64,000 bases of DNA, from the IMG/VR virus record IMGVR_UViG_3300028833_000126, positions 716 to 64,715 of that record; one strand, written 5' to 3'. The position numbers and the translations under genes were made by a program. Shown here in pieces: positions 1-64,000 of this stretch; positions within the stretch are counted from its first letter, which is position 1, and each line of letters opens with the position of its first letter. Below the pieces are notes generated by a model. The model was not told the origin of the DNA, did no database searches, and saw nothing but the letters and a program-made list of their open reading frames with translations. This DNA comes from a virus. Lineage: Duplodnaviria; Heunggongvirae; Uroviricota; Caudoviricetes.

Positions 1-225
1 GATGACATACGACTTGCTGTACTCCAGCACGTTCATCTTGTCACCAAGAAAGTCAGACCATTTTGACGAAGCATCACGAATTGTAAAGCCTTCAGTGCCA
101 ACACCTGTCTGGGCAAGAACTGCAAGAACAGAGTTGATGTAGAGGATAAGCTGATCGTCAAAGTACGGATAGTCTTCAGTAATGCCGAGGCCAAGCTTCA
201 CGGAAGTAAGAATACTCTCATCCAT
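1..225 (-). CDS. partial phage protein; start ATG at 223-225, continues beyond the window start; possibly packaging- or head-associated
   Basis: Open minus-strand frame reading MDESILTSVKLGLGITEDYPYFDDQL... runs off the left edge; sits downstream of the HNH gene in an operon. Confidence 0.4.
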   Translation of the reverse strand, partial: MDESILTSVKLGLGITEDYPYFDDQLILYINSVLAVLAQTGVGTEGFTIRDASSKWSDFLGDKMNVLEYSKSYVI

Positions 226-229
226 GAAA

Positions 230-472
230 TCACCCCACAATCTTTACGAACTGTCGAGCGACATAACCTTCTACGCCACTCGATGTATAAATCTTATATA
301 CTTTCCTTGTAGACTCTTCGTTATCAATCTCGAACTCTTCTCCGGGACTAACGACGCAAAGTACATCCGAATCGAAATCAGGGGACCAGCGAACATTTGC
401 AATCTTGTTCACGGTTCCTTTTTCATATCTGTTCTTTTTTCTGTAAACAGAACTAAGGTCATCATCGCACAT
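230..472 (-). CDS. hypothetical protein (80 aa from internal Met)
   Basis: ORF 230..508 trimmed to the Met preceded by AAGGAGAG; stop overlaps the next gene's start. Confidence 0.45.
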   Translation of the reverse strand: MCDDDLSSVYRKKNRYEKGTVNKIANVRWSPDFDSDVLCVVSPGEEFEIDNEESTRKVYKIYTSSGVEGYVARQFVKIVG

Positions 473-474
473 GA

Positions 475-903
475 TTACTCTCCTTGATTGATGGTTCGCC
501 ATGGGCATGTATCTCCAGGTTTTCGTTCTTCATATTTCTTTGGAATGAGATTCGGATTCGCATAAGTGATTGCAGAATGCGTCGGCATTGAACAGCATAT
601 GAGATTCTCAGGATCCGACAGGCAAGGAGCTCGTTCAAGAATATCCCGAGCAGTGATCGGATTAAGATGATGAACATAGATCGGTCCTTTGATCGGATAA
701 TCCGGATGTCCTAAGTCAAATCCGCCGTCTCTCATGATGATTCTCGGACGCACTTCTTTCTTCCAGAAGTCAGATGAGTAAAATATCTGATTGAGCTCGC
801 GCATTGAACCAAACGTCATCTCTCCGATCACACCATCAAGCATAAGATACTTGAAGCGGTCTTCAAATGTTGTGAACTTCATGAGCTCAGAATATGTTTT
901 CAT
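475..903 (-). CDS. HNH endonuclease (phage packaging-associated type)
   Basis: C-terminal IYVHHLNPITARDI...PENLICCSMPTHSAIT fits the HNH H-H-N...C..C-H pattern; N-terminal FEDRFKYLMLDG resembles phage HNH proteins; RBS GAGGAAGAAG. Confidence 0.65.
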   Translation of the reverse strand: MKTYSELMKFTTFEDRFKYLMLDGVIGEMTFGSMRELNQIFYSSDFWKKEVRPRIIMRDGGFDLGHPDYPIKGPIYVHHLNPITARDILERAPCLSDPENLICCSMPTHSAITYANPNLIPKKYEERKPGDTCPWRTINQGE

Positions 904-1240
904 CTTCTTCCTCGTGATCGCCCTGATAGTTATACATCTTCATTGCGTCAATGGCCTCAGCATAAAGTCTCTCAATCTCTTTAGCAGACCTGAGAGCTTC
1001 CGTCTTGGCCGAGATAAGCTGCACTTGCTTATCCAATATCTCAAGCTCCTTCTTCTCTCTGACTGTTGCTAGCTTTAAATAGTGCGTCACGATCTGAGCA
1101 GGGGCATTTCCCTCCCTCAGCTGCTTCTCTGCTTGTGCAACTGCCAGATTAATCATCTGAGCTTCCCTTGCTTCTGGATCAAGCTCAGGAACAAAATCTT
1201 CAGAGGGGGTTTCTACTATGGTTTTCTTAACTCTTGGCAT
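887..1240 (-). CDS. coiled-coil protein, possible terminase small subunit or packaging protein
   Basis: 117 aa, strong RBS AAAGGAGG; sits between the GC-rich structured region and the HNH gene at the start of the putative packaging operon; no diagnostic motif seen. Confidence 0.3.
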   Translation of the reverse strand: MPRVKKTIVETPSEDFVPELDPEAREAQMINLAVAQAEKQLREGNAPAQIVTHYLKLATVREKKELEILDKQVQLISAKTEALRSAKEIERLYAEAIDAMKMYNYQGDHEEEDENIF

Positions 1241-1299
1241 ACTTCACCCCTCCTTTCTGATAAATATCAACATGGTTGTGATGCGTTTAGCAGCACTTT

Positions 1300-1530
1300 C
1301 GACCTACTTTTGCGGTGCTTAGAGAGGCCCACAAAGACCAAAAAGCGTCTCTTGAAAGGAGAAGAAAAAAGAGACAGGATACTGTGCCTATCCGAACATG
1401 TCTTGTGGGCCCGTCTAAGCACCGCAGGGGATAAAAGACCTCTCAAAAATCGACCCCCCGGAGAATTTTCGAGGGCAAGCGCGATGACAGAGGGGAGCGC
1501 ACACTCGAGACCCCCCGGGGGTACTCTGGA
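1300..1530. other. GC-rich structured non-coding region with long inverted and direct repeats (candidate cos/pac or structured RNA)
   Basis: GTGCTTAGAGAGGCCCACAAAGAC (1311-1336) against GTCTTGTGGGCCCGTCTAAGCAC (1397-1420), about 22-bp inverted repeat; GACCCCCCGG direct repeat at 1452 and 1510. Confidence 0.45.
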
Positions 1531-1679
1531 TTATGTCTCTACAGGGTGTTTTCCAAATTGGAGATTCAAAAGAAGTCTTGAAAAGATCATAAAGCGCTGT
1601 AAAAATTTCTCCTTTTTAAATTCTTGGTGAAACTTTTAGAGATTCACCGGGTCTCTGTAAATATTTTTCGGAAAGTCAA

Positions 1680-2117
1680 TCAGTTTTCGTCAGCAGATTT
1701 TTCTTTTTCTTCATCAGCTTCTTCAATTTTCGTTTCAGAATTTTGGAGATTCGCTGCGCTCTCAGAAAAATCGTCTGAATTTTCGTTGGAATTTGTGAGT
1801 TTCTGCAAGCCAACAATCGGTTTCTGCAACTGACTTGCTTGCTTTTCTTCAAATTCTTCGAGTTTACTTTTGGAGATTCGCACTTTCTTATAAATGTTCA
1901 TGAAATCGTACTTAATGATTTCATCGATCGCATTCTCAACTGCTTTTTCTCGTTCTTCATCAGACATTTCATCAGAAATATTGGAGATTCGATCGAGATA
2001 AGCGCAAGAATGATAGCCTTTTTGGTTGTCGTAATTGAACCAGCTATCGAACTGCGTAAACGGATCGTAGGGATTATCGACAGTCGTCAACGCTACCGAA
2101 TAAATTTCGTCGTCCAT
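1680..2117 (-). CDS. hypothetical acidic protein
   Basis: ORF 1680..2135 trimmed to MDDEIYSV preceded by AAAGGAGAAAGTG. Confidence 0.5.
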   Translation of the reverse strand: MDDEIYSVALTTVDNPYDPFTQFDSWFNYDNQKGYHSCAYLDRISNISDEMSDEEREKAVENAIDEIIKYDFMNIYKKVRISKSKLEEFEEKQASQLQKPIVGLQKLTNSNENSDDFSESAANLQNSETKIEEADEEKEKSADEN

Positions 2118-2131
2118 CACACTTTCTCCTT

Positions 2132-5008
2132 TCAATCTAAGTATTTCACGACAGTGGAGGTTGAAATGCCGATTGCTTCTGCGATCTCGCCGTTTGTGTA
2201 ACCGGAATCCTGCATTGCCTTGATCTTCGCTATCTTAGCATCGGAGATTGAGCGTGTAGCTTTGGGTGTTGCATAATTTCGGATGACATCACCGTCTGCA
2301 TACTTCAGGATCTTCATCAGGTCATTTTCGGAGATTGCGCCGTTCTGGATTGCTTCCCACTCATCTTCGGACACAGAAATGCCGGATCGCTTTGCTCCGG
2401 TCTCTCTTCTCGCTTTCGTCAGTTCCTGCTGTGCAATCTTCTGTCGTTCTTTCTTCGACAAATCAGGATTCTCTTTTGCGATTTTGGAGATTCGTGCGTT
2501 TGCAACTAGCTGAGCTTGACGTTCTCTCGGAGCATTCTGTTCTGCGACGTTGAGCTGCGCCTGTAAGTGTTCCACTTCTTTGGCATACTTTTCGACAGCT
2601 TCTTTTGTTTTCTGAATTCTGCCAGTTGTAACGTACTCTTTTCGAGCATCGTTCGCCAAAGATTTCATGGAATTTGCGTAGTCTGCATACAGGAGCTCAA
2701 TTGGAGATCTGCCTTTGGAGACAAGCTGCATAGCATCGTCTGCTACAGCCATCTTCGTGGTCTTGATTGTACGGGTCTGGAGCTTCCCTTTGCTGTCCAC
2801 ATAGGTCTCGGGCTCCTTGCTTGTGTCCCAATACAACTTTCCCGTCTCCGGATCGATCTTCTGCATCCCCCGGTATTTCGGAACTCTGGCATCGGATTTT
2901 GCGGAAGAGATGATCGTAGCAGCACCAGTAGAGTACCGCCCATCCTCCGTATAGTGCCCCTGCCATCTGTTCTTAAGAGCGGGGATGTCGTTGTCGATCT
3001 CGGACTGTTTATAGTCCAGCTTATGCTTCGGAGCGTCGATAACAACCATGGAGTGTCGGACAGCTTTTGCAAGCTCCTCCGGACCAGCGCCCCCGATTGT
3101 CATGTCGGTAATGAGGTTAGAGACCCTCCCCATTTGCTGCTGCTTTTCGGCCTCAGACATAACTTTGAATTCATGCCCGTTGCGATAATAATGGAGATTC
3201 CCCTTATCATCCCTCCGACTCTCCGTATAACTATAATTGTCCTTCGGATCGAAGCCTTTAAGCCCCGGAAGTTCGGGAGTAGATGTAATGTTGGCCCGTC
3301 CGGAGAGCGGAATGACCATGACGGTATCCCCATCAAAGTCTGCTCCGGAGAGTCGCTCTGCAACTTTGGAGTTAATGCCTACGGCATCCATCGCATTCGG
3401 AGTGATAACTCTCTTGGCCTCCTCATTCTTGTCCGTAACCTTCAGGATCGGAATTTCGAATGTGCCCCCATGAGGATAACGAACAAGCGCTACCTTCTCG
3501 CCGGGTCGGAAATTAGGTGCATACACCTCGTCGTCCTTGAGCGAAGTGATCGGAAGGATTACCTGATAGCTCTGCCTCGGAAGTGCCGCAGCTTTCAGAT
3601 GAACAGCCGCCTTATCGCAGTCGTTTGCGAAGTTGATGAGCAGGTGCTTCTTGACTGTCGGATTGGTCAGAGCGGAGATCTCTTCGAACTCTGCCTGCTT
3701 ATCGATCTTAGCCAGCCGGAGCTGCTGCTCAACGAGCTTTCGGTTCTGTTTAGAGAGGAACTGGGACGGAAGATCGTGGCTCCACTCTCCCCAGTCGCCT
3801 TCGGCAGCGCGCTTGTTGATGACGGAGAGCTGCTTTTCACCGTTCTTATCGATGTAATATCTTTGTCCGCCCATGATAGGCGCATTCGGATCCGTCGGAT
3901 CTTCAATGCCTTCCTTGATGAGCGAGCCGAACGGGTTGTTCGGATTCTTCGTATCGATCGGCTTGAGAACACTCTTTGCGTCCTTCGTTGCACCCATCAT
4001 GGGAACAGACGAATTCTTGTTTGTGTTAAATATCAAGTCGACTCCGGGCGGAAAGTCCTTATCATCTCCGTAAACAGCCATACCCTTGATGTAATGCGTA
4101 CCATCAACAAGAATCCGGACCTGAGCATAAGTGGAGTTGCCGAGAGAAATATCTTCCGGCCCTCTCCGAATCTCAACGACACCGTCCTTGTCCTTGCCGC
4201 TCGGTTCCTGATCTGCATAACGAATCATGACACGCTTCGAATCAAGGGACTTCGGATATACCCAAGCCGGACGATACGTTTCGCCTCCGTCATCGGAGAT
4301 CATCTCGCCAACCTGACTGATTGCACCGTAGTTGTAAATATCTTTCTTCTCGGATCCGGGAGGGCACACCACCTTGAGCGTGGTCATCATGCCCTTATTC
4401 GTTGCCTGAGGAACTCGTCCGCCATAAGTCGGATAACCCTCCATCTCAAGAATCATCAGCGCATTATCAAGTGTGTTTCTCGTCACGCCGAGTCTTCGCT
4501 CAACATTCACGCCGACGTCAATCATGCCCTTGGAGTCGATTTCGGTCTTCAGATACTTTGCCGTATTGTAGGCAGAATTCATTCTCTCCTCAGACTTCGT
4601 GTTGAGAAGCGAACGGACCGTGGATTCGTTCAGTCCCATCTTCTCACCGATCTCGGTTGCACCCATTCCGCGCTCTTTCATACTCTTTGCCTGTTCAACA
4701 AGAATTGCGCGGCGATAGTTCTTTGCAACGGAGAGCTGCGAACGGAGCTTGGACGGAGACGGTTCTCCTTTGTAGTTGAGAATATCCAGCTCACGGGCAA
4801 TCTCGGACTCTGTCATACCCTTGGATTTCATCGAGTTGACACGGGAGATGAAGTCGCCGGTTCTCTGATACGGATTCTCACCAGAACCCCACGGATACCG
4901 TCCGGAGCGTCTCGGCATGCCGTAATGCTGCAAAATATCAATTTCACACTCGTCGAGGATCTCTCCCGTATGTTCATCCACGACGATGTTTTTGTCTACT
5001 TCAATCAT
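2132..5008 (-). CDS. YonO-like single-subunit RNA polymerase (two double-psi beta-barrels) with N- and C-terminal sigma-r4-like HTH modules
   Basis: beta-prime-like motif VALVRYPHGG...ITPNAMDAVG...GADFDGDTVMVIPL (compare NRAPTLHR...NADFDGDQMAVHVPL) at about aa 505-568. beta-like GGRVPQATNKGMMT (compare GRHGNKG) at aa 196-209 and PGVDLIFNTN...VPMMG. HTH repeats at aa 60-135 and aa 935-958 (GYTNGEIAEAIGISTSTVVKYL). RBS AGAGGAGGAAT. Confidence 0.6.
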   Translation of the reverse strand: MIEVDKNIVVDEHTGEILDECEIDILQHYGMPRRSGRYPWGSGENPYQRTGDFISRVNSMKSKGMTESEIARELDILNYKGEPSPSKLRSQLSVAKNYRRAILVEQAKSMKERGMGATEIGEKMGLNESTVRSLLNTKSEERMNSAYNTAKYLKTEIDSKGMIDVGVNVERRLGVTRNTLDNALMILEMEGYPTYGGRVPQATNKGMMTTLKVVCPPGSEKKDIYNYGAISQVGEMISDDGGETYRPAWVYPKSLDSKRVMIRYADQEPSGKDKDGVVEIRRGPEDISLGNSTYAQVRILVDGTHYIKGMAVYGDDKDFPPGVDLIFNTNKNSSVPMMGATKDAKSVLKPIDTKNPNNPFGSLIKEGIEDPTDPNAPIMGGQRYYIDKNGEKQLSVINKRAAEGDWGEWSHDLPSQFLSKQNRKLVEQQLRLAKIDKQAEFEEISALTNPTVKKHLLINFANDCDKAAVHLKAAALPRQSYQVILPITSLKDDEVYAPNFRPGEKVALVRYPHGGTFEIPILKVTDKNEEAKRVITPNAMDAVGINSKVAERLSGADFDGDTVMVIPLSGRANITSTPELPGLKGFDPKDNYSYTESRRDDKGNLHYYRNGHEFKVMSEAEKQQQMGRVSNLITDMTIGGAGPEELAKAVRHSMVVIDAPKHKLDYKQSEIDNDIPALKNRWQGHYTEDGRYSTGAATIISSAKSDARVPKYRGMQKIDPETGKLYWDTSKEPETYVDSKGKLQTRTIKTTKMAVADDAMQLVSKGRSPIELLYADYANSMKSLANDARKEYVTTGRIQKTKEAVEKYAKEVEHLQAQLNVAEQNAPRERQAQLVANARISKIAKENPDLSKKERQKIAQQELTKARRETGAKRSGISVSEDEWEAIQNGAISENDLMKILKYADGDVIRNYATPKATRSISDAKIAKIKAMQDSGYTNGEIAEAIGISTSTVVKYLD

Positions 5009-5568
5009 GCCGATTCCTCCTCTGTACGAATTTCTTCAATAAGATTGTCGAATTCTACGATTTTGTCCATAACGTCACGGATTGTCTGAGCAGAGGGCGT
5101 GTAGATCAGAATCTGACAGTTCTGATAAATCCTCAGCTCCATTTGAATGTCTTCCGGATCGACGTCATACTCCAAACAGAAAAGAGCCGCGTAAATATAA
5201 AGCTGCTCTTCATGTGCCGGAATAGATCCGCTCTTGTAATCATGAATGCGAAGAAAACCGTTCTCAAAGAGAATCGCGTCCGTCGTGCCGAAACAGTTGC
5301 GGGAGTAATATAAAGGCTGCTCTGCTGTCATGCCGAAGTCTACGGCATCGTTGACATACATATTGAGCGTGTCTTTCTTTCTCGCAAGTTTCTGCTTCAT
5401 GCGGATGCACTCTGCTGCGAATGCGTGTTTCTTCGATCCTTCTTCAGCCGCAAAATATCCATGGAACACTTCAGCCATCCGTGCAGGACTGTAGCGGACC
5501 CAGTGATACTTTGATGCGGAGAGGAAAGCATGCTTGCCTTCAATCTCAGAATGCTTGTTGAAGTGCAT
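5005..5568 (-). CDS. PD-(D/E)xK nuclease (Cas4/RecB-like fold)
   Basis: GTTDAILFENGFLRIHDYKSG matches the GxxD...(D/E)YK signature of the PD-(D/E)xK family; start overlaps the RNAP gene (ATGA). Confidence 0.5.
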   Translation of the reverse strand: MHFNKHSEIEGKHAFLSASKYHWVRYSPARMAEVFHGYFAAEEGSKKHAFAAECIRMKQKLARKKDTLNMYVNDAVDFGMTAEQPLYYSRNCFGTTDAILFENGFLRIHDYKSGSIPAHEEQLYIYAALFCLEYDVDPEDIQMELRIYQNCQILIYTPSAQTIRDVMDKIVEFDNLIEEIRTEEESA

Positions 5569-5851
5569 TCAGTACCTCCTCTCGGTTCTCAGGAAATATA
5601 AAGGCAGCGAATGACATGTCATTCATCTTCCCCACCCAATAGTCCTGATTCTGCCGATGACTTGCTCCAGCACTCCTTTTGCACTCGAGCATTGCCCAAT
5701 GTTCCCCATAATACATTGTAATGTCGGGGAACCCGTCCTTCAGTCCGGTTGCGTTTTTCATAACCACACAGCCGGGGAACCGCTCTTCCAGTTCATGAAT
5801 CACTTCTGACTGAAAGCGGCTCTCTTTCTTGTTTTGCCCTTTCTTTGCCAT
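5546..5851 (-). CDS. VRR-NUC domain nuclease
   Basis: GFPDITMYYGEHWAMLECKRS matches the VRR-NUC GxPD...ExK signature; RBS AAAGGAGAAAAATA. Confidence 0.55.
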   Translation of the reverse strand: MAKKGQNKKESRFQSEVIHELEERFPGCVVMKNATGLKDGFPDITMYYGEHWAMLECKRSAGASHRQNQDYWVGKMNDMSFAAFIFPENREEVLNALQQAF

Positions 5852-5912
5852 ATTTTTCTCCTTTCATGGCAAAAATATCAAGAGAAGAATAGCACTTTTT
5901 ACTTCTCCTCTC

Positions 5913-5943
5913 TCTTCATAAAAGAGAATGCATTTTTCGCGTA
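5913..5943 (-). promoter_or_regulatory. conserved promoter-like element (TCGCG-class), copy 1
   Basis: Minus strand: ACGCGAAAAATGCATTCTCTTTTATGAAG, upstream of the nuclease-RNAP operon. Confidence 0.5.
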
Positions 5944-6449
5944 AAAATCGGTCAAAAAGAAAAATGCGATGACCGATTCGCGAAGTTATCCTTTGCAACA
6001 CAGATATGACCTGCCGCCAGGAGGAACCCTGTCAGAATATCCATAATGACGGCAGATGCATACTTGTGTTGTGCGCAGCGTCGACACCACATGCAAACGC
6101 AATAGCGCCGAAGTCCAGACAAGAGACATCTATTGGGAGTTGGTCAGATTATACTGTCCGATGGTGAGGACGTGTAGGCTCGTTTAAAGAATCCCATAAA
6201 TATCAATCTGACACGGATGTCGCTGTCATATACCCGACACTCGGTGCGGTATTCAGAAAGTGACTTGGCGTGCATAGCACAGATCCTAAGATCAGTTCTG
6301 AAATATCCATGACACTACGCTGACGTTATCCGTAGAAAGGATGAAAGAACGGACAGCGTCATGTGCTTCAATCTCATTTTTATTCAAGGAGGTATTTCTG
6401 TCCGTGGAATAAAAAATAAGAGAAGAGAATAAGCACAGTTTTCTATCTT

Positions 6450-6480
6450 CTCTCATTACAGAGAATGAAATTCTCGCGAC
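6450..6480 (-). promoter_or_regulatory. conserved promoter-like element, copy 2
   Basis: GTGTCGCGAGAATTTCATTCTCTGTAATGAGAG. Confidence 0.5.
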
Positions 6481-6521
6481 ACACTTGCTCGATCTAAAAT
6501 ATCCATAGACAAAAAAAGAGA

Positions 6522-6539
6522 AGACGCTTATTCAGCGTC
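6522..6539 (-). terminator. hairpin terminator (GACGC-TTATTCA-GCGTC) plus T-tract
   Basis: Stem-loop followed on the minus strand by TTCTCTTTTTTTGTC; overlaps the 3' end of the 6528 gene. Confidence 0.5.
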
Positions 6540-6776
6540 CTCATCCTTTTCGGTTTCCGATTCGTCTTCTTCTTCCTCGGTAGTTTCTCCGTCGAAGATC
6601 TCATTCTCTTCCGTTGCTTCGTCAGCTTCCTTCGCCGCCTTGAGAGCTTTCCGCTTCTCGAGGACAGTGCCGGCGCCCATCCCAATGATGAACACCGCAG
6701 TGCCTGCGATCACTTTCGCTCCCGCTACGACGATATTCTTGCTTTCCTTCAGCACGTCGCTCATAAATTTCTTCAT
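6528..6776 (-). CDS. small membrane protein with acidic C-terminal tail
   Basis: 82-aa ORF, one TM helix then an E/D-rich tail; RBS AAAAGGAG; driven by the promoter motif at 6818-6848. Confidence 0.5.
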   Translation of the reverse strand: MKKFMSDVLKESKNIVVAGAKVIAGTAVFIIGMGAGTVLEKRKALKAAKEADEATEENEIFDGETTEEEEDESETEKDEDAE

Positions 6777-6817
6777 GGTTTAAAAACTCCTTTTTGAAAT
6801 ATAAATTTGGAATCGTG

Positions 6818-6848
6818 TTCCATTAAGACACATGAAAATTTCGCGACG
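6818..6848 (-). promoter_or_regulatory. conserved promoter-like element, copy 3
   Basis: TCGCGAAATTTTCATGTGTCTTAATGGAAC. Confidence 0.5.
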
Positions 6849-6959
6849 ACAAAATCGATCTCTAATTGCCTTGAACTACTCTCTCAGCCGTGCCAAAATA
6901 TCTTGCCGAAAACGGATCAGAGACGGATCAAAAATGCACTGAAAATCACCCCAAAAATC

Positions 6960-7270
6960 ATCGAAAAATGCCTCGTGACCAGTTGACCAGTTTTTTCGCT
7001 ATATATTTTATTTTTTAAAAATTTTCTTTTTTTATTGAAATGGGAAAAAAAAGTGGGCAACTGGTCAGGACCCCCCTGAAACCCTTGTCTTTATTGGGTT
7101 TGAGGGGTGACCACTTTTCTAAAAAAACTGGTCAGAAACTGGTCAATTGGCCAAAAATGACCACTTTTACAATTGTGTAACTCAAAAAATTCTGGCCAAA
7201 AGACCACTTTTACAAGTGTAGTTTTAAAACTTTTGGCCACGAAATTGGTCACTTTTTTACTCAAATTTTC
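6960..7270. repeat. iteron-like array: GACCACTTTTAC x4 and ACTGGTCA / TGACCAGT repeats next to an AT-rich tract
   Basis: gtgaccacttttct (7107), atgaccacttttac (7160), agaccacttttacaag (7207), tggtcactttttta (7248); gaccagttgaccag (6977), aactggtcag (7060), actggtcagaaactggtcaattggcc (7129); AT-rich run at 7000-7050. Confidence 0.5.
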
Positions 7271-7558
7271 ACTAAATTTTTTCGCCATGAAAAGTGCAAA
7301 ATATCACGCCCAAATCCTCAACTAATTTTCGAGATCTAACCTAGAATAGCGCCGCCATTTCCCCTGTTCAAAATATCAACCTGACCCGCGTCGCACACTT
7401 CGAAATTTTACTCTAACAACTTAGAGTATTGTATTTCTCGGAGCGAATGAGAGTCGAATTCTGAGCCTGTCCTGCGCCAGACACTCACCGCAGACCCAAG
7501 CAATGAATCAAAAAGAAAGAGCCAACGCTTAAGTCGCGTCGACCCAATCTCGTAAGTC

Positions 7559-7906
7559 TCACAACTCAACCACACCACTCTTAATGGCTTTTTTGATGTC
7601 ATATAAGAATGCTTCATATGCCCATATGCTTTTATACTGTGTTTCAAGATATGTCTCTTCTGATATAAACTCAAAGAACGGATACGGGATCCCAAGCATC
7701 TTGCGAATTCTGAAGCAAAGCAGACACCATCTGAACAGCCATTTAGCGTCTTTACGCTTAAACAGCGGCACAATATAGTTACTGTCTCCTCCAAAGTTTT
7801 CACAAAGCTGCTTGAACATCTGCGTACCTTTCCAGTCACAGAGAAGAATCTGTAACTCATTAATATAAATTGCCTGTTCATATGCCAGTTTGTCATTCCG
7901 TTTCAT
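7559..7906 (-). CDS. hypothetical protein
   Basis: 115-aa ORF with RBS AAAGGAGATTGAG; preferred over the overlapping 162-aa frame, which is Cys/Arg/Ser-rich. Confidence 0.5.
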   Translation of the reverse strand: MKRNDKLAYEQAIYINELQILLCDWKGTQMFKQLCENFGGDSNYIVPLFKRKDAKWLFRWCLLCFRIRKMLGIPYPFFEFISEETYLETQYKSIWAYEAFLYDIKKAIKSGVVEL

Positions 7907-7947
7907 AACTCAATCTCCTTTAAAATTGCAAATAATTGAATTGTTTT

Positions 7948-7977
7948 CTCCATATAATGCAATGAATTCTACGCGAC
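7948..7977 (-). promoter_or_regulatory. conserved promoter-like element, copy 4
   Basis: TGTCGCGTAGAATTCATTGCATTATATGGAG. Confidence 0.5.
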
Positions 7978-8022
7978 ATCTCGCCAATTCAAATATCAAT
8001 CCGCACAAAAAAAAAAAGAGAA

Positions 8023-8039
8023 GACGCTGTGTTAGCGTC
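8023..8039 (-). terminator. hairpin terminator (GACGCT-GTGTTA-GCGTC)
   Basis: Followed on the minus strand by a T11 run. Confidence 0.5.
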
Positions 8040-8334
8040 CCTCATTCTTTTCATTTAAATAGTTTACGAGTTCTCCCTTCATCGCTATTCTATAAATATC
8101 AATGCCATCAGATGCAAATCTGTTAACCCGACCACGCATTTCAAAGAGTTCATCTGTCAGCCCAATATACTCAGGCGAATAGCCAACCATAAATAATATC
8201 GTCTTCATGACGCAGTTAATAAAGTTGCGTGTCACTCTTACAATAAATACTGGTAAAGCTATTGCTAGAGATAATGTAGCCACAATGAGCCCAATTCCAA
8301 CGCGAATCAGTTTCTTGATTGCTTTCATTGTCAA
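8032..8334 (-). CDS. membrane protein
   Basis: 100 aa, N-terminal TM segment, RBS AAAAGGAGATTTG. Confidence 0.5.
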   Translation of the reverse strand: MTMKAIKKLIRVGIGLIVATLSLAIALPVFIVRVTRNFINCVMKTILFMVGYSPEYIGLTDELFEMRGRVNRFASDGIDIYRIAMKGELVNYLNEKNEGR

Positions 8335-8364
8335 ATCTCCTTTTACAAATAGTTAATTTATAGA

Positions 8365-8396
8365 GTCTCCTCACAAATATCCATGTAATCCACGCG
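8365..8396 (-). promoter_or_regulatory. conserved promoter-like element, copy 5
   Basis: ACGCGTGGATTACATGGATATTTGTGAGG. Confidence 0.45.
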
Positions 8397-8410
8397 TCTT
8401 CTACAACCCC

Positions 8411-8445
8411 TCTACAAGCCTCTACAAGCCTCTACAAGCCCCATC
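8411..8445. repeat. tandem direct repeat CTCTACAAGC x3
   Basis: cctctacaagcctctacaagcctctacaagcc, immediately upstream (in the transcription direction) of promoter copy 5. Confidence 0.6.
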
Positions 8446-8580
8446 ATCCCTTACCAGTATAACTCTACACCTAAAAACTGTACGATTGCAAATTAGGGGC
8501 CTTCTCGAAGCTCACAGAGGCCTTCTAGAGCCATACATCTGACAAATATCAATTCTTTATAAAAAAGAAAGAGGGCATGT

Positions 8581-8793
8581 TTAGCCCCCGATCTTCTTCT
8601 GATGTTCCTCATACTCTTCTCTCTCCTTTTCCACAGAACGCACGGTCGATTCCTTGAGCCCGAGAATGTCTGCAATCTCGATATAGCTGAAACCACGTTC
8701 TCTGAGCTTACGTACAGCTCTCCCGATCATGGTCTGCATCTTTCTCTTAACTGCTGCAATCTTGTTTCTCATTCCAATGATTTCGTTTGCCAT
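8581..8793 (-). CDS. small HTH DNA-binding protein (sigma-r4/LuxR-like)
   Basis: GFSYIEIADILGLKESTVRSV shares the HTH module seen in the RNAP N-terminus and in the 29758 and 30209 genes. Confidence 0.55.
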   Translation of the reverse strand: MANEIIGMRNKIAAVKRKMQTMIGRAVRKLRERGFSYIEIADILGLKESTVRSVEKEREEYEEHQKKIGG

Positions 8794-8834
8794 TGTTTTG
8801 TCTCCTTTTTCAAGTTAAGAATTTAAGGAATTTC

Positions 8835-8863
8835 TTCCACAAATATCCATGAATTCTACGCGT
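8835..8863 (-). promoter_or_regulatory. conserved promoter-like element, copy 6
   Basis: ACGCGTAGAATTCATGGATATTTGTGGAAG. Confidence 0.45.
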
Positions 8864-9090
8864 CCCAAAACAGTAAAAAGAAAGAGCAGACGCAGAATCC
8901 GCGCCCACTCTCTCAATTTTTTACTTCCCATACCTCTTTTCGTTCAGGTCGATAACCTTCTGGATCCGATCTTTCACTTCTTCGAGTTCTTCGCATCTTT
9001 CCCTTACGATCTCGTATTCCTTCTGAGAACCGATCATCATGCTCATGTCCATTCTTCCGACATACTCGCACTTGTCGAGCCGCTCTTCGC

Positions 9091-9324
9091 TTACACCGTC
9101 TTGAACATTTCTTCCTCAAATTCCAAGAGCTCCTCCTTATGAAGAACCCACAGAATATCGTACTTGTCAAGCCCAGTCAAACTAGCAATTTTATCATAAG
9201 AATTGCCCTGCTCATACAAGAGTTTGGCAGTTTCTTCTTTGTGCTTTGGAATAGCCTCGTACTTTTTCTCAGAAATATAAGCCGTCAGCTCAACAATGTT
9301 CGCGAGGGTGAACAGAATATCCAT
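9091..9324 (-). CDS. small HTH-like protein
   Basis: GNSYDKIASLTGLDKYDILWVL HTH-like segment; RBS GGAGATG. Confidence 0.45.
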   Translation of the reverse strand: MDILFTLANIVELTAYISEKKYEAIPKHKEETAKLLYEQGNSYDKIASLTGLDKYDILWVLHKEELLEFEEEMFKTV

Positions 9325-9327
9325 TTT

Positions 9328-9660
9328 TCATCTCCACATCGCCGACATATATTTCGGCTCATACTTAAGACTTACCGTTGTCTTGAAGCCGTACTCAGAA
9401 TCCGTCCACACGATTGCGGGATCACCAAAACTATCGCATCCAAGCACCTCGTCCAGCATATATCCCCGCTCGTCAATCCAGACATAGGCATTATCCCCTT
9501 CAAGACTTACGCTCGGATGGAATCTCTCAGGTATCTCAACATCGATGAATTTGATTATCCCATCTTGCTCACGATTGAGAGAATAGTGCTTCCTCAGCGT
9601 GTAGAACTCCCTCTTGCCATCTCTCGAGAAGTCCTCATGCATAACCAGTGTTACTTTCAT
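9328..9660 (-). CDS. hypothetical protein
   Basis: 110 aa; leader AAAGGAGAAACTGAAATG is shared with the two following genes. Confidence 0.5.
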   Translation of the reverse strand: MKVTLVMHEDFSRDGKREFYTLRKHYSLNREQDGIIKFIDVEIPERFHPSVSLEGDNAYVWIDERGYMLDEVLGCDSFGDPAIVWTDSEYGFKTTVSLKYEPKYMSAMWR

Positions 9661-9771
9661 TTCAGTTTCTCCTTTTTATACTGTTTGTTATAAAATATCC
9701 AATCAATAATGTAGCCAATCCAAGGCATCAGACACACTGCTATCACAAAGGCGGCTGACTCTAAAATATCC
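9655..9771 (-). CDS. possible 38-aa transmembrane peptide
   Basis: MDILESAAFVIAVCLMPWIGYIIDWIFYNKQYKKEKLK with a GGAG RBS; ATGA overlap with the 9328 gene; below the ORF-track cutoff. Confidence 0.3.
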
Positions 9772-9833
9772 ATGACTCCAACATATTGAGCCGCCCAGTT
9801 CCTTATTGCACTTACAATGATCGGCAAGAGCAC

Positions 9834-10181
9834 TTATCTCAACTCCTCAACCCCAGCGCCACTCCGTACCAAATCGCCAATCTTCTCAGCATCAATATGG
9901 TACAGCACAGTCGCCTTCTGCTGATCGATCGTATCAATGCCGTAGGTTGAAATATAAAGCGGGTCAACCACGCCAACTCCGGTCTTGAGCTGAAGCAGTC
10001 TGTAGAAATTCGAGTCAGCAAAGAGTACGATGTAATGCCGATACTCAAATCTCTGATCAGTCCAGTCGTCTTCCGGAGTGTACAGCTTGAATTTCATGAG
10101 AATCAAGTCTCCGGGCTTGTACTTCGGGATTTTGTAGATCTCATCTTCGTGCTTATCAACTTCAGGCAATGTAACTTTCAT
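9834..10181 (-). CDS. hypothetical protein
   Basis: Trimmed to MKVTLPEV preceded by AAAGGAGAAACTGAA. Confidence 0.5.
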   Translation of the reverse strand: MKVTLPEVDKHEDEIYKIPKYKPGDLILMKFKLYTPEDDWTDQRFEYRHYIVLFADSNFYRLLQLKTGVGVVDPLYISTYGIDTIDQQKATVLYHIDAEKIGDLVRSGAGVEELR

Positions 10182-10206
10182 TTCAGTTTCTCCTTTCAAA
10201 TATTGA

Positions 10207-10518
10207 TCACCATAAGTCAATCGTCTTTCCAAAAATCTCCTCCAAGACATTAGATAAACGAACTACATCATTTCGCTCAGAACTTGTATCAACAAAATCA
10301 CTACTTGCTTCATTTATTAGTTCACAAGCATTGTAGTACATCTTGAGGCATCTTTCCAATAACTTAAATTGCTCATTTGTGAACAGAACACCTTTCTCTC
10401 TTATTGCATCATCAACAACTTCTTCAACAGGAATCGGATAATGTTCATATAGCCAACCCTTCTCTTTCCAGTATTCGACAAACGACTCGGCATCGAGGTA
10501 TCTCTTCTCCTCATCCAT
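10207..10518 (-). CDS. hypothetical protein
   Basis: Trimmed to MDEEKRYL preceded by GAAAGGAGAAACTGAA. Confidence 0.5.
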   Translation of the reverse strand: MDEEKRYLDAESFVEYWKEKGWLYEHYPIPVEEVVDDAIREKGVLFTNEQFKLLERCLKMYYNACELINEASSDFVDTSSERNDVVRLSNVLEEIFGKTIDLW

Positions 10519-10554
10519 TTCAGTTTCTCCTTTCAAATATAAAAAGAAAGAGGT

Positions 10555-10571
10555 GATGCTTATTCAGCATC
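10555..10571 (-). terminator. hairpin terminator (GATGC-TTATTCA-GCATC)
   Basis: Followed on the minus strand by CTCTTTCTTTTTATATTT. Confidence 0.5.
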
Positions 10572-10880
10572 GTCCTCAGTCTCCTCGGCCTCTTCGACCG
10601 TCTCTCTTTCTTGAATCTGTTTCAAAATCTTCTTGCAGTTTCTCTTCCATTTGATGTCTGCGATTACCCGCTTAGCATACGGAACGCCGATGAAAACCAC
10701 TGCCATATAGCCAGCAAAGATGTAAAGCCCTCTGTTATAGCTCCAAGCCCTAATATTTTGTGTATCCGCAAGATACTTGGCTGCCTCTTCACGAGAGCGT
10801 CCACCCTTGACGAGCATCTTCGTCAGTGTCTTCTCACCGAGTTTCCAATCGTTTAACTTTTCACCGATCTCATACAACAT
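10560..10880 (-). CDS. membrane protein
   Basis: Trimmed to MLYEIGEKL preceded by TATGGAGGTACATC; TM helix GLYIFAGYMAVVFIGV. Confidence 0.5.
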   Translation of the reverse strand: MLYEIGEKLNDWKLGEKTLTKMLVKGGRSREEAAKYLADTQNIRAWSYNRGLYIFAGYMAVVFIGVPYAKRVIADIKWKRNCKKILKQIQERETVEEAEETEDDAE

Positions 10881-10908
10881 AATGATGTACCTCCATAAAA
10901 ATGATTTT

Positions 10909-10946
10909 GGAAATGATTCCATTATACTGCATGTTATTTACGCGAC
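10909..10946 (-). promoter_or_regulatory. conserved promoter-like element, copy 7
   Basis: TTGTCGCGTAAATAACATGCAGTATAATGGAATCATTTCC. Confidence 0.5.
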
Positions 10947-10957
10947 AAAATATCAAT

Positions 10958-11030
10958 TAGGGGCGAAGGGACTCGAACCCTCAACCAACTGCGTATAAGA
11001 CAGGTGCTCTAACCATTGCGCTACGCCCCG
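10958..11030 (-). tRNA. tRNA with anticodon UAU (reads AUA, Ile-type), phage-encoded
   Basis: Minus-strand cloverleaf: acceptor GGGGCG/CGCCCC, D-arm GCGC-AATGGTTA-GAGC, anticodon stem CCTGT/GCAGT with loop CTTATAC (TAT at plus 10995-10997), T-arm GAGGG-TTCGAGT-CCCTT. A few mismatches, no encoded CCA. Confidence 0.55.
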
Positions 11031-11042
11031 TTATTGACTTAC

Positions 11043-11282
11043 TTATTCGTCTGTCGGGCCTTTAATGTAATCATGCACACGATTCGCTGCCTTTTTAAGC
11101 ATCCAGAACGGAAGCCATAAAGCACCAGCAATGACAACCACGGGCCATGTCACAGCAAATCCAAAGTTGTCTACTTCATCCCACTCGCTATTGTGAATCA
11201 CGCATAAGACAAAGTAGACGCCAAATGCGATGAAAATATAAATCCCCAAGACTATGAGAACGGCTTTACTGCATGTGCTCAT
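11043..11282 (-). CDS. membrane protein (2 TM)
   Basis: 79-aa hydrophobic ORF, translationally coupled to the upstream gene. Confidence 0.5.
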   Translation of the reverse strand: MSTCSKAVLIVLGIYIFIAFGVYFVLCVIHNSEWDEVDNFGFAVTWPVVVIAGALWLPFWMLKKAANRVHDYIKGPTDE

Positions 11283-11686
11283 CCATTATACCTCGTCTTA
11301 TAGTCCGGCCCATTCGATCGCTCATCCTGACGAGCCTTCGTGAGCCACTTCATCTTATCAGCATAATCGTTTGTTTCACTCTGCTGATGGTATATGAATA
11401 TTTTCTCCATAGCCCTGATCGCCTCCTCCACATTCCGTTCCGTAGACCAGCAGTAGTAATATCCAAGGTTGCCCTGAATTACTGCAAACTCATACGGCCG
11501 AACCGTCTCAGCTGAGTATCCGGAATCAAACTCTGCAACCATGATACCATCCGTCCCGACACCAATCTGATAGAATGTGGCCGGGAATGTTTCAAATATC
11601 CATTTCTTCTCCTGGATCCCGGTTTCTGTCTTGCCGCATTCAAGTGTCTTGCGAAATCTGTACAAATATCCTTCAAAGCTTGTCAT
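11279..11686 (-). CDS. hypothetical protein
   Basis: 135 aa, RBS AAAAGAGGTATAAC. Confidence 0.5.
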   Translation of the reverse strand: MTSFEGYLYRFRKTLECGKTETGIQEKKWIFETFPATFYQIGVGTDGIMVAEFDSGYSAETVRPYEFAVIQGNLGYYYCWSTERNVEEAIRAMEKIFIYHQQSETNDYADKMKWLTKARQDERSNGPDYKTRYNG

Positions 11687-11698
11687 GTTATACCTCTT

Positions 11699-12148
11699 TT
11701 AGTTCACATGTTCGACATGAATTGGCTCGGGCAGGCGAATACCCCAGTGAGTTACGCCTTTTGCATTATAGCAATATACATAGGCTGATTGAAGATCGTA
11801 CCATCCCCATTCATAGTCGGTGTACTTTGACATATGATGTGAAATACTCATGTAATCAGCAACCGTTACCATACCATCTTTCTTGAGCTTATCAAGTAAT
11901 TGTCCAAGAACGTTTTCAGCCATTTCTTGGCTCGGATACTCAATAGCTAACAGAGAATAATCGGCATTATAATCTGTATTGTAATCAGCATAATTATGCT
12001 CCCACTTTGGATCAAGTTTGTCCGCGTACATTCTAAGAGCCTTCGCTGCAATTCGCTTTATCGAGCCACGCCTTTTCTCTGCCTCAACAAGCAACATTCC
12101 GAACGTACCAATAGATCCAACGGCAACTCCTGCAAGAAACTTTTTCAT
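11699..12148 (-). CDS. secreted/membrane-anchored protein, paralog of the 40809..41408 gene (shared C-terminal domain)
   Basis: N-terminal signal/TM MKKFLAGVAVGSIGTFGMLLVEA; C-terminus ...YTDYEWGWYDLQSAYVYCYNAKGVTHWGIRLPEPIHVEH aligns with ...YYDWGWTDLSQASIYHYNVKGERVWSIHLPEPMYIDH. Confidence 0.5.
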   Translation of the reverse strand: MKKFLAGVAVGSIGTFGMLLVEAEKRRGSIKRIAAKALRMYADKLDPKWEHNYADYNTDYNADYSLLAIEYPSQEMAENVLGQLLDKLKKDGMVTVADYMSISHHMSKYTDYEWGWYDLQSAYVYCYNAKGVTHWGIRLPEPIHVEHVN

Positions 12149-12172
12149 TTTTTTTTATCCCTTTCTTTTGCT

Positions 12173-12394
12173 TCACGCATTCATTTTAACAATTGTTACT
12201 GCAATGAATATAACGGCAGATGCGCCAGTGATCCCGGTCATAATCATAGATACGATTGAAGCACTCTTATACAGGCTTTCCTTAATCGATCCAGACCTGG
12301 CATCGTCATAGCGATTTTCAAAGAAATCTGAGAGAAATACAAATACTCCGATTGCAAGAATAAAACCGAGCGAACCAAATATCAATTTAATCAT
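12173..12394 (-). CDS. membrane protein
   Basis: 73 aa, two hydrophobic segments. Confidence 0.45.
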   Translation of the reverse strand: MIKLIFGSLGFILAIGVFVFLSDFFENRYDDARSGSIKESLYKSASIVSMIMTGITGASAVIFIAVTIVKMNA

Positions 12395-12585
12395 TTTCCC
12401 TCTCCTTTCATAATCCTATAAAACCCTATCGGACTCGAAGCCGACTTTACTTTCTCAAGCTCTCCTCCACGCATTCGCCAGAGAATATAACTGGACCGCA
12501 TGAGGTCGGATGTAATAGCCCACTTCACACGGCCCTTTTCATCTCGATGCGTCTCCCAGAGCTTCTGACCCTTAGGCGTTTTCAT
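12391..12585 (-). CDS. hypothetical protein
   Basis: 64-aa ORF in the operon, overlapping starts and stops. Confidence 0.4.
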   Translation of the reverse strand: MKTPKGQKLWETHRDEKGRVKWAITSDLMRSSYILWRMRGGELEKVKSASSPIGFYRIMKGEGK

Positions 12586-12962
12586 TGAGAAGATTTTGAA
12601 ACAGACGTGATATCAACGTCGTAAGTGATCTTCAACGGATCTGGATCAGAGGTGGCCGTATTCGTATTCGGAGCGTCGGCTGTGAAAATATAAGGCGGGT
12701 TGAGATTCCAATTCTTGTCGCTGGTTGTCGGATTATACGGCCAATTGATAATTGGCGTATCTTTCGGCACGTACTCCGGCTTCTCATCTTTGAGATCAGG
12801 GAAAACCTCAATTTCTTTCATGACCGTACAGACATAGCCTTTCTCGTCAAACACTGCTCCATCCAGAATTACATCATCTTCACTTACCTCAAACAGTCTG
12901 GCAAGAATATCAATGAGATCAGTCTCATACAGTTTGATCTCAGCTCTATATTTATTCGACAT
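12582..12962 (-). CDS. hypothetical protein
   Basis: Trimmed to MSNKYRAE preceded by TTGATATTTGAAAGGAGAAAAAAG. Confidence 0.5.
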   Translation of the reverse strand: MSNKYRAEIKLYETDLIDILARLFEVSEDDVILDGAVFDEKGYVCTVMKEIEVFPDLKDEKPEYVPKDTPIINWPYNPTTSDKNWNLNPPYIFTADAPNTNTATSDPDPLKITYDVDITSVSKSSQ

Positions 12963-12982
12963 CTTTTTTCTCCTTTCAAATA

Positions 12983-13225
12983 TCAATTATTGTATAATCC
13001 GGCCGCTTTCAGTTTACTTTTCATGCTGTTGATCGCCTGCTGAGCCGCCCCAAGTTCAGCTTTCAGGGATTCGTTTTCGCTCTTAAGTTTAGTCAGAATA
13101 TCAAGGGCATTTTGAGACAGACACTCGATGCAATGCGTTTCATAGTTATATGGGCACTGCCAACAATACTTTGTATCATTAGAGGCAGAACAAAGCCCAA
13201 GGCCTTTCTCTACTTTATCAATCAT
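12983..13225 (-). CDS. Cys-rich zinc-ribbon plus coiled-coil protein
   Basis: CWQCPYNYETHCIEC motif, then a coiled coil. Confidence 0.45.
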   Translation of the reverse strand: MIDKVEKGLGLCSASNDTKYCWQCPYNYETHCIECLSQNALDILTKLKSENESLKAELGAAQQAINSMKSKLKAAGLYNN

Positions 13226-13518
13226 TCCGCATACTCCTTTTTCGCCTGAAGTATGGCCTGTATTGCTTTCTCGTAAAGATTGCTTTCGAATTGTTCAAGC
13301 TTAGCCCAGATATCTTTATTGAGATTCACAAGAGCTTTGTGCTGATGCGGATTTAGTTCTTTAAATAGCATAGTTGTGAATCTTCCAAAAGCTTCCTGTC
13401 GCTCTCTTGCCGTCATGTCTTTTGCTCCGCATCTAGCATGAAAGTATTTGATGACAATATCAATCTGTTCGTCATCAAGCGTGCTGAGAACTTTCAACAC
13501 TTCATCCGTCATTCTCAT
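13222..13518 (-). CDS. hypothetical protein
   Basis: 98-aa ORF, overlapping stop and start. Confidence 0.45.
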   Translation of the reverse strand: MRMTDEVLKVLSTLDDEQIDIVIKYFHARCGAKDMTARERQEAFGRFTTMLFKELNPHQHKALVNLNKDIWAKLEQFESNLYEKAIQAILQAKKEYAE

Positions 13519-13966
13519 ACTCCTTTACTTTCTCTTCGCATGCGATCATCCTCGCTCCGCAATCAGGACAATATTTTACATAACCATGGGCGTTCTTCAC
13601 CGCTTCCCACAGTACCGTGTTTTTATACGTCATCTTCGTGATCGGCTGTTCATCGCAGTTTGAGCAATGAATCCGTCCATCTCGTACGATCCAGCATGCC
13701 GTGATCTCATGCTTCTCTTTGAGTTCAGCGTTGTTGCTCTCGAGTCGGCCAAGAAGTCTTTCAGCAGCCTTCATGATATGCTCTTCATCACAGCTCCAGA
13801 AAGGAACACCGTCTCCACTCTCATCCAAATATCCATATGGACAGTCCTCGCAACGGAGATCTCCGGAATTCTCTGGACAGCACTTAAGTGCGAGTCTAAC
13901 CTCCTCAACTGGATTACGCATCTCCCTTGCAATGAGGATTTCGCTTACATAGCTACTCATCTTCAT
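13502..13966 (-). CDS. Cys-rich zinc-ribbon protein
   Basis: CEDCPYGY...WSCDE...HCSNCDE...YCPDCG Cys pairs. Confidence 0.5.
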   Translation of the reverse strand: MKMSSYVSEILIAREMRNPVEEVRLALKCCPENSGDLRCEDCPYGYLDESGDGVPFWSCDEEHIMKAAERLLGRLESNNAELKEKHEITACWIVRDGRIHCSNCDEQPITKMTYKNTVLWEAVKNAHGYVKYCPDCGARMIACEEKVKEYENDG

Positions 13967-14216
13967 TCTCCTTTTCTTTCTTTAATTCTGTAGGCACAGG
14001 AATGAAAATCGTTTCATCATATCTATATCCGCATCTGACGCACTTATTGCGAACTTTATACATCAGCATCGGACCTCCTGTTGTGTTAACTTCCATGAGA
14101 TACTGCATCTTGAGCCCGCTTGCAGAGTATTGATGATAACCGAGTTCACAGAGCAGTTTACAAATATCAATTTTGGTCGCCATCTTACTCTTCTTTCTCT
14201 TCTCTGTCAAACACAA
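13953..14216 (-). CDS. small Cys-containing protein
   Basis: 87-aa ORF, CKLLCE...VRCGYRY. Confidence 0.45.
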   Translation of the reverse strand: MCLTEKRKKSKMATKIDICKLLCELGYHQYSASGLKMQYLMEVNTTGGPMLMYKVRNKCVRCGYRYDETIFIPVPTELKKEKENEDE

Positions 14217-14601
14217 TCGCAGCCCGACGCTTGCAGCGAGACATTATTAACGAAGACCCGAAACTTAATCCGCCAATGAATGCGGCATTTTTGTTGTCGT
14301 CAATGTTGTTCAAAATGGACTCATATTCTGGAGAGGCGATGAATTTGAGAATCACATCAAATGCATCGTTCATATCGGTAAGCATCATGATTTTAGCATT
14401 TTGCTCATTTGAAATATCAGGTTCATTTGCCCTCTCCGTCGCTCTAGGTTGTAATAAATCAATGACATTAAACGCGTCTTTCATGACTGCATCCATACAA
14501 TATCCTACAGGCGCAGCATCTTGATAAGTGCAGTGGTCGCAGTCGTTTTCGATACAGCATTTAAGACCATCTTTTACGATCTCAGTTTTATTCATTTTCA
14601 A
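14185..14601 (-). CDS. Cys-rich protein
   Basis: CCIENDCDHCTYQDAAPVGYC motif. Confidence 0.45.
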   Translation of the reverse strand: MKMNKTEIVKDGLKCCIENDCDHCTYQDAAPVGYCMDAVMKDAFNVIDLLQPRATERANEPDISNEQNAKIMMLTDMNDAFDVILKFIASPEYESILNNIDDNKNAAFIGGLSFGSSLIMSRCKRRAAIVFDREEKEE

Positions 14602-14866
14602 TGTTCCCCTTTTCTTTGTAAATCGTTTCTAAAGTCTGATCCATGTTTAAAATATCATACCATTCAGGATCCTTCCAATTTATTTCAGCAATAATCTGCT
14701 CTGCAGACTCCTTTACCAGATGCTCTTTACCGCTGCTCATCAAAACATTAGTGCCTCCCATTGGTTTGTCAAGTACATTGTATCTTGTGGCAATGCTCTC
14801 GATATAATCAACGTTTACAAAGAACTCATATCCTCCGGGAAAAGTTGTCAACTTAATGAATTTCAT
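14588..14866 (-). CDS. hypothetical protein
   Basis: 92-aa ORF. Confidence 0.45.
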   Translation of the reverse strand: MKFIKLTTFPGGYEFFVNVDYIESIATRYNVLDKPMGGTNVLMSSGKEHLVKESAEQIIAEINWKDPEWYDILNMDQTLETIYKEKGNIENE

Positions 14867-14881
14867 TTTACCGCATCCTTT

Positions 14882-15091
14882 CTAGCAATCCGAATAATCT
14901 TCTTTGTCGGTATGATATACGCCGCAGTGAAGAGTATTTCCGCATTTCTTGCATCGTATTTCCAAGTCATGATGATCGAATGCATAAACTGCAACAGAGT
15001 TGGACCCGCATTTCCTGCAAGTTATCGCAAACGGATGTTTCTTTTTTGAGTCCATTTTTTTTCTGCCCGCCATCCGACAGCGATTCATCAT
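14882..15091 (-). CDS. zinc-ribbon protein
   Basis: CRKCGSNS...CKKCGNTLHC two CxxC pairs; start codon uncertain. Confidence 0.4.
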   Translation of the reverse strand: MMNRCRMAGRKKMDSKKKHPFAITCRKCGSNSVAVYAFDHHDLEIRCKKCGNTLHCGVYHTDKEDYSDC

Positions 15092-15124
15092 AAGGATTGA
15101 TATAATAAGGATAGATGAAAGCCA

Positions 15125-15703
15125 TTATTCAGTCTCCCCTCTCCACTTTGTGTCCATACGTGTAATTCGAAGAACCCATTGCTTCCATGCTCTCCATTTT
15201 GTATTATAAGCGTCAAGAGTCATGTAACATAACTGACCGTGTCTATCGATGAATATGATCGAATCATCGCACACTTTGCAGATAAGAGTAGGCAGAAGAA
15301 CAGAGCAACCACGCTCTTCAAGCCACACAACAGAAGGGTAAAATAACAGATCATCGGCAGTCCACTTAATCAGTTCATCGAGCTCAAATAACAAGTCCGC
15401 GCCTTTATCTTTTTCTCTTGTTACCTCCCGGATTGCCGCAATCGGGTCAAGCATCGAGTTGATAGACATTTTTTCGGAATATCTTTCAAACTCAGAAGCC
15501 ACATATGTTTCACTCCACATGAATTCCCCGTTGATGCAGGCAATCACATCGTAAACAGGCGTATGAGTTTCAACGTCTGAAGATAACGAAACGTATTCTC
15601 CTGGATGCTCATATGCTTTCAGAACGATTCCCCAATTCTGCACAGGAGACTCAGGGAGCTTGTAACAAACAACATCTCCGACTTTGTATTTGAAATTATA
15701 CAT
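15125..15703 (-). CDS. hypothetical protein
   Basis: 192-aa ORF. Confidence 0.5.
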   Translation of the reverse strand: MYNFKYKVGDVVCYKLPESPVQNWGIVLKAYEHPGEYVSLSSDVETHTPVYDVIACINGEFMWSETYVASEFERYSEKMSINSMLDPIAAIREVTREKDKGADLLFELDELIKWTADDLLFYPSVVWLEERGCSVLLPTLICKVCDDSIIFIDRHGQLCYMTLDAYNTKWRAWKQWVLRITRMDTKWRGETE

Positions 15704-15706
15704 AAC

Positions 15707-16273
15707 TTATTTTCTTACTCCATTTCGAAACATCCTCAAACTCATCATCTTTCGCACGGCTTGTTTGATTCTTTCTGCATGCATTTCTGGGGTGAAATTG
15801 AAAACAGGGCAAACCTGTAAACCAGTAGCAAGATCGACCTGTTCGATTACATCTAATTGTCTGGAGTATCCAGCCTCAATGCCTATGACGATTCTGTTCT
15901 GCCAATCGGTCGGGAATCGCATTTGCATTCTGGGGATGTATCTTCCGAGCTCATATAGACAGATTGGACCAACACTCGTATTACTTGCTGCAAAGAACAT
16001 CGTGAAAATATCCATCTCTTCAAGATGCCGGAATTCCCATTCAATTTGTGCTCTTGCTGAGATGCGGCTTTCTGTGTCAAACTCTTCCCTTCTCGGATTA
16101 TAGATCAGCACATCGTCAGGCAGATCTTTCTCTAAAATATCAATGACTGTCTTTTGCCAGTTTTCGCATCCGGTAATTCCACCGGCAAGAAACACTTTAA
16201 CTGGATCTCCGCTAACCGGCAGTGATTCGACATAAGGATCAAATTCATCAGGTGCTGTAAAGATTAAAGCCAT
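15707..16273 (-). CDS. nucleoside 2-deoxyribosyltransferase-like protein (tentative)
   Basis: KVFLAGGITGCENWQ...IYNP...EWEFRHLEEMDI resembles the Rossmann-like deoxyribosyltransferase/LOG fold signature; a weak call made by eye. Confidence 0.35.
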   Translation of the reverse strand: MALIFTAPDEFDPYVESLPVSGDPVKVFLAGGITGCENWQKTVIDILEKDLPDDVLIYNPRREEFDTESRISARAQIEWEFRHLEEMDIFTMFFAASNTSVGPICLYELGRYIPRMQMRFPTDWQNRIVIGIEAGYSRQLDVIEQVDLATGLQVCPVFNFTPEMHAERIKQAVRKMMSLRMFRNGVRK

Positions 16274-16608
16274 TACTTATTCTCCTTTCTCCACTTTGAA
16301 ATATCAATTCCGGCTTCGCTGAGTTTCTTCTTGCAAAGCCACAACCGATCTTCGTACTCGTTCATCTGATAACGTTCACCAAGCTCCCGGAGTCCGAGAG
16401 AGAAACGCTCATAGAATTTTCTGAGGCGCTTCTCCCCGAACCCAAACTCAGAGTGCAGAATATAAAGAGCCATAGCGTCGAGCTCATCTTCGTTATCACG
16501 ATTCATCTCATCGATTGCGATCTTGGCCATCCGTTCAGCCTCAGCTTCCATGGCCTCACGAATATCATCCGCCATCTTTACTTTTCCAGATTTCACTCGA
16601 GCTTTCAT
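16273..16608 (-). CDS. hypothetical protein
   Basis: 111-aa ORF. Confidence 0.45.
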   Translation of the reverse strand: MKARVKSGKVKMADDIREAMEAEAERMAKIAIDEMNRDNEDELDAMALYILHSEFGFGEKRLRKFYERFSLGLRELGERYQMNEYEDRLWLCKKKLSEAGIDISKWRKENK

Positions 16609-16636
16609 ATAGTCTCCTTAGTTTTTTTAATATAAA

Positions 16637-17194
16637 TTATTTATTGTAAACAACAGTGCTTAAATGCCCCAATGCTTCATAGATACGTTTTGCACATTCA
16701 TCGAGTTGCTTTTCTGCGCATGCGATCTTCTGCATCAGCTTTGCGTTTTCCTCTTCAAAAATGTCACGCTCATTTTTCACTTTATCACGCTGAGCTTCAA
16801 CGTCACGCAATTTATGTCTGAGAAATGCATTTTCATTCTTCAGATCCATATTTTCATTCTTCAGATCCATATTTTCACTTTCTTTTCCAACAAGCATGTG
16901 CCTTAGATTTGAGGCTTCTGCTACGTAATAGGCAGTAAGTATCATCTTGTAGTCCGGCTCATTGCTTTCTTTACCGCCAACTACACTGGAAATATCAATG
17001 TGGTCTATTACCTTAACCTTATCAACTAACTCTGATTCTGACCAGCTATTCCAATTAATGGCTCCTTTGTAGCAAGTCCACAAATCATATAAATATTCAT
17101 TCGAATTCGTAGCTTGCAGATGAACACTAGCAACAATAGCTCTCCATCCATCCTCAAATTTAAGAACATCTCCTACCTTAAATTTCGAATCCAT
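16637..17194 (-). CDS. coiled-coil protein with internal peptide repeat (NENMDLK x2)
   Basis: 185 aa; DNA tandem repeat at about 16840-16880 encodes the MDLKNENMDLKNEN repeat. Confidence 0.5.
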   Translation of the reverse strand: MDSKFKVGDVLKFEDGWRAIVASVHLQATNSNEYLYDLWTCYKGAINWNSWSESELVDKVKVIDHIDISSVVGGKESNEPDYKMILTAYYVAEASNLRHMLVGKESENMDLKNENMDLKNENAFLRHKLRDVEAQRDKVKNERDIFEEENAKLMQKIACAEKQLDECAKRIYEALGHLSTVVYNK

Positions 17195-17544
17195 TTCGAT
17201 TCTCCTTTCAATACTTTCTCATGCTTTTCCTGAGCTTTTTCAGCTTTGTCGAATGACCACTTAAATTTTCTATATGCCCACCACATTTGTATCTTCGACC
17301 TCCACAACCAGAGTCGTAATTTGATCCTTGTCCACAGCGTCAGTTTGCCAGTAAACGTAACTTCATCCGGCTTGAGCAGGGAGAATGTCATTTTAGCTCG
17401 GTCTTCTATCGCTTCTGGCTTCGTATTAATGGCGTTCTCAATTAACCTAATGCCATCAAGTGTTCCGAGAAACTCCTTATTGCCGTCCTTGTCAACGGAG
17501 CAAACCGTAAATGAGCCTATCTGTGTAATGCCGTTCGAGCCCAT
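17173..17544 (-). CDS. hypothetical protein
   Basis: 123-aa ORF. Confidence 0.45.
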   Translation of the reverse strand: MGSNGITQIGSFTVCSVDKDGNKEFLGTLDGIRLIENAINTKPEAIEDRAKMTFSLLKPDEVTFTGKLTLWTRIKLRLWLWRSKIQMWWAYRKFKWSFDKAEKAQEKHEKVLKGESKWIRNLR

Positions 17545-17559
17545 TATAAGTCACTCTCC

Positions 17560-18171
17560 TTATGAATTGAGATAGTAGCCAAGACTCTTCAAGCAGTCAT
17601 ACCAGCCAGTTTTCCAAATATCAATCTCATGCCCTTTGCGATCCAGCACGTCCTTCATTTCTTTGAGCTCGTCTTTCATCGCTTGGGTCTCGTTTTTGAG
17701 TTTCTCATTCTCTTCCTCGAGCGCCTTATAGTATCCGCAGCTTAATGCGTCGTGACTCTTTTTCTCGAAATCTTCCGGGTTGAAAAACTCTTTTATCGCA
17801 TTATCATCCTCTCTGCATTTCATATATTTTGCCGTGAAATCAAATGCCTCTGTGATAATATCTTTCGGCACGTTAAACTCCTTCTTGAGAAAAGCCTTGG
17901 GATCTTTCGGGGAGTAAACTCGACGCATGTTTGCCATCATATACTTTTCAGGAGCCCAAATTTGAGTCGTATAATTGCATCCTTCACAGTTCTCAATGGT
18001 CAGTAAATAAATGTTCTTTGTTGCACCGGTTTCTTTGTCATACTCGTGACGTCGTTCAATATCGTGACGTCGTTCAATAACCGTAATCATCTCCCCTTTG
18101 CTGCGAATATACTTGAGTTGATCTCCAAGATTATATACAAACGGTGTTTCCCTTTTATTGTCTTCCATCAC
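17560..18171 (-). CDS. hypothetical protein
   Basis: 203 aa; contains the 18-bp tandem duplication TCGTGACGTCGTTCAATA x2 at 18041-18076, encoding IERRHDIERRHE. Confidence 0.5.
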   Translation of the reverse strand: MMEDNKRETPFVYNLGDQLKYIRSKGEMITVIERRHDIERRHEYDKETGATKNIYLLTIENCEGCNYTTQIWAPEKYMMANMRRVYSPKDPKAFLKKEFNVPKDIITEAFDFTAKYMKCREDDNAIKEFFNPEDFEKKSHDALSCGYYKALEEENEKLKNETQAMKDELKEMKDVLDRKGHEIDIWKTGWYDCLKSLGYYLNS

Positions 18172-18914
18172 TTTTCTCCTTTAAACAGATAGTCTTCATT
18201 TCCAAAATCGATATGCCGAATGAGTTTGCAGGTGTCAAAAATATAATTTTTATCCTTATTGGTAACTCGATACTCATAGCCCGGCGTCTCTTCTTTATCG
18301 AAATGCACCACTTGAATATACTGACGATTCGTGTAACTCTTCTCCAAGGTCATGAAATATGTGTCCTCGATCACATCGTGAAACACGTCTCCTGCAAAGA
18401 AGTGATTGACCTTTGCATTACAATATTCATGCGGTTCATTTCCTTTCTTGACCGCTTTTTCTTTTCTATCTGTTTCTTCCTGCACCTTGGCGAAGAACTC
18501 CTTGAGATCGAACCATTTGTCTTTCGTGATGTTGCCGATTTTCGTAATAGTTCCGCCCCAACCGTCATTCAATACGCATCGGACATATTTGCCTTCAAGG
18601 TCTTCCCATTTGTCAACGCCGACCGTGTTCATGATCCGCATCATTGCTTCAAGTCCGGCTCCGGAACCTTTGAAGAAGTCGTCGTCAGCGTCCAAATATC
18701 CATTCCCGATGACATAGCCGCCAATACTGCATCCCCATCCACCACCTTGAACGGTAATCCAGAATGTCAGCACTCCATGATCAGCCATGGTAATTGAGGT
18801 GCTTGTGATCTTTGCATTCAGAATCTCAGTTTCCATCTTTGTCCTCTCTCCCTTTGTAATACATCTCGAAGCTTGAGGTCCAGCCGCTGTTGTTTTCTGT
18901 TTTGAGAACTCCAT
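18168..18914 (-). CDS. hypothetical protein
   Basis: 248-aa ORF. Confidence 0.5.
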   Translation of the reverse strand: MEFSKQKTTAAGPQASRCITKGERTKMETEILNAKITSTSITMADHGVLTFWITVQGGGWGCSIGGYVIGNGYLDADDDFFKGSGAGLEAMMRIMNTVGVDKWEDLEGKYVRCVLNDGWGGTITKIGNITKDKWFDLKEFFAKVQEETDRKEKAVKKGNEPHEYCNAKVNHFFAGDVFHDVIEDTYFMTLEKSYTNRQYIQVVHFDKEETPGYEYRVTNKDKNYIFDTCKLIRHIDFGNEDYLFKGEK

Positions 18915-19239
18915 TGCAGAACAATCTCAAATATCCACACGGCAGACAGTCGATTTTCCATCCAATGACCGGTCTATGGGTCGGAATAGGTTTTCCGCCG
19001 TAGTCACCATATCCGCCGATACCATCGATATGCAGAATATCAGCAACATCTTTGGACAGCCAGCAGATAGGATGGCAGTCTTTGTCTACGGCAACGAAGC
19101 CCATGATGCGATAACCGCTATCATGCAACTCACGCTGAGGGACGATCACAATAGAATGAAACTCGAGATCTTCATTGCCAGTAGGCTTCACCGGCACCTC
19201 GTAGAATTCCCTCTTTTTCATTTCCTGCACAGTTTTCAT
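18826..19239 (-). CDS. hypothetical protein
   Basis: 137-aa ORF. Confidence 0.45.
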   Translation of the reverse strand: MKTVQEMKKREFYEVPVKPTGNEDLEFHSIVIVPQRELHDSGYRIMGFVAVDKDCHPICWLSKDVADILHIDGIGGYGDYGGKPIPTHRPVIGWKIDCLPCGYLRLFCNGVLKTENNSGWTSSFEMYYKGREDKDGN

Positions 19240-19281
19240 TTACATTTTCTCCTTTCAGTCTCTTTTCTTATTTTACGTTCT

Positions 19282-19551
19282 TCAGAGCAATATATGCCGA
19301 ATCTCTTCTTCACATACCATATTGAATCGATCACCGAGATAGTCGCCAAGATCGTAAGTATCAAGGTAATTAAAGAGATTACCATCATAATCTTCAGGTA
19401 GAATCGCTAGAATTACGTTTTTAAACTCCTCCTCGACTCGATCGGTGTAATCCCAAATATCTTCACCTCTCTCGGGCTTTGGCAAATCGAGCGAATCAAG
19501 AAGCTTCTTGTTTTCTTCAATTTTCTTATAGTACTCAGTCTCACTCATCAT
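19282..19551 (-). CDS. hypothetical protein
   Basis: Trimmed to MMSETEYY preceded by GAAAGGAGAAATAAAA. Confidence 0.45.
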   Translation of the reverse strand: MMSETEYYKKIEENKKLLDSLDLPKPERGEDIWDYTDRVEEEFKNVILAILPEDYDGNLFNYLDTYDLGDYLGDRFNMVCEEEIRHILL

Positions 19552-19596
19552 TTTTATTTCTCCTTTCAATTTCTTAGAAAATATCAAAAAGAGAAA

Positions 19597-19616
19597 GAGG
19601 CTATGTTTCAAGCCTC
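19597..19616 (-). terminator. hairpin terminator (GAGGCT-ATGTTTCA-AGCCTC)
   Basis: Followed on the minus strand by TTTCTCTTTTTGATATTTTC. Confidence 0.5.
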
Positions 19617-19663
19617 GATCTCTTTTCTTGTTTTACATTTTTTTTTCGGATCAATTTACGAAC

Positions 19664-19771
19664 TTATTCAGCGCTCTTTTTCCCGTTAGGATAGACTTCG
19701 CCGTAGCCCCTCTCTGCAAATTCTCCGACAATATCATCAGGAATGTCCGCATTCAGACCGAGCTCATCCAT
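19664..19771 (-). CDS. possible 35-aa acidic peptide
   Basis: MDELGLNADIPDDIVGEFAERGYGEVYPNGKKSAE in an otherwise ORF-free 190-nt gap; weak RBS. Confidence 0.25.
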   Translation of the reverse strand: MDELGLNADIPDDIVGEFAERGYGEVYPNGKKSAE

Positions 19772-19812
19772 GATCACGGACAATCTCGTGACGTCTTCCC
19801 AATTATGTCATA

Positions 19813-19995
19813 TTAAGAATAATTTACCATTAGTGCAACGCCAATCATGATAAGAATGAGACAGCCAATGTTGACGTAATACGTAGGATCAAAGTCTTTA
19901 CCGAGCCCAGAGCCGCAAATAATACAAGACCCAATACATCCTATAGCCATCATAATGAAGCCGACAACCGCTCCAAGTTGAACTGTAATATCCAT
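19813..19995 (-). CDS. small membrane protein
   Basis: 60 aa, two TM helices, Cys-rich. Confidence 0.4.
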   Translation of the reverse strand: MDITVQLGAVVGFIMMAIGCIGSCIICGSGLGKDFDPTYYVNIGCLILIMIGVALMVNYS

Positions 19996-20729
19996 TATTT
20001 CTCACTCACCTTATTGCATCCTCCCCATGCCCAATCCGGATAAGAGAGTACACCATTCTCATCCAGATCGAACATAGAGAAGTCCTGATAGTTATTTATC
20101 GAATAATAAGACGCGCCAATCTGATATGCTGGTGTTGACCATGTAGAACTGTGATACCATCCACTTCGATAGTTCTGCACTCTGAAGTCGGACAAATATC
20201 CATTCCACCAAACGTCCCACCAGATAGCACGCACAAGATCAGTTGGCTCTGCATCCGGTGTCCAGAGTCTCGTATTTGTTTCGAGGAATCCATGACTATG
20301 AGTTACACCCCACAAGCTTGTTCCCCAGTCATCGTAACCGCCAACGACCTGACAGTAGAGCAGCCGCTTCAAGTCTACTTCAACGTGAGCCCGAATATCT
20401 GCCTCACTTTCTCCACCGGCCTCAAGCATGATCTTGCGGATAGCCTCTTCAATTTCCCATCCAGTTGCTGTTGCTCCATGCGAGTCTGTATAGATCTCAT
20501 CACTGGTTACAACCGGCAATGTAACGACGTGTCCATTCTCGAGGATCACATCGCCATATTCGTTGTAGACAGGTTCCACAGCTTCGGCATGAGCTCCTTC
20601 TACGATCATCGTGCAGAAGAGCCAGAATCCAACCGCGAAGAAGAATACCATGAGACCAAGCTCGAAAATATCCTGTATAAGGTTGATTACGGAATGCTTT
20701 GTTCTGTTGAGTTTGTGAATGTTCATCAT
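19995..20729 (-). CDS. membrane-anchored extracellular protein, possibly a SleB-like cell-wall hydrolase (tentative)
   Basis: N-terminal TM; SHGATATGWEIEEAIRKIMLEAGGESEADIRAHVEVDLKRL loosely resembles the SleB/Hydrolase_2 motif; Trp/Tyr-rich C-terminus. Confidence 0.35.
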   Translation of the reverse strand: MMNIHKLNRTKHSVINLIQDIFELGLMVFFFAVGFWLFCTMIVEGAHAEAVEPVYNEYGDVILENGHVVTLPVVTSDEIYTDSHGATATGWEIEEAIRKIMLEAGGESEADIRAHVEVDLKRLLYCQVVGGYDDWGTSLWGVTHSHGFLETNTRLWTPDAEPTDLVRAIWWDVWWNGYLSDFRVQNYRSGWYHSSTWSTPAYQIGASYYSINNYQDFSMFDLDENGVLSYPDWAWGGCNKVSEK

Positions 20730-20749
20730 TTGTGAATTCCTCCATTTTT

Positions 20750-20992
20750 TTACTCTTTATGACTATTGATTGAACCGTTTATAAGTCCTGCGATCCCGGC
20801 AAGCAGTGTCGATAATGTCCCGACAGCATACGGAACGGCGACAGGAATGAATGCTTTCCAGATCGGAATATCAATCACCCCGCAAAGTCTCAGCGTGAAG
20901 AGAATCAAAGAGACCGCAGCAAGGAAGTCAACGACTCTATCTCCAAACGGTCTCTTGATGTATTTAGTGTTTTTATCATTCTGATTAGACAT
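20750..20992 (-). CDS. membrane protein
   Basis: Trimmed to MSNQNDKN; two TM helices. Confidence 0.45.
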   Translation of the reverse strand: MSNQNDKNTKYIKRPFGDRVVDFLAAVSLILFTLRLCGVIDIPIWKAFIPVAVPYAVGTLSTLLAGIAGLINGSINSHKE

Positions 20993-21326
20993 GTGCATTC
21001 CCTCTCTCAAGCCGATCATTCCAGCGTTTGATCTTCGCTTCGGCAATTGTCTCGATTCTGTCGTAAATATCATAATCGACAGAGTCTTTGAGATCCTGCA
21101 TCAGAGCATCAGCTGCGACTGTTACGTCGGAATACTCCTCAATAACAGAGTTGATGGCTTCTTCTTCTGTAATTGTACAGGGATTGCCGTTGCCTTCTGC
21201 TCTCACAAGTTTCAGACAAGCCTTAGCGAGCTCATTGCACTCTTCCGAGAGCTGCTCCAGTCTTGCCCGACGTTCGAGCTTCTTGTAAATATCATTGATC
21301 GTCTTGTCATGCATTTCTGTATCCAT
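20985..21326 (-). CDS. MazG-like nucleotide pyrophosphohydrolase (tentative)
   Basis: 113 aa all-helical; EECNELAKACLK and EEYSDVTVAADALM resemble the paired ExxE/ExxD metal-binding motifs of the MazG/HisE family. Confidence 0.4.
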   Translation of the reverse strand: MDTEMHDKTINDIYKKLERRARLEQLSEECNELAKACLKLVRAEGNGNPCTITEEEAINSVIEEYSDVTVAADALMQDLKDSVDYDIYDRIETIAEAKIKRWNDRLERGNAHV

Positions 21327-21331
21327 ATAGG

Positions 21332-21679
21332 TTATTCCTCCTTGTGGTTTATAATGTTTTTATCAATCCGTCCATTAAGTGTAATCTCAATTCTGGGGTC
21401 AAGACACACATGGATAGGCAGGTTGTCTGCATAGAGCGTTTCTTCATCGTATGACTGCGTTATGCTCGACACGATGCCTTTGAAGGGGATTAATATGACC
21501 AGATCTTTGTCCTTTACGGCCTTGAATACAATTTCGACTTCATTTGGTCTAAAAATATCATCGAGATTGAACAGCTCTACTTCATTTGCATAACGGACTT
21601 TTGTGTTGCAGTATTCACAATATCCATCCGCTCGTAACGGAGCTCCACAGTTCGGACAATTTGTTAGAAGTCTATTCAT
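21332..21679 (-). CDS. zinc-ribbon protein
   Basis: N-terminal CPNCGAPLRADGYCEYCN. Confidence 0.45.
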   Translation of the reverse strand: MNRLLTNCPNCGAPLRADGYCEYCNTKVRYANEVELFNLDDIFRPNEVEIVFKAVKDKDLVILIPFKGIVSSITQSYDEETLYADNLPIHVCLDPRIEITLNGRIDKNIINHKEE

Positions 21680-22005
21680 TTATTGCCTCCCAACATCTCT
21701 TGTCTAAACGTATCTTGCTCAGCCATCAATCGATCCATGCTCTCAAAGAATTCCTTCTTCATTGCTTCATAGATCACTTCTTTGATGTGCTCTCTGTTCT
21801 TGATAATGTACACTAAAATATCATTGAATAGCATAAGTTGATACTTATTCAGGCATAGATCTTCATCATTCTCAAGAACAGATTTCATTGCCAGAAGCAT
21901 TACTATACAATCGGTAGCTTTGGCTGTCACAGCATAATCGATTGTGCCTGCAAGTGCTTTGCGCTGCTTATCGTTTAATGTTTCATAAACCTCTTTGTAG
22001 TCCAT
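21676..22005 (-). CDS. hypothetical protein
   Basis: 109-aa ORF. Confidence 0.45.
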   Translation of the reverse strand: MDYKEVYETLNDKQRKALAGTIDYAVTAKATDCIVMLLAMKSVLENDEDLCLNKYQLMLFNDILVYIIKNREHIKEVIYEAMKKEFFESMDRLMAEQDTFRQEMLGGNK

Positions 22006-22014
22006 ATTGACTCC

Positions 22015-22452
22015 TTAAAGATGGCATACCAGTATCTCAATATCGAGATCGCTGAATACTTCTTTGATCATTGTGCTTACCTTATTCCAGTCGAGCCGAT
22101 CGAGTCCGCATCCAATCTTCGGCATTGCGAGATAGTGAATATCAAGTTTCTTGCATTGGTCTCGCATGTCTTCCAGAGCAGAATGTAAAGACTCGTAAGT
22201 CGGCTTGTCGTAATGATGTACTTTTGTGACTAAGTTGAAGGTACGTCCAACAAGAAGAGCTTTACCAATATACTTAGATTCTTCCCCTTTTTGAATCGGA
22301 TAGAGCTGCATAAGCCAATATTTCATATCCATCTTATCATCAAACTCTCTCGCGATCCCAGCCCCAAGAGTATAAGCACCGTTGATGCAATGCGCAAGAT
22401 GATAGAAAGCAGGGACCTCAAATAGATCTTTTTTAACTTCTTGATAAGTCAT
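22015..22452 (-). CDS. macro-domain protein (ADP-ribose binding/hydrolase)
   Basis: HCINGAYTLGAGIAREF (compare NAAN..L.GGGV.GAI) and LAMPKIGCGLDRLDW (compare AFPAISTGIYGYP) match the two macro-domain signature regions. Confidence 0.5.
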   Translation of the reverse strand: MTYQEVKKDLFEVPAFYHLAHCINGAYTLGAGIAREFDDKMDMKYWLMQLYPIQKGEESKYIGKALLVGRTFNLVTKVHHYDKPTYESLHSALEDMRDQCKKLDIHYLAMPKIGCGLDRLDWNKVSTMIKEVFSDLDIEILVCHL

Positions 22453-22459
22453 AACATCC

Positions 22460-22699
22460 TCACAGTTTGTCTAGCTCAGAAATATCAATATGTCCGATCT
22501 TTTTATATCTCTGACTAAGCTCGCTTTTCGTAAAAGTAATTTGAGTTGTACTGTAAGTCCACCATGCTGATCCTTCAGACCATCCGGTATTATACAAGCA
22601 GAGTGCATCAGTCGCTTCTTCATTATCATTGTAAATCTGAACAATTAGCACGGTATAGGGATTGCAGGGAATGTCCCAAATATCACCGACTTCAGGCAT
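22460..22699 (-). CDS. hypothetical protein
   Basis: 79-aa ORF. Confidence 0.4.
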   Translation of the reverse strand: MPEVGDIWDIPCNPYTVLIVQIYNDNEEATDALCLYNTGWSEGSAWWTYSTTQITFTKSELSQRYKKIGHIDISELDKL

Positions 22700-23459
22700 C
22701 TTTTTCTTCCCCCGTAATAATCCAGCTCTCCGGCAAACTCTCGATCCAGTCGCAGAAGGTGTGCCACTCGTCCAACTTGTGAGCCTTTCTTGCCGGATAG
22801 ATGTTTGCCAACACTTCGTAGTTCAGCATGACCGTCCGCTTCTGGTTGTAGGAGCTCGGGAGGAGCTGGATCATCTGCCACCAGTAACGCTTGTCTTTGG
22901 TTTCCAAATATAATTTGCGATACTTATTCAGCATCTTGATGAGCTCCCACATAAGCATCTTGGGACAAATTCCCAGATCTTTTTCTGCAAACGGGAGATC
23001 GGTGAAGCAAGCGTGCTCGTCATCCTGCTGATCAAATAAGTGATCAAAGGAGAAGTCCTCCATATCGAATCCCTTCGCCTGAATCTTATGCATTGTCGAA
23101 CAGGAGTTGGCAACGGTCCCGACTTTGTATGTATCATACTCCTTCCACCAATAGAGTGGAGCAATCAGGTCGGCATACACTACGATCATCCTCCGGTACT
23201 TCGCATGATCTTTCCCGGCAGAAGCAAGACGCTTCATCAGGTCTTTGTCGGCTGCTCCAATGAGTGTTGGACGCGGATAATCGTCATAATGATCAGAGGT
23301 ATTTTCGTCCGAGTAGCTTTCCTTACAAATATCATGATAACCGACATCATCCTCGAATCTACTGTCCGAATTCTGCCAGGAATTCATGGGATTTCTCATT
23401 CCCCTGATAGCGTCCTCGAATCCAAAGACCCTTGTGTTTTCAATTACCAGCATTGTCAT
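22692..23459 (-). CDS. hypothetical protein
   Basis: 255 aa, Trp/Tyr-rich, no motif recognised. Confidence 0.5.
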   Translation of the reverse strand: MTMLVIENTRVFGFEDAIRGMRNPMNSWQNSDSRFEDDVGYHDICKESYSDENTSDHYDDYPRPTLIGAADKDLMKRLASAGKDHAKYRRMIVVYADLIAPLYWWKEYDTYKVGTVANSCSTMHKIQAKGFDMEDFSFDHLFDQQDDEHACFTDLPFAEKDLGICPKMLMWELIKMLNKYRKLYLETKDKRYWWQMIQLLPSSYNQKRTVMLNYEVLANIYPARKAHKLDEWHTFCDWIESLPESWIITGEEKDA

Positions 23460-23883
23460 TTTCTCCTTTCAGTATCTGCTTAATAATTTGTTTATCGAGC
23501 CTGTCTTTTCTCGGCTGAGCTTTATTGATGGCGCAGACCATATCACAGAGGTCGTAATTCACCTGCTCGCTCTTGCCATAGGTATACTGTCGCCCAACGA
23601 CTTTCCACTTCTCGATAATATAAACCCCATTGTCGCAGTATTTCAAAGGGAGCTTGCTGAGCATATCGATTCCAATGGACAAGTCTCCTCCAAAGTAGTT
23701 CCCGATGATCTGGCAGAGTCTTGCCCATCCATAGCCATCCTCTTCCGGCGGTCTGAATCCACGAAGCTCGCAGTATTTCAGAAAAGCAGATACACTATCA
23801 TACCCGCCGTTCCAATGGATATAAACCCCAATTCCGTTATTATCGAAATCCTTCTGAGTAGTGATGATCGCACGGTTACCCAT
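23440..23883 (-). CDS. hypothetical protein
   Basis: Trimmed to MGNRAIITT preceded by TTGATATTTGAAAGGAGAATAAGT. Confidence 0.5.
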   Translation of the reverse strand: MGNRAIITTQKDFDNNGIGVYIHWNGGYDSVSAFLKYCELRGFRPPEEDGYGWARLCQIIGNYFGGDLSIGIDMLSKLPLKYCDNGVYIIEKWKVVGRQYTYGKSEQVNYDLCDMVCAINKAQPRKDRLDKQIIKQILKGENDNAGN

Positions 23884-23917
23884 ACTTATTCTCCTTTCAA
23901 ATATCAATCATGCAAAT

Positions 23918-24187
23918 TTACTGATTCACAAGAACTACATTTGATGAGTGAGTTAAATAGATCTTTCCTTCAACTTTTACTTGAACCATATCAGAGTTTT
24001 CAAAGTCGAGCCAACTGTCAACCTTTCCTTCAACCAGTTTCTCTCCTCCGATGTAAATATAACAATAATTGAAGTTCCATGTGGCATCATAGAATTCGCG
24101 ATTATATCCCGGGCTAGCCCCTCCGCATGATGCAATAGTGACTAAAAGGACAAGCATCACCATAATCAGGCAAATAAACCTCTTCAT
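23918..24187 (-). CDS. lipoprotein
   Basis: Signal peptide MKRFICLIMVMLVLLVTIASCGG with a lipobox Cys. Confidence 0.5.
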   Translation of the reverse strand: MKRFICLIMVMLVLLVTIASCGGASPGYNREFYDATWNFNYCYIYIGGEKLVEGKVDSWLDFENSDMVQVKVEGKIYLTHSSNVVLVNQ

Positions 24188-24202
24188 ATCTTCTTTCTCC
24201 TT

Positions 24203-24505
24203 TCAAATATCCGTATCGAATTGATCTCTCCTGATGTAAGAGATTGTGCGAGAATTGTCAAGCTTGAACTCGATCCATTTTTTGATGTCTTCAGGATTGC
24301 TTAACGTATAGTCTCCATCATAATACGTCATGCAGCGGTCATCACTGGCGTCGAACAGGATAGTAGTGCCATCTTTAAGATTAATGGAACCGGTTTCGTC
24401 GCCGGAGAGTATGCGAATATCAATTGAGACAATGTCGTCGATGCTCTCTGCCGGCACGTCAACGAATTTCGGTTTATTGTTCCAGTCATAAACAGTGATT
24501 ACCAT
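24203..24505 (-). CDS. hypothetical protein
   Basis: 100-aa ORF. Confidence 0.45.
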   Translation of the reverse strand: MVITVYDWNNKPKFVDVPAESIDDIVSIDIRILSGDETGSINLKDGTTILFDASDDRCMTYYDGDYTLSNPEDIKKWIEFKLDNSRTISYIRRDQFDTDI

Positions 24506-24507
24506 CG

Positions 24508-24942
24508 TTATTTCTCCTTTTTATCCACTTGCAGCGGAATATCTGCATAAAGTCTCAGACTCTGATAGCTTTGTCTTCTCAGTTCTTTAACACTTTCTCT
24601 TAGATTGACTCGTACCGTTGCGTCGATCGGTTCGCCATTCTCGATCTTATCAAGAAGCGAATCAGTTAAGTCGCAAAATATAATGCTTTGCTCAAGATCA
24701 TCACTCAGGCAGTCAATTACGTTTTCGTTAAATTTTTTTCGATCATCAATGTGAGCATTATACTTAGTTGTAAGCTCATTATACTTATCAATCAGCTTAT
24801 TATAGTCGTCTCCAAGCTCAGAATATCTTTTCTCAAGAGCTCTTCTATAGATAATTAAGCAAATACTACCTATGGCACATGCCGCATTACAAGCAAGCAT
24901 TAAGATAGCTTCTTTTTTACTAAATATAATTCTCTCTTTCAT
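24508..24942 (-). CDS. membrane-anchored coiled-coil protein
   Basis: N-terminal TM then a helical region. Confidence 0.45.
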   Translation of the reverse strand: MKERIIFSKKEAILMLACNAACAIGSICLIIYRRALEKRYSELGDDYNKLIDKYNELTTKYNAHIDDRKKFNENVIDCLSDDLEQSIIFCDLTDSLLDKIENGEPIDATVRVNLRESVKELRRQSYQSLRLYADIPLQVDKKEK

Positions 24943-25349
24943 TACTTGAAATCCTCCTTATCAAGAGGCTCTACAGCGTATTTGCCAATAAACTGATAGT
25001 AGTCAGATGGCCTGAATTTGAACTTTGCCGTGTTTGAATATTGATCCTTGTGTGAGAAGACCAAATATCCGCCTTCATGAAGTGCCTGGAACACTTTTGC
25101 TCTAGCTGCACTCATAAGCATCCCATGCCGTGCGGCATACCACTCACCTTTATTCTTGATGTACTCGCTGACTTCATCGTCCGGATCATAAAATGCGACT
25201 GATCCAAATGCCGCACCTCTGCCCCGAATATGAAGCTGCTCTTTATCCGGACATGGCTTCGGAAACCATTTCTGGAGATCAAACTCCGGGGAAATTTCAG
25301 CTTCGCCGTCGATCGTGCTCAGATAATTACTCACCTCTCTGATTTTCAT
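24942..25349 (-). CDS. hypothetical protein
   Basis: 135-aa ORF. Confidence 0.45.
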   Translation of the reverse strand: MKIREVSNYLSTIDGEAEISPEFDLQKWFPKPCPDKEQLHIRGRGAAFGSVAFYDPDDEVSEYIKNKGEWYAARHGMLMSAARAKVFQALHEGGYLVFSHKDQYSNTAKFKFRPSDYYQFIGKYAVEPLDKEDFK

Positions 25350-25374
25350 TTATTTATCCTTTCTTTTTTTTTTT

Positions 25375-25707
25375 TTACTGCACAGTATCGAAATGGATCT
25401 CTCCACATTCGATAATATTTAATTGCTTTTGAAGCTTTCGTATCTCTTCCATTAAACGGCTCATCGGTATGATTGCATCATCCAGCAGTATTTTTCTTGC
25501 AAGATCGTCATTGCGTTCTGGCATGAAAAGTTTAGAACGAACTACTTCATAATCACTGTATTCGTCTTTGGAAAACACATATTTCTTTTTGTCGTTATCG
25601 GAGATGAATACCAATGAGTCGTTTCGATATGGGTTATCCTCCATCTTCCCGGCACAGCATTCGAGTCTGTTGTTTTCATGACTGTACCAATACATATACT
25701 TTTTCAC
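25375..25707 (-). CDS. hypothetical protein
   Basis: 110-aa ORF. Confidence 0.45.
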   Translation of the reverse strand: MKKYMYWYSHENNRLECCAGKMEDNPYRNDSLVFISDNDKKKYVFSKDEYSDYEVVRSKLFMPERNDDLARKILLDDAIIPMSRLMEEIRKLQKQLNIIECGEIHFDTVQ

Positions 25708-25758
25708 TCTTATTTACTCTCCTTTCAAAAATATCAAAAGAAAGAGAAGAGACCCTGT

Positions 25759-25989
25759 TCAGGCCTCAACCCTTTCTTTGATTTCACTCTTGATCCTGTT
25801 GTATGCTTCAATGAGTTTCTCAGCACACAGAACCATGATCTCACCGAGGATCGTAGTAGTTGCGCAGAAGATGATGAGCGCTCTGTAGATAATCGTTAAT
25901 ACTCCTTTGATTACCCAGAGCACACCATTTCCTGCGTTCTTAAACTCGTCCCACAGTGCCTCAATGTCCTCTTTAATGATATCCTTCAT
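25759..25989 (-). CDS. small membrane protein
   Basis: 76 aa with a TM helix; driven by the promoter motif at 26021-26050. Confidence 0.45.
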   Translation of the reverse strand: MKDIIKEDIEALWDEFKNAGNGVLWVIKGVLTIIYRALIIFCATTTILGEIMVLCAEKLIEAYNRIKSEIKERVEA

Positions 25990-26020
25990 TGTTAAATACC
26001 TCCATGAAATTTTTGAGTGT

Positions 26021-26050
26021 TTCCATTAAGAGGCATGTATTTTTCGCGAC
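26021..26050 (-). promoter_or_regulatory. conserved promoter-like element, copy 8
   Basis: TTGTCGCGAAAAATACATGCCTCTTAATGG. Confidence 0.5.
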
Positions 26051-26062
26051 AATTGCAGAATA

Positions 26063-26584
26063 TCAGTCGATGGTTGCCTTGATCTCATCAATGATGTCGT
26101 CGAGCTTATCCTGCGTATCGTAATGACCGCAGGAATCTGCAAACCCAGAGATGCATGCCATTGCCCGGTACTTAGTCTGCTCTGTGATTCCTTCAGCTTT
26201 CAGAAGATCACGAATGCGGTAGGCCGTATCGACCATGCCGTAGTCGTCAAGTTCATCTGTCTGATCGGCATATTCATCAATCTTGCGGAGAATGTTGAAG
26301 TTCTTCTCACGAACCTCATCGAGCCGTTTGTTCTCCTGCTCAACCTTCAGCTTTTCTCTTTCAAGATCGAGCTCCTTTTCACGAATTCTCTGCTGCTCTT
26401 CACGCTCCTTAGCCTTCTGAGCACGGTATTCAGGATCATTGTACTTCTCCTGTTCGATTGCAGAAGAATATCCAGCAGCAGAGATGATCCCGAGCACAAG
26501 TGTCACAAATCCGATCACTGTTGCTGCGGCACTTCTGCGTTCACCTCTATAGAGTCGCTCAAGTTTCTTGTTGTCAGCCATTGT
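26063..26584 (-). CDS. membrane-anchored coiled-coil protein
   Basis: Trimmed to MADNKKLERL preceded by AAAAAGGAGAAAACAACA; TM then a charged coiled coil. Confidence 0.45.
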   Translation of the reverse strand, partial: TMADNKKLERLYRGERRSAAATVIGFVTLVLGIISAAGYSSAIEQEKYNDPEYRAQKAKEREEQQRIREKELDLEREKLKVEQENKRLDEVREKNFNILRKIDEYADQTDELDDYGMVDTAYRIRDLLKAEGITEQTKYRAMACISGFADSCGHYDTQDKLDDIIDEIKATID

Positions 26585-26939
26585 TGTTTTCTCCTTTTTC
26601 TTTTCTGTATTTTTCTTGTGCAGCCACTCCAAAGAGCAGCTCCCATTCTTTTGCGATATCAGATCCGTCCTCTGCAACATTTGTATCAATTGTTAGAACA
26701 GATGACGCAGAGTTTCCACGAGGCAGCGTTTGTTTCTTCGGCTTCGGAATATCAAACGCAAGAGCCTCTTTCGGCATCTCTCCGATCTCCATGAGCTCTC
26801 CATCCACTAAGATGTGGTGGTCACGGAACTCTTGCTCTCTGAGCTTGAACGTGACAAATGCATCGAGATCTCCGAGTTGGCCTTTTAATTGATCAAGCGC
26901 CTCTTGTATTTCAGCTTCGAAAATATCATCGTCGTCCAT
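26574..26939 (-). CDS. hypothetical acidic protein
   Basis: Trimmed to MDDDDIFEAE with a GAGG RBS. Confidence 0.4.
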   Translation of the reverse strand: MDDDDIFEAEIQEALDQLKGQLGDLDAFVTFKLREQEFRDHHILVDGELMEIGEMPKEALAFDIPKPKKQTLPRGNSASSVLTIDTNVAEDGSDIAKEWELLFGVAAQEKYRKEKGENNNG

Positions 26940-26955
26940 ATCATGCCTCAGTACT

Positions 26956-27267
26956 TCATGCCCATGTTGACTTCGCATCGACGACAAGGTATGTCCAAGC
27001 GAGTAAGCATCTCCACTTCTGGCCGAGATCTTTCATGATCCTCTCAAGTCGAGCCGCAACACTCTTCTTGAGCTGTCCATCTTTGAAAATATAAAGATCC
27101 AGAATGTGATGGTCATACTTGTTGTAAGCGCAATGGACTTTCGGGTCACAGTTGAGCGGTACCACTACTTTTTCATGTACAATGTTCTTGATTGCTTCAA
27201 ACTTATCAGTCTCCATGATTGTAGGAGCCTTAATGCTGAGAACGATCATTGTCCGCTTATCTTTCAT
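26956..27267 (-). CDS. hypothetical protein
   Basis: 103 aa, RBS GAAAGGATGACTGAAT. Confidence 0.45.
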   Translation of the reverse strand: MKDKRTMIVLSIKAPTIMETDKFEAIKNIVHEKVVVPLNCDPKVHCAYNKYDHHILDLYIFKDGQLKKSVAARLERIMKDLGQKWRCLLAWTYLVVDAKSTWA

Positions 27268-27290
27268 ATTCAGTCATCCTTTCAAAAATA

Positions 27291-28013
27291 TCATTGAGCT
27301 CTCATGGCATCGAAGACATGACCGCCGCATATCTGCTCAATGTTTGCGATTGCTTCATTTGAAGGCGTTTTCATGTCGTCCTCCCAGGATTTAACAAGAC
27401 CAATGTCATAGCCAGTCAGATCAGAGAAATCGCGAACACTCAATCCGTTTTGCTCCCTGCACTTCTTGATGAGGCTGCCATATGTTGTCTTGCGAACAGG
27501 CACGCGGTAGACCATGAGTTTTGAAGGAGAGCCACCCGGTGTTTTTCCGATCGTCACTTCCGGTTCTGGAATAATATCGGCATAGTCATGAGCGATCTTT
27601 GTCAGCTTCTTCCCAACAGCAATGGGAGAGCATCCTTCGTAGACGGGATTATTCTCAATGAACTCATGCGTTGTCATCTTCACCAGATCGTAATTCTTCG
27701 GCTGGGATTTGTAGTCCATATAGAGGTCGAGAATCTCGTCAATTCGCTCATCCTTCTTCTTTCTCCCGCTCTTTTCGACCTTTACAAGGTTATACGAAAG
27801 GGGAATATCATGGGAGACGGTTTTCTTTTCTTCCTCTTCTTTCCTCGCAATGATGAGCTCATCGAGGACATTGATTGAAGGAGTTGCCCGATTCTCTTCA
27901 TCGACGACTTTCTGAATGAATTCCACGATCTTATTGCAAGTCTCTTCGGAAATATCATTCAGCGTGAATTGGATGTTGATTCGTCTTTCGGTTTTGTACA
28001 TCATGCTTGCCAT
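27291..28013 (-). CDS. protein with C-terminal XRE-type HTH
   Basis: Trimmed to MASMMYKT preceded by AGAAAGGATTACAACA; C-terminal GLSVRDFSDLTGYDIGLVKSWEDDMKTPSNEAIANIEQICG. Confidence 0.5.
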   Translation of the reverse strand: MASMMYKTERRINIQFTLNDISEETCNKIVEFIQKVVDEENRATPSINVLDELIIARKEEEEKKTVSHDIPLSYNLVKVEKSGRKKKDERIDEILDLYMDYKSQPKNYDLVKMTTHEFIENNPVYEGCSPIAVGKKLTKIAHDYADIIPEPEVTIGKTPGGSPSKLMVYRVPVRKTTYGSLIKKCREQNGLSVRDFSDLTGYDIGLVKSWEDDMKTPSNEAIANIEQICGGHVFDAMRAQ

Positions 28014-28068
28014 TGTTGTAATCCTTTCTTTACTCTTATTTAATTTTGTTTGAAAATATAAAAAGGAA

Positions 28069-28088
28069 GAGACCATGTTTCAGGTCTC
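28069..28088 (-). terminator. hairpin terminator (GAGACC-ATGTTTCA-GGTCTC), identical to the one at 44946
   Basis: Perfect 6-bp stem followed by a T-rich tract on the minus strand. Confidence 0.5.
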
Positions 28089-28307
28089 AATCCAGTCCTC
28101 TACTTTTCTCATAGATCTTATAGAAGCTTTTTCTTTGGTCTTTACATTCACAAGCACAGGAATACCGTCCTTATTCCTTATGCGCCAACCATCAGCCCAC
28201 ATTTTCCGATCTTTGATATATGCATCAACTGCATAATACAGATAGAATACTGTAGCGACTATCGCTGTAATAAAGTACAGTATTGCTGTAAGTTTGAATT
28301 TTTTCAT
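28080..28307 (-). CDS. small membrane protein
   Basis: 75 aa, N-terminal TM. Confidence 0.45.
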   Translation of the reverse strand: MKKFKLTAILYFITAIVATVFYLYYAVDAYIKDRKMWADGWRIRNKDGIPVLVNVKTKEKASIRSMRKVEDWIET

Positions 28308-28334
28308 ACCTATAACTCCTTTTGTCTATTAAGG

Positions 28335-28365
28335 TTTCATTATACGGCATGAAACTTTCGCGAAG
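28335..28365 (-). promoter_or_regulatory. conserved promoter-like element, copy 9
   Basis: TTCGCGAAAGTTTCATGCCGTATAATGAAACC. Confidence 0.5.
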
Positions 28366-29542
28366 AATATCTACTCGATACATAGTCTTGTTCGTTGAAC
28401 TGCTTCTTCTCCTTGAGCGCCCGCTTGATCGCAACATCAATCCCGGCAAAAGAACGAAGATGGAAGTAGTACAAAATATCATACGGCGTGTTGCGTCTGT
28501 CAATTCGGCCCGTCGCTTGCTTCAGTGTCTTGTAGGAATAATTCTGCGAGTAGAAGATCGTTGTATCCGTTGTGATGCAATTCCATCCCTCAGCTCCTGC
28601 GCTGTATTGAGACAGATATACCCAAGAGTCACCGCTGAGAGTTCTGACATCTTCGTGCTTATGTCCGTTCCACTCTGCATACATGATTCCTCGCTCTTCA
28701 CAGAAATTCCGAAGAATCTCAAGCTCGTAGTCGAAGTTATAAAATATAATAGCTTTCGGATGCTTCTTAAGTATCTTCTCAAGAGCCTCTACCCTGCTTG
28801 GATCGCTGTTGCAGACTTTTCTCTGTGCATAGCATAGCTCACCGGCAGTGTCAATTGGCTCACACTTCCAAGGATTCCACATGTCACGAGCAAGGCTTTT
28901 GTACTTCAAAATATCATACTCAACCATGACATCCTCATGCTTGCTCTCTGTTCGCTTTTTGTAGTCCATCTTCACGAGAATCTGATTGCGATATCGTTTC
29001 AGTTTATCCTGCTCGAGATACCTGTCAATCTTCGGAAAATTTGTGAACTGAGAATAGACGATATGCTCATGGACGAACTGAGTGCGATTCTTATAAAAGC
29101 CGTTCGCAATGAAAACCGGAATATAGTCTTTCCACGTGTCTCCCGGAGTTGCTGACAAGAGAATCCATCGGTTCTTCTTCACGATCTTGAGAAAACACTT
29201 CACCCAAGCTCCTGATCCTACAACACGCTGCTCATCAAATATAAAGAATGCGTCGGAGACACCGACGTATTTCTCAATGTTATTCCATGAGTCAACGACA
29301 ATGTCTCCGACAAACGGCATTCCAAACGGCTCACATTCCTCAGGCCACTCCTTCGTATCACGCTTCTTTGCAGTTGTGATAATATAAAGCGGCATCGAAG
29401 ACCCATGCTCACGGAAGTCTTTCTCGTAGTATGCAAGAGCTGTACGAGACTTTCCGGAACCAACGTCCCCGCAAAGAATGCAGCCGTTTTTCATTCGATT
29501 TACGGCGTCAATCTGATAGTCATCAAGAATTACATTCGGCAT
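28340..29542 (-). CDS. SF2 ATP-dependent helicase (DEAD/SNF2-like)
   Basis: Walker A GDVGSGKSRTAL, DExx box IFDEQ, motif VI QATGRIDRR. Confidence 0.65.
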   Translation of the reverse strand: MPNVILDDYQIDAVNRMKNGCILCGDVGSGKSRTALAYYEKDFREHGSSMPLYIITTAKKRDTKEWPEECEPFGMPFVGDIVVDSWNNIEKYVGVSDAFFIFDEQRVVGSGAWVKCFLKIVKKNRWILLSATPGDTWKDYIPVFIANGFYKNRTQFVHEHIVYSQFTNFPKIDRYLEQDKLKRYRNQILVKMDYKKRTESKHEDVMVEYDILKYKSLARDMWNPWKCEPIDTAGELCYAQRKVCNSDPSRVEALEKILKKHPKAIIFYNFDYELEILRNFCEERGIMYAEWNGHKHEDVRTLSGDSWVYLSQYSAGAEGWNCITTDTTIFYSQNYSYKTLKQATGRIDRRNTPYDILYYFHLRSFAGIDVAIKRALKEKKQFNEQDYVSSRYSSRKFHAV

Positions 29543-29732
29543 TATTCTCCTTTGCCCTCATCTTCTTGAAGCACGTCTTTGTCCCAGTACACTTTTCCTT
29601 TGTGCAGTTGAGACAAATATCAATCTTTGCTTGATTTGGCTTACGGCCATTTCTTACTTTGCGATCCTGATAGTTGCTGTAGGACTGTCCATGTACCATG
29701 CCATCCTTTGCAAGATCTCTCTTGAATCCCAT
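29523..29732 (-). CDS. small Cys-rich basic protein
   Basis: 69 aa, CLNCTKEKCTGTKTC. Confidence 0.4.
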   Translation of the reverse strand: MGFKRDLAKDGMVHGQSYSNYQDRKVRNGRKPNQAKIDICLNCTKEKCTGTKTCFKKMRAKENNAECNS

Positions 29733-29757
29733 AGTGAACCTCCGTATAGCTCAAATA

Positions 29758-30222
29758 TCATTTAGCGCATCTTTTCTTCGTAACCGGATTCAGGATCGAG
29801 TACTCTCTGAACTGCCGGACCGCTTCCCATGTAGCAAAGCCAGCCATTCGCAGTCTCTTCGTGCAAAGGAATTCGTTGAACTCGTCATCGGACAGTTTCT
29901 TCAGCTTTGTCGGCGTCGTATAGCCATATACCCACAGAGCATTGGTAACACGTGCGGCATACGCATCGGGATCAAAGCCGTTTTCTCTGAGAATCGTGCT
30001 AATCTGAGAGCCGATGGTGAAATACGTCTTTGCGTCTTTTGCATTCTTGACGTGAATTCGTTCAAGAGAGCGCAGAACATTTCTGACCGTGGATCCGCTC
30101 ATGTCGAGAGACTTCGCAATTTCATAGGAAGTCATACCCTTGAGATAGAGATCAAAGATCTTATGGTTTCTTTCGAGCCTTGTTTCTTTGGGCTCCTGAT
30201 TCTTCTTTTTATTGGTTGCCAT
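29758..30222 (-). CDS. HTH DNA-binding protein, paralog of the 30209..30730 gene
   Basis: Trimmed to MATNKKKNQ preceded by AAAGGAGAACCTAAAA; HTH GMTSYEIAKSLDMSGSTVRNVL; C-terminal half similar to the neighbouring gene. Confidence 0.5.
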   Translation of the reverse strand: MATNKKKNQEPKETRLERNHKIFDLYLKGMTSYEIAKSLDMSGSTVRNVLRSLERIHVKNAKDAKTYFTIGSQISTILRENGFDPDAYAARVTNALWVYGYTTPTKLKKLSDDEFNEFLCTKRLRMAGFATWEAVRQFREYSILNPVTKKRCAK

Positions 30223-30730
30223 TTTTAGGTTCTCCTTTAGCAATTTTAGAATATAAATTGTAAGTGCTTTCACCCGTCTTCAGGCGATAGCGGTATTCTT
30301 CCAGCGCAATCTGTCCGATTCTACCGGCTCGTCTCATTCCTGTCGTATTGAGCAAGGCCTTGAATCGTGCAAAACTGGTGTGTTTTAGTTTCTTTCTCGA
30401 TCGAATATCATTCTTCCAGAGCGTTGTCATGATGTTAGTGACGAACTTGTCCGGGTCTTGCTTCAAGTCGTCTTTCAAAATATCATCAAGCACAAACGCC
30501 ATCTGAAAATACTCCTCAATGGCATTGTCGTCGCCAAGGTTGAGGATTCTCAGCAAGTGGTAATTGACAACGGGCTGCTGACATCCGACCACGTGGGCAA
30601 TATCATATTGACTTACACCGCACTTATACAGTCTCCAGATCGTATAATTGCGATCCATACGAAATTCCGTAAAGAAAAGGATTCTGTTAAGCTCCGGAAA
30701 CTCATAGGTTGGCAGCGCTCCTGTAACCAT
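30209..30730 (-). CDS. HTH DNA-binding protein, paralog of the 29758..30222 gene
   Basis: HTH GVSQYDIAHVVGCQQPVVNYHL, then the same helical C-terminal architecture; RBS GAGAAAGGAG. Confidence 0.5.
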   Translation of the reverse strand: MVTGALPTYEFPELNRILFFTEFRMDRNYTIWRLYKCGVSQYDIAHVVGCQQPVVNYHLLRILNLGDDNAIEEYFQMAFVLDDILKDDLKQDPDKFVTNIMTTLWKNDIRSRKKLKHTSFARFKALLNTTGMRRAGRIGQIALEEYRYRLKTGESTYNLYSKIAKGEPKNGNQ

Positions 30731-30755
30731 CTGTCAGCAGCTCCTTTCTCAAATA

Positions 30756-31049
30756 TCAATACTGATCCGGGAACAGAATTGTCGTAACTTTTCTGTCTGC
30801 CTCAGTGATGATCCAGATCTTCTTGTGCTTCTTCGACTTCTCATGCCCATACGAAGCGAAGATTCTCTCGCCGCTGTCAAGGGCTGCATCATTCGCTGCT
30901 TTGTCTTCGTCACTGCTGTCCCCCCAGTCGCCGTTTGCGTATCTACCAAGAGAGGTCGTAACAAACCTGCTGAACATCGGACTCTGCTTCATCAGCTCAT
31001 CTATTTCTTTTGTTACAACGATATGACCAAGTTTGAATGTTTTGCTCAT
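30756..31049 (-). CDS. hypothetical protein
   Basis: 97-aa ORF. Confidence 0.45.
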   Translation of the reverse strand: MSKTFKLGHIVVTKEIDELMKQSPMFSRFVTTSLGRYANGDWGDSSDEDKAANDAALDSGERIFASYGHEKSKKHKKIWIITEADRKVTTILFPDQY

Positions 31050-31372
31050 CAGTAATCACTCTCCTTTAATTCCTGCATCTCTTTTTCAAAACGATCCTGC
31101 AATTCAGCGGCACAAGCAGCATACCCAGCAAGGTCTACATAGCTGTCATCCGTTGCAGTGCCAGTCGTGATCCTTCCGATTTTCATCAGAGCCATCATAT
31201 GTGCAACATCGGCACCATAGAGTCTCGGCTGACCACGCTGAAAGATTGCAGCCAGGTACGTGGTCCAATAGTCTGCAATCACGCTAAAATTATCTTCCGG
31301 AGACCCGTAATCCTGTTCACGCTTACCACAGACGCAGTTCTTCGCTGTATCAAGGCACTCTCCTCTTAGCAT
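31049..31372 (-). CDS. hypothetical protein
   Basis: 107-aa ORF. Confidence 0.45.
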   Translation of the reverse strand: MLRGECLDTAKNCVCGKREQDYGSPEDNFSVIADYWTTYLAAIFQRGQPRLYGADVAHMMALMKIGRITTGTATDDSYVDLAGYAACAAELQDRFEKEMQELKESDY

Positions 31373-31390
31373 AAAATATCACACCTTTCT

Positions 31391-32509
31391 TTATTCTCCA
31401 ACAGAGTCAAGAATCTCCTTGATGCCAAAGAGTCCACCATATCCTTCGCCGTCGCCAGAGGTGATGATCGTCTTTACAGAGCCGTTGATGGCCTTAACTG
31501 CTGCTTCCTGAATATCCAGTTCACGATCACGGAAGTACTTGTCAGTGAGAGTCTCCTGATTCTCAAGCTCTGCTTTCTTCATTAGCTCAGCCTCTTCAAC
31601 CTGCATCTTAGCGATCTCAACACGGCTTCTCTGCTCTGCTTCGGCTTCATCACGCTTGATCTGTGCAACCTCTGCTTTTGCTTTCTGTGCATCGATCTGG
31701 GCCTGTGCTTCCTTCGCAACTTCATATGCCGCTGCATCTGCCTCAGCCTGTCTCTGGAGAAGCTCTTTCTGAGACTGTGCTTTCTGCTGGTCTACGATCT
31801 GCTGGTTGATTTCATCCTGCTTCTCTCTTTCCAGCTTTGCGAGTTCAACTTCATTCTGAGCCTCAGTCTTCTGGTCGATCTTAAGCTGAATATCTTCAGG
31901 TAGAATCAGAGTTCCGAGTTCGAATCGGATCAGCTCTACGCCGTAAATATCATAGAGGACCGTCTTCAGTACATCGGATACCTTCTGCTGGATCTCCGTT
32001 CTGCTTGCCTGTACGTCATACACCGAGTATTCCTGCGTTACACCGTTGAGTTTACCCTTGCTCAGACCATAAATATCATTGTTGATGATCGAGTCGAAAG
32101 ACTTCGTGCCAAATGACTTGATGATCTTGCCGATGTCAATCGGGCGAACACTGATGTAGACATCCGCATCGATGTTCTTACCTTCCTTCGAGGCGATAGA
32201 CATGGACATATCGACCTTATTGTCGCCTTCCGCAAGTCTAGTCCAATTCTCCGAGATGATCGTCGTAGGGTATCTCAGAACGTCCTGTGTTACAGGGTTT
32301 ACTGTGATTCGTCCTGTTCGCTCGTTGTCGATAACAGACGTTCCTTCAATGACATTGTCTTCAGGTGTTGCGGTACGGTCATAGACATATCCTACATAAC
32401 CGGCAGGGATGGTCTCGTGTGTCGCTGCATAGATAATGATTCCTCCAACAAGGCATACTGCGAGGAGGATGAGGGCGGTAATGAATTTCTTTGCTCCATT
32501 TGTCATTTT
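31391..32509 (-). CDS. SPFH/band-7 (flotillin/HflK-like) membrane protein
   Basis: Trimmed to MTNGAKKF; N-terminal TM, SPFH-like core, then a long Q/E/A/K coiled coil typical of flotillin-like proteins. Confidence 0.5.
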   Translation of the reverse strand, partial: KMTNGAKKFITALILLAVCLVGGIIIYAATHETIPAGYVGYVYDRTATPEDNVIEGTSVIDNERTGRITVNPVTQDVLRYPTTIISENWTRLAEGDNKVDMSMSIASKEGKNIDADVYISVRPIDIGKIIKSFGTKSFDSIINNDIYGLSKGKLNGVTQEYSVYDVQASRTEIQQKVSDVLKTVLYDIYGVELIRFELGTLILPEDIQLKIDQKTEAQNEVELAKLEREKQDEINQQIVDQQKAQSQKELLQRQAEADAAAYEVAKEAQAQIDAQKAKAEVAQIKRDEAEAEQRSRVEIAKMQVEEAELMKKAELENQETLTDKYFRDRELDIQEAAVKAINGSVKTIITSGDGEGYGGLFGIKEILDSVGE

Positions 32510-32519
32510 GTTTTCTCCT

Positions 32520-32624
32520 TTACTTTTTGAAAGTGTTTTTGAACCATTTGTAGATGGGATCCTTGAAACAGATTGCCAGAACAATGATGACAACCACAAG
32601 GATAATAATCATTCGGATAGGCAT
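32520..32624 (-). CDS. possible 34-aa transmembrane peptide
   Basis: MPIRMIIILVVVIIVLAICFKDPIYKWFKNTFKK with RBS GTGAGGTAAACA; sits between the SPFH gene and the upstream gene. Confidence 0.35.
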   Translation of the reverse strand: MPIRMIIILVVVIIVLAICFKDPIYKWFKNTFKK

Positions 32625-32632
32625 TGTTTACC

Positions 32633-33193
32633 TCACAGATTAGAAATATCCATTGAGAACACCGGACGGATACCGATAGCAGCGTTAGTAGGTCTGTAAT
32701 AGATCGACTCGAGGTTGCCGAGATAGTTGACAGCGTAGGAATATGTCTCCTCGACTCTCTTTTCGCGGTTCTTGAGCCAGTAGCACATCGGACTGTCATC
32801 TGCGTCGATGTTGTCTACCACGATCCGGTTGTGACGGTCACGCATGAGCAGGAACCGACTGTCATTGTCTGGCTCAGCCCATCTCTTGTATTCGCTGCTG
32901 TCGTGACCAAATATCATACCGATTGTCGGCAGATCAACAGACTTAAGTCTTGGCTTCAGCTCCTCGGGAAACTCCTTGTAGACAAGCTCGAGTGTACGAT
33001 CACAGTCATTACGGTTATAGCAATAGTCGACGCAGCAATCGAACATGAAGATACCGATGTTCTTGTCCTCTTGATCGAAGTTCTGAAGCGTTGCTTTGAA
33101 CATGCCGTAGCCCTGAGGTTCAACAAATATCTTATCGCCAATCTTGAACCCGGCGATATTGGTGCTTACACCCATTTCTCTTCTTACAATCAT
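32633..33193 (-). CDS. hypothetical protein
   Basis: 186-aa ORF, leader TTATATTTTCAAAAGGAGTG. Confidence 0.5.
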   Translation of the reverse strand: MIVRREMGVSTNIAGFKIGDKIFVEPQGYGMFKATLQNFDQEDKNIGIFMFDCCVDYCYNRNDCDRTLELVYKEFPEELKPRLKSVDLPTIGMIFGHDSSEYKRWAEPDNDSRFLLMRDRHNRIVVDNIDADDSPMCYWLKNREKRVEETYSYAVNYLGNLESIYYRPTNAAIGIRPVFSMDISNL

Positions 33194-33238
33194 TGTTTAC
33201 ACTCCTTTTGAAAATATAAAAGAAGAAAAGAGGCCCTG

Positions 33239-33505
33239 TTAGGACCCCTTCTCCTCTTCGGTTTCTTCCTGATTCTTTTTCTTTTTCGCCTTAATGATCG
33301 CTGTTGCAATTACACCCGTTGCAACTCCGACAAGGACTGCCGCACCTCCGATGAGCATACACCAGCAACCGTATCCATTGATGTCGTTATAGAAGTCAAT
33401 TGCGTCTTCTACATTTTTTCCATACATGGACCAGTCGTCATATGTGCCATCTGGAAATGTCACAATGTTCTTGTCTTTGTTTAAGGTGATAAACAAGCTT
33501 TTCAT
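33239..33505 (-). CDS. small membrane protein
   Basis: 88 aa with a TM helix; driven by the promoter motif at 33540-33568. Confidence 0.45.
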   Translation of the reverse strand: MKSLFITLNKDKNIVTFPDGTYDDWSMYGKNVEDAIDFYNDINGYGCWCMLIGGAAVLVGVATGVIATAIIKAKKKKNQEETEEEKGS

Positions 33506-33539
33506 TAACTTCCTCCAGTAAATATAAATTAGGATTTAC

Positions 33540-33568
33540 TCCCATTACTGAAGATGCTAATTTCGCGA
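33540..33568 (-). promoter_or_regulatory. conserved promoter-like element, copy 10
   Basis: AATCGCGAAATTAGCATCTTCAGTAATGGG. Confidence 0.5.
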
Positions 33569-34096
33569 TTACATATCGAACGGCACATCATCGTCATCCG
33601 GAGCTTCCTCAGATGCCCAGTCAGCCTCGAGGATAGGTTCCGCAGTTCTTGCGTACATTTCGCTGAGCTGTGCAGAGATGCCGGATGCACCAGTCATGTT
33701 CTTCCACGGATACTGTCTCAGTACAACGTCAACCCTGTCGAACTCAACGCGGTCAAAGTTGGCAATGTTGTCTTCCGTGATCTGAATCCGTCTGTCATGC
33801 GTGAACTGAACGATCTTCGGCTTCACCCAATCGAGGTCTAGGCGGACCTTAACTTCGAGCGTGTAGAAGGGATCGCCATCTTCATTCTTCGGCATCTTGA
33901 TCTTGACATTCCAGCCGAGATCCTTGAGCTTCTGAGCTGCTTCTGCATCGTAGAAGCGGATTGTGAACTTGCGAGTGCCGTTTGTGTTGAACTGTGTCTT
34001 CTCACCGGCAAAGTTGCGATAGGTAATGTTGCTGTTTCTGAGACCGCTGATCTTGAGCTTGTTGCCTTCGAGAACTGTGTACTTGATTTCTTCCAT
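33569..34096 (-). CDS. putative single-stranded DNA-binding protein (non-canonical, acidic aromatic C-terminal tail)
   Basis: Ends ...ASEEAPDDDDVPFDM, resembling the SSB DDDIPF tail and the T7 gp2.5 acidic-Phe tail; immediately upstream of the polymerase gene. Confidence 0.35.
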   Translation of the reverse strand: MEEIKYTVLEGNKLKISGLRNSNITYRNFAGEKTQFNTNGTRKFTIRFYDAEAAQKLKDLGWNVKIKMPKNEDGDPFYTLEVKVRLDLDWVKPKIVQFTHDRRIQITEDNIANFDRVEFDRVDVVLRQYPWKNMTGASGISAQLSEMYARTAEPILEADWASEEAPDDDDVPFDM

Positions 34097-34134
34097 GATA
34101 ATAAAACTCCTTTTATGGTTTTAGAAAATATAAA

Positions 34135-37100
34135 TTAGAATTTCGGTGTTTCAGGAGGCCAATCTGCTGGCGGCTCCTTATCAACTAACTTGTAATAGTC
34201 ACCGTAACCGCAAGCAATACCGACAGAATTGATCGTTTCAATCGCTTCATTTGCAAGAGCATCATAATAGCTTACGTCTATCATATCCTGCTTATTCAGC
34301 TCTTTCACGATCTCTGATTCGAGCCATCGGTAGCCCTTTGTTCCTGCTACGGCATAGTACTTATTGTCAGCATTCCGGTAGAGTACACCGCCTTCTCCAC
34401 CGGGAACGATCGGACAGAACTGCCCAATACGTCCTACGAAAATATAATTGTGAGACTTACTCTCTTTCTCACGAAGCTCGGTGAGTCTAACCTCCACCAT
34501 GTCGTCCGTGAGTTCATACCGCTTGAGGATCTTCTCCTTCGACACTTTTGCATCGGGTTCGAGCATCTTCTGCAAATCCTCAAGTTCTTTTACTTCAACC
34601 GCACTCAGCTGAGGCAGTTTCTCATTCATGTCAATGACGATGGACCCCTTTGCAACAGACTTTGTCTCGCAGTAATCATCGAACTTGAGCTCCTCACCGG
34701 AGAACAAGGTCTTAAATACATACGGGACTTGGAACTGTGTGCCAGTCGCGGTCCACCAAATATCATCGCCAGTCTTTTTGTCTTTGAGCGGCTCCTTGTA
34801 CTTTGCAACATACACTGCATCATTCACAAGGCAGAATTTATCGAAGTCTGCTTCTGTCTCGAACGAATATCCATACTCGTGACCAAACTTGATGACGAAA
34901 TTGCGAATCTCATCCGTCGCATTCGGTATCTTGATGGAGTCCGTCTTGATGTGAGCAACCTGATAACCTCTCTTCTGGACCTCGCTCTTAAGAAGTGTCA
35001 TAAAGAGTGCACCGCGTTTTGCAACGATATTGTCGACATTTCGAGGATCGCGGAACCGGTTTGTGAACTTCGCTGAGGTAAGACCGTAGATTGCGTTGAT
35101 GACGATCTTCAGTGCCTGAGCAAGACCGGGCGCATTATCATCCGTAAGCCAAGGCTTGAGAACGCCGTTTAGATAAGTTACTGCAAGATCGAAGTCCTTA
35201 TGCTTGATTGCAACACGTGACTCAACGACTTCCTCAAATATCCTTGTGTACTTTGGTCCGAATAAGACCTCAGCAATTGCACTGTGCGGATGCTGCGAGG
35301 AAATATCCCCATCCCAGACACCAAGATGAATTCCGGGTTCTGCATAGACACGTCCTCCTTCTCCGATCTCTTCTCCAAGATAAGTTGACTTGCCATATTC
35401 AAACTTATATCCCGGGAAGAACGGAAGAATGGAATATCCATCAGGCAACGCCACACACCCGTCTCCATCGTAAACCTCGTACGTAGGAAGTCCGTTCTCA
35501 TCAAACACGTGGAACACATACTTGTCGCCGAACTTCTCACGATACTCGGAATACTGTGTCCAACTGACAGGTTTCGAGAGATCTCTGTAGTTGAACTGAG
35601 TCTGCGGGTCTTTGTCCGATCCAAATATAATTTTCTCAGACAGCGAGTTGGTTGTGTCATTGACTGTTACTGTGCTGATACCGTGGAGAGCCTTAACAAG
35701 CTCAACCTGAATCTGCCTTGCCATAAAGTCTTCCTGCCGTGCGTTCCAGACCGCCTCTGTTGCGATGACGTCATTTGCACAGTATTCCGCAACTTTATCC
35801 CAAAGCTCTTCAGGTACCGGCTCGTCCCAAGGCAAACCAAGCTCCTGATGGTGAATTCCGAGCTCAATCTCAAATTTCTTCAGGGACTGTTTCTTCGAAG
35901 AGAAGTCGTAAATATCCGTGTAAGACAAGTTATACGCATTGCCGAACTTACCGCCGATTTTAGCGCCTTTCTCTGAATCAATAATCGTCTTTGAAAGATG
36001 ATAGAGCTGCTCGTTTGTGTAACCGAGGATTCTGGCATACAGAATGTGGTTATCATACTGTCGACAGTTGAAACCTATCAACTTGTATTGCGTGAGCTCT
36101 TCAATTTCCTGTGGCGTCGGATTAATCATTCTGACAACAGGCTGATCATCTCCAAGCGCCTTGTAGCACACAACAAACAAATTAATGAAAACTTCAACGT
36201 CAAAAAATATCAAAATATCCTTTTTGATTTGATATTCGTCTCCCGGAGGCTCACTGTCCTCAGATTTGAACTTCATCTCAGCAACGAGCTTTGTGCAATA
36301 GTCTGCGTTATGTGTACTGTTCGAGGCGAACGTGAGAACGGATTGGAACATGTCGCTCACATCATAATGAACACCGCTTGCATAAGCATCGTCAAGGACT
36401 TTCTTGATGAAGTCAACACTGGGTTTTGTTCCGGGATGGTACTCTTTGCAGAGGTTACGCTTAATAAGCGTACGAATGGCCTTTTCGTTTTTAACAGTCT
36501 CCGTGTTTACCAATTTATCTTCTCCTTTCAATGGTAAACCTGAGCTGATTTCGGCTATCTGAAGATCATTGCACTTCGTCAGCTTTCTTCTCAGGGTCAT
36601 GTTTCCCGTAAACACCTTAATCTCGATTCTGTCGTCAAAGATGCGGCTCAGTTTTGTCGGATCTCCTTTATAAATATAATGGAGATGGATGCCCTGACCG
36701 CTCTTGGACAGCTCTCCATACGTAGGAGGCCATCTGCTGACTGCTTCCAGATTCTTCTCGAGTGACTTATTGCCGTTCTCGTCTGGAATATCAAAATCGA
36801 TCACAATGTGATTTACAGGAACTCTGACATAGTGAAGCTGCGATGTGTCAAGATCCTTCAGTTTCGTCTGTACGTTCGACCATTTCCTCTGCGGGATTCC
36901 TTCTTCAGAGGCGTATTGCGCTGGATAATCTGTGGCAAGAATATCAAAGAGAGATGCCTGATCCCTTGGCTTGAACCAGCATTCGGGTTTCTTCTCGCCG
37001 TCAGACTTTTTGGAACTTTTTTCAGAAAATTCTTCCAGGGCAAATTTTTCCTTTCTGAATCCACCGTACCATTTGCGAACACGACCTCCGTCATCTGCAT

Positions 37101-38343
37101 TGGCACGTTCCTTGACTTCCTTGAAGTAACTCTTGAGCTCCTCTTTAAATAAGCGATACGACAGTGGATACGGTACATTCGCATCCTTGTTGTACGTCTG
37201 GTACTTTTCCCAAGCACCTTTGAGAGTCGTTCCATCGTCACGCTCGAAAGTCGAGTAATAGTACTCAACGAAATTGTAGAAATCGTTCGAGGCACCCATC
37301 ATTCTCATCGGTATGTAGTTATCATATCGATTCGGGTCCTCAAGGTAAACGTCGAGACAATGTTTTGCAATTGCTCCAAGCTCGAACTTGACCTGCGATT
37401 TGAGATGGTCATACTCTTTTCGCGGAATCTTATCGCCTGTTGGGATCACATCAATGAGACGTCGGATAATACCTGACTTTGCATCTGTGATTCGCACAGG
37501 TTTGTTCGTACCCATGAACATGAAGCTGTTGAAGCGAGTGGAGTACTGTGTCTTATGCTTCTCGTTCACCAGCATCTCATCGTGGGAGGCTATTGAGTTC
37601 AATCGTGTATTGTCTTCAATATGGCTCAAGTCTCCGTCCTGTTGGATTGCAACAAGCGGATTTGAACGGAATGCTTCAAGGGCAAATGCTGCGTTGGAAT
37701 TACCGAGTGACTTAGCATCGAAAACACAATAATGCCCGACAAAGAGAAGTTGAATAATGTCAAGAATGGTCGATTTACCTGTACCCGGATCTCCATAGAA
37801 CACCATGAACTTTTGAATGTTCTTGGAGTCCCCTGCGACCACAGCACCAATTGCCCATTCTATCTTCTGTCTTTCTTCCGGAGAATATAAAACAGTCATA
37901 AATCTCTCCCATGCCGGGTACTCTCCTGCCTCAAGCGGATACGGCAAGCGTTTTGATGCATAGTCCTTTTTATTTACTTCATCATTTTGAAAGACCAATT
38001 TCTCATCGAGTGGATGGAATGAGTCACGCATCTGCTTCTGACAGTACTTGTGCCATCTATCAGCGGTTCCAGTCGAGGCATAGCGCATATACATGACGTG
38101 AGCAATATCGCCACTTGCAGACTTGTTGTACTCCTCTGCATAGTCATGAAGCTCTCTGTCTACAAGGTCAATTAAGTCCTGCTCACTTGTAGACCAGAGC
38201 CCCCTCTCCTCAATCCATACAGCATAGAAATCGCCGCCTTTGATCATCAAGTCTTCGCTTGGGTTACAAATGATGAATTCTGGGTAGATCTCTACATGAC
38301 CACGCTTAGTTGAACGGGTAAACACCCGGAAGAAGTCCGCCAT
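34135..38343 (-). CDS. replication fusion protein: SF3 (D5/P4-like) helicase, AEP-type primase and family-B DNA polymerase with 3'-5' exonuclease
   Basis: Walker A FYGDPGTGKST (aa 183-192); AEP motifs IVIDFDIPDE and SGQGIHLHYIY (about aa 515-560); exonuclease motifs FFDVEV, FNCRQYDNHILY and YCANDVIATE; polymerase motifs GDISSQHPHS, KIVINAIYG and HIKTDS. Confidence 0.75.
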   Translation of the reverse strand: MADFFRVFTRSTKRGHVEIYPEFIICNPSEDLMIKGGDFYAVWIEERGLWSTSEQDLIDLVDRELHDYAEEYNKSASGDIAHVMYMRYASTGTADRWHKYCQKQMRDSFHPLDEKLVFQNDEVNKKDYASKRLPYPLEAGEYPAWERFMTVLYSPEERQKIEWAIGAVVAGDSKNIQKFMVFYGDPGTGKSTILDIIQLLFVGHYCVFDAKSLGNSNAAFALEAFRSNPLVAIQQDGDLSHIEDNTRLNSIASHDEMLVNEKHKTQYSTRFNSFMFMGTNKPVRITDAKSGIIRRLIDVIPTGDKIPRKEYDHLKSQVKFELGAIAKHCLDVYLEDPNRYDNYIPMRMMGASNDFYNFVEYYYSTFERDDGTTLKGAWEKYQTYNKDANVPYPLSYRLFKEELKSYFKEVKERANADDGGRVRKWYGGFRKEKFALEEFSEKSSKKSDGEKKPECWFKPRDQASLFDILATDYPAQYASEEGIPQRKWSNVQTKLKDLDTSQLHYVRVPVNHIVIDFDIPDENGNKSLEKNLEAVSRWPPTYGELSKSGQGIHLHYIYKGDPTKLSRIFDDRIEIKVFTGNMTLRRKLTKCNDLQIAEISSGLPLKGEDKLVNTETVKNEKAIRTLIKRNLCKEYHPGTKPSVDFIKKVLDDAYASGVHYDVSDMFQSVLTFASNSTHNADYCTKLVAEMKFKSEDSEPPGDEYQIKKDILIFFDVEVFINLFVVCYKALGDDQPVVRMINPTPQEIEELTQYKLIGFNCRQYDNHILYARILGYTNEQLYHLSKTIIDSEKGAKIGGKFGNAYNLSYTDIYDFSSKKQSLKKFEIELGIHHQELGLPWDEPVPEELWDKVAEYCANDVIATEAVWNARQEDFMARQIQVELVKALHGISTVTVNDTTNSLSEKIIFGSDKDPQTQFNYRDLSKPVSWTQYSEYREKFGDKYVFHVFDENGLPTYEVYDGDGCVALPDGYSILPFFPGYKFEYGKSTYLGEEIGEGGRVYAEPGIHLGVWDGDISSQHPHSAIAEVLFGPKYTRIFEEVVESRVAIKHKDFDLAVTYLNGVLKPWLTDDNAPGLAQALKIVINAIYGLTSAKFTNRFRDPRNVDNIVAKRGALFMTLLKSEVQKRGYQVAHIKTDSIKIPNATDEIRNFVIKFGHEYGYSFETEADFDKFCLVNDAVYVAKYKEPLKDKKTGDDIWWTATGTQFQVPYVFKTLFSGEELKFDDYCETKSVAKGSIVIDMNEKLPQLSAVEVKELEDLQKMLEPDAKVSKEKILKRYELTDDMVEVRLTELREKESKSHNYIFVGRIGQFCPIVPGGEGGVLYRNADNKYYAVAGTKGYRWLESEIVKELNKQDMIDVSYYDALANEAIETINSVGIACGYGDYYKLVDKEPPADWPPETPKF

Positions 38344-38603
38344 TACGCATCACAGGCTCCTCCATCAGATTCGTCGTTTTCCACACCGTGGACCTCTTCT
38401 TTGAGCTTTTCGATCTCCTCCTGCAGGTAGTTCTCGCTTCTCTTTCTCTCGGCAAGCTCAAGTGCAAGCCCAAGGGAGTAGAGAACGAGAAAACCAACGG
38501 TTACTTTAAGACCGAAGATACGACGCTTATTCTTCTTGATTGTTTTTCGAATATCATCCATATGAAAATCGATGACATTACTGATAAGATTTTCGTTTCC
38601 CAT
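38343..38603 (-). CDS. small membrane coiled-coil protein
   Basis: 86 aa; stop overlaps the polymerase start. Confidence 0.45.
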   Translation of the reverse strand: MGNENLISNVIDFHMDDIRKTIKKNKRRIFGLKVTVGFLVLYSLGLALELAERKRSENYLQEEIEKLKEEVHGVENDESDGGACDA

Positions 38604-38616
38604 AGTGTTTCCCCTT

Positions 38617-39162
38617 TCAATCGTCTAAAATCTCGTTAAGGTACCAATTCATCTGATACCAAATCTGAACTTCTCTTAAGTCATCTGCACATTTTCTGAG
38701 ATGAAATAATCCACCCTTGCCATCTCTATCATAACGTCTGTGAAGAAAAACAGAGATATGCTCATTTACATAGCTCTCATCATACAGATCATCAGTCATA
38801 GGAGCAAGACCAAGATTCGAAATCATCTCAAAAAACCAGCGAGGCGTTCTGTCTCCAATGTCAGGATCATCCATAATATCCTCTTCGCAACGAATTGCAA
38901 GTGCTACCATCATCTCGAGCACAGAGCACTCGGTGACGTCAAGCTCATTCACAATTACTTTGCTTGGGATATTCTGGTCTGCGCCAAAACGGTATCTGAG
39001 TTCGAGCCCATCCTCCTTACGGTTCTTATCCATAGGAAGAATATAAAAGAACTCGATCTCATTCAGTCGTCTCAGCAGTTTTCTGTACTTATCTCGCTTG
39101 TTAACAGGAACAACCTTACTGTACATCCAGTCAAAATATCGTTCTTTCAGTTCATTATTCAT
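38617..39162 (-). CDS. hypothetical protein
   Basis: 181-aa ORF. Confidence 0.5.
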   Translation of the reverse strand: MNNELKERYFDWMYSKVVPVNKRDKYRKLLRRLNEIEFFYILPMDKNRKEDGLELRYRFGADQNIPSKVIVNELDVTECSVLEMMVALAIRCEEDIMDDPDIGDRTPRWFFEMISNLGLAPMTDDLYDESYVNEHISVFLHRRYDRDGKGGLFHLRKCADDLREVQIWYQMNWYLNEILDD

Positions 39163-39187
39163 TCACCGGACCTCCAGTCGTCTAGTA

Positions 39188-39814
39188 TTAAATGTTCCCG
39201 TCAAAAGGAAAGTCGATTCTCTCAATACAATAATCGCTCTTCTTCGAGTCATCTCTGACAAATACTGTCGGTTCCTCTCCGTTACGAAGAATATCCATTG
39301 CCGTAGAGCCGAAGACCTGTTCAGGATCAGCATCAAGGATCTCCTCAGTCTCAGAGTCAATTACAACACCGTCAGAATATAATTCAAAAGAATGAGACTT
39401 GTAGTTTGAATACTCATCGTAGCTGTTTGCGTCGATCACGTAAGGATCAGTACCGCCAATCTCCGTAGTCTCCATGTTGGCAGCTTCTTCATCCATCTCG
39501 CGTTTGGTGTCTTCCGAGTAGGACTTGGAATATCTTGAATAGTCAACTTTGACTGCCTGAACGTCATTGAATGTCTCAACTTTCACGTCCGGCTTGTTGA
39601 CACTATTGCTGATGAATTCCTGCTCATTCTCCTCTGATGCGTTATCATAGGATGCGCGAATATCATCTGAGGTAGCAAGAGCATCTTCCCTATCACGATA
39701 CATCTCATTCTCAATCTCTTCTTTCAGATCCGGAATAAGCCATTTCTTGACAAAGAATGCTGAACCTCCAACACCAACCGCAAGTCCAAGAAGAAATGCA
39801 GCGAATTTATTCAT
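39188..39814 (-). CDS. membrane-anchored acidic protein
   Basis: N-terminal TM, then a D/E/S-rich region. Confidence 0.45.
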   Translation of the reverse strand: MNKFAAFLLGLAVGVGGSAFFVKKWLIPDLKEEIENEMYRDREDALATSDDIRASYDNASEENEQEFISNSVNKPDVKVETFNDVQAVKVDYSRYSKSYSEDTKREMDEEAANMETTEIGGTDPYVIDANSYDEYSNYKSHSFELYSDGVVIDSETEEILDADPEQVFGSTAMDILRNGEEPTVFVRDDSKKSDYCIERIDFPFDGNI

Positions 39815-39817
39815 ACG

Positions 39818-40786
39818 TCACACCTTCTTGTACGGAATTTTACTGTAGACGATTTCAGAGCAGTTGAAGTCAAGCCACACCGCATTGTTCTCACCGAAGA
39901 CAAAGTCACGAACAGACTTCTGGCTAAGATCACCGACACCGAAATCGACATAATTCTTGTTATCGTCATTCGGATCATAGACCCAACCGAACTGTTCCCC
40001 CGCCTGTGTCTTTTCGAAGCCAAGCGCCTCGTAAACCTCATTAAGTCTGAGAACACGATTTGCAACAAGTCTGTCCGTCATCTCAGCCATCTTGCGGTTG
40101 AGGAACATAGCATTGTACATAGCGTCTTTCTGCCAGTACTTGCTGTCTTCATTGAAGCACCGTGCGAAGTCACTGAGCTGATAGTTCTCCTTCGGCTTCT
40201 TGGTCGTCACAGTCTCCTCCTTGCCATTCTCGTCGGTCTTCGTCTCCTCGACTTCTTCCATCTTGTCGGCAAAGCGCAGTTCCTTGTCAACCTCCTCGCC
40301 ATACTTCTCGACAACTTTCTTGCGATAGTCATCGAACTCCTTGACAAGGACGCCGTTTGCAGCGAGGAGACCTGCGTTACGATTGGACAGGATTCTGTGA
40401 GAGGTGAGGACACAGGCAATAGAGAACGCACCCATCAGGACAACAGGAGCATAGAGCTTTGCAACTTCTCCCGCGCCTTTCAGATAACCGATTGTGACGT
40501 CATGCTTCATGTCTTCTTCGGTGTACCGAGACTCCGGAAGGATTTCGAACCCCTTCTCTTCTGCTTCTACAATATGCGCTCTCTTGCCCTTGGCTTCCGC
40601 AATGATTCGCTTCGGTTCTTCAAGGGCCTTCTCCGTCTTCTTTCCGGCACGCCATGCGAATACTACGGTCGTGATACCAGATGCGATAGCGAGTGCAACG
40701 AAGATCTCAGGCGAGTGCTTCTGTGCACCAAGTTTGGCGTTCGTTGCAATGTTCTTCATGCCAGTTGTGATTTTTTCGAATTTCAT
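39818..40786 (-). CDS. membrane-anchored protein, member 1 of a three-gene paralog family
   Basis: TM after a short N-terminus, long helical region, conserved C-terminus LNEVYEALGFEKTQAGEQFGWVYD shared with the 41427 and 43244 genes. Confidence 0.5.
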   Translation of the reverse strand: MKFEKITTGMKNIATNAKLGAQKHSPEIFVALAIASGITTVVFAWRAGKKTEKALEEPKRIIAEAKGKRAHIVEAEEKGFEILPESRYTEEDMKHDVTIGYLKGAGEVAKLYAPVVLMGAFSIACVLTSHRILSNRNAGLLAANGVLVKEFDDYRKKVVEKYGEEVDKELRFADKMEEVEETKTDENGKEETVTTKKPKENYQLSDFARCFNEDSKYWQKDAMYNAMFLNRKMAEMTDRLVANRVLRLNEVYEALGFEKTQAGEQFGWVYDPNDDNKNYVDFGVGDLSQKSVRDFVFGENNAVWLDFNCSEIVYSKIPYKKV

Positions 40787-40808
40787 TTTGAAGTAACGCT
40801 CCTTTCAT

Positions 40809-41408
40809 TCAGCGTGTGTGGTCGATGTACATAGGCTCGGGCAGGTGGATGGACCATACTCTTTCGCCCTTTACGTTGTAGTGGTAGATAGATGCCTGAC
40901 TGAGATCAGTCCAGCCCCAGTCATAGTAGGTGTGCTTCGGCGTCTGACCTGCATACTTGTAGAAATCAGACACAAGAACAACTCGCTCAGTCTTCAGCTT
41001 GCTTCTCATACGTCCGAGAACACGCTCTGCTGAGTCAATGTTCTTGAACTGAATCTCACCGAAGTTCCTCCGAAGACGATCCTCGCTTCCTCCGCGTTCT
41101 CTGTCGTCGTAGTAGGATTGATAGTTATGAGGCTCATCAAAACTGTCATAGCCTTTTCCTCTTCCGCGATAGACGAATGCACTGAAAGCCTCGACGATCA
41201 CTCTTCTGAGAGCCGGACCAATGATGTTCTGATAGATACTGTCGAACAAGATCTTGTAGTCTTCAGACATAAAAGCCCCTGCAATTCTTTTTGAGAGGCT
41301 CTTTTTCTGATTCTGAACGACTGTACTTTCAATAGGGGGCTCAGCGTTATTGCCTGCCCCCGTGTTTTCGTCATATGCTACCGGCTTGTTGTCGAATTCT
41401 TCGCTCAT
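40809..41408 (-). CDS. paralog of the 11699..12148 gene (shared C-terminal WGWxDL...LPEP domain)
   Basis: C-terminal ...YYDWGWTDLSQASIYHYNVKGERVWSIHLPEPMYIDH. Confidence 0.5.
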   Translation of the reverse strand: MSEEFDNKPVAYDENTGAGNNAEPPIESTVVQNQKKSLSKRIAGAFMSEDYKILFDSIYQNIIGPALRRVIVEAFSAFVYRGRGKGYDSFDEPHNYQSYYDDRERGGSEDRLRRNFGEIQFKNIDSAERVLGRMRSKLKTERVVLVSDFYKYAGQTPKHTYYDWGWTDLSQASIYHYNVKGERVWSIHLPEPMYIDHTR

Positions 41409-41426
41409 TTCAAATCTCCTTTGCTG

Positions 41427-42239
41427 TTAGATTTCAACATAACCGAACACACCTGGATCGATAAGCTTTGCGTTCGGTCTGATTGTATAGACGGGCTTGC
41501 CATCCATGATTGTCGTGGAAACATCAAAGCTTGCCTGATCGGAAGATTTGAAGCAGTCGTCAAATCTCCACCCGTATGCCTCTCCGATTCCAGTTAAACC
41601 ATGGCCAATGATCTCATATGCTTCATTCAGAGTCACTTCGTCACCAGCATTGAGTCTGCGATTGATCTCATTGACCGCTGCATCGAGAGTATTCTTAGTT
41701 ACCAGGAATGGCTTGCCTTCAAGTCCATCGAACGTCAGATCATAGCACCAGTATTTCCCTTCTTCAGGGACGAACTCTGGAATCACGTCCGGCTTCGGAG
41801 TTTCTTTCAGCTTCTTCTCGACAACCTTATCATCGATCTCCTTGGCCTTCTCTTCGCCTACAACATCCTTTGCTGCATCGACATAGTCGGCAATGTTCTT
41901 GGATGCCATCTCGGAAATTGCACATGCAGCCGTACCGAGCTTTGCAATACGTTTATCGTTTTCGACGGCAGATGCAACGAGGAAGAGAGTTCCGCCGATC
42001 AGAGCGCTTGCAGGAGCCGTAAAATGCTTCGCTGCGATCTTGCCCTTCTCAACACCATCGATCTCTTCTCCGGTCTCCGCCTTCTTATCTTCGAGTTCTT
42101 TCTTGAATTTCGGAATTTCCGTACCGAGCAAATATCCACCCGTCACGAGAAGGATCCCTCCAAATGCCGTAGCAATCTTGGGCCAATGCTTGTTGAGAGT
42201 CTTGCCGACATTTTTGATAATTTCTTTTGCTGTGCTCAT
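41427..42239 (-). CDS. membrane-anchored protein, member 2 of the paralog family
   Basis: C-terminus LNEAYEIIGHGLTGIGEAYGWRFDD aligns with members 1 and 3. Confidence 0.5.
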   Translation of the reverse strand: MSTAKEIIKNVGKTLNKHWPKIATAFGGILLVTGGYLLGTEIPKFKKELEDKKAETGEEIDGVEKGKIAAKHFTAPASALIGGTLFLVASAVENDKRIAKLGTAACAISEMASKNIADYVDAAKDVVGEEKAKEIDDKVVEKKLKETPKPDVIPEFVPEEGKYWCYDLTFDGLEGKPFLVTKNTLDAAVNEINRRLNAGDEVTLNEAYEIIGHGLTGIGEAYGWRFDDCFKSSDQASFDVSTTIMDGKPVYTIRPNAKLIDPGVFGYVEI

Positions 42240-42278
42240 CTTTGTTTTCTCCTTTTTAAAATTTGTTGAAAATATAAA

Positions 42279-42470
42279 TTACCGGACAAGCGTAATCTTG
42301 CCGGGAAGGGTGACTCGAGTACTCGGAAGTTTGTTGAGCAGCTTCTTTGCCTGATATGTCAGGTTGTTTCGTGCTTTCTCTTCCGATACCGCATACGTAC
42401 TGCCTCGCCAGTTGGAGGCAACACAAGTGTTAAAGACCATGATCGGTCCTTCGTATTCATATAATTTCAT
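42279..42470 (-). CDS. hypothetical protein
   Basis: 63-aa ORF. Confidence 0.4.
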   Translation of the reverse strand: MKLYEYEGPIMVFNTCVASNWRGSTYAVSEEKARNNLTYQAKKLLNKLPSTRVTLPGKITLVR

Positions 42471-42508
42471 TAGCCGCCTCCAATAAGCGCAAAAAGAAGA
42501 AGAGCCTG

Positions 42509-42730
42509 TTAAAGCTCCTCGTCTTCTTCAGATTCGGTGTCTTCTTCAGACTCTTCTTCGTCTTCGGTTCTTTCTGCCATGAGCGCATTTACACGCTCCT
42601 CGATCCTTTCATCGATATACTCTTCCTGCTCTCTCTTATCGAGTGCGTCCTTAATCAGGTTCCCGATAATCAGAGCGAATCCAAGTGCTACCGATCCGAT
42701 CTCAATGATTGCGTTCTTTTTCTTTCTCAT
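42509..42730 (-). CDS. small membrane protein with acidic tail
   Basis: 73 aa, TM then an E/D-rich tail. Confidence 0.4.
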   Translation of the reverse strand: MRKKKNAIIEIGSVALGFALIIGNLIKDALDKREQEEYIDERIEERVNALMAERTEDEEESEEDTESEEDEEL

Positions 42731-42748
42731 AGGTAAAATACCTCCCTT

Positions 42749-42776
42749 TCATTAGAATGCATGAAATGTTCGCGTC
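42749..42776 (-). promoter_or_regulatory. conserved promoter-like element, copy 11
   Basis: TTTGACGCGAACATTTCATGCATTCTAATGAAAGG. Confidence 0.5.
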
Positions 42777-42785
42777 AAACATCAT

Positions 42786-43217
42786 TCAGTCCCGAAGTTT
42801 ATCGAGAATCCAGAAGAATTTCCTGTACTTGTCATAGTATTCGTTTCGGCAACATGGAATAGCATTCCTGCTTCGAAGAATACTATATGGAATTCCTTCT
42901 GTGATACTCTTGAGAATATAACTTGACAGATCTGCTCCTGCTTTTTCCGCTGCAAGTTCTATCATGTCTATTCTCTTTGATAAGGATTCTCGCACAATCG
43001 CAACATCGGACGTAACATCGATCGTTATGTTCGTCTTCGTCTTTGGAATATCCGTGAGCTCTGCCTGATACTGGTGGCCATCCAAGTATTCAAGCGCCTT
43101 TTTCCACTCTGGATACTGTAAACAGAAATGTTTCAATTCATAGTATCTCTGACGAGGAATCCACCATGGATTTGTTTCGAGAATTTCGGGACTGATGACT
43201 GTTGACATTTTGGACAC
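42786..43217 (-). CDS. hypothetical protein
   Basis: 143-aa ORF. Confidence 0.45.
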   Translation of the reverse strand: MSKMSTVISPEILETNPWWIPRQRYYELKHFCLQYPEWKKALEYLDGHQYQAELTDIPKTKTNITIDVTSDVAIVRESLSKRIDMIELAAEKAGADLSSYILKSITEGIPYSILRSRNAIPCCRNEYYDKYRKFFWILDKLRD

Positions 43218-43243
43218 TCCTTGTTAAGACTTATTAAGATATG

Positions 43244-44026
43244 TTAAATTTCACACATCTCAAAACCATAGCGTGCTCTGCAAATTGGCTGGACGACATA
43301 TGATCCGTCACCAGAGCATGTGTAAGCGAAATCAAGCCAAGAACTTGCATAGCGACCGTCAACATCATTGTATATGGACTCATAACTCCAGCCAATGTCT
43401 TGTGCTTTAAGCCGATCAATACCGTAGTCAGAAGGTTCGATGTCGAAATATCCAATGACATCCCAAAGCGTTACGCTACCAATCAGATCAAGATGACGAT
43501 TAATGCGCACGACAGCGTTTGCGATATCGAATCTTGTAGCCATGAAGCTGATGTCTGGGCAATCTTCATAAAGATCCTTCAAGACCGCATTAACTCTTTT
43601 TTCTCCTGTTTCGATATCTGTATATTCAACTCCTTCATCCGGCAGCTTTTCCTCTTCAATCGCTTCTCTGACAGAAACATCAGCCTCTTCGCCATTGATC
43701 TCACCATTCTTAAGCCGATAGTTCTTATATGCCTGCTGAACCGCGACATATGCGCCTGTCAGACTTGCCTGCGTATTGAGATCCATGCAGTGTGCACCAA
43801 CCCCACAAGCCACAGACACAGCAGCACAGCCGATTGCCGGACAAAACACCTTTGCGCCAGTCACGACCTTGTCCTTCTTCGACATCTCAGGGTTTGCATC
43901 GAGAGCCTCTTTGAACTTCGGACCCTCCTTAGCCGCAAATATCACGGCTGCGATTGTTGCTCCGGAGCCGAGAACGGTAAGGACCGTCGGCAGGATTTTC
44001 CGGATCATGTTGCTTGCTTTGCTCAT
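43244..44026 (-). CDS. membrane-anchored protein, member 3 of the paralog family
   Basis: Trimmed to MSKASNMIRKI preceded by GAAAGGAGAAATCACA; C-terminus LWDVIGYFDIEPSDYGIDRLKAQDIGWSYE. Confidence 0.5.
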   Translation of the reverse strand: MSKASNMIRKILPTVLTVLGSGATIAAVIFAAKEGPKFKEALDANPEMSKKDKVVTGAKVFCPAIGCAAVSVACGVGAHCMDLNTQASLTGAYVAVQQAYKNYRLKNGEINGEEADVSVREAIEEEKLPDEGVEYTDIETGEKRVNAVLKDLYEDCPDISFMATRFDIANAVVRINRHLDLIGSVTLWDVIGYFDIEPSDYGIDRLKAQDIGWSYESIYNDVDGRYASSWLDFAYTCSGDGSYVVQPICRARYGFEMCEI

Positions 44027-44074
44027 TGTGATTTCTCCTTTCATAATTATAGTTGAATGAGCTTAAAAACTTTG

Positions 44075-44308
44075 TCATTCTTCGCTGTCGAGGCCAAACG
44101 CTTTAAGAAGCATCTTCTCGAATTCAGTCGAATTCATGTCTGCATCCAGTTCGAGATGAAGTTTTACTTTATCACCATCTTTGACTGTTGCAACGATCTG
44201 GTTGAATGCTACATTCACGGTTGTGCCGCAGCATTTCTTGATCTTGTGTTTGATGAACTTCGAGATCAGTGTGTTCATCAATTTGCTTGAGACTCTCAAT
44301 TCGTCCAT
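44075..44308 (-). CDS. hypothetical protein
   Basis: Trimmed to MDELRVSS preceded by GAAAGGAGAAAGGAC. Confidence 0.45.
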   Translation of the reverse strand: MDELRVSSKLMNTLISKFIKHKIKKCCGTTVNVAFNQIVATVKDGDKVKLHLELDADMNSTEFEKMLLKAFGLDSEE

Positions 44309-44386
44309 GTCCTTTCTCCTTTCATGTGCTTGAAAATATAAAAAGGAAGAGAGCCTGTACATCACCCTCGTCCTTTTGTTGACTCC

Positions 44387-44470
44387 TTACTTATCCTTGT
44401 TGTTTTTACGCTCCAGTCTTGCTAACAAGTAGAACACCAGCAGTCCTATAATAATAGCTTCAACCGACAT
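44387..44470 (-). CDS. possible 27-aa transmembrane peptide
   Basis: MSVEAIIIGLLVFYLLARLERKNNKDK with strong RBS GGAGGTAATT; has its own promoter motif and terminator. Confidence 0.35.
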   Translation of the reverse strand: MSVEAIIIGLLVFYLLARLERKNNKDK

Positions 44471-44496
44471 AATTACCTCCATAATAAGTTTTTGGT

Positions 44497-44525
44497 CTCA
44501 TTATATGAGGTGAAATTTTCGCGAC
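44497..44525 (-). promoter_or_regulatory. conserved promoter-like element, copy 12
   Basis: TTGTCGCGAAAATTTCACCTCATATAATGAGACC. Confidence 0.5.
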
Positions 44526-44552
44526 AAAAATATAAAAAGAGAAAAGCGTCTG

Positions 44553-44867
44553 TTAAGACGCCCTCTCGACTTCATCCGTCATTTTTCTCATTTTTGCATT
44601 GAATGTTCCCAAACTAATATTCAGTCCTGCCCAGAATGTATGCCAAAACCACACAATCTTCTTTTCACCACAGAATTGATAAGATTTATTGTCGCGATAG
44701 TCTGCATCCATGATCTTAAGAAATTCGTTGAACTCATCGAGTTCTACTTTCTTAATCTCATCTCTGAGCCATCCGTCAAGATACTTCTCATATTCTTTGG
44801 CTTCAATCATTTTGTTTGTGCATTTCTTAGCCATTCTGTAAGCCGTCTTATCGGTCAGTTTCATTTT
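44553..44867 (-). CDS. hypothetical protein
   Basis: Trimmed to MKLTDKTAY preceded by TAAGGAGCAATAAA; the longer ORF would read through the promoter/terminator cassette. Confidence 0.45.
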   Translation of the reverse strand, partial: KMKLTDKTAYRMAKKCTNKMIEAKEYEKYLDGWLRDEIKKVELDEFNEFLKIMDADYRDNKSYQFCGEKKIVWFWHTFWAGLNISLGTFNAKMRKMTDEVERAS

Positions 44868-44892
44868 ATTGCTCCTTAAGATAAAATATTGG

Positions 44893-44926
44893 ATTATCCC
44901 ATTACTGACGATGATTTCTTCGCGAC
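44893..44926 (-). promoter_or_regulatory. conserved promoter-like element, copy 13
   Basis: TTGTCGCGAAGAAATCATCGTCAGTAATGGGATAATCC. Confidence 0.5.
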
Positions 44927-44945
44927 AAAAAATATAAAAAGAGAA

Positions 44946-44965
44946 GAGACCATGTTTCAGGTCTC
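44946..44965 (-). terminator. hairpin terminator (GAGACC-ATGTTTCA-GGTCTC)
   Basis: Immediately followed (minus strand) by TTCTCTTTTTATATTTTTTGTCGCG, running into the promoter motif. Confidence 0.5.
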
Positions 44966-44974
44966 GTGCTCTAT

Positions 44975-45322
44975 TCACAGTAATTTCATTTTCGTAAGAA
45001 TGTCTCCATAGCTGAGTCCAGCTTTTCTCATGGATTCGATTCGGAGAGCCTCGTTCTGAGTCGGCTTGCGCTTCAGTGTCCAGTAACGACACAGCGAGCG
45101 ATCATAGATATACCGATCCTTCAGCTTCATCTCATTCTTCAACCGAATACCTTTGTCGATTCGTCTTCCGATAACGACCATGGCTCCGATTGCAGTTGTG
45201 ACAATGGTAGCTGCTTCCTCCGGGTGCTCTTTCGCCCACAGTTTCGCCTGATACGCTTTAACATAAGCCGCGTCTTTTGTGGCTGCAACCTTATCTTCAA
45301 TCCAGTCCTTTACTTTGCTCAT
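44975..45322 (-). CDS. hypothetical protein
   Basis: 115 aa, RBS AAAGGAGAAACTATT. Confidence 0.45.
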   Translation of the reverse strand: MSKVKDWIEDKVAATKDAAYVKAYQAKLWAKEHPEEAATIVTTAIGAMVVIGRRIDKGIRLKNEMKLKDRYIYDRSLCRYWTLKRKPTQNEALRIESMRKAGLSYGDILTKMKLL

Positions 45323-45351
45323 AATAGTTTCTCCTTTGTTGAAAATTGATT

Positions 45352-45383
45352 ATTACCATTATAAAGGATGGAAATATCGCGAC
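45352..45383 (-). promoter_or_regulatory. conserved promoter-like element, copy 14
   Basis: TTGTCGCGATATTTCCATCCTTTATAATGGTAATAATC. Confidence 0.5.
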
Positions 45384-45388
45384 AAATA

Positions 45389-45748
45389 TCAGAAGTCTTT
45401 CTTGTCAAACACTGTCTCCCACGCCTCTCGTGCCATCGGTTTCATGCGACATGCCCACATAACTTGCCGGACAGTTGAAGTAGGATATAAACCATTGACA
45501 GGCTCTTTTGCATGCCCCCTAAGATACTCATGAAACTTCGGATAAAGCCATAGCGCATTTGCGATCCAGTCGTCAATTTCGGTCCAATATGTATGCTTTG
45601 TGGACTTGACATACCTCTGCTGAATCACCGCAATGCCTCGCTTTCCACACTTGTATAGGGTGCACCTGTTGTATGCAGGGTGGTCACAAATATAAATCTC
45701 ACCGAAAGCTTGCTTGCTAAGTCGCGGAGGACTGACGTGGTATCTCAT
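45389..45748 (-). CDS. hypothetical protein
   Basis: 119 aa, RBS TAAGGAGAAGTTCAAA. Confidence 0.45.
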   Translation of the reverse strand: MRYHVSPPRLSKQAFGEIYICDHPAYNRCTLYKCGKRGIAVIQQRYVKSTKHTYWTEIDDWIANALWLYPKFHEYLRGHAKEPVNGLYPTSTVRQVMWACRMKPMAREAWETVFDKKDF

Positions 45749-45828
45749 TTTGAACTTCTCCTTACCAAGGTAAAAAGAAAAAGAGGAGAACTCACGATGA
45801 GTCTCCTCCTTCTCTTGATCAATTGCTG

Positions 45829-46077
45829 TTATTCCTTTTCAATGTCTTCTTTCTTGCTTGACTCTTCGTCATTCATTGCCGGAAGGATAGGATATAATGC
45901 ATCATATTCTTCCTCGTCATCTATGCCGTAGAGTTCGAGTTCAATCTCGTAACCGCATTTTGGGCACAGAAGTCTATCCTCCAACTTGTCGGCGAACTTC
46001 ATTGTTGCACCGCACTTCGCGCAGATAAACTTGCCTGTCTCAAAAGCAAGCCACCTCTTTTCATTGAAAATGCTCAT
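45829..46077 (-). CDS. zinc-ribbon protein
   Basis: CAKCGATM...CPKCGYEIE. Confidence 0.45.
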   Translation of the reverse strand: MSIFNEKRWLAFETGKFICAKCGATMKFADKLEDRLLCPKCGYEIELELYGIDDEEEYDALYPILPAMNDEESSKKEDIEKE

Positions 46078-46122
46078 GATCTTTCTCCTTTACTATAAAA
46101 TAGTTTCAGAGTCAAGAGCTCT

Positions 46123-46154
46123 TTTCTCCATTAAAAAAGGTGAATTCTACGCGA
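46123..46154 (-). promoter_or_regulatory. conserved promoter-like element, copy 15
   Basis: TCGCGTAGAATTCACCTTTTTTAATGGAGAAAAG. Confidence 0.5.
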
Positions 46155-46171
46155 AAAAGAAAGAGGGGCCG

Positions 46172-46432
46172 TTAAGCTCCCTCAATCGGTTTCTTCCTAT
46201 GCTTCGTTCCCCAGAGAATTCCGATCACTCCAATCACTGTAGTTGCAATACTTGCATACAGGATTCCGTTATTCCTTCCCTGTACGTATGCGTAACCAAG
46301 GAGATCGTCAACTCTGCTGACAAACTTTTCTTTATCGCCAACACTGTTGAGCTTCCCAACTTCGATTACACGATCGACCATAATCTTCACGGTCCCGTCG
46401 CTGTATTCCTCTACGGTAATACCTTTTTCCAT
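46172..46432 (-). CDS. hypothetical protein
   Basis: 86 aa; leader TTTATGGAGGTTCATCATG nearly identical to the leader at 10880. Confidence 0.45.
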   Translation of the reverse strand: MEKGITVEEYSDGTVKIMVDRVIEVGKLNSVGDKEKFVSRVDDLLGYAYVQGRNNGILYASIATTVIGVIGILWGTKHRKKPIEGA

Positions 46433-46460
46433 GATGAACCTCCATAAAAAAATAATTTAG

Positions 46461-46496
46461 GAATTACTCCCATAACACGGCATGGATTCTACGCGA
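46461..46496 (-). promoter_or_regulatory. conserved promoter-like element, copy 16
   Basis: TCGCGTAGAATCCATGCCGTGTTATGGGAGTAATTCC. Confidence 0.5.
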
Positions 46497-46547
46497 AAAA
46501 AGAAAGAGGAAACGCTTGCTAGGCGTAACCCCTTTCTGTGAAATCTC

Positions 46548-46982
46548 TTACTTTTTCCGACCAATGGATCCGATAAGAGATCTTCCGACAGAAGAGCCGA
46601 TCGTGCCAGTCTCTTCGAACTTCAGCACATCTCTCAGCCATCCGCTCGTCCATCTGTTATTCATCAGCGTGACAACAACCGTAGCTGCAACGCCGACACC
46701 CTGAACGATGCACTGAATGATCTGAATGCGTTTCTCAGTCTTGTTCCTCTCGTCCCTGTACACATTTTCGCTTGTCAGCTTATTCTGCTCCAGTTCCTTA
46801 TCGGACTCGACTTTTTCCGCTTCGATTCTCAGTTTGTCCCTCTCGAGTGCGACCTTATGCAACTGCACAAAGTCATCGATAATGTTCTTCGATGTCTCGC
46901 TTCCTGCTGAGGTGGCCGCAAGCTGTTCAAGCTGCTTCTCCATCTCTTCATTCAGAAGTTTCTCAATCTTAGTTGTATCCAT
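46548..46982 (-). CDS. coiled-coil protein with C-terminal TM
   Basis: 144 aa, RBS GAAAGGAGATTAACT. Confidence 0.45.
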   Translation of the reverse strand: MDTTKIEKLLNEEMEKQLEQLAATSAGSETSKNIIDDFVQLHKVALERDKLRIEAEKVESDKELEQNKLTSENVYRDERNKTEKRIQIIQCIVQGVGVAATVVVTLMNNRWTSGWLRDVLKFEETGTIGSSVGRSLIGSIGRKK

Positions 46983-47025
46983 AGTTAATCTCCTTTCAAG
47001 TTTATGGATTTCATTATAACAGATG

Positions 47026-47244
47026 TTATCCTCGCGTCTTCTTTACAAAAAATAAAAGAGCCTCATGATCCTTGAACTTTTCAGGAGGATCATCGAGACT
47101 CAGCAGAAGCTCAGTTGTGCCATCAGGCCACTCTACAACATTAAGTGTACCGGACGGTTCCGAGTGAATGTTAAACCACAGCGTTCCGAGCAACCATCCA
47201 ATAATTAAGCAGCAGATAGCTATTGCCGCAATGATGTATGGCAT
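47026..47244 (-). CDS. small membrane protein
   Basis: 72 aa with a TM helix; preceded by two promoters (the TCGCG class and the TGTGTTATAAT extended -10). Confidence 0.45.
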   Translation of the reverse strand: MPYIIAAIAICCLIIGWLLGTLWFNIHSEPSGTLNVVEWPDGTTELLLSLDDPPEKFKDHEALLFFVKKTRG

Positions 47245-47290
47245 ATCATGTCTCCTTTCCTAAATTGCCATGCTACATTATAACACAGAT

Positions 47291-47310
47291 GCAAATCACC
47301 TGCGTGCCTA
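47291..47310 (+). promoter_or_regulatory. ATCACCTGCGTGCC element, copy A, adjacent to an extended -10 (TGTGTTATAAT on the minus strand)
   Basis: aaatcacctgcgtgcctaa; minus strand reads TTAGGCACGCAGGTGATTTGCATCTGTGTTATAATG. Confidence 0.45.
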
Positions 47311-47341
47311 AAATATAAAAGAGGAATAACATTTTCATACC

Positions 47342-47371
47342 CCTCTCATTAAATAGAATGTTTTCTACGCG
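47342..47371 (-). promoter_or_regulatory. conserved promoter-like element, copy 17
   Basis: TCGCGTAGAAAACATTCTATTTAATGAGAGGG. Confidence 0.5.
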
Positions 47372-47386
47372 AAAAAAAAAAGAAAA

Positions 47387-47403
47387 GACGCTTATTCAGC
47401 GTC
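47387..47403 (-). terminator. hairpin terminator (GACGC-TTATTCA-GCGTC)
   Basis: Followed by TTTTCTTTTTTTTTTCGCGTAGAA, leading directly into a promoter. Confidence 0.5.
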
Positions 47404-47607
47404 CGTTCTCTTGGTCTTCTTCCAATTAGGGAATTTTGTCTTCATGATTTGCTCGTGATAAAATCTCACTGGGCATCGGTCACAGTCAAGCCGAACATTC
47501 CTCATGCAACAAATTGCGCATGACTTCTCAAACATCTTAATTGCCTGAGGAGCGTTCGTTGCCATGTCCTGATACTCCATAGATTTCGCTACAAAGTTTG
47601 AATACAT
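47392..47607 (-). CDS. small Cys-containing protein
   Basis: Trimmed to MYSNFVAKSM preceded by AAAAGGAGATTTGAAATT; CAICCM...CDRCP. Confidence 0.4.
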   Translation of the reverse strand: MYSNFVAKSMEYQDMATNAPQAIKMFEKSCAICCMRNVRLDCDRCPVRFYHEQIMKTKFPNWKKTKRTDAE

Positions 47608-47627
47608 AATTTCAAATCTCCTTTTCT

Positions 47628-47663
47628 GGATTGTCTCCATTAAGAGAGATGAAATTATCGCGA
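47628..47663 (-). promoter_or_regulatory. conserved promoter-like element, copy 18
   Basis: AATCGCGATAATTTCATCTCTCTTAATGGAGACAATCC. Confidence 0.5.
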
Positions 47664-47689
47664 TTAGAATATCCATTAGCTTATCGGGG

Positions 47690-47945
47690 TTCTCTTATCA
47701 ATTTTAGTAAATTTTTAGTAAAATGCTTGTTTCTTTGGATTAAAATATCTGTAAAACGGCTTTATCATTGGTTTTCTAATATTTTTCTTATGATTTCTGA
47801 CGGAAATCCTACACTGCATAAACTCAGTACCAATAAATACGCCAAACCTCAACAATCTCAACACTAAACGCATTCCAATATCTTCTCGTAATCTATCATA
47901 TCTTCTCGCAATTTACTAAAATTTTTAGTACAAATTTTAGTACGA
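47690..47945. other. candidate attP region: arm-type direct repeats flanking an approximately 200-bp core region, adjacent to int
   Basis: TTTTAGTAAA x2 (47703-47724), ATATCTTCTCG(T/C)AAT x2 (47878-47913), TTTTAGTAC x2 (47925-47945); non-coding. Confidence 0.4.
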
Positions 47946-49213
47946 TCAGATAACCTTTCCCTCCAAATTTCTGAATGACCTGATCTTTGCCTCATTCGTT
48001 GCCTCAGCGTAAATATTCAAAGTTATCGAAATATCAGAATGACCCATCACTTCTTGAATCACCTTTACGTTACTTTCGTTCTCGCACATTCTGGTACAGA
48101 ACGTATGCCTGAGATCATGAGCGCTCAAAAGCGGAAGAAGAACCGGATCCCGATGTTCTCTTTGAGCTCGTTCTATCTCTTCATCGTTGCACTTTTCTGC
48201 AAGCATCTTTAAAGCAACAGTTACGCTCCCTTCGTCGAGACATTTGCCAGTCCTTCTCACAAATATAAAACCGCTGCAATCATCGACTGTTTCGCTCCTT
48301 ATTCTCATGCGATCCTGTAAATACTTCTCTTCAAGCAGTACTTCCATAACAGATTGAAACATCGGAATCGTTCTTATACCACTTGATGACTTTGGAGCAG
48401 CGATGTGCTCTCTGTACTTATCCTCGCCACTTGCTCTATAATATACGAGCTGCCGATTGATATAGATGAGCCTATTTGTAAAGTCGCAGTCGTCCCATGT
48501 GAGCGCTCGTGCTTCCCCGATTCTGCAACCAGTACCAAGCAAGAAAACGATCAGACGATACCATTTGCGATACTTCTGATGCTCTCTTAAGTATTCCAAA
48601 AATATCTTTTGCTGTTCTTCGGTTAAAGCTTTATCCTCAGCTCTTTCGATACTTTTTCGATTCTTAAACACTGTGGACATGACCCCATCAACTGGATTTG
48701 ATCGTATGAGATTGTCTCTCACGGCAATATTAAAAAGAGGATGCAAAATTAGATTCACATTTCTAATCGTTCCTTGCGACAGTTTGTCTTTGTCGACCAT
48801 TTTGGTGTACAGTTTTAAAATATCACTGTAGTGAATCGAGCCGACACTTCTTTTTCCGAGAGTATTTTCAACGTACCAAGACCAGATCTTTCTGTAATGC
48901 ACTCTTGTCTGCTCTCGAAGATCCGTTTTTGTCTTCATATACTCGTCAAAGTATTGATTCAAAGTAACCTTATCCGCGTCGTAAATGTTAATCTCATCCA
49001 CATCTGCTCGCAATGCTTTCATTTCCATATCCCTGAGACAAATATCACAGGACTTGCCTTCTGGAACTGAGTCAGTTGCCACGAGTTTCCAGCTATAAAG
49101 CCATCGATCAATTCCGTTATGGTCCTTATACTTATAGGCATACCTCCCATCAGATCTTTGATACTCGCCTTTTCTCAGTTTTCTGTTCTTTGAATCTCTT
49201 CTGTCTGCCATTT
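47946..49213 (-). CDS. int: tyrosine site-specific integrase
   Basis: Catalytic signature TGCRIGEARAL (box I Arg), LLSAHDLRHTFCTRM (H-x-x-R), VMGHSDISITLNIYAE (Tyr); trimmed to MADRRDSKN preceded by AAAAGGAG. Confidence 0.85.
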
Positions 49214-49297
49214 TGAACTCCTTTTTAGTAAACAGAAAAGAGACCCTGATAAGCATAATCATTATACTATATCAGAGTCTCCCCTGTCAACGATTTA

Positions 49298-49504
49298 CTA
49301 TAAATTATATACTCGATCAAGCCATTTCTCAAACAGTACTCGCTTGATCCTGACTTGCGATCCAACTCTCAGAACCCACTCAAGTGTCCGGTCTTCCTCA
49401 ATGATCTTGCGCAGTCTTCCTTCTCCAATCAGGGAATATCCAGCAGCCTCTTCAATGGTCATCGAGTACCGTTGCTCTGGGCTCAGTTGTGATTTCTTTG
49501 GCAT
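49298..49504 (-). CDS. xis: excisionase/AlpA-like HTH protein
   Basis: MTIEEAAGYSLIGEGRLRKII resembles the phage excisionase MerR-type HTH; immediately upstream of int. Confidence 0.5.
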   Translation of the reverse strand: MPKKSQLSPEQRYSMTIEEAAGYSLIGEGRLRKIIEEDRTLEWVLRVGSQVRIKRVLFEKWLDRVYNL

Positions 49505-49561
49505 GTGATCTCTCCTTTCTGATGCCTCATTGTTATGTGCAAAAAAAAAGAAGAGGCCATG

Positions 49562-49807
49562 TTAGACCTCATCTTTACTTGAAGCAAATCTTTCATCATT
49601 ACTTTTAATTGGCTTATTAAACCAGTCATATCCATAAACGCTTCCAAGTTGCAAATATGCCGGAGGATCGATCTGCAATTCATCATAAACTATTAACAGC
49701 GCATCTCTTTCTGTAAGATAGCCGTCATTTGCTAAGATTTCTTCGCATCTTTCCTTCGCTCTCCTCATTGCTCCCTCTAGCTTCATTTCATACTCTTCGG
49801 TTGTCAT
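49562..49807 (-). CDS. hypothetical protein
   Basis: 81 aa, RBS TAGGAGGTTAGT. Confidence 0.45.
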   Translation of the reverse strand: MTTEEYEMKLEGAMRRAKERCEEILANDGYLTERDALLIVYDELQIDPPAYLQLGSVYGYDWFNKPIKSNDERFASSKDEV

Positions 49808-49837
49808 ACTAACCTCCTAAATAGATTTTATATATGC

Positions 49838-49865
49838 TTCATTATACAACAAGTTTTCTACGCGA
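49838..49865 (-). promoter_or_regulatory. conserved promoter-like element, copy 19
   Basis: TCGCGTAGAAAACTTGTTGTATAATGAAGC. Confidence 0.5.
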
Positions 49866-49883
49866 AAAATAAAAAGAGAATGA

Positions 49884-49906
49884 TAGCCCAGCGATTTGCC
49901 GGGCTA
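49884..49906 (-). terminator. hairpin terminator (TAGCCCGGC-AAATC-GCTGGGCTA)
   Basis: Followed by TCATTCTCTTTTTATTTTTCGCGTAGAA. Confidence 0.5.
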
Positions 49907-49971
49907 CCACTCTCAAATATCATATCTCAACTGTCATCTTTTTATCTATCTTTTCAGATAAAATTATAACA

Positions 49972-49995
49972 CAAAACCAGATCACCTGCGTACCC
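49972..49995 (+). promoter_or_regulatory. ATCACCTGCGTGCC element, copy B, with extended -10
   Basis: cagatcacctgcgtaccctaatt; minus strand reads TTAGGGTACGCAGGTGATCTGGTTTTGTGTTATAATTTT. Confidence 0.45.
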
Positions 49996-49998
49996 TAA

Positions 49999-50409
49999 TT
50001 ACGATCCACTCGAAAGAATTGCAGTGTTCTCAAGAGCAGTAACTCTTGTCTGCAACGCTGTGAGCTGAGTAACAAGATTGTCAAGAGTAGCTTTATCTGT
50101 TGCGCTCATAAGACCAGCAGCAGAAGATGTTGCAACAGCATTTGGAATCTTTACCGTATGGTCAGCGAATACCGTCAAGTGGCCTGTTGCATTCACAGTT
50201 CCAGAAGGCACCTTAAATGTTCCACCCCAAGTTGGAGTCTGATTCGTGGTATCGCCTTTAGCAGCTGCTGTGACACCACTATTTGCGTGACTGATTGCTG
50301 TGCCATTTACTACGATCGGAGACGTACCAGATATGGAGTGTACAGCAGATGCGTCTTTTAGATTATATGTTTGCCCATCAAGAAGGGTGACCTTTCGAAT
50401 ATCTGCCAT
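49999..50409 (-). CDS. tail fibre-like protein (short)
   Basis: N-terminal MADIRKVTLLDGQTYNLKDASA is paralogous to the N-terminus of the 50431 gene; AGLMSATDKATLD matches the phage tail-fibre repeat motif. Confidence 0.5.
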   Translation of the reverse strand: MADIRKVTLLDGQTYNLKDASAVHSISGTSPIVVNGTAISHANSGVTAAAKGDTTNQTPTWGGTFKVPSGTVNATGHLTVFADHTVKIPNAVATSSAAGLMSATDKATLDNLVTQLTALQTRVTALENTAILSSGS

Positions 50410-50430
50410 GTAAGGCCTCCTTCCTTAGAC

Positions 50431-51390
50431 TTAAGAAACAGTAACTGCCTTCTGAGTACCCGTGAATGTAGGCTGAGAAACAGAACCATTCGGCGTGCCG
50501 GATGCACTAACATCTCCTTCATCACCAGTGAAGGTGGGCTGAGACACATTACCGGCAGGAGTGAACTTACCAGTAGACGTGGTGCTGGAACCTGTAAACT
50601 TCAACTCCGCCCCAGTGCCAGTAAATGACGGCTGACTAGAGGATGCGGACTTGATGCCAGTTGCGATTGTCTGTGAAGAGAACGAAGGAAGTGTTACAGC
50701 AGTCGGAGTATTTGCAGTGAAGCTGCCAGCCGACCAGCCAAGAATAAGCGTCTCGTTTTCAACAGTGGTTGTGAGTACCGGGAGCGTACAAGCAGCAGCA
50801 GACCCGGCAGTTACAGATCCGCCACCAGTCGCAGAAGATGCAACATACTTCGACACCGTATTCGGCGTAACAGTGATCGTAGGCGTGCTGACAGATCCTT
50901 CAGGCGTATAGTTTGCAGTACCCGTGCCCTTGCTGATCGTACCGGACGGAACACCTGTTACAGACACATTACCTTCAGTTCCAGTAAATGACGGTTTCGA
51001 AACAGTACCTTCAGGCGTGAACTTTCCAGTAAATGTGCTCGAACTTCCAGTAAAAGCGGGTTTAGAGACTGTTCCCTCAGGTGTATAGTTCCCCGTGGCT
51101 TCATCTTTATAAGCAAGATCGCCAAGATTACTTGCGTCGCCGAACTCATGCCACTTAGAATCTTTATCTGAGTAAATGAATTCCCCATTGCCATATATAG
51201 CGATGCCGCCATTAATTGCGCTGATCGACTTGCCATCAATAATGATAGTCTGTGTAGTTGCGCCATCAGTAAGAGGCGTGGTTGTTACGCCAAGGAATGA
51301 TGTGCCACTTACAATCGCAGCCCGAGCGGTTTCATCTTTGAAGTCGTATGTTGTACCTGTAGGGAGTGTAATCCTTGCTAATTCAGGCAT
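50431..51390 (-). CDS. tail fibre/structural protein with short tandem peptide repeats
   Basis: N-terminal MPELARITLPTGTTYDFKDETAR; repeated FTPEGTVSKPSFTG / NYTPEGSVSTP units; Ser/Thr/Gly-rich. Confidence 0.5.
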   Translation of the reverse strand: MPELARITLPTGTTYDFKDETARAAIVSGTSFLGVTTTPLTDGATTQTIIIDGKSISAINGGIAIYGNGEFIYSDKDSKWHEFGDASNLGDLAYKDEATGNYTPEGTVSKPAFTGSSSTFTGKFTPEGTVSKPSFTGTEGNVSVTGVPSGTISKGTGTANYTPEGSVSTPTITVTPNTVSKYVASSATGGGSVTAGSAAACTLPVLTTTVENETLILGWSAGSFTANTPTAVTLPSFSSQTIATGIKSASSSQPSFTGTGAELKFTGSSTTSTGKFTPAGNVSQPTFTGDEGDVSASGTPNGSVSQPTFTGTQKAVTVS

Positions 51391-51405
51391 GATAAATATC
51401 CTCCT

Positions 51406-51930
51406 CTAGAGTCTTGTAAGTATTAGTGTTTCACCATTGACATCGTAATTGAGCTTATTGTCCCAGAAATCACGATCCTGCTGAGTAACATGGACTACAG
51501 CATCATTCTCGTGCTCCTGTAGTCTGCGAAGAAGCAAATATCTCGTATCATCTCCAACAAATGGCATATCGATAAGATAGGAATTGCCGTCACCGATCTT
51601 AATTCCTGGATATGTGACATCATTTCCCATGTCATCCTGAATCGTCATGTAGTCGGTGTAAATGCAGATCTCTCCAGCTTTAGGAAGATACTGGGGATTG
51701 CTATTCCATCCAGCCGTCGTATTCTCGCTGACAATCTGCAAGTCCTGAGTCGACATATTGCCTGACAGCGTGACTCCATTAATGGACGGCTTGTTTGTGA
51801 GGGCATTGTAGTCACTCACACCAATCACTTTCGGAAGTGAGATTGTACCTCTCATGCCTCCATTTTGAAGTTTGCCACTGATGGAACCAGAGTTCAACTT
51901 GCCAGAGACAACAATTTTAGAGTCAGCCAT
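51406..51930 (-). CDS. tail fibre-like protein
   Basis: Trimmed to MADSKIVVSG preceded by GAGGAGG; DYNALTNKPSINGVTLSGN matches a common Gram-positive phage fibre motif. Confidence 0.45.
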   Translation of the reverse strand: MADSKIVVSGKLNSGSISGKLQNGGMRGTISLPKVIGVSDYNALTNKPSINGVTLSGNMSTQDLQIVSENTTAGWNSNPQYLPKAGEICIYTDYMTIQDDMGNDVTYPGIKIGDGNSYLIDMPFVGDDTRYLLLRRLQEHENDAVVHVTQQDRDFWDNKLNYDVNGETLILTRL

Positions 51931-51931
51931 A

Positions 51932-52279
51932 TTACAGGACCTCCTCAAGGACAAGGAAATCTGCTCTGGGAATGAAAGTGTCGACCCACCCGTCGGCTCT
52001 TGTCAATTCGATGTCATACTTATAGCGTCCACGTATAGGACCGGATTCAAGCTGCTTTGTGTCCTCGGACCGAATTCTCAGAATCATTGTTGAGATTGGA
52101 ATGTCGATAACAAGAAGCGGCTCGCTATCCGTATAATTCTTTTTTAATGCAAATCTGACCGAATCACCTTCAGCGGGCTCATAGATGCTGCCATCGGAGT
52201 CTATGATCTGAACTTCAATAGCAGCATCGTCACCTCTTGTGATGGTGATCGTAGTTCCTTTTACGTCTACCATCGGCAA
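51932..52279 (-). CDS. hypothetical protein (tail-associated?)
   Basis: 115-aa ORF between the fibre and holin genes. Confidence 0.4.
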   Translation of the reverse strand: MPMVDVKGTTITITRGDDAAIEVQIIDSDGSIYEPAEGDSVRFALKKNYTDSEPLLVIDIPISTMILRIRSEDTKQLESGPIRGRYKYDIELTRADGWVDTFIPRADFLVLEEVL

Positions 52280-52289
52280 TTCCTCACTT

Positions 52290-52538
52290 TCAATAGTAAA
52301 CAGTCTTATCTTCTGTCTGCTCTGTTTCAGTAATTACTTCCGGCTTCTTTGCTGCGGCTGCATCAACCATTGCCTCACCAAAAATATAACTGAGAGCAGA
52401 GATAGCACTCGTCACTGCGCCAGCAATCTGAGTGATTTCAGAGCTATCAGCCCCAAAAGAAATCGCAAGACCGACAATCACGCCAACAACAGCAATGAGA
52501 AATTTGCGGGACAAGAACTTTTTAACATCAAACTTCAT
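52290..52538 (-). CDS. holin-like small membrane protein
   Basis: 82 aa, two TM helices and a charged C-terminus; adjacent to the endolysin. Confidence 0.5.
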   Translation of the reverse strand: MKFDVKKFLSRKFLIAVVGVIVGLAISFGADSSEITQIAGAVTSAISALSYIFGEAMVDAAAAKKPEVITETEQTEDKTVYY

Positions 52539-52554
52539 AGGTCGAATCCTCCTT

Positions 52555-52902
52555 TCATTTCAGATCGTCGTCCGTCCTACAGACTAAAATGTCTTCACCA
52601 ATTCCTTCACCGGTCATATCTTCCTTGCCGAGAACCTCTTGGTCATAGTTTGGATTATAGCCCTGCTTGACCTTTTCTTTGTTGAGGTAAATATTAGGGA
52701 TCACATAAGAAGGAATACCGCATGTCAGAGGAACGGCGAGATAAATATAAAAAGCGTCCATAGTAGCCATCTCAGGAGAAACAATGAGCCGAATAAACTC
52801 GTAAATTGCTCCGATAATGGCTCCAAACGCCCAAGCGATAAGCAAGAAAGTAATCAGTCGTTTCGAGTACTGCCTTGCCCAGAGTACAGTATCTTTCTTC
52901 AT
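52555..52902 (-). CDS. holin-like membrane protein
   Basis: 115 aa, 2-3 TM helices; start overlaps the endolysin stop. Confidence 0.45.
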   Translation of the reverse strand: MKKDTVLWARQYSKRLITFLLIAWAFGAIIGAIYEFIRLIVSPEMATMDAFYIYLAVPLTCGIPSYVIPNIYLNKEKVKQGYNPNYDQEVLGKEDMTGEGIGEDILVCRTDDDLK

Positions 52903-54128
52903 CCGAACACCACCAAGTTATTGACTTCTCTATCACCCCAGATAATCGGAGCCTTGCCGTTATACTTGTAGTAGTAAGACCCACCGCCATCTAAAGCAAT
53001 GAGATCGTCAAATTCAAAGTCTTTGAGCTTCTCGTAAACCTCAGACTTTGCTACAAAGTTGGTAGTCTTCGAAGTACCGGTCACGATCCAGATAGAGCTG
53101 CCTTTAAGGCCAATGAAGTTGCGAGAGGTTGCGTAGAATGGAGATGTATCCCAACCCTGAGGAAGGACAAAGTTATTATAGCTCACATCCACTTTCTTGC
53201 GAATAACGGGAATGCCGGAGATTGCATACCGCGCTGTCTCAGGAACAGATTCGAGCTCATCAATGTAAGGCGTTCCGTTTGTTGGGAGAACAAGCGTCGA
53301 GACTTTCTTACCATGGAACTGGAGCGAGGCATTATCGTTCGTGTTATAGCGAAGCTTGATGCCTTTCACATAGTTCTTGAGATGGTTCTGCGCAACAGGC
53401 TTGACATCGGCAAGAGAAATATCACAGATAAGATTACCGACAGGGAGGGTGAAAGCAACACCGCTCTCTTTATACGGTGCCCAGAAGCCGGCATTAATGT
53501 AGGAATTAGCAGAGTACTTCTTCTTGCTCTTATCCCAATACTTGATCGAGAAGTCATTTGCTCTCACAAGTGTGTAGCCATTCATCTCGACATAAGTTGC
53601 CTCAGTAACGGTCTTCTTTTTCTTGATGCCGGCCAGCTCCTGACGCTTATCTTCTACCATGTCTACAAACCGAGCCCAGCCCATGTCAAGCGTTCGATGA
53701 GGACAGTATTTCGGAATGGTTGGGTAATCCTGATGCTTCGTGATCTTATCGATACCCCAGCCAAAATCGAGAAGAAGCTGAGCAGCGAGTTCTGCCGCAT
53801 TCTGTTCTGCCTTGATAAATCTAGGGCCGCCAGACTTCGAGTAGCAGATCTCAATTGCAATTCCCTGTCTGTTGCCGACACCATCGGGACCATCGCCAGC
53901 ATGCCAAGCATTACGCCAGAGATCAATTCCCTGTACGGCCATCTTGTCGTCAACAGCATAGTGGAACGATACCTCTCTCGTATTTGACTGCATGTACTTG
54001 ATCTCATTCAGAGCGGATGCATCATTGGCCGTATTATGGATCACGATTCTTGTCGGATTCATCAGATACGGGCATTTGTAAGGTACTTTATCGCTCGGCA
54101 TCGGCATTTTCTTAATTGTCAGAGACAT
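52899..54128 (-). CDS. endolysin: N-acetylmuramoyl-L-alanine amidase (Amidase_2/PGRP) with a C-terminal cell-wall-binding region
   Basis: IVIHNTANDASA...EVSFHYAVDD...WHAGDG...NRQGIAIEIC...CPHR matches Amidase_2 zinc-amidase motifs; trimmed to MSLTIKKM preceded by AAAGGAGG. Confidence 0.8.
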   Translation of the reverse strand: MSLTIKKMPMPSDKVPYKCPYLMNPTRIVIHNTANDASALNEIKYMQSNTREVSFHYAVDDKMAVQGIDLWRNAWHAGDGPDGVGNRQGIAIEICYSKSGGPRFIKAEQNAAELAAQLLLDFGWGIDKITKHQDYPTIPKYCPHRTLDMGWARFVDMVEDKRQELAGIKKKKTVTEATYVEMNGYTLVRANDFSIKYWDKSKKKYSANSYINAGFWAPYKESGVAFTLPVGNLICDISLADVKPVAQNHLKNYVKGIKLRYNTNDNASLQFHGKKVSTLVLPTNGTPYIDELESVPETARYAISGIPVIRKKVDVSYNNFVLPQGWDTSPFYATSRNFIGLKGSSIWIVTGTSKTTNFVAKSEVYEKLKDFEFDDLIALDGGGSYYYKYNGKAPIIWGDREVNNLVVFG

Positions 54129-54154
54129 ATATTTGCCTCCTTTCTTGGAAAATA

Positions 54155-54180
54155 TAATTAGGGCACGCAGGTGATTTGGT
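54155..54180 (-). promoter_or_regulatory. ATCACCTGCGTGCC element, copy C (inverted relative to A and B), upstream of the endolysin RBS
   Basis: Minus strand reads AAATCACCTGCGTGCCCTAATTATATTTTCCAAGAAAGGAGG. Confidence 0.45.
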
Positions 54181-54233
54181 TCTGTAGTATAATTCATATA
54201 ACGATCAGACCAATCAGAGGTGCCCTTCTGTCA

Positions 54234-57200
54234 TCAAACATTTGGAGCAAGTGTATAGGTATTTCTGCCATAAGTGTAGTTCAGATCACCATTGCTATCA
54301 ACCCAGATATATGCTCTATCCCCAAGATAGATTCTGTTGAGATAGTTATCCCTATCTCCAAGCCACCAAACGCCAGCTCCTCCCGGAATTAAGGTTCTAT
54401 TAATGGCATCGATCACAAATGCTTCATCATCATTTGTAGAGTCCTTATCAATGAACCTGAACATCGTGGCAAAATAATTAATAAATATATCACCGAGAGT
54501 CGAATCACGTATCCCGTTATTCAAGTCCATATATGCCCCAGACGAATGGCTACTGTCGCCATACAAAATTCGATGGTCATTATACCAGAGCTCTTTAGTC
54601 TTTACTCTGTCGGCTTCTATTGTTCCGGTCTGTATATTTGCGCCATTAATGATGGTCTGCCCTTCAGACAGAAGGTCGTTAAATGTTACGTAGCCAGTCA
54701 GATCTATATTGGCGCTCTTGGCAGTGATACCATTTCCACTTAGTGTAATCTTACTTGTGGCAGACGTAATAACCTCTGTAACCTTATATGCATGGACTTT
54801 GAAATAGTCTCCGGAACCATCACTTGAAGAATCCTTGACATACTTGAAAGTGATGCGATGTGCACCAGAAGGGATCGTGTATTCAAGATCAACCACAGTA
54901 CCACCGGTCTCGCTTTCAAATGAATGCTTTACGCCAGAGCTATCACGTGTTCTGGTAACAGTGAGGCTGACATCGAGATTGGACACAATGCCGTAGTCAT
55001 AATTCGCTTCACCATGGCATTCACATCGGAGAATAACTTTCGTCTCCTCTTCGAAGTTAAACAACACCATGCCATAAGACAGAGAGTTAGCTACTCCGGC
55101 ATTGGTGGATATCCAGTCTCTATTCTCATTCTTCTCAAACTGATATACTTTGGAATCATCTTCCGGTGTAAACTGCGCATTCACCAAACTTCCAGCATCC
55201 ACATTCACTTCCTCAGTTGTTGTGTCCGTAGAAGCAGTCAGACTGATGCTCTGCATATCCTGCTTGATCTCCGTATAAGACTGACCAAGACCATTTACAG
55301 CATTATCCAGTACAGCAGTTGTTGTCGTATCATCCCCATTATCATAATAAACATGAGACCGAGTCCAAATATCATACCCTTCCTGCCAAGCCGGACAAGT
55401 CTCACTCCAACCAGTTGTAGGAGCCACAGCAGGGGTTGTATGAGCTTTAATTGCATACTCCGGCACAATCCTGCTCACGCCAACACCATCGTCTCCGTCT
55501 GTTCCATCCTCAACAAGCATTCTGATCTCACTCCACTCATATGCCGGAATTGTGTCAGTTGCTTCGACACTCACAGCAGTAGCCTGAATCACGTAACAAG
55601 GATTGCCATCCGTTGTGGGGATCTTCTGCTCCCAAGGAGTGAATGTACCACTCAAGGCTCCAGTTGCAAACGTATATGTCAGATCTCCGGACGGTTTATT
55701 CGTCGGTACAGAAGCAGACCTCTGATATAGGAACACTGTTGCCGAGTTATACCCGGATCTACCCGGATCACCGTCAGATCCGTTCTCAGCCATTTTGATT
55801 GGAGCAGACCAGTCAGTTGCAGCAATTGCATCGGAGCCAGTATTCGAGTAAGCCGTTGCTGCTGTAACATATAATGGATCGTCTCCGCTCGGAATAGACT
55901 CGCTCCAACCAGTCGGAACAGAATTCAAATGATGTGCATTCTGTCCAGTAAAGTAGTATGTCAGCGTGCCACTCCAGTCAATCGTCGTTACAGGGGTCTC
56001 CGAGCGTTTATAGAGACTGACAACAGCGGTATTATAACCATTATTGCCATTCTCGCCCTTCGCTCCCTGAATACAAGTGGCAGCGGACCAAGACCTATGA
56101 GGCGTTGCAACAGTATCATCCGCAAAAATCGTCAAAGTCTTCTGCCACATATACTTGCCGCTCTCCCACGCAGGAGCAGTTGTCGACCAGTTTGCAGAGT
56201 CTCCGGGTGCTTGTGTCTGCGAGTTACCGAGTGCGTAGTACACCTCGACTTTCTTCACAGCAACTTGAGTAAGACCGCCGATCTGAGAGGAGAGCTGCTG
56301 GTCACTTAAGACAAACCGCTGGAAGGCCGACTGTAGGGTCTCACCAGGCTCTGTGGGATCGCTCTCATTCTCAAGGATAAACGTACTCGCCTTGATGCGT
56401 ACTGCATCCAGAAGGTCTGCTCGAAGCGTTCCAGTGGTGATTCTATCCGCAACAATGGAACCATCCATGGTCATAGCAAGCACAGGGGATGTGCTACCCA
56501 TATTGGTGTTGTAGTACGCAAGGCCATTGACGTTCCATCTCCACCATCTTGTGGCCTGTGTCAAATCCTGCGTATCAGAAATATAAAGCTCTTCCGAACC
56601 ATTCTGGCCATGGGTGATTGTGATATAGCCGTTCGAGATCAGATCCATAATCTCTGTCGCATTGTCTCTCGCTTCATCCAGCACACTCTGCTTCGTTGGC
56701 ATCGCCTCAATGCGCTGCTTGACCTCAGAATTCACCTTGTTGTTCTCGGCTGTGAGACTTGTCTGGATCTTCGTCCCGAGCGTAAAGAGTGTATTCTCAG
56801 GCTGGTCAAGCGGAATGCTGAGCTTCATGACCGGAAAGACCTTGTTAAGTCCATGAGGCTGAGAGATGACCCGGATCTGATCACTGAGCTTCACACCCTC
56901 GATCTCCGGATTCATATAATGCAAGTCAACAGCCTTGACTTCAAGAATCATATTGTCAAACTGAAGATCTGAGAGATACTGCTGCGCTTTTCTCAGAAGA
57001 TTAGCAGGCTGCGTAACTCTGTCAAAGTGCACGACCTTCTCGATCCATCCGTAACTTGCGACAGCTTCCTCATTTTGAACGTAGATGCTGCCGTCATTCA
57101 CAGATGCAACTGTCGTATAAGCCTCAAGCGCAGAAATCGGACTCTCTTCCAGTCTCTCACCAAGCGGGACTACGACTGTTGCGTATTCCGTCATATCAAA

Positions 57201-57821
57201 GGACGCCGTATAGTCAAGCAGATTTGTTCCGAACTCGATGATCTGTGTGCTCGTGCTGAGTTTATCCGCGAGGTAATCAAGATACCGAACGCCATTCTCC
57301 TTGCGCACAACGAGATGACCACCGAGGCGATTAACAAGTTTGTCGTTGATACACTCAATGGTCTTTTCATAGTTCGTATAACGATAAAGAGAGTCGTTCG
57401 GGTCAGTGACAGTCACAGCACCAACTATAAATCTGCGCTCCTCAGAGACTTTTGAATTGTGGATCTGAATAAGCGTCTCGAGGAATCCTCTGACAGTCAG
57501 ATCATGGTATTCTGCCGGCGGCTGTGTACTGTCATTCAAGTACGCGAGCTCACCTTCACATGTCAGTGTCCGATTCTTCCAGAAGTCGATAGACTCATCA
57601 ATGACTCTACCCTCCCACATCTCCTCGCCATCTTTCATGACTGTGATGTAAGTCTTGAGCCGCTCGATGAGATTATAGCCGGCGTTGGTAACAGGAACGG
57701 TCATTTTGAATGATCCAGCCGCACTATCTGCAAGCTCAAGTGTAGGAGCAATCAAACGCAGGCTTTTATCATTCGATGTATCGTCATAAATGCAGGTACT
57801 ACCCGCGTACACTGAATACAT
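54234..57821 (-). CDS. tail-tip protein (Tal / prophage tail endopeptidase family) with C-terminal repeats
   Basis: N-terminal 350 aa (MYSVYAGS...IEFGTNLLDYTASFDMTEYATVVVPLGE...) resemble the siphovirus Tal/gp21 N-terminal region; repeats GYNTAVVSLYKRSETPVTTIDWSG / GYNSATVFLYQRSASVPTNKPSG; 1195 aa; RBS GCAAAGGAGAAACACAAT. Confidence 0.65.
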   Translation of the reverse strand: MYSVYAGSTCIYDDTSNDKSLRLIAPTLELADSAAGSFKMTVPVTNAGYNLIERLKTYITVMKDGEEMWEGRVIDESIDFWKNRTLTCEGELAYLNDSTQPPAEYHDLTVRGFLETLIQIHNSKVSEERRFIVGAVTVTDPNDSLYRYTNYEKTIECINDKLVNRLGGHLVVRKENGVRYLDYLADKLSTSTQIIEFGTNLLDYTASFDMTEYATVVVPLGERLEESPISALEAYTTVASVNDGSIYVQNEEAVASYGWIEKVVHFDRVTQPANLLRKAQQYLSDLQFDNMILEVKAVDLHYMNPEIEGVKLSDQIRVISQPHGLNKVFPVMKLSIPLDQPENTLFTLGTKIQTSLTAENNKVNSEVKQRIEAMPTKQSVLDEARDNATEIMDLISNGYITITHGQNGSEELYISDTQDLTQATRWWRWNVNGLAYYNTNMGSTSPVLAMTMDGSIVADRITTGTLRADLLDAVRIKASTFILENESDPTEPGETLQSAFQRFVLSDQQLSSQIGGLTQVAVKKVEVYYALGNSQTQAPGDSANWSTTAPAWESGKYMWQKTLTIFADDTVATPHRSWSAATCIQGAKGENGNNGYNTAVVSLYKRSETPVTTIDWSGTLTYYFTGQNAHHLNSVPTGWSESIPSGDDPLYVTAATAYSNTGSDAIAATDWSAPIKMAENGSDGDPGRSGYNSATVFLYQRSASVPTNKPSGDLTYTFATGALSGTFTPWEQKIPTTDGNPCYVIQATAVSVEATDTIPAYEWSEIRMLVEDGTDGDDGVGVSRIVPEYAIKAHTTPAVAPTTGWSETCPAWQEGYDIWTRSHVYYDNGDDTTTTAVLDNAVNGLGQSYTEIKQDMQSISLTASTDTTTEEVNVDAGSLVNAQFTPEDDSKVYQFEKNENRDWISTNAGVANSLSYGMVLFNFEEETKVILRCECHGEANYDYGIVSNLDVSLTVTRTRDSSGVKHSFESETGGTVVDLEYTIPSGAHRITFKYVKDSSSDGSGDYFKVHAYKVTEVITSATSKITLSGNGITAKSANIDLTGYVTFNDLLSEGQTIINGANIQTGTIEADRVKTKELWYNDHRILYGDSSHSSGAYMDLNNGIRDSTLGDIFINYFATMFRFIDKDSTNDDEAFVIDAINRTLIPGGAGVWWLGDRDNYLNRIYLGDRAYIWVDSNGDLNYTYGRNTYTLAPNV

Positions 57822-57981
57822 ATTGTGTTTCTCCTTTGCTGATAGAATGTTTTCTTTATATCTAAGCCGGTCTCTGTCCTTCTCCCTGTAACCGGCACGT
57901 CGGAACACTGCATTTTTATTTCAGCTTTCGCCTCTCGTGTGCCTTCACGCTCACAGCAAGCCCCGATCCCCAAATGTTTTC

Positions 57982-58254
57982 TTACTTGTCTTTATTAAGC
58001 TCGTCGATTCTCTTATGAGCCTGTTTCGTGGACTCCTCGACACGAGCGAGTCTTGTGCTAATCTCTGCCATCTCGATCTTTAGTGCGCGAATCTCGGTCT
58101 TCAGATCGTCAATTCCAGCCTTGATATAGCCAATATCACTTGCAAGATAGCCGTTTTTCTCACCGACAGTCTGACGTGCAGCAAGACGACCGATAAAGAA
58201 TGTTGCGACAGACACGGCAAGACCAATTAAACTGATGAGAAGTTTTTCATCCAT
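57982..58254 (-). CDS. membrane-anchored coiled-coil protein
   Basis: Trimmed to MDEKLLISL (the upstream GTG is an alternative start); N-terminal TM then a coiled coil. Confidence 0.4.
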   Translation of the reverse strand: MDEKLLISLIGLAVSVATFFIGRLAARQTVGEKNGYLASDIGYIKAGIDDLKTEIRALKIEMAEISTRLARVEESTKQAHKRIDELNKDK

Positions 58255-58498
58255 TCGACTCACCTGCCCATTTATTCATATCATCAATGATTGCTTTGAT
58301 GTGCTTGCGGTGAATCTCTTCTTCCCTTGCAATATCACGAAGGATCGAGCCATATCCTCGATATGGATACATCTCATCGGCTGCTGCGGCAAGTTTCATA
58401 TACTTGTCATTGTCAGCCATTTCTGCTTCGTGATCCTTCATCAGTTCATCTTTGAGGTTGATCTCAGTCTTCTCTGCCGCTTTCACGATGTCTGCCAT
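58247..58498 (-). CDS. hypothetical protein
   Basis: 83 aa, RBS GAAAGGAGCGTTGAATA. Confidence 0.4.
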   Translation of the reverse strand: MADIVKAAEKTEINLKDELMKDHEAEMADNDKYMKLAAAADEMYPYRGYGSILRDIAREEEIHRKHIKAIIDDMNKWAGESNG

Positions 58499-58872
58499 TA
58501 TTCAACGCTCCTTTCGATTCTGCGCTTCATTTCATTTATATCTGCTTCCGTAAAGGTCAATGTCTTCACAGTGGGAGAGATCAGCGGAATCGGAGGAATT
58601 ACTACAGGTAACGGTCCGTATTCCTTAACACTTTCCGTTGCCATTGAGAAGAACTCTTCGATTTCGTACGTGCCGTCTTCATTATACTTGAACAGAGCTT
58701 TTACGGTATTGTTTTCGAGGATTGTGTCAACGAGTTTGCTGTTTGTCTTTACCGCCTTCACTGCAATGGATGCAATGATCTGAGCGGCTTTATCATCACT
58801 GATCTGAGGAATGATCTCATTTTCAGCATATTGCGCAATGCCTTTCACAAGCTGCTCTTTCGTTACTCTCAT
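58498..58872 (-). CDS. hypothetical protein
   Basis: 124 aa, RBS TTAAGGAGAAATCAAA. Confidence 0.45.
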   Translation of the reverse strand: MRVTKEQLVKGIAQYAENEIIPQISDDKAAQIIASIAVKAVKTNSKLVDTILENNTVKALFKYNEDGTYEIEEFFSMATESVKEYGPLPVVIPPIPLISPTVKTLTFTEADINEMKRRIERSVE

Positions 58873-58949
58873 TTTGATTTCTCCTTAATTGGTTGGAGAT
58901 AGATGGGTGGCAGACGATTGCCCACCACCCGGTCTCCACATCTCATTTC

Positions 58950-59398
58950 TTAGCCGTTCGTCGTAGCAGCACCGGTAGTCGCACCAGCAGAAACGCTCGG
59001 AACGATCGGGACATTAATGTTAGCTTCCGGGATCATCAGTTTCGTGATGTCGTAGAGCGCCTTGATCTGCTGGCCCATAAAGCCCATGGTAGCAGTAGCA
59101 CCCGCCGTCCATACAGCCTGCTGATTGATCTGCGCCTGAAGACCATCATCCTTGTTATCAGAGTACTGGTTTGCCTTCAGAAGCGTGATCTCGTCGTTCT
59201 TCTCGTTGATCTCCTGAAACAGGCCCATCTCATAGCGAGTAACGGGCTTGTCGCCGGGATCCATCGGGCCCATAGGACCACGCGGACCAAGACCAAGGAT
59301 GCCAGCGAGTCCGCCAGCTCCAGTCAGAGCGCCGAGAGACGTACCGATGATGCCGGTTGCAAGCGCTGCATTGCCGACGCCTTTAGAAGTGTATTCCA
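58950..59398 (-). CDS. Gly-rich membrane protein with a collagen-like GPRGPMGPMDPG segment
   Basis: Trimmed to MEYTSKG preceded by GGAAGGAGGTATTTCTG; N-terminal Gly/Ala-rich TM region. Confidence 0.4.
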
Positions 59399-59888
59399 TA
59401 CAGAAATACCTCCTTCCTAAAAGAATAGAGATTTTGATCCGTTGCATTCTGTCGACACGAATGCTTGGATCAATTGAATATAATAAAAGCGCACCTACAC
59501 GTCTACAGGCACGCAGTTATTATTGGAATGAATACGGTTTACCGCTAAATGTTAACTCTTGAGTCAGTACCGGATTTGAACCAATTCACCGTAAGTTACC
59601 ATGTTACGCCGCCCCTTGAATCCGGCATTTGGTAGTATGTTGATGTTTAAATATGATTTGGTAGATTAGGAGTTACTAATTTAAAATTTTTTAAGTGATC
59701 TCAATGCCCATAAAGAATTTCTTCCACCGTAGCCATCTATTAACTGATTGTAACCGTCTTTGAGCAAATAATATGCCCATCTGTTAGTAGTCGCATATCC
59801 CAAATAACTGTCACCAAAAATATAAACTGGCTTTATGAAATTCCTACAAGTCCATCCAAAAGAGGTGCCATTTCATTGTCTTTTTGCA

Positions 59889-61766
59889 TCATACCCATCC
59901 ATGATATAATTTGCACACGTTTACGGTAAGTGAGTCTGATGCCCCTACACCACGAAGCAATTTGAAAAGTTTTCTTTGCGATGCGGAGAGTACGCTTAAG
60001 TCTCCAGTTACGATTCTAAAAACAGACTTTGTTGACGGACTATAGAACCAACGCATATAGTAGCCATCTAAAAACACAGTGTCAGAAGTATCCCCGACTT
60101 TTGCAGTGAATCCAACGGAATTCACAATATCTGTTTCTATGACCAGCGTGTAGTAACTAAACGATTGTAACTCTATATCCGTGCTCCATTCGTAAATAGT
60201 TTGTCCGCTTGTCACAGTATGCGGACTATATGGCTCAGATATAATATTAACCGAATCATGATGTGATGGCTGTTTGCTTATCCCTGCACAAAGAACCGCC
60301 TTCTGCAAATACTCAAAGCTGTCCGTGTAGAAAAATGTCATAATGTTTCTGTCTGATGAATCTCCATTGTTTCCAATGAATTGTACTCGCTTGGTACCAT
60401 CCGATCTTGTCCCGTCTATACCAAGAAATATTGCAACATGATCGATATTTTTAAAGCGATATGGTTCATCATTATATGCCCTGTTTGAAAAGAATACCAA
60501 ATCACCCACACGAACATTTGAAAAATCAGAGTTTGGATAATATGCATAGCCATTATACGCAGCCCACATTGCCTGTTGTGCAGCAGCATCGACTTTTCTA
60601 CTTGAAAAACTCGGCTGCATACCAATTTCTGCCATAAATCCCTGCGAATGTGAGTTTGATCCGCCGCCGTATTTGCTGTTAGTATAATCAATGCCATACA
60701 TTATTAGCCGACTCAACGTAGAACAGTTTATATAATAAGTTCCGGGAACAAAGTCGTCTGAAAAGGCAGTAGGATAACTCGTTCCATCTGCGTCAGAAGC
60801 GTAAACGAAGGAACTGCCACTCTGCATATATGTTTCTGCAATGTGCACAAATGCGTTAATATCTCCAGACGGCTTGTTGTTGTCCTGTGTTATTCCCAAC
60901 CTGGGAACAGCGTACAGACCGTTAGAAAGCGAAACGGGAGCATTGTGTGCATAATTATCAGAAACGATGTCATATATTGCACCCATTCCATCCGTTTCGG
61001 TATTATAACCGCATAATGCAACAACATCCCCTTCGGACAAATTCGCGTAATGTTGTCTAAGGTCTGTTATGTTTTTATAAATAGGAACGATTGTTTTTGC
61101 TAATCGCCCTACATAACAAGGACCAATCATGCTTGTTTCCGTGTTGATTACGACAAATGCAGAACCCGTTGGAGCAGAAATGCTAAGATTGTTTGCGGTA
61201 AGCCCGGCACCTGACTTATTAATTAATTTCATGTCATTATCGCAAAACGCCCAAAGTCTCGGAACGCCCCCACCTCTGCCGTTTATTGTAATCAAATCGA
61301 ATGGCTTGCATTCCGCAATGCAATAACTATACGTACCCGATGCAGTTGGAGTAGTACTTACAACGTCACCTACGTTGACATTAGTTGCGATATATCCATC
61401 TTTTGTAAATTCAAGACGCTTTGATTCTGTTTGGAACTCTAAAGCGCTCTTTAAATCAGCAATTCCATCACCAGTCGTTTTGGCATCAGCCGCCGCGCCA
61501 TCGATGGAGAGCGTTTTGTCTACAACAACTGCAGATCCAACAGGATCCACATTCGTATCAAGCCAGTTTGTTACTGCCGTCGTAACCTGTTCATCGGTAG
61601 CCGTTTCCCCCTTCAGGGCAAACACATTTTTACTCTCATTTTGAATCTGCGTTTTCAGGTCAGAATAGGCAATCTTTCTTGTGTCGCTGCCCGTCGAGGT
61701 ATCGGCGATCATGATGTCTGTATTCGCAAGCGAGGTTGCGGGTTTTAACTGATTAATTTTCGGCAT
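59889..61766 (-). CDS. tail protein with C-terminal NlpC/P60 peptidase domain (tail-associated lysin)
   Basis: N-terminal MPKINQLKPATSLANTDIMIAD is typical of fibre/tail proteins; C-terminal GDLVFFSNRAY...IDHVAIFLGIDG matches the NlpC/P60 His region, with a candidate Cys in YINCSTL. Confidence 0.5.
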   Translation of the reverse strand: MPKINQLKPATSLANTDIMIADTSTGSDTRKIAYSDLKTQIQNESKNVFALKGETATDEQVTTAVTNWLDTNVDPVGSAVVVDKTLSIDGAAADAKTTGDGIADLKSALEFQTESKRLEFTKDGYIATNVNVGDVVSTTPTASGTYSYCIAECKPFDLITINGRGGGVPRLWAFCDNDMKLINKSGAGLTANNLSISAPTGSAFVVINTETSMIGPCYVGRLAKTIVPIYKNITDLRQHYANLSEGDVVALCGYNTETDGMGAIYDIVSDNYAHNAPVSLSNGLYAVPRLGITQDNNKPSGDINAFVHIAETYMQSGSSFVYASDADGTSYPTAFSDDFVPGTYYINCSTLSRLIMYGIDYTNSKYGGGSNSHSQGFMAEIGMQPSFSSRKVDAAAQQAMWAAYNGYAYYPNSDFSNVRVGDLVFFSNRAYNDEPYRFKNIDHVAIFLGIDGTRSDGTKRVQFIGNNGDSSDRNIMTFFYTDSFEYLQKAVLCAGISKQPSHHDSVNIISEPYSPHTVTSGQTIYEWSTDIELQSFSYYTLVIETDIVNSVGFTAKVGDTSDTVFLDGYYMRWFYSPSTKSVFRIVTGDLSVLSASQRKLFKLLRGVGASDSLTVNVCKLYHGWV

Positions 61767-61797
61767 TCATTCCACCTCACTTTTTTGTTATGCCGAC

Positions 61798-62793
61798 TTA
61801 CAGCTCCCATGTATAAATGCTGCTGTAAATCTTATCGGTCTTATTGTCGAGGATCGGATTCGTCTCCCAGTCAAGGATCGCATACCGGTCGTCATCCACA
61901 TAGTATTTGAACGGCTCGAGATTATAGGAGATTGTGATACGCGACCAATCCGGCTGCGTCTTCCAGTCTTCTACAACGAATCGTCCTTTGTAATAGTACT
62001 CCGGATCATCCTCAAGAATCATTCTCATCTTCTTGCCGTGGAGGTAATTCACGATTTTATCGTAAACTTCGACCCAGTTGTAGTCCGGATCGTCATTTAA
62101 AACATAAAATTCAAAGCTGCCCTCACGGTTCGAATATGCAGGTTCAGCAGACAGAGTATTTGTTACATCAATCTGTCCATCTGATCCCGGTGCGTCGTAA
62201 TACTGTGTTTTCACCTTCGGCATCGCAACAGTCGGACGTTCAGAAGCCACGAGATGCCAGTCGTCGTAAGTGTTCATATCTCCAAACACAATAGAGTGAT
62301 AGGAGATACCGGACCCACGGCGCAGCTCTGCTTTCTCAAGTCCACTGCCCTGTTCTTCAGCCGGAGTAGGCTCTGTGTCGCTTCCCTGCCAATACTTATG
62401 CGGATCAAGGTTGTAATCAATCGTGAGCCTTGACCAATCCGGCTGGCTCTTCAACGCATTGATCGCAAACCGTCCCTCATAGTAGTAGTTCGGATCGTCT
62501 TCCAGAGTCATTTTGAATTTCCTGCCGTGCAAATACTGAGCGATCTCTCCATACAGAGCCGCCCAGTCATAGCCCGGATAGTCATTCAGTACGTAGAACT
62601 CAAAGCTGCCTTCTCTGTTGGATAATGAGGCTCTCCCGGCGAGAGCATCGGTCAAATCAATCGACCCGTTCGCGCCGGGAATGTCAATATACCTCATTTT
62701 AGGAGCAGCAGGAACAACTACAGGACGTTCAGAGGCTACCAGATGCCAATCGTCATAGGTGTTTTTCTCACCGATTGTGATAGAGTGATACAT
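61798..62793 (-). CDS. distal tail protein (Dit-like) with internal tandem duplication
   Basis: Two about 165-aa repeats each begin SITIGEKNTYDDWHLVASERP / SIVFGDMNTYDDWHLVASERP and end YEGRFAINALKSQPDWSRLTIDYNL / YKGRFVVEDWKTQPDWSRITISYNL, consistent with the Sipho_tail family. Confidence 0.5.
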   Translation of the reverse strand: MYHSITIGEKNTYDDWHLVASERPVVVPAAPKMRYIDIPGANGSIDLTDALAGRASLSNREGSFEFYVLNDYPGYDWAALYGEIAQYLHGRKFKMTLEDDPNYYYEGRFAINALKSQPDWSRLTIDYNLDPHKYWQGSDTEPTPAEEQGSGLEKAELRRGSGISYHSIVFGDMNTYDDWHLVASERPTVAMPKVKTQYYDAPGSDGQIDVTNTLSAEPAYSNREGSFEFYVLNDDPDYNWVEVYDKIVNYLHGKKMRMILEDDPEYYYKGRFVVEDWKTQPDWSRITISYNLEPFKYYVDDDRYAILDWETNPILDNKTDKIYSSIYTWEL

Positions 62794-62796
62794 CTG

Positions 62797-64000
62797 TTAG
62801 ACCCCCCTTCTGGACATTGCCCATCTTGTACCCATGAGTTCGTCAGTCTTTTGGTATGTACCGCCAGCGAGAACTCCGGTATCGAGATAGATATCTGTGT
62901 TCTTATTCTTAAGATCTTCAATGTTGCCGTTAATTGCTTCAAGCCAGCGTTCACCATGAGAACTCTGCTCATTCAGTTTTGCCTCAGCATCGTATCTTGC
63001 CTGACGTTCCTCTTCGAACTGAGTCTGAATCTGACTTGCCTTTGCTTCTGCATCAAACCCGTTCATCAAATATCCAAATGCACGGGCAGAAGAAGGATCA
63101 AGGCTCATCTGATATGCCTCAAGTTCATCACTCGCAAGCTGCATGTCGCCATACTGGACTACACGAGTAACGGAGGTTGTGCTATCGCTGATGCCATCGA
63201 GCCGCTTCTTCAGATTGCTTGTGTACTCGTCGAGCTGGTCATTGTTCATGACAAACCACGGATCAGACGCATAGCCGGAGATGCCTTCGAATGCTTCTTT
63301 GAACGGCTCGAATGCCTTCTGCTGGAATTCATTCCAACCAGCTCCGAGAAATCCGTCCTGAGCGGCTTCCGCCATCGTTCGTCCTGCGCCTTCGACAAGA
63401 TCCACATTGCTGACCATACCGTCTGCAACAGTAGTCACAAAATCAGTCGTAACATCCTGCGTGTACCAAGCATTGTCGCCGCCTTCTGCATAAGATGAGA
63501 TACCGGCAATAGCTCCGGAAGCATCGTATTCACCTGCGGAGAGCATGGAGCCGTATTGAGAGACGAGACCATCACAAATAGATCCGCCAACATCTGTACC
63601 TGCATCGTATGCCTCCATCTTGTTAGAAACAGCGCTTTCGGCAAAAGTGGTGACGAAATCTCCGCCGATCTCCGAAATGTCTTCTTCATTCTGGAACAAG
63701 CCATCGAAATATCCAGCGCCGATATCAAAACCGGCATCTTGAGCTTCTTTAAGAAACTCATCTTTCTTCATCGTTCCAGCGATTTTAGACATAAGATCTT
63801 TTGCTTTTGCCTCACAGCCCGGAACACTGTCAAATAAACCAGATGCAACGCCGGCACCGAGATACTGTCCAACTTCTTCTCTTGTTACTTCAGAAGGAGA
63901 ACTAATCGCAGCTTCTTGTTTCATCGAATTGACGGCTTGATTAATGACTTTCTTAGCGGCTTTCCTGATTGTTGTATCGGAAGATTTCTCAAGCCCCTTT
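62797..64000 (-). CDS. tail tape-measure protein, C-terminal part (gene continues beyond the window end)
   Basis: Gly/Ala/Asp-rich low-complexity sequence with repeated GxG/AG motifs immediately upstream of Dit; the frame stays open to the window edge. Confidence 0.45.
   Translation of the reverse strand, partial: KGLEKSSDTTIRKAAKKVINQAVNSMKQEAAISSPSEVTREEVGQYLGAGVASGLFDSVPGCEAKAKDLMSKIAGTMKKDEFLKEAQDAGFDIGAGYFDGLFQNEEDISEIGGDFVTTFAESAVSNKMEAYDAGTDVGGSICDGLVSQYGSMLSAGEYDASGAIAGISSYAEGGDNAWYTQDVTTDFVTTVADGMVSNVDLVEGAGRTMAEAAQDGFLGAGWNEFQQKAFEPFKEAFEGISGYASDPWFVMNNDQLDEYTSNLKKRLDGISDSTTSVTRVVQYGDMQLASDELEAYQMSLDPSSARAFGYLMNGFDAEAKASQIQTQFEEERQARYDAEAKLNEQSSHGERWLEAINGNIEDLKNKNTDIYLDTGVLAGGTYQKTDELMGTRWAMSRRGV

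Follow-up and report, generated by a model that had tools for sequence, protein, structure and literature searches.

A repeated three-block promoter-like element of a tailed phage and the two-barrel RNA polymerase that probably reads it

The window analysed here, a stretch of 64,000 nucleotides of gut-phage DNA from the Caudoviricetes record IMGVR_UViG_3300028833_000126 (positions 716 to 64,715), contains 20 copies of a promoter-like element, all on the minus (coding) strand and spanning positions 5914-49868. The stereotyped repeat of the original prediction is confirmed, with 20 copies and not 19, inside the span proposed for it and far over chance; the consensus written for it has no match in the window, since N7 was given for a spacer that is N6 in the DNA. 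As corrected, the consensus reads nnnW-CGCG-WARAWWn-CAT-N6-TWATG-RRR, and a search of the window with the pattern CGCGWNNNNNNCAYNNNNNNTWATGR retrieves 16 exact copies and four with one mismatch, exclusively on the minus strand. The enrichment that had been proposed as a check is evident: shuffled sequences give 3.6 matches at up to two mismatches against the 20 sites, the chance expectation for the real array is near zero, and a weight matrix assigns 24.9-42.4 bits to the 20 sites and less than 8 bits to any other position of the two strands. CGCG, CAT, and T..TG-R are invariant; in particular, C5-G8 is present in 20/20 copies, while T1, T2, and G3 are found in 15, 13, and 12 of the 20, respectively.

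Each copy is a 32-mer whose first base has the higher of the two plus-strand coordinates given below. Copy 1 (49837..49868, TTTTCGCGTAGAAAACTTGTTGTATAATGAAG) is the first past the late/lysis genes, lies next to a terminator hairpin at about 49881..49909, and serves an 81-aa gene. Single small genes are also served by copy 2 (47635..47666; 71 aa), copy 4 (47009..47040; 144 aa), copy 5 (46468..46499; 86 aa), copy 7 (45354..45385; 115 aa), and copy 8 (44897..44928; 103 aa), while copy 6 (46126..46157) serves an 82-aa zinc-ribbon gene with a 119-aa gene and copy 9 (44496..44527) serves small genes and a DUF6353 gene. Copy 3 (47344..47375) is directly followed by a hairpin and T-tract (47347..47310), which may correspond to a short RNA or an attenuator. 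Copy 10 (42747..42778), with the Shine-Dalgarno (SD) sequence GGGAGG starting at motif position 33-34, heads an operon that runs through the genes for the primase-polymerase, which is the 1402-aa ORF of the window, and SSB; copy 11 (33540..33571), in overlap with the SSB-like gene at its stop codon, heads an operon through the helicase gene, copy 12 (28335..28366) overlaps the final codons of the helicase gene, and copy 13 (26021..26052), which has the top score of 42.4 bits, is at the head of about 15 kb of small genes.

The remaining copies are at the other end of the array. Copy 14 (10917..10948) is immediately downstream of a tRNA-Ile(TAT) gene (10958..11030); copies 15 (8835..8866) and 16 (8369..8400) have a TTGTG variant of the start box, the latter being preceded by a GGCTTGTAGA tandem repeat; copies 17 (7948..7979) and 18 (6818..6849) follow, and copy 19 (6451..6482) is directly followed by a hairpin and T-tract (6454..6411), with no convincing ORF ahead of copy 20. 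Copy 20 (5914..5945), a TTTTATG variant, heads the endonuclease-exonuclease-RNAP operon. Directly past it there is a minus-strand leader hairpin with a T-tract (5871..5917, GAAGAGAGAGGAGAAG...CTATTCTTCTCTTGATATTTTT), an arrangement kept in relatives, and then, on the same strand, the conserved genes of an endonuclease-like protein (101 aa) and a PD-(D/E)XK exonuclease (187 aa) (5005..5851), co-transcribed with the gene of a 958-aa RNA polymerase (2132..5008). The operon extends into the structural genes without another copy.

Downstream of every copy in the window there is either an SD sequence with a start codon or a short hairpin transcript. A hairpin with a T-tract within 75 nt upstream is found for 10 of the 20 copies compared with 15% of random windows, and in relatives the fraction goes from 2/10 to 8/11 copies; the association with terminators is an enrichment, and the claim that nearly every copy follows one is reduced to about half of them. 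The replication modules had been described as free of copies, which is not the case, the operons headed by the copies starting at 42778, 33571, 28366, and 26052 containing DUF6353, primase-polymerase, SSB, and helicase genes.

The comparison with related genomes, suggested together with the original prediction, recovered the element on the coding strand in all eight relatives examined. In every one of them an iterative matrix search found the same gapless three-block element, TCGCR-N7-CAY-N6-TARTR-RRA, with 15 copies in FP_oengus, 24 in MT835485, 10 in Lactococcus phage P078, 12 in Lactococcus phage 1706, and, among actinophages, 10 in Arthrobacter phage Gordon, 10 in Gordonia phage Kenosha, 11 in Streptomyces phage DrGrey, and 14 in Rhodococcus phage ReqiPoco6. 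Across the nine genomes, all 126 strong sites belong to the coding strand and can be aligned without gaps; moreover, 63 IMG/VR stretches hold 3-20 copies, wholly one-stranded in all but one. The hosts of these relatives (Faecalibacterium, Lactococcus, Arthrobacter, Gordonia, Streptomyces, and Rhodococcus) range from 33 to 72% G+C, so that the element is common to related phages of two phyla, Firmicutes and Actinobacteria, with unrelated flanking DNA. The promoter reading is well sustained by the orientation along the coding strand, the location ahead of ribosome-binding sites or tRNAs, the frequent placement after terminators, and the conservation in relatives.

In most of these genomes the element occurs together with the polymerase gene. 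A homologue with 36-46% identity is encoded by eight of the nine element-bearing genomes, from six host genera and two phyla, and a C. symbiosum prophage also carries both the element and the gene. The gene was not found in MT835485.1 (24 copies), a 70.6 kb scaffold with one end cut that is devoid of the whole contiguous endonuclease-exonuclease-RNAP-146-aa block; it probably lies in the unassembled part of that genome. The phage RNAP announced by the original prediction is indeed present: judging from sequence and structure model, the 958-aa protein is a single-chain two-barrel RNA polymerase of the YonO/QDE-1 type. The motif LSGADFDGDT, which includes the DxDGD metal-binding loop of a double-psi beta-barrel (ADFDGD at about residues 556-561), is invariant in eight homologues at 36-46% identity, and the same motif was reported for the FP_oengus homologue (bioRxiv 10.1101/842583). 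The overall fold of the structure model, which is of moderate quality (pLDDT 65), matches QDE-1 and the largest subunits of RNAPs, and no sequence similarity to solved chains is detectable. The protein also bears three helix-turn-helix (HTH) modules, two N-terminal and one C-terminal. P078 is the only phage whose promoters are devoid of the CGC block and the only one whose polymerase lacks the conserved Arg in the recognition helix of the second HTH (SVRxL changed to SVTNY), a correspondence that concerns one lineage.

On these grounds the 20 elements are probably lineage-specific phage promoters that are read directly by the phage's own 958-aa RNA polymerase without a host sigma factor. The closest alternative, which appears unlikely, is that the host core polymerase is redirected to them by a lineage-conserved sigma-like or appropriating factor of the phage, either the 958-aa protein acting as an HTH adaptor or another conserved protein. 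Conservation across hosts requires a phage-encoded reader that is not necessarily a polymerising one, sigma-70 region-4 matches are found in the 958-aa protein, and the lineage-conserved proteins without a Pfam match (199, 181, 149, and 146 aa), together with DUF6353, offer other candidates. However, the invariance of the ADFDGD loop and of the surrounding core at such identities favours catalysis, no sigma factor is present among the Pfam-matched lineage-conserved genes, and the conserved proteins showed no homologue of sigma region 2. Furthermore, single-polypeptide phage polymerases initiate right after an AT box, and the geometry of the element is nearer to these than to sigma-dependent promoters.

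Direct reading by the 958-aa polymerase also has to be weighed against a rather improbable alternative, in which the elements are strong early promoters used by the sigma-A holoenzyme of the host and CGCG and CAT serve a phage regulator as an operator or UP-like element. The original prediction, in fact, had described a -35 TTGTCG, a 16-bp spacer, and a -10 TATAAT, with the conserved spacer as an added operator. This combination occurs in few copies, at least 10 of 12 sigma-70 consensus matches with a 16-bp spacer being reached by only three copies in the window; five of nine genomes, including actinophage and lactococcal relatives, have a perfect TATAAT as start box, at which host sigma-A might also act, and the elements precede the first genes expressed past the lysis module, which is usual territory of the host polymerase. 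A G-rich discriminator downstream of the -10 would also fit sigma region 1.2. In contrast, TAnnnT at the would-be -10 (positions 23-28) is present in 6/20 copies in the window, 0/15 in FP_oengus, and 5/24 in MT835485, and shifting the register anywhere between positions 19 and 32 does not restore it in these three clostridial phages. Only six of the 20 window copies have A at position 24, the would-be A-11, and in the three phages A-11 is missing from 14/20, 15/15, and 19/24 copies; T25, T28, the purine at 29, and CA16-17 are retained everywhere. The relatives have GACGCG, cTCGCA, or TTTTAAG at the -35 position, where TTG is not conserved, and TTTATG (FP_oengus) or TAGTAG (phage 1706) in place of TATAAT. 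What is invariant is CGCG, CAT, and T..TG-R and not TTG or A-11, and these non-sigma blocks are kept across two phyla.

The space available for the start site argues in the same direction. tRNA genes and ribosome-binding sites start 2-5 nt past the ATG box: Rfam tRNA matches begin at motif position 31 in FP_oengus (47.9 bits) and 34 in Kenosha (42.6 bits), and SD cores begin at positions 31-34 in several copies. This onset would place the start site within the ATG box or right past it, at or before about position 31, whereas with a sigma-70 -10 occupying positions 23-28 the start would fall near 35, about 7 nt past the hexamer, so that tRNAs and SDs would be truncated. The clear sigma-A promoters of the window are different from the element and are confined to the integrase/lysogeny module, namely a perfect TTGACA-N18-TATAAT (49290..49261, minus strand) ahead of the integrase gene and two TGnTATAAT. 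Assignment to the sigma-70/sigma-A class is not supported, the TAnnnT -10, the TTGACA-like -35, and a start 6-8 nt past the -10 all appearing to be absent on the evidence of the sequence.

The elements might instead not be promoters, in analogy with the repressor stoperators of cluster A mycobacteriophages, which are likewise asymmetric, one-stranded, and intergenic, or they might be recombination or gene-shuffling boundaries between cassettes. Although repeated cassette borders would favour homologous exchange and the 32-bp repeat of the Giantsbane preprint flanks rearranged genes of cluster AU phages (10.1101/2020.01.10.891226), this is highly improbable given the strict strand bias, the short fixed distance from the ribosome-binding site, the placement past terminators and directly ahead of tRNA genes, and the conservation of three blocks with fixed spacing over phylum-level divergence with unrelated flanks. 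Repeated promoters could still give rise to recombination as a by-product.

If the 958-aa polymerase reads the elements, the three blocks would be spaced by about one helical turn: TCGCG would occupy about -25 to -21, CAT about -13 to -11, and TWAT -4 to -1. The purine after TWAT (G29 of the 32-mer) would be the initiating base, giving purine-rich first transcribed bases (GRRA), and the upstream blocks could plausibly be recognised by the three HTH modules. The copies would split the early/middle genome into short cassettes with terminators at their borders and a small number of longer operons; from copy 20, the last and most divergent, transcription would pass through the leader hairpin and T-tract into the endonuclease-exonuclease-RNAP genes and then the structural/lysis genes. 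The polymerase gene is itself downstream of an element copy, so a promoter used only by this polymerase needs virion delivery or another first source of the enzyme. The polymerase may be carried in the virion, making early transcription independent of the host, and the phage 1706 homologue (orf75, EU081845.1) was labelled 'structural protein' by its depositors, as was ReqiPoco6 gp106. The window phage is temperate (Int/Xis), and prophage induction has no virion protein to draw on. The two-tier programme with a phage RNAP proposed originally remains plausible with its roles reversed, the element being the likely phage-RNAP promoter and the sigma-A promoters belonging to the integrase/lysogeny module.

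Among known systems, T7/T3/SP6-type promoters are similarly stereotyped (20-30 bp), on the coding strand only, and combine an AT-rich box (-4 to -1) with a purine start and a purine-rich initial sequence; the form of the element in the Streptomyces phage, CTATAGTGAGACC, is one base from the T7 promoter sequence CTATAGGGAGACC. The window element is, however, longer (about -28 to +4), with three separated blocks, a variable N6, and likely HTH readers, and the 958-aa polymerase does not have the Pol I-like fold of T7 RNAP but a two-barrel one related to cellular RNAP and QDE-1. From a start site of its own, YonO of the Bacillus prophage SPbeta transcribes a long late operon, and its promoter sequence was left undetermined (PMC5467207). 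It is likewise a single polypeptide of about 100 kDa with a DxDGD loop from a temperate siphovirus of Firmicutes, whereas the 958-aa protein bears HTH modules at both termini; no match to the element is present in the yonN-yonK gap of SPbeta.

The crAss-like phi14:2 gp66 and the tape-measure-fused gp96 of Thermus phage P23-45 are also two-barrel enzymes (PMC10770324). As in these and in N4 vRNAP, which are virion enzymes transcribing early genes, the phage would bring its own polymerase and specific early promoters, and packaging of the enzyme is suggested by the annotation of the 1706 homologue; in contrast to the virion RNAPs, the 958-aa polymerase is small, free-standing, and HTH-fused, and N4 promoters are DNA hairpins, unlike the window elements. 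The non-virion RNAPs of phiKZ and AR9 differ in being multisubunit and in having promoters without upstream TCGCR and CAY blocks. In virulent phages, the SPO1 host-takeover module and the T4 and T5 early arrays have many close strong promoters, each ahead of one or a few small genes and often separated by terminators, but these depend on host sigma-70/sigma-A and keep the canonical -35 and -10 that are missing here. Compared with stoperator/repressor arrays, the window element is longer, three-block, and promoter-like in position. Arthrobacter phages of cluster AU carry a 32-bp intergenic repeat, read as a recombination boundary in the Giantsbane preprint (10.1101/2020.01.10.891226) with no link to transcription, to a polymerase-like protein, or to phages outside the cluster. 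It has the same length, occupies the region just past the tail/lysis genes, and flanks each small gene, and the cluster AU phage Gordon holds 10 copies of the element, with which the repeat is very probably identical.

As first written, the consensus of the repeated element has no match in the window, because the gap between its CAT and TAATG parts is N6 and had been written as N7; the motif itself is present, and the family becomes evident once all minus-strand NNNWCGCGW sites are listed. In its corrected form the pattern is CGCGWNNNNNNCAYNNNNNNTWATGR; 16 sites fit it exactly and 4 with one mismatch, all on the minus strand. A weight matrix derived from the family scores these 20 sites at 24.9–42.4 bits, and no other position, whichever the strand, exceeds 8 bits. 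Shuffled sequence yields 3.6 matches to the corrected pattern when up to two mismatches are tolerated; the only two 2-mismatch matches in the window (51266..51291 and 60364..60389, minus strand) lie inside late-module coding regions and their number is within chance expectation. The copies, numbered from 1 (49868) to 20 (5945), are 32-mers in which C5, G6, C7, G8, C16, A17, T18, T25, T28, G29 and the purines 30–32 are invariant or nearly so, while positions 9–15 are A/T-rich and 19–24 variable. Every gene in the window is encoded on the minus strand, and each copy is followed, within a few tens of bases, by a Shine-Dalgarno (SD) sequence and start codon or by a short hairpin. The conserved ATG is neither a start codon nor part of a TAATG stop-start overlap, since the true SD-bearing starts come 15–45 nt further downstream and the reading frame is not preserved.

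The repeat stands, with corrections to the original prediction, and its interpretation as a promoter is borne out. A terminator had been placed ahead of nearly every copy; a GC-rich hairpin with a T-tract is found within 75 nt upstream of 10 of the 20, against 15% of random windows, and is missing from the remaining half, so that the terminator-promoter cassette is real for about half of the copies. The replication module, said to be devoid of the element, does carry it, because four copies (42778, 33571, 28366 and 26052) head its DUF6353, primase-polymerase (1402 aa), SSB-like and helicase operons. A tandem repeat of GGCTTGTAGA, in three to four units, is located directly upstream of copy 16 (~8401..8440, minus strand).

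Nucleotide comparison of the 42–50 kb portion of the window with phage records did not reveal a near relative. Through its 1402-aa primase-polymerase the window is related to Faecalibacterium phage FP_oengus and the faecal scaffold MT835485.1; many actinophages are more distant relations by the same protein. The window matrix detects 13 copies in FP_oengus (GACGCGAAAAAWnCAg-N5-CTTTATGGAr) and 23 in MT835485.1 (TTCGCGAAAATTACAT-nnCCTTTTATGAAA), all on the coding strand and upstream of ribosome-binding sites; both forms are without TATAAT. Six genomes with a homologue of the 958-aa polymerase encoded at 2132-5008 (minus strand) were retrieved and screened for over-represented words, and each holds the same element: TTTTACATACCCTATAATGArA in Lactococcus phage P078, CRCAWGTTTTACATAnnCTATAGTAGAA in Lactococcus phage 1706, cTCGCAAGAATTACAn-nnnTTATAATGA in Arthrobacter phage Gordon, cTCGCAwAwATTACACGyCCTATAATGAGACCCC in Gordonia phage Kenosha, TCGCAwrwwTTACAnGnCCTATA[A/G]TGAGACC in Streptomyces phage DrGrey and TCGCAgAAAAAACACrCCCTATAATGAGA in Rhodococcus phage ReqiPoco6. 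After iterative matrix searching the collection stood at 126 strong sites from nine genomes; every one is on the coding strand, they align without gaps, and their pooled consensus is TTTTCGCAAAAATTACATGCCCTATAATGAAA. The comparison with related phages envisaged in the original prediction found the element on the coding strand of each relative examined. In the annotated relatives the sites are just upstream of the first ~ten small genes past the tail/lysis module, with scattered copies beyond, and in the genomes searched iteratively the endonuclease-exonuclease-polymerase operon always has a divergent copy ahead of it.

When IMG/VR was scanned with a single exact motif form, 116 stretches matched; 63 of these contain 3–20 copies, nearly always on one strand, and 11 of the short stretches also encode the polymerase. 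A chromosomal prophage of Clostridium symbiosum has the same layout as the window. In the 20800..28150 region of DrGrey, terminator-like hairpins immediately precede many promoter copies, and GGGGTTTGGGTTTCG, present ten times, makes up their 3' half; the cassette design is therefore kept in a high-G+C host. The SPbeta yonN-yonK region, where the late transcript of the polymerase YonO starts, has no match to the element.

The reading of the element as a sigma-70 promoter, TTGTCG-16-TATAAT, is not upheld: only three copies match at 10/12, position 24, which would be A-11, is A in 6/20 window copies, and the TTG of positions 1–3 is weaker than the adjoining CGCG. At positions 23–28 the actinophages and lactococcal phages have TAnnnT in full and the clostridial phages have lost it, and the blocks conserved across phyla (TCGCR, CAY and the T..T-purine box) are those that do not follow sigma-70 rules. 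The start box is a perfect TATAAT in five genomes, and therefore host sigma-A could contribute there. True host-type promoters are found at the integrase gene (start ~49211; Phage_integrase, 7.7e-27, plus a Tn916-type DNA-binding domain), whose upstream neighbour is a Tn916-type Xis gene (49298..49504). A perfect TTGACA-N18-TATAAT (49290..49261, minus strand) is directly upstream of the integrase gene, and a second promoter matching at 11/12 (49303..49332, minus strand) lies 42 nt further upstream. The phage evidently employs canonical host promoters where they are needed, and these are unlike the 20-copy element. A separate repeat, ACGCAGGTGATyTGnnTyTGTGTTATAAT, occurs three times (47277..47305 and 49963..49991, minus strand; 54165..54193, plus strand) where chance predicts 0 occurrences. 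Two copies carry the extended -10 TGnTATAAT, the third is oriented antisense in the interval between amidase and tail genes, and the family may represent host-polymerase promoters with a common operator for lysogeny control.

The position of the transcription start also bears on the choice of polymerase. The 5' end of the FP_oengus tRNA coincides with motif position 31 (Rfam tRNA model, 47.9 bits) and that of the Kenosha tRNA with position 34 (42.6 bits), and the tRNA-Ala of ReqiPoco6 begins at position 36 (ARAGORN). In MT835485.1 the SD core of three copies begins at positions 31–33, with start codons at 45–47, and the window copy at 42778 has GGGAGG from positions 33–34. A sigma-70 -10 at positions 23–28 would set the start near 35 and truncate these tRNAs and ribosome-binding sites; as they begin so close to the motif, the start must come no later than ~position 31, inside the TWATG box or immediately beyond it. 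The invariant T28, the invariant purine at 29 and the purines at 30–32 would fit initiation (+1) at position 29. Single-polypeptide phage polymerases initiate with this geometry; the DrGrey start region, CTATAGTGAGACC, differs by one base from that of T7, CTATAGGGAGACC, which is a resemblance only. Stem-loops flush with position 29 at the 5' end, a conceivable marker of the start, are in local excess in the window (9/20 copies) and in FP_oengus (8/15), with similar scores at other offsets and nothing in the other genomes, and were set aside as evidence. The window has its own tRNA-Ile (anticodon TAT; 10958..11030, minus strand; Rfam, 55.9 bits), which adjoins copy 14 on its upstream side and is itself preceded by no promoter copy, in contrast to the tRNAs of FP_oengus, Kenosha and ReqiPoco6; the Rfam scan of the window gave nothing else.

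The 958-aa protein has only HTH matches in Pfam, at both ends and including sigma-70 region 4, together with SGADFDGDT, the catalytic-loop signature of cellular RNA polymerases; its FP_oengus homologue is annotated as 'RNA-dependent RNA polymerase'. The YonO-like nature of this HTH protein was argued in a preprint from HHpred and the DxDGD motif, and the protein is common to an actinophage supercluster and to Lactococcus and Faecalibacterium phages (10.1101/842583). Homologues were found by tblastn in 250 phage records (Arthrobacter 95, Gordonia 55, Streptomyces 54 and Lactococcus 13, besides Curtobacterium, Microbacterium and Rhodococcus), and in gut metagenomes the family comprises at least 8000 protein clusters and is very common in prophages of gut Clostridia; its database name, where there is one, is only 'helix-turn-helix domain-containing protein'. 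Eight homologues (36–46% identity) have RYPHGGTFEIP and LSGADFDGDT unchanged and share two N-terminal HTH units and one C-terminal. The N-terminal HYGxxRxSGRYPWGSG (residues 26–48), modelled at very low confidence, is invariant in 8/8 and might act as a signal for packaging, ejection or the binding of a partner. A sequence search of the polymerase against PDB chains gave no match; it took a fold search to place the protein.

The Pfam-matched window proteins conserved in at least 7/8 relatives are the primase-polymerase, helicase, SSB-like protein, DUF6353 and a nuclease, with no sigma factor among them; several conserved proteins are without any match. Three paralogous DUF6353 genes (39818..44026, minus strand; 322, 270 and 260 aa) are kept in six to eight relatives of both phyla. 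P078 is the sole phage whose promoters lack the CGC block, having TTTTAAG instead, and the recognition helix of its second HTH has lost a conserved Arg (ESSVRxLL to PGSVTNYA; SPGSVTNYA in P078 against (N/S/G)ES(S/T)(V/F)Rxx(L/I/Y) in the others); this may be co-variation of reader and site and is suggestive, though in a single lineage. MT835485.1, a 70.6-kb scaffold with 24 copies and with primase-polymerase, helicase and DUF6353 genes, has no polymerase gene by tblastn or by a profile from the 8 homologues, and its 897-aa ORF was discarded as a candidate, being a collagen-like tail protein. It is without the contiguous block of four lineage-conserved genes (endonuclease, exonuclease, polymerase and a 146-aa protein) and keeps all the others; the scaffold is unverified, its ends do not overlap and one of them truncates an ORF, and the missing gene is probably in the unassembled part.

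As regards the layout of the window, the first transcription unit begins at 49868, just past the terminator closing the lysis genes, and single-gene cassettes (49.9-44.5 kb) are followed by longer operons (42.8-11 kb) and again by cassettes (10.9-5.9 kb). The weight matrix finds no copy in the high end (64.0-50.0 kb; tail, amidase). Copy 20 (5945) precedes a hairpin with a T-tract and then the endonuclease, exonuclease and polymerase genes; transcription from it would proceed past the polymerase into genes beyond the low end of the window without a further copy. In the C. symbiosum prophage the packaging and head genes come directly after the polymerase, with no copy in the 10 kb downstream. 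A GAGAG...CTCTT hairpin with a T-tract directly follows three copies (5871..5917, 6411..6454 and 47310..47347, minus strand), which we read as giving short RNAs or attenuators. The polymerase-proximal leader hairpin with its T-tract has counterparts in FP_oengus, Gordon, Kenosha, ReqiPoco6 and the C. symbiosum prophage, and a weak one in DrGrey; several of these leaders share a GGrATAGAAT box, and the recurrence suggests an attenuator or antitermination step at late-gene entry. Between copies 19 and 20, ~450 nt (~5950..6410, minus strand) have no convincing ORF on either strand, and a similar ~790-nt gap precedes the polymerase-operon promoter of FP_oengus (26894..27680); the gap could encode a non-coding RNA or serve as an origin or packaging site.

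The homologue in Lactococcus phage 1706, orf75 (1029 aa), was labelled 'structural protein' by its depositors, a label that the ReqiPoco6 record carries by similarity, and virion two-barrel polymerases have precedents in crAss-like phages and Thermus phage P23-45 (PMC10770324). It is possible, judging from these labels and precedents, that the polymerase is packaged in the virion and injected; such an enzyme would resolve how its gene can lie behind its own promoter type and how the element can stand ahead of the genes that come first past the lysis module. Prophage induction in this temperate phage would still need polymerase from another source.

Altogether, the element is probably recognised by the phage's own HTH-fused two-barrel polymerase. 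The fuller scheme, built from sequence, is tentative and rather doubtful as a whole: a self-sufficient, sigma-independent, virion-packaged and injected enzyme, whose three HTH modules would read TCGCR, CAY and the TART-purine box, would transcribe nearly the whole genome and leave only the lysogeny module to host sigma-A. Host-independent transcription, if true, would explain both the single promoter consensus in siphoviruses of Firmicutes and Actinobacteria and the apparent movement of the lineage between distant hosts. The promoter of YonO was left unspecified in the description of that enzyme (PMC5467207), as was whether minimal single-chain enzymes of its type find promoters without sigma. 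The 32-bp consensus (126 sites, nine genomes) and a polymerase family with built-in HTH modules constitute a testable pair. If the pairing holds, it would offer a model of promoter recognition by a minimal two-barrel polymerase and a compact orthogonal transcription system, possibly functional in Gram-positive bacteria from two phyla; thousands of gene annotations would be corrected and the actinophage 'boundary repeats' reinterpreted, and it suggests that lysogeny could be controlled by withholding the polymerase alone.

The literature searched, on promoters of YonO and of clusters AU, DJ and BI, on transcription in phage 1706 and on the motif strings, yielded no work that describes the element as a promoter, links it to the polymerase or recognises it outside cluster AU. 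It was seen once, as a '32-bp repeat' of cluster AU Arthrobacter phages read as a recombination boundary (10.1101/2020.01.10.891226), and once, likewise, the HTH protein was proposed to be polymerase-like (10.1101/842583). Promoters specific for phage polymerases are already known as a kind, in T7, N4, phiKZ/AR9, crAss-like phages and P23-45.

What the first reader, a model, noticed from the sequence alone, without database searches (positions are those of the whole stretch)
5855..6500. Two paralogous promoter-hairpin cassettes bracketing a 450-bp ORF-free, GC-normal segment
Near-duplicate 65-70-nt units at 5861-5945 and 6411-6485 each contain the promoter motif followed within about 5 nt by the hairpin AGAGAAGA...TCTTCTCT and a U-tract. 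This is a promoter that runs straight into a terminator, in an attenuator or short-RNA arrangement. Between the two units lies about 450 bp with no ORF of 60 aa or more and higher GC than the surroundings. This lies directly upstream of the nuclease-RNAP operon. The segment could encode a regulatory RNA or an antitermination-controlled leader that governs RNAP expression.
Basis: seen in the sequence. Interest (0 to 1): 0.55.

Follow-up and report, generated by a model that had tools for sequence, protein, structure and literature searches.

The report
Duplicated promoter-hairpin leader before phage polymerase operon
Two copies of a phage promoter that runs straight into a terminator-like hairpin are real: one is a widely conserved leader of a nuclease/RNA-polymerase operon, and the other heads a 450-base non-coding, strongly folding segment found only in this phage lineage.

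Summary
A 25-nt motif (CGCG-N16-TWATR) occurs 17 times, all on the minus strand (1 expected), each upstream of a ribosome site and start codon. At three sites it is followed directly by a long purine/pyrimidine-armed hairpin and a T-tract: unit A (6478-6405), unit B (5941-5868), and a third cassette near 47371-47315.

Unit B is not a local oddity. In 38 of 80 non-redundant related loci, the VRR-NUC/Cas4/RdRP-like polymerase operon has a hairpin plus T-tract starting -5 to +10 nt from a -10-like box. The stem sequences differ between loci.

The 450-nt segment has no conserved ORF. It folds unusually well on the minus strand only, and it diverges more slowly than nearby non-coding DNA. It exists only in one narrow lineage, so covariation cannot be tested. 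Relatives carry a small gene, a tRNA or an antisense mini-ORF in the same slot.

Best reading: a promoter-proximal attenuator cassette, duplicated in front of an accessory non-coding RNA candidate. A 5'-stabiliser hairpin is the main rival. No transcript data exist.

The parts
6520..6542 (-). Canonical intrinsic terminator of the upstream 82-aa membrane/acidic-tail gene (6776-6528). It sits about 25 nt upstream of unit A.
   Evidence: Terminator scan. Fold dG -15.3, z -4.9.
6454..6478 (-). Unit A promoter-like motif, CGCGAGAATTTCATTCTCTGTAATG.
   Evidence: One of 17 minus-strand hits of CGCG-N16-TWATR against 1.06 expected. 0 of 74 substitutions across unit A in two diverged relatives.
6408..6457 (-). 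Unit A hairpin (6457-6415; arms AAUGAGAGAAGA / UCUUCUCUUAUU) plus its U-rich tail. The 5' arm starts inside the TAAT box.
   Evidence: Fold dG -12.4, z -2.2. Custom hairpin/T-tract scan.
5992..6404 (-). Non-coding, GC-normal, strongly folding segment. It is a candidate body of an RNA of about 0.58 kb running from unit A to the unit B hairpin. It contains a perfect anti-Shine-Dalgarno string, ACCUCCUU, at 6393-6386.
   Evidence: No conserved ORF, and no gene called on the source contig. z -4.26 on the minus strand against -1.27 on the plus strand. Only 2 of 54 control windows score lower. Diverges 1.7-4.8% against 19-21% in nearby non-coding DNA. No Rfam match.
5929..5992 (-). Inverted repeat (CGCGAAUCGGUCA ... 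UGACCGAUU..CGCG) that includes the upstream half of the unit B promoter motif.
   Evidence: Hairpin dG -17.9 in the scan. Also visible in the fold of the whole RNA.
5917..5941 (-). Unit B promoter-like motif, CGCGAAAAATGCATTCTCTTTTATG. This is the TTATG variant shared by many VRR-NUC loci.
   Evidence: 100% identical in L002, L025 and L089.
5868..5914 (-). Unit B hairpin (5914-5880) plus the tail GAUAUUUUUGCC. It is the conserved leader element of the nuclease/polymerase operon.
   Evidence: Fold dG -14.3, z -2.1. The same architecture is found in 38 of 80 related loci.
2132..5864 (-). Downstream operon. Ribosome site AAAGGAG at 5864-5858, VRR-NUC-like endonuclease at 5851-5546, Cas4/PD-(D/E)XK exonuclease at 5568-5005, and a 958-aa RdRP-like protein with a DFDGD motif and HTH domains at 5008-2132.
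   Evidence: Pfam. PHROGs phrog_93, phrog_3953 and phrog_4291, the last with E=0. Similar FP_oengus genes.
47315..47371 (-). Third promoter-hairpin-T-tract cassette, CGCGTAGAAAACATTCTATTTAATG followed by a hairpin of dG -14. A second -10-like box and a 72-aa gene follow it.

Best explanation
Units A and B are two paralogous copies of a phage 'leader cassette': a phage-specific promoter whose first 35-50 transcribed bases form a purine/pyrimidine-armed hairpin followed by a U-tract. This is a promoter-proximal, terminator-like attenuator.

Unit B is the ancestral, widely conserved leader of the VRR-NUC / Cas4 / RdRP-like polymerase operon. Unit A is a duplicate that heads a lineage-specific, constrained, highly structured non-coding segment of about 450 nt.

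Proposed mechanism:
- A polymerase starting at the motif makes the hairpin and U-tract almost at once, and part of the transcripts end as RNAs of about 40-50 nt.
- Read-through expresses what lies downstream. It could come from leak, from an antitermination factor, or from a terminator-insensitive polymerase.
- Read-through at unit A would give an RNA of about 0.58 kb that ends at the unit B hairpin.
- Read-through at unit B gives the nuclease/polymerase mRNA.

Shown: the sequence architecture, its statistical excess, its conservation across phages, the lack of coding capacity, and the folding and constraint of the segment.

Inferred: promoter activity, the start site, termination, read-through control, and the existence of the RNA.
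For: Promoter-like motif:
- 17 of 17 hits are on the coding strand (1.06 expected), each upstream of a ribosome site and start codon, and often right after a terminator.

Hairpins:
- A long hairpin plus T-tract follows the motif at only 3 of the 17 sites, so it is gene-specific.
- Both hairpins fold (dG -12.4 and -14.3) and have U-rich tails.
- Both are invariant in relatives in which neighbouring non-coding DNA differs by 12-35%.

Conservation of the unit B architecture:
- 38 of 80 non-redundant loci carry it, at 42-100% VRR-NUC identity. They include FP_oengus and an Oscillospiraceae prophage.
- The hairpin plus T-tract starts -5 to +10 nt from a -10-like box. 5' arms are purine-rich. Inner stems have unrelated sequences, for example a 19-bp perfect stem in L080.
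- Hairpins with dG of -10 or lower occur in 54% of real upstream regions against 26% of shuffled ones.
- Several loci (L001, L003, L073, and the window's unit A) have a separate strong terminator just upstream of the promoter. The leader hairpin is therefore not needed to stop upstream transcription.

The segment:
- Minus-strand ORFs are broken by indels in L089 or L002. The ORFs that stay intact carry only non-synonymous changes and have no ribosome site.
- The whole 585-nt RNA folds with z -6.6, and the L089 version with z -8.7.
- The folding signal is strand-asymmetric.
- The segment diverges more slowly than nearby non-coding DNA (p 1.5e-6 and 1.8e-12). Against L002 it also diverges more slowly than third codon positions (p 5.6e-5).
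Against: - There are no transcript data, so the start site is unknown.
- With sigma-A geometry the start would fall 6-8 nt after the TAAT box, inside the 5' arm. That would shorten the hairpin.
- The stems are A/U- and G/U-rich with long loops, and the classical terminator scan did not call them.
- The unit B U-tract is separated from the stem by GAUA.
- In L061/L062 a tRNA-Met gene lies between the cassette and VRR-NUC. In L098, 435 nt lie there. Read-through must therefore be common.
- Nine other promoters carry a short GGAA-N4-5-TTCC mini-hairpin at the same place. That fits a general 5' stem-loop design rather than termination.
- The motif is an atypical sigma-A promoter: the would-be -11 base is A in only 7 of 17 copies, and the -35 region is weak.
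- For the segment there are only three sequence variants and no compensatory double change.
- 2 of 54 control windows fold as well as the segment.
- No homologue was found outside one narrow lineage.
Confidence: 0.45

Rival explanations
1. The hairpins are 5'-terminal stabiliser stem-loops, not terminators. Transcripts would begin at or just before the purine-rich arm, and the stem-loop at the extreme 5' end would protect the mRNA from 5'-end-dependent RNases. This is the role of the T7 phi10 leader and of the ompA, aprE and SP82 stabilisers. The A/U-rich run before the ribosome site would help translation.
For: - The hairpin begins immediately after the TAAT box in nearly all loci.
- 9 of the other 14 promoters in the window have a mini-hairpin, too weak to terminate, at the same place, followed by an AT-rich stretch and the ribosome site.
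- Genes and a tRNA downstream must be expressed through the element.
- The motif's invariant TAATG with a variable '-11' base would fit a phage-type promoter that starts at the following G.
Against: - A stabiliser needs neither a U-tract nor a very strong stem. Yet a T-rich run directly follows the 3' arm in most loci (5-8 T in 9 nt), and stems reach dG -20 to -28.
- Only 3 of 17 promoters in the window have the long form.
Confidence: 0.25
2. The hairpins are insulating terminators for transcription arriving from upstream, overlapping the next promoter. The 5' arm would lie at -10 to +1, so transcripts that start at the local promoter lack the base of the stem and escape. Read-through transcripts from upstream form the full hairpin and stop.
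For: - The stem starts -5 to +3 nt from the -10-like box in about two-thirds of the loci. That is upstream of a sigma-A-type start site.
- Unit B would then end the RNA that starts at unit A.
- In several loci the upstream gene stops about 45 nt before the promoter with no terminator of its own (for example L038).
Against: - Several loci, and unit A itself, have a dedicated strong terminator just upstream of the promoter.
- With long stems the truncated transcript still forms 7-14 bp followed by a U-rich run (L058, L080), so escape is not guaranteed.
Confidence: 0.15
3. The 450-nt segment is non-functional. It would be the decayed remnant of a gene or accessory insert trapped when the promoter cassette was duplicated or exchanged by recombination at conserved regulatory boundaries. 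Its good folding and low divergence would reflect recent common ancestry, not selection.
For: - The segment is restricted to one narrow lineage of rumen-type metagenome contigs.
- Relatives carry unrelated content in the same slot: a 65-aa gene in L003, an unannotated 125-aa ORF in FP_oengus, tRNA-Met in L062 and an antisense mini-ORF in L098.
- There is no compensatory change.
- 2 of 54 control windows fold equally well.
- A stray plus-strand ribosome site (AAGGAGGT, 6386-6393) has no ORF behind it.
Against: - The segment diverges 4-12 times more slowly than adjacent non-coding DNA and no faster than third codon positions.
- The folding z-score is strand-specific and is kept or improved in the most diverged copy.
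- No trace of protein similarity was found by tblastx.
Confidence: 0.3
4. The elements act at the DNA level. They could be operators or cruciforms bound by a regulator, hairpin promoters for the phage polymerase as in N4, or part of a replication origin next to the repeat-rich region at 6870-7520.
For: - A palindrome overlaps the unit B promoter (5992-5929).
- A repeat-rich, low-GC region lies 400 nt upstream.
- The polymerase carries HTH domains.
Against: - Loops of 5-30 nt and unrelated stem sequences between phages fit RNA structure better than protein-binding dyads.
- The T-tract lies on one side only, so the element is strand-specific.
- N4 promoter hairpins have 3-nt loops and conserved sequence (my own knowledge).
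Confidence: 0.07

Closest known systems
Lambdoid late control: pR' promoter, short 6S transcript ended at tR', Q antitermination
   Same: A promoter is followed closely by an intrinsic terminator at the head of a long operon, so that productive expression depends on read-through.
   Different: Here the hairpin starts at about +1, so the aborted RNA would be about 40-50 nt rather than 194 nt. No Q homologue, Q-binding element or sigma-dependent pause has been looked for or seen. The operon encodes nucleases and a polymerase, not lysis or structural genes. The hosts are Oscillospiraceae-type Firmicutes.
5'-terminal stabiliser stem-loops (T7 phi10 leader; ompA, aprE and SP82 5' stabilisers; STAB-SD)
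   Same: A stem-loop at the very start of the transcript, then an A/U-rich stretch and a Shine-Dalgarno site. The arms are purine-rich and Shine-Dalgarno-like.
   Different: These elements have a U-tract directly after the stem and often very strong stems. The long form is present at only 3 of 17 promoters.
Large structured phage-associated non-coding RNAs (GOLLD, ROOL, HEARO) and other Rfam families
   Same: A non-coding stretch of several hundred nt in a phage, with a strong predicted fold and its own promoter and terminator.
   Different: There is no match to any of the 4227 Rfam models. There is no covariation support, and the segment is confined to one lineage.
SPbeta YonO late operon
   Same: A phage single-chain polymerase of the two-barrel kind. 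In SPbeta the YonO-dependent transcript starts upstream of an unannotated non-coding RNA (PMC5467207).
   Different: The relation of the 958-aa protein to YonO rests only on the DFDGD motif, a weak Pfam RdRP hit and a PHROG name. The YonO promoter is undefined, so no comparison of signals is possible.

Membership tests
Intrinsic (Rho-independent) terminator | A stable stem-loop in the RNA. | tested here: met
   dG -12.4 (unit A) and -14.3 (unit B), z about -2.1 to -2.2.
Intrinsic (Rho-independent) terminator | A short G+C-rich stem with a loop of 3-8 nt (the classical consensus). | tested here: not met
   The consensus scan of 5000-7600 reports the terminator at 6542-6520 but neither unit. The stems are A/U- and G/U-rich and interrupted by unpaired bases, and the unit A terminal loop is 11 nt.
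Intrinsic (Rho-independent) terminator | A U-tract immediately 3' of the stem. | tested here: met
   Unit A has UUUUAUU directly after the stem. Unit B has GAUAUUUUUG, that is a 4-nt spacer and a weaker tract. Related loci have 5-8 T in the 9 nt after the stem.
Intrinsic (Rho-independent) terminator | RNA 3' ends generated at the U-tract. | not testable with these tools
   No transcript data are available.
Sigma-A / sigma-70 type promoter | A -10 hexamer with conserved A at -11 and T at -7, and a -35 TTGACA at 16-18 bp. | tested here: inconclusive
   The hexamer ending in TAAT is a perfect TATAAT in 7 of 17 copies, but the -11 base varies (A 7, T 6, G 3, C 1). The best -35 is TTG(T/A)CG at 16 bp. 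The consensus scan did not call units A or B.
Sigma-A / sigma-70 type promoter | Position and orientation expected of a promoter. | tested here: met
   17 of 17 copies are on the coding strand, upstream of a ribosome site and start codon, and many come directly after a terminator.
Q-type promoter-proximal antitermination module | A Q-family protein, a Q-binding element in the promoter, and a sigma-dependent early pause. | not tested
   The window's proteins were not screened for antiterminators. Only the promoter-plus-early-terminator layout is seen.
Known RNA family (Rfam 15) | A score at or above the gathering threshold of a covariance model. | tested here: not met
   The only hit in the window is tRNA-Ile at 10958-11030. 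Nothing credible appears in 5700-7500 even at E up to 10.
Structured non-coding RNA gene (generic) | Folding energy beyond the composition-matched expectation, specific to one strand. | tested here: met
   z -4.26 on the minus strand against -1.27 on the plus strand for the 455-nt core. z -6.6 and -8.7 for the whole RNA in the window and L089. 2 of 54 control windows score as low.
Structured non-coding RNA gene (generic) | Compensatory base-pair changes across homologues. | tested here: inconclusive
   There are three variants and 23 substitutions. 8 of 13 changes at paired sites keep pairing through G-U, and none changes both sides.
Protein-coding gene in the segment | An ORF kept open with synonymous-biased change and a ribosome site. 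| tested here: not met
   The 35-, 43- and 54-aa ORFs are broken in L089 or L002. The ORFs that stay intact show only non-synonymous changes and have no ribosome site. The gene caller left a 677-nt gap on the source contig.

The most novel reading that the evidence does not exclude
The cassette could be a polymerase-selective gate conserved across a large group of gut, rumen and soil siphophages. The host multisubunit RNA polymerase would stop at the promoter-proximal hairpin plus U-tract. The phage's own single-chain RdRP-like polymerase lacks the flap domain needed for hairpin-dependent termination, so it would read through, giving an autocatalytic switch for the nuclease/polymerase module.

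In this lineage the duplicated cassette would additionally drive a new structured RNA of about 0.58 kb. Its paralogous arms (unit A 3' arm with unit B 5' arm) or its exposed anti-Shine-Dalgarno string could tune read-through or translation of that operon.
Probability: 0.1. Interest if true: 0.75.

Novelty: new variant of a known kind. Interest (0 to 1): 0.45.

Why it matters
Regulation of phages that carry single-chain two-barrel RNA polymerases is almost unknown; even the YonO promoter is undefined. A hairpin plus U-tract placed right at the start of the transcript and kept across dozens of diverged phages in front of the polymerase operon is a concrete control point that can be tested. Candidate experiments are in vitro transcription with host and phage polymerase, and Term-seq. 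It also marks a variable slot in which these phages keep accessory RNAs and mini-genes. The 450-nt segment itself is a lineage-restricted RNA candidate of modest general importance unless a function is shown.

Tried and rejected
- Rfam with gathering thresholds on the whole window, and at E up to 10 on 5700-7500: nothing in the region.
- tRNA/tmRNA scan: only tRNA-Ile at 10958-11030.
- Blastn against 50,697 phage records: only the nuclease genes match, not the segment.
- Blastn, tblastx and an nhmmer profile of the segment against all 99 fetched loci and the rest of the window: no homologue outside the window/L002/L089 lineage, no protein-like similarity and no paralogue.
- An exact 22-mer from the segment in viral contigs: only the L002 contig.
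- Small-ORF hypothesis: rejected.
- Covariation on three variants: no power.
- A type I toxin-like gene on the opposite strand, as seen in prophage L098: none found in the window.
- PDB sequence search with the 958-aa protein: no hit.
- Literature: the YonO paper gives no promoter or termination data that could be applied. Nothing was found on regulation of FP_oengus-like phages.
- N4-type hairpin promoter: rejected because of loop size and the lack of conserved stem sequence.
- Leaderless mini-ORF starting at the ATG of TAATG/TTATG: rejected because many relatives have TATAATAG there.

Full report
**Setting.** Nearly all genes in the window lie on the minus strand, so the finding has to be read right to left. 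The nuclease genes resemble those of Faecalibacterium phage FP_oengus. A related prophage sits in an Oscillospiraceae genome. An identical VRR-NUC gene, with the same 677-nt gene-free gap upstream, lies on an 81.8-kb metagenome contig (L095).

Read on the minus strand, the order of features is as follows:
- an 82-aa membrane/acidic-tail gene (6776-6528) with its own canonical terminator (6542-6520);
- unit A;
- about 450 nt without a gene;
- unit B;
- the ribosome site AAAGGAG and the ATG at 5851 of a VRR-NUC-like endonuclease;
- a Cas4/PD-(D/E)XK exonuclease (5568-5005);
- a 958-aa protein (5008-2132).

The 958-aa protein carries a DFDGD motif, several HTH domains and a weak Pfam RdRP hit. 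It matches PHROG 4291 'RNA-dependent RNA polymerase' over its full length with E=0. It has no sequence relative in the PDB. Calling it an RNA polymerase therefore rests on annotation-level evidence.

- Unit A is the motif CGCGAGAATTTCATTCTCTGTAATG (6478-6454), a hairpin at 6457-6415 (dG -12.4) and the tail UUUUAUU.
- Unit B is CGCGAAAAATGCATTCTCTTTTATG (5941-5917), a hairpin at 5914-5880 (dG -14.3) and the tail GAUAUUUUUG.
- The two units are 74% identical over 73 nt.
- The arm pair GAGAAG...CTTCTC is over-represented: 3 copies against 0.25 expected, and two of them are these units.
- The segment has no ORF of 60 aa or more.
- Its GC is 0.459, against 0.33-0.34 in the units and 0.39 in the neighbouring non-coding DNA.

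**The 'promoter motif'.**
- With fixed spacing, CGCG-N16-TWATR occurs 17 times, all on the minus strand, against 1.06 expected.
- Every copy lies upstream of a ribosome site and start codon, and many come directly after a terminator. That is strong positional evidence for a promoter.
- Its class is unclear. The invariant bases are CGCG, CA(T) and TAATG.
- The base that would be -11 of a sigma-A -10 box is A in only 7 of 17 copies. The best -35 is TTG(T/A)CG at 16 bp. The consensus promoter scan did not call the units.
- A phage-specific factor or the phage polymerase may read the motif. The start site is therefore unknown, and that limits every mechanistic statement below.

**Which promoters carry the hairpin.**
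- Only three of the 17 are followed at once by a long hairpin plus T-tract: units A and B and a third cassette at about 47371-47315 (dG -14). A second -10-like box and a 72-aa gene follow the third cassette.
- Nine others have a short GGAA-N4-5-TTCC mini-hairpin at the same place, followed by an AT-rich stretch and the ribosome site.

**Unit B is a conserved element.** I collected 99 related loci from viral contigs, metagenomes and genomes.
- In 38 of 80 non-redundant loci, with VRR-NUC identity of 42-100%, the gene is preceded by a hairpin (dG -7 or lower) plus T-tract. The stem starts -5 to +10 nt from a -10-like hexamer, with a median of about +2.
- The 5' arm is purine-rich. There are 5-8 T in the 9 nt after the stem (sequences).
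- Outer arms tend to read AGAGAAG / CTTCTCT. Inner stems are unrelated between loci: GGAATATACGC/GCGTATATTCC in L080, GAGGATG/CATCCTC in L044 and GGGAATAG/CTATTCC in FP_oengus. The structure is kept, not the sequence.
- Hairpins of dG -10 or lower occur in 54% of real upstream regions against 26% of dinucleotide shuffles.
- Because purine and pyrimidine tracts pair easily by chance, I did not treat pair counts as a formal covariation test.

**The slot behind the cassette is variable.**
- L003 (75% VRR-NUC identity) has a 65-aa membrane-protein gene with its own promoter and terminator where the window has the segment.
- FP_oengus has a repeat-rich region and an unannotated ORF of about 125 aa there.
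- L061 and L062 have a tRNA-Met gene between the cassette and VRR-NUC.
- Prophage L098 has the cassette, then 435 nt containing an opposite-strand 35-aa hydrophobic ORF, then VRR-NUC with no second cassette.
- The downstream genes and the tRNA must therefore be transcribed through the hairpin plus T-tract, at least part of the time.

**The 450-nt segment.**
- It is present only in the window/L095, in L002/L024/L025/L097 (98% identity) and in L089 (94.7%).
- It is non-coding. The 35-, 43- and 54-aa minus-strand ORFs are broken by indels in L089 or L002.
- The ORFs that stay open show only non-synonymous changes and lack a ribosome site. The gene caller on the source contig called nothing there.
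- It folds much better than composition predicts, and only on the minus strand. The core has z -4.26 against -1.27. The whole 585-nt RNA has z -6.6. The most diverged copy, L089, has z -8.7 with the same helices.
- Among 54 control windows of equal size, the mean z was -1.0 (sd 1.6), and two were as low or lower. This evidence is suggestive, not decisive.
- It diverges by 4.8% (L089) and 1.7% (L002). Non-coding DNA 500 nt upstream diverges by 19-21%, and third codon positions of the 82-aa gene by 8.6-12.5%. Unit A shows 0 changes in 74 nt (Fisher tests). Mosaic recombination could inflate the contrast with the upstream region.
- There is no compensatory double substitution among the 23 variable sites.
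- Rfam, blastn, tblastx and nhmmer find no relative.

**Mechanism.** I rank a promoter-proximal attenuator first. My reasons:
- A T-rich run directly follows the 3' arm in most loci.
- Stems are often far stronger than a 5' protective hairpin needs.
- The long form is gene-specific.
- Several loci, and unit A itself, already have a dedicated terminator just upstream of the promoter. The leader hairpin is therefore not needed as an insulator.
- With long stems, even a transcript that starts 7 nt after the TAAT box keeps 7-14 bp followed by U-rich sequence (L058, L080).

The main rival is a 5'-terminal stabiliser stem-loop of the T7 phi10 kind. Two observations favour it: the mini-hairpins at other promoters, and the need to read through to a tRNA or to the operon.

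A third reading is a terminator whose 5' arm overlaps -10 to +1, so that only transcripts from upstream are stopped. It fits the geometry but not the loci that have an extra upstream terminator.

DNA-level readings (operator, N4-like hairpin promoter, origin) fit worst.

For the segment, the rival is a decayed insert kept by recent ancestry.

**Comparison with known systems.** The layout works like the lambdoid pR'-tR' arrangement, a promoter followed closely by a terminator that gates an operon. It is not shown to belong to that system, because no Q protein, Q-binding element or pause was examined. It also resembles 5' stabiliser leaders. It matches no Rfam family.

The YonO paper reports that the SPbeta polymerase starts upstream of an unannotated non-coding RNA. 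It also notes that the flap domain, absent from YonO, is needed for hairpin-dependent termination. That inspires the speculative 'polymerase-selective gate' reading but does not test it.

**Verdict.**
The cassette is a real and conserved regulatory leader.
- The segment is an accessory, probably functional non-coding element. It is not the conserved leader of the polymerase operon.
- Novelty: a new variant of known kinds of element.
- Interest is moderate.

Noticed in passing
whole window, minus strand: The hexamer GATATT occurs 148 times on the minus strand and 6 times on the plus strand (GATATTY 127 against 4; TTATATT 49 against 0). 91 of the 127 lie inside genes, 62 of them in frame 0 (Asp-Ile). 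23 of 103 genes have it within 60 nt upstream of the start, against 11.6 expected. It also sits 4-5 nt upstream of many CGCG promoter motifs, in the unit B tail, and before the VRR-NUC ribosome site in many distant loci. This is a strand-specific genome-wide signal of unknown function. From memory, GATATT is the -10 box of SPO1 late promoters.
   Followed up: partly
window 6870-7520: A low-GC (0.34-0.39), ORF-poor region full of direct and inverted copies of TGACCAGTT / AAAAACTGGTCA. Analogous repeat arrays (TGGCCAAAAA..., TGGGCA...) lie at the same place in FP_oengus, L003 and L089. It may be an origin or a regulator-binding array. It diverges by about 20% between close relatives.
   Followed up: partly
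window 47315-47371: A third promoter-hairpin-T-tract cassette, right after the terminator at 47413-47377. It is followed by a second box, TGTTATAAT (extended -10-like), and a 72-aa gene (47244-47026).
   Followed up: partly
window, after the promoter motifs ending at 6821, 10920, 26024, 33543, 44900, 46471, 47638 and others: A short GGAA/GGGA-N3-5-TTCC/TCCT mini-hairpin or dyad lies immediately after TAATG in about 9 of 17 promoters, followed by AAATTTATATTT-type sequence and the ribosome site.
   Followed up: partly
window 29250-29705 and 7400-7855 (minus strand): These were the two control windows with very low folding z-scores (-7.07 and -4.5). The first overlaps the end of a 400-aa ORF and the next gene. 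I did not examine them further.
   Followed up: no
L098 2803-2911 and 2193-2279 (opposite strand): A prophage in an Oscillospiraceae genome carries two small hydrophobic ORFs with basic C-termini, each with a ribosome site: MTFDIQLVFDFVQTVCEVVSALATVVACVMQIRKR and MTELIGIIMLVLSLIQTVVAVLNYISRR. They are type I toxin-like. One lies antisense to transcription from the promoter-hairpin cassette.
   Followed up: partly
L061 and L062 2900-2976: A tRNA-Met (CAT) gene is inserted between the promoter-hairpin cassette and the VRR-NUC gene. L039 and L042 have a tRNA-like 3' half (GGTTCGAATCCCAC) at the same place, but ARAGORN called no tRNA there.
   Followed up: partly
L001 about 6869-7243 (FP_oengus, gap between gp52 and gp53): The annotated 870-bp gap upstream of the FP_oengus endonuclease contains an unannotated ORF of about 125 aa with CxxC pairs and a ribosome site, plus its own terminator.
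   Followed up: no
window 10958-11030: tRNA-Ile (anticodon TAT) on the minus strand. A promoter motif (10944-10920) and the next gene follow it directly.
   Followed up: no
window 5868-6452 (predicted RNA): In the minimum-energy fold of the 585-nt RNA, the unit A 5' arm pairs with the unit B 3' arm and the unit A 3' arm pairs with the unit B 5' arm, forming a panhandle. The paralogous arms could thus compete with the two local hairpins.
   Followed up: no
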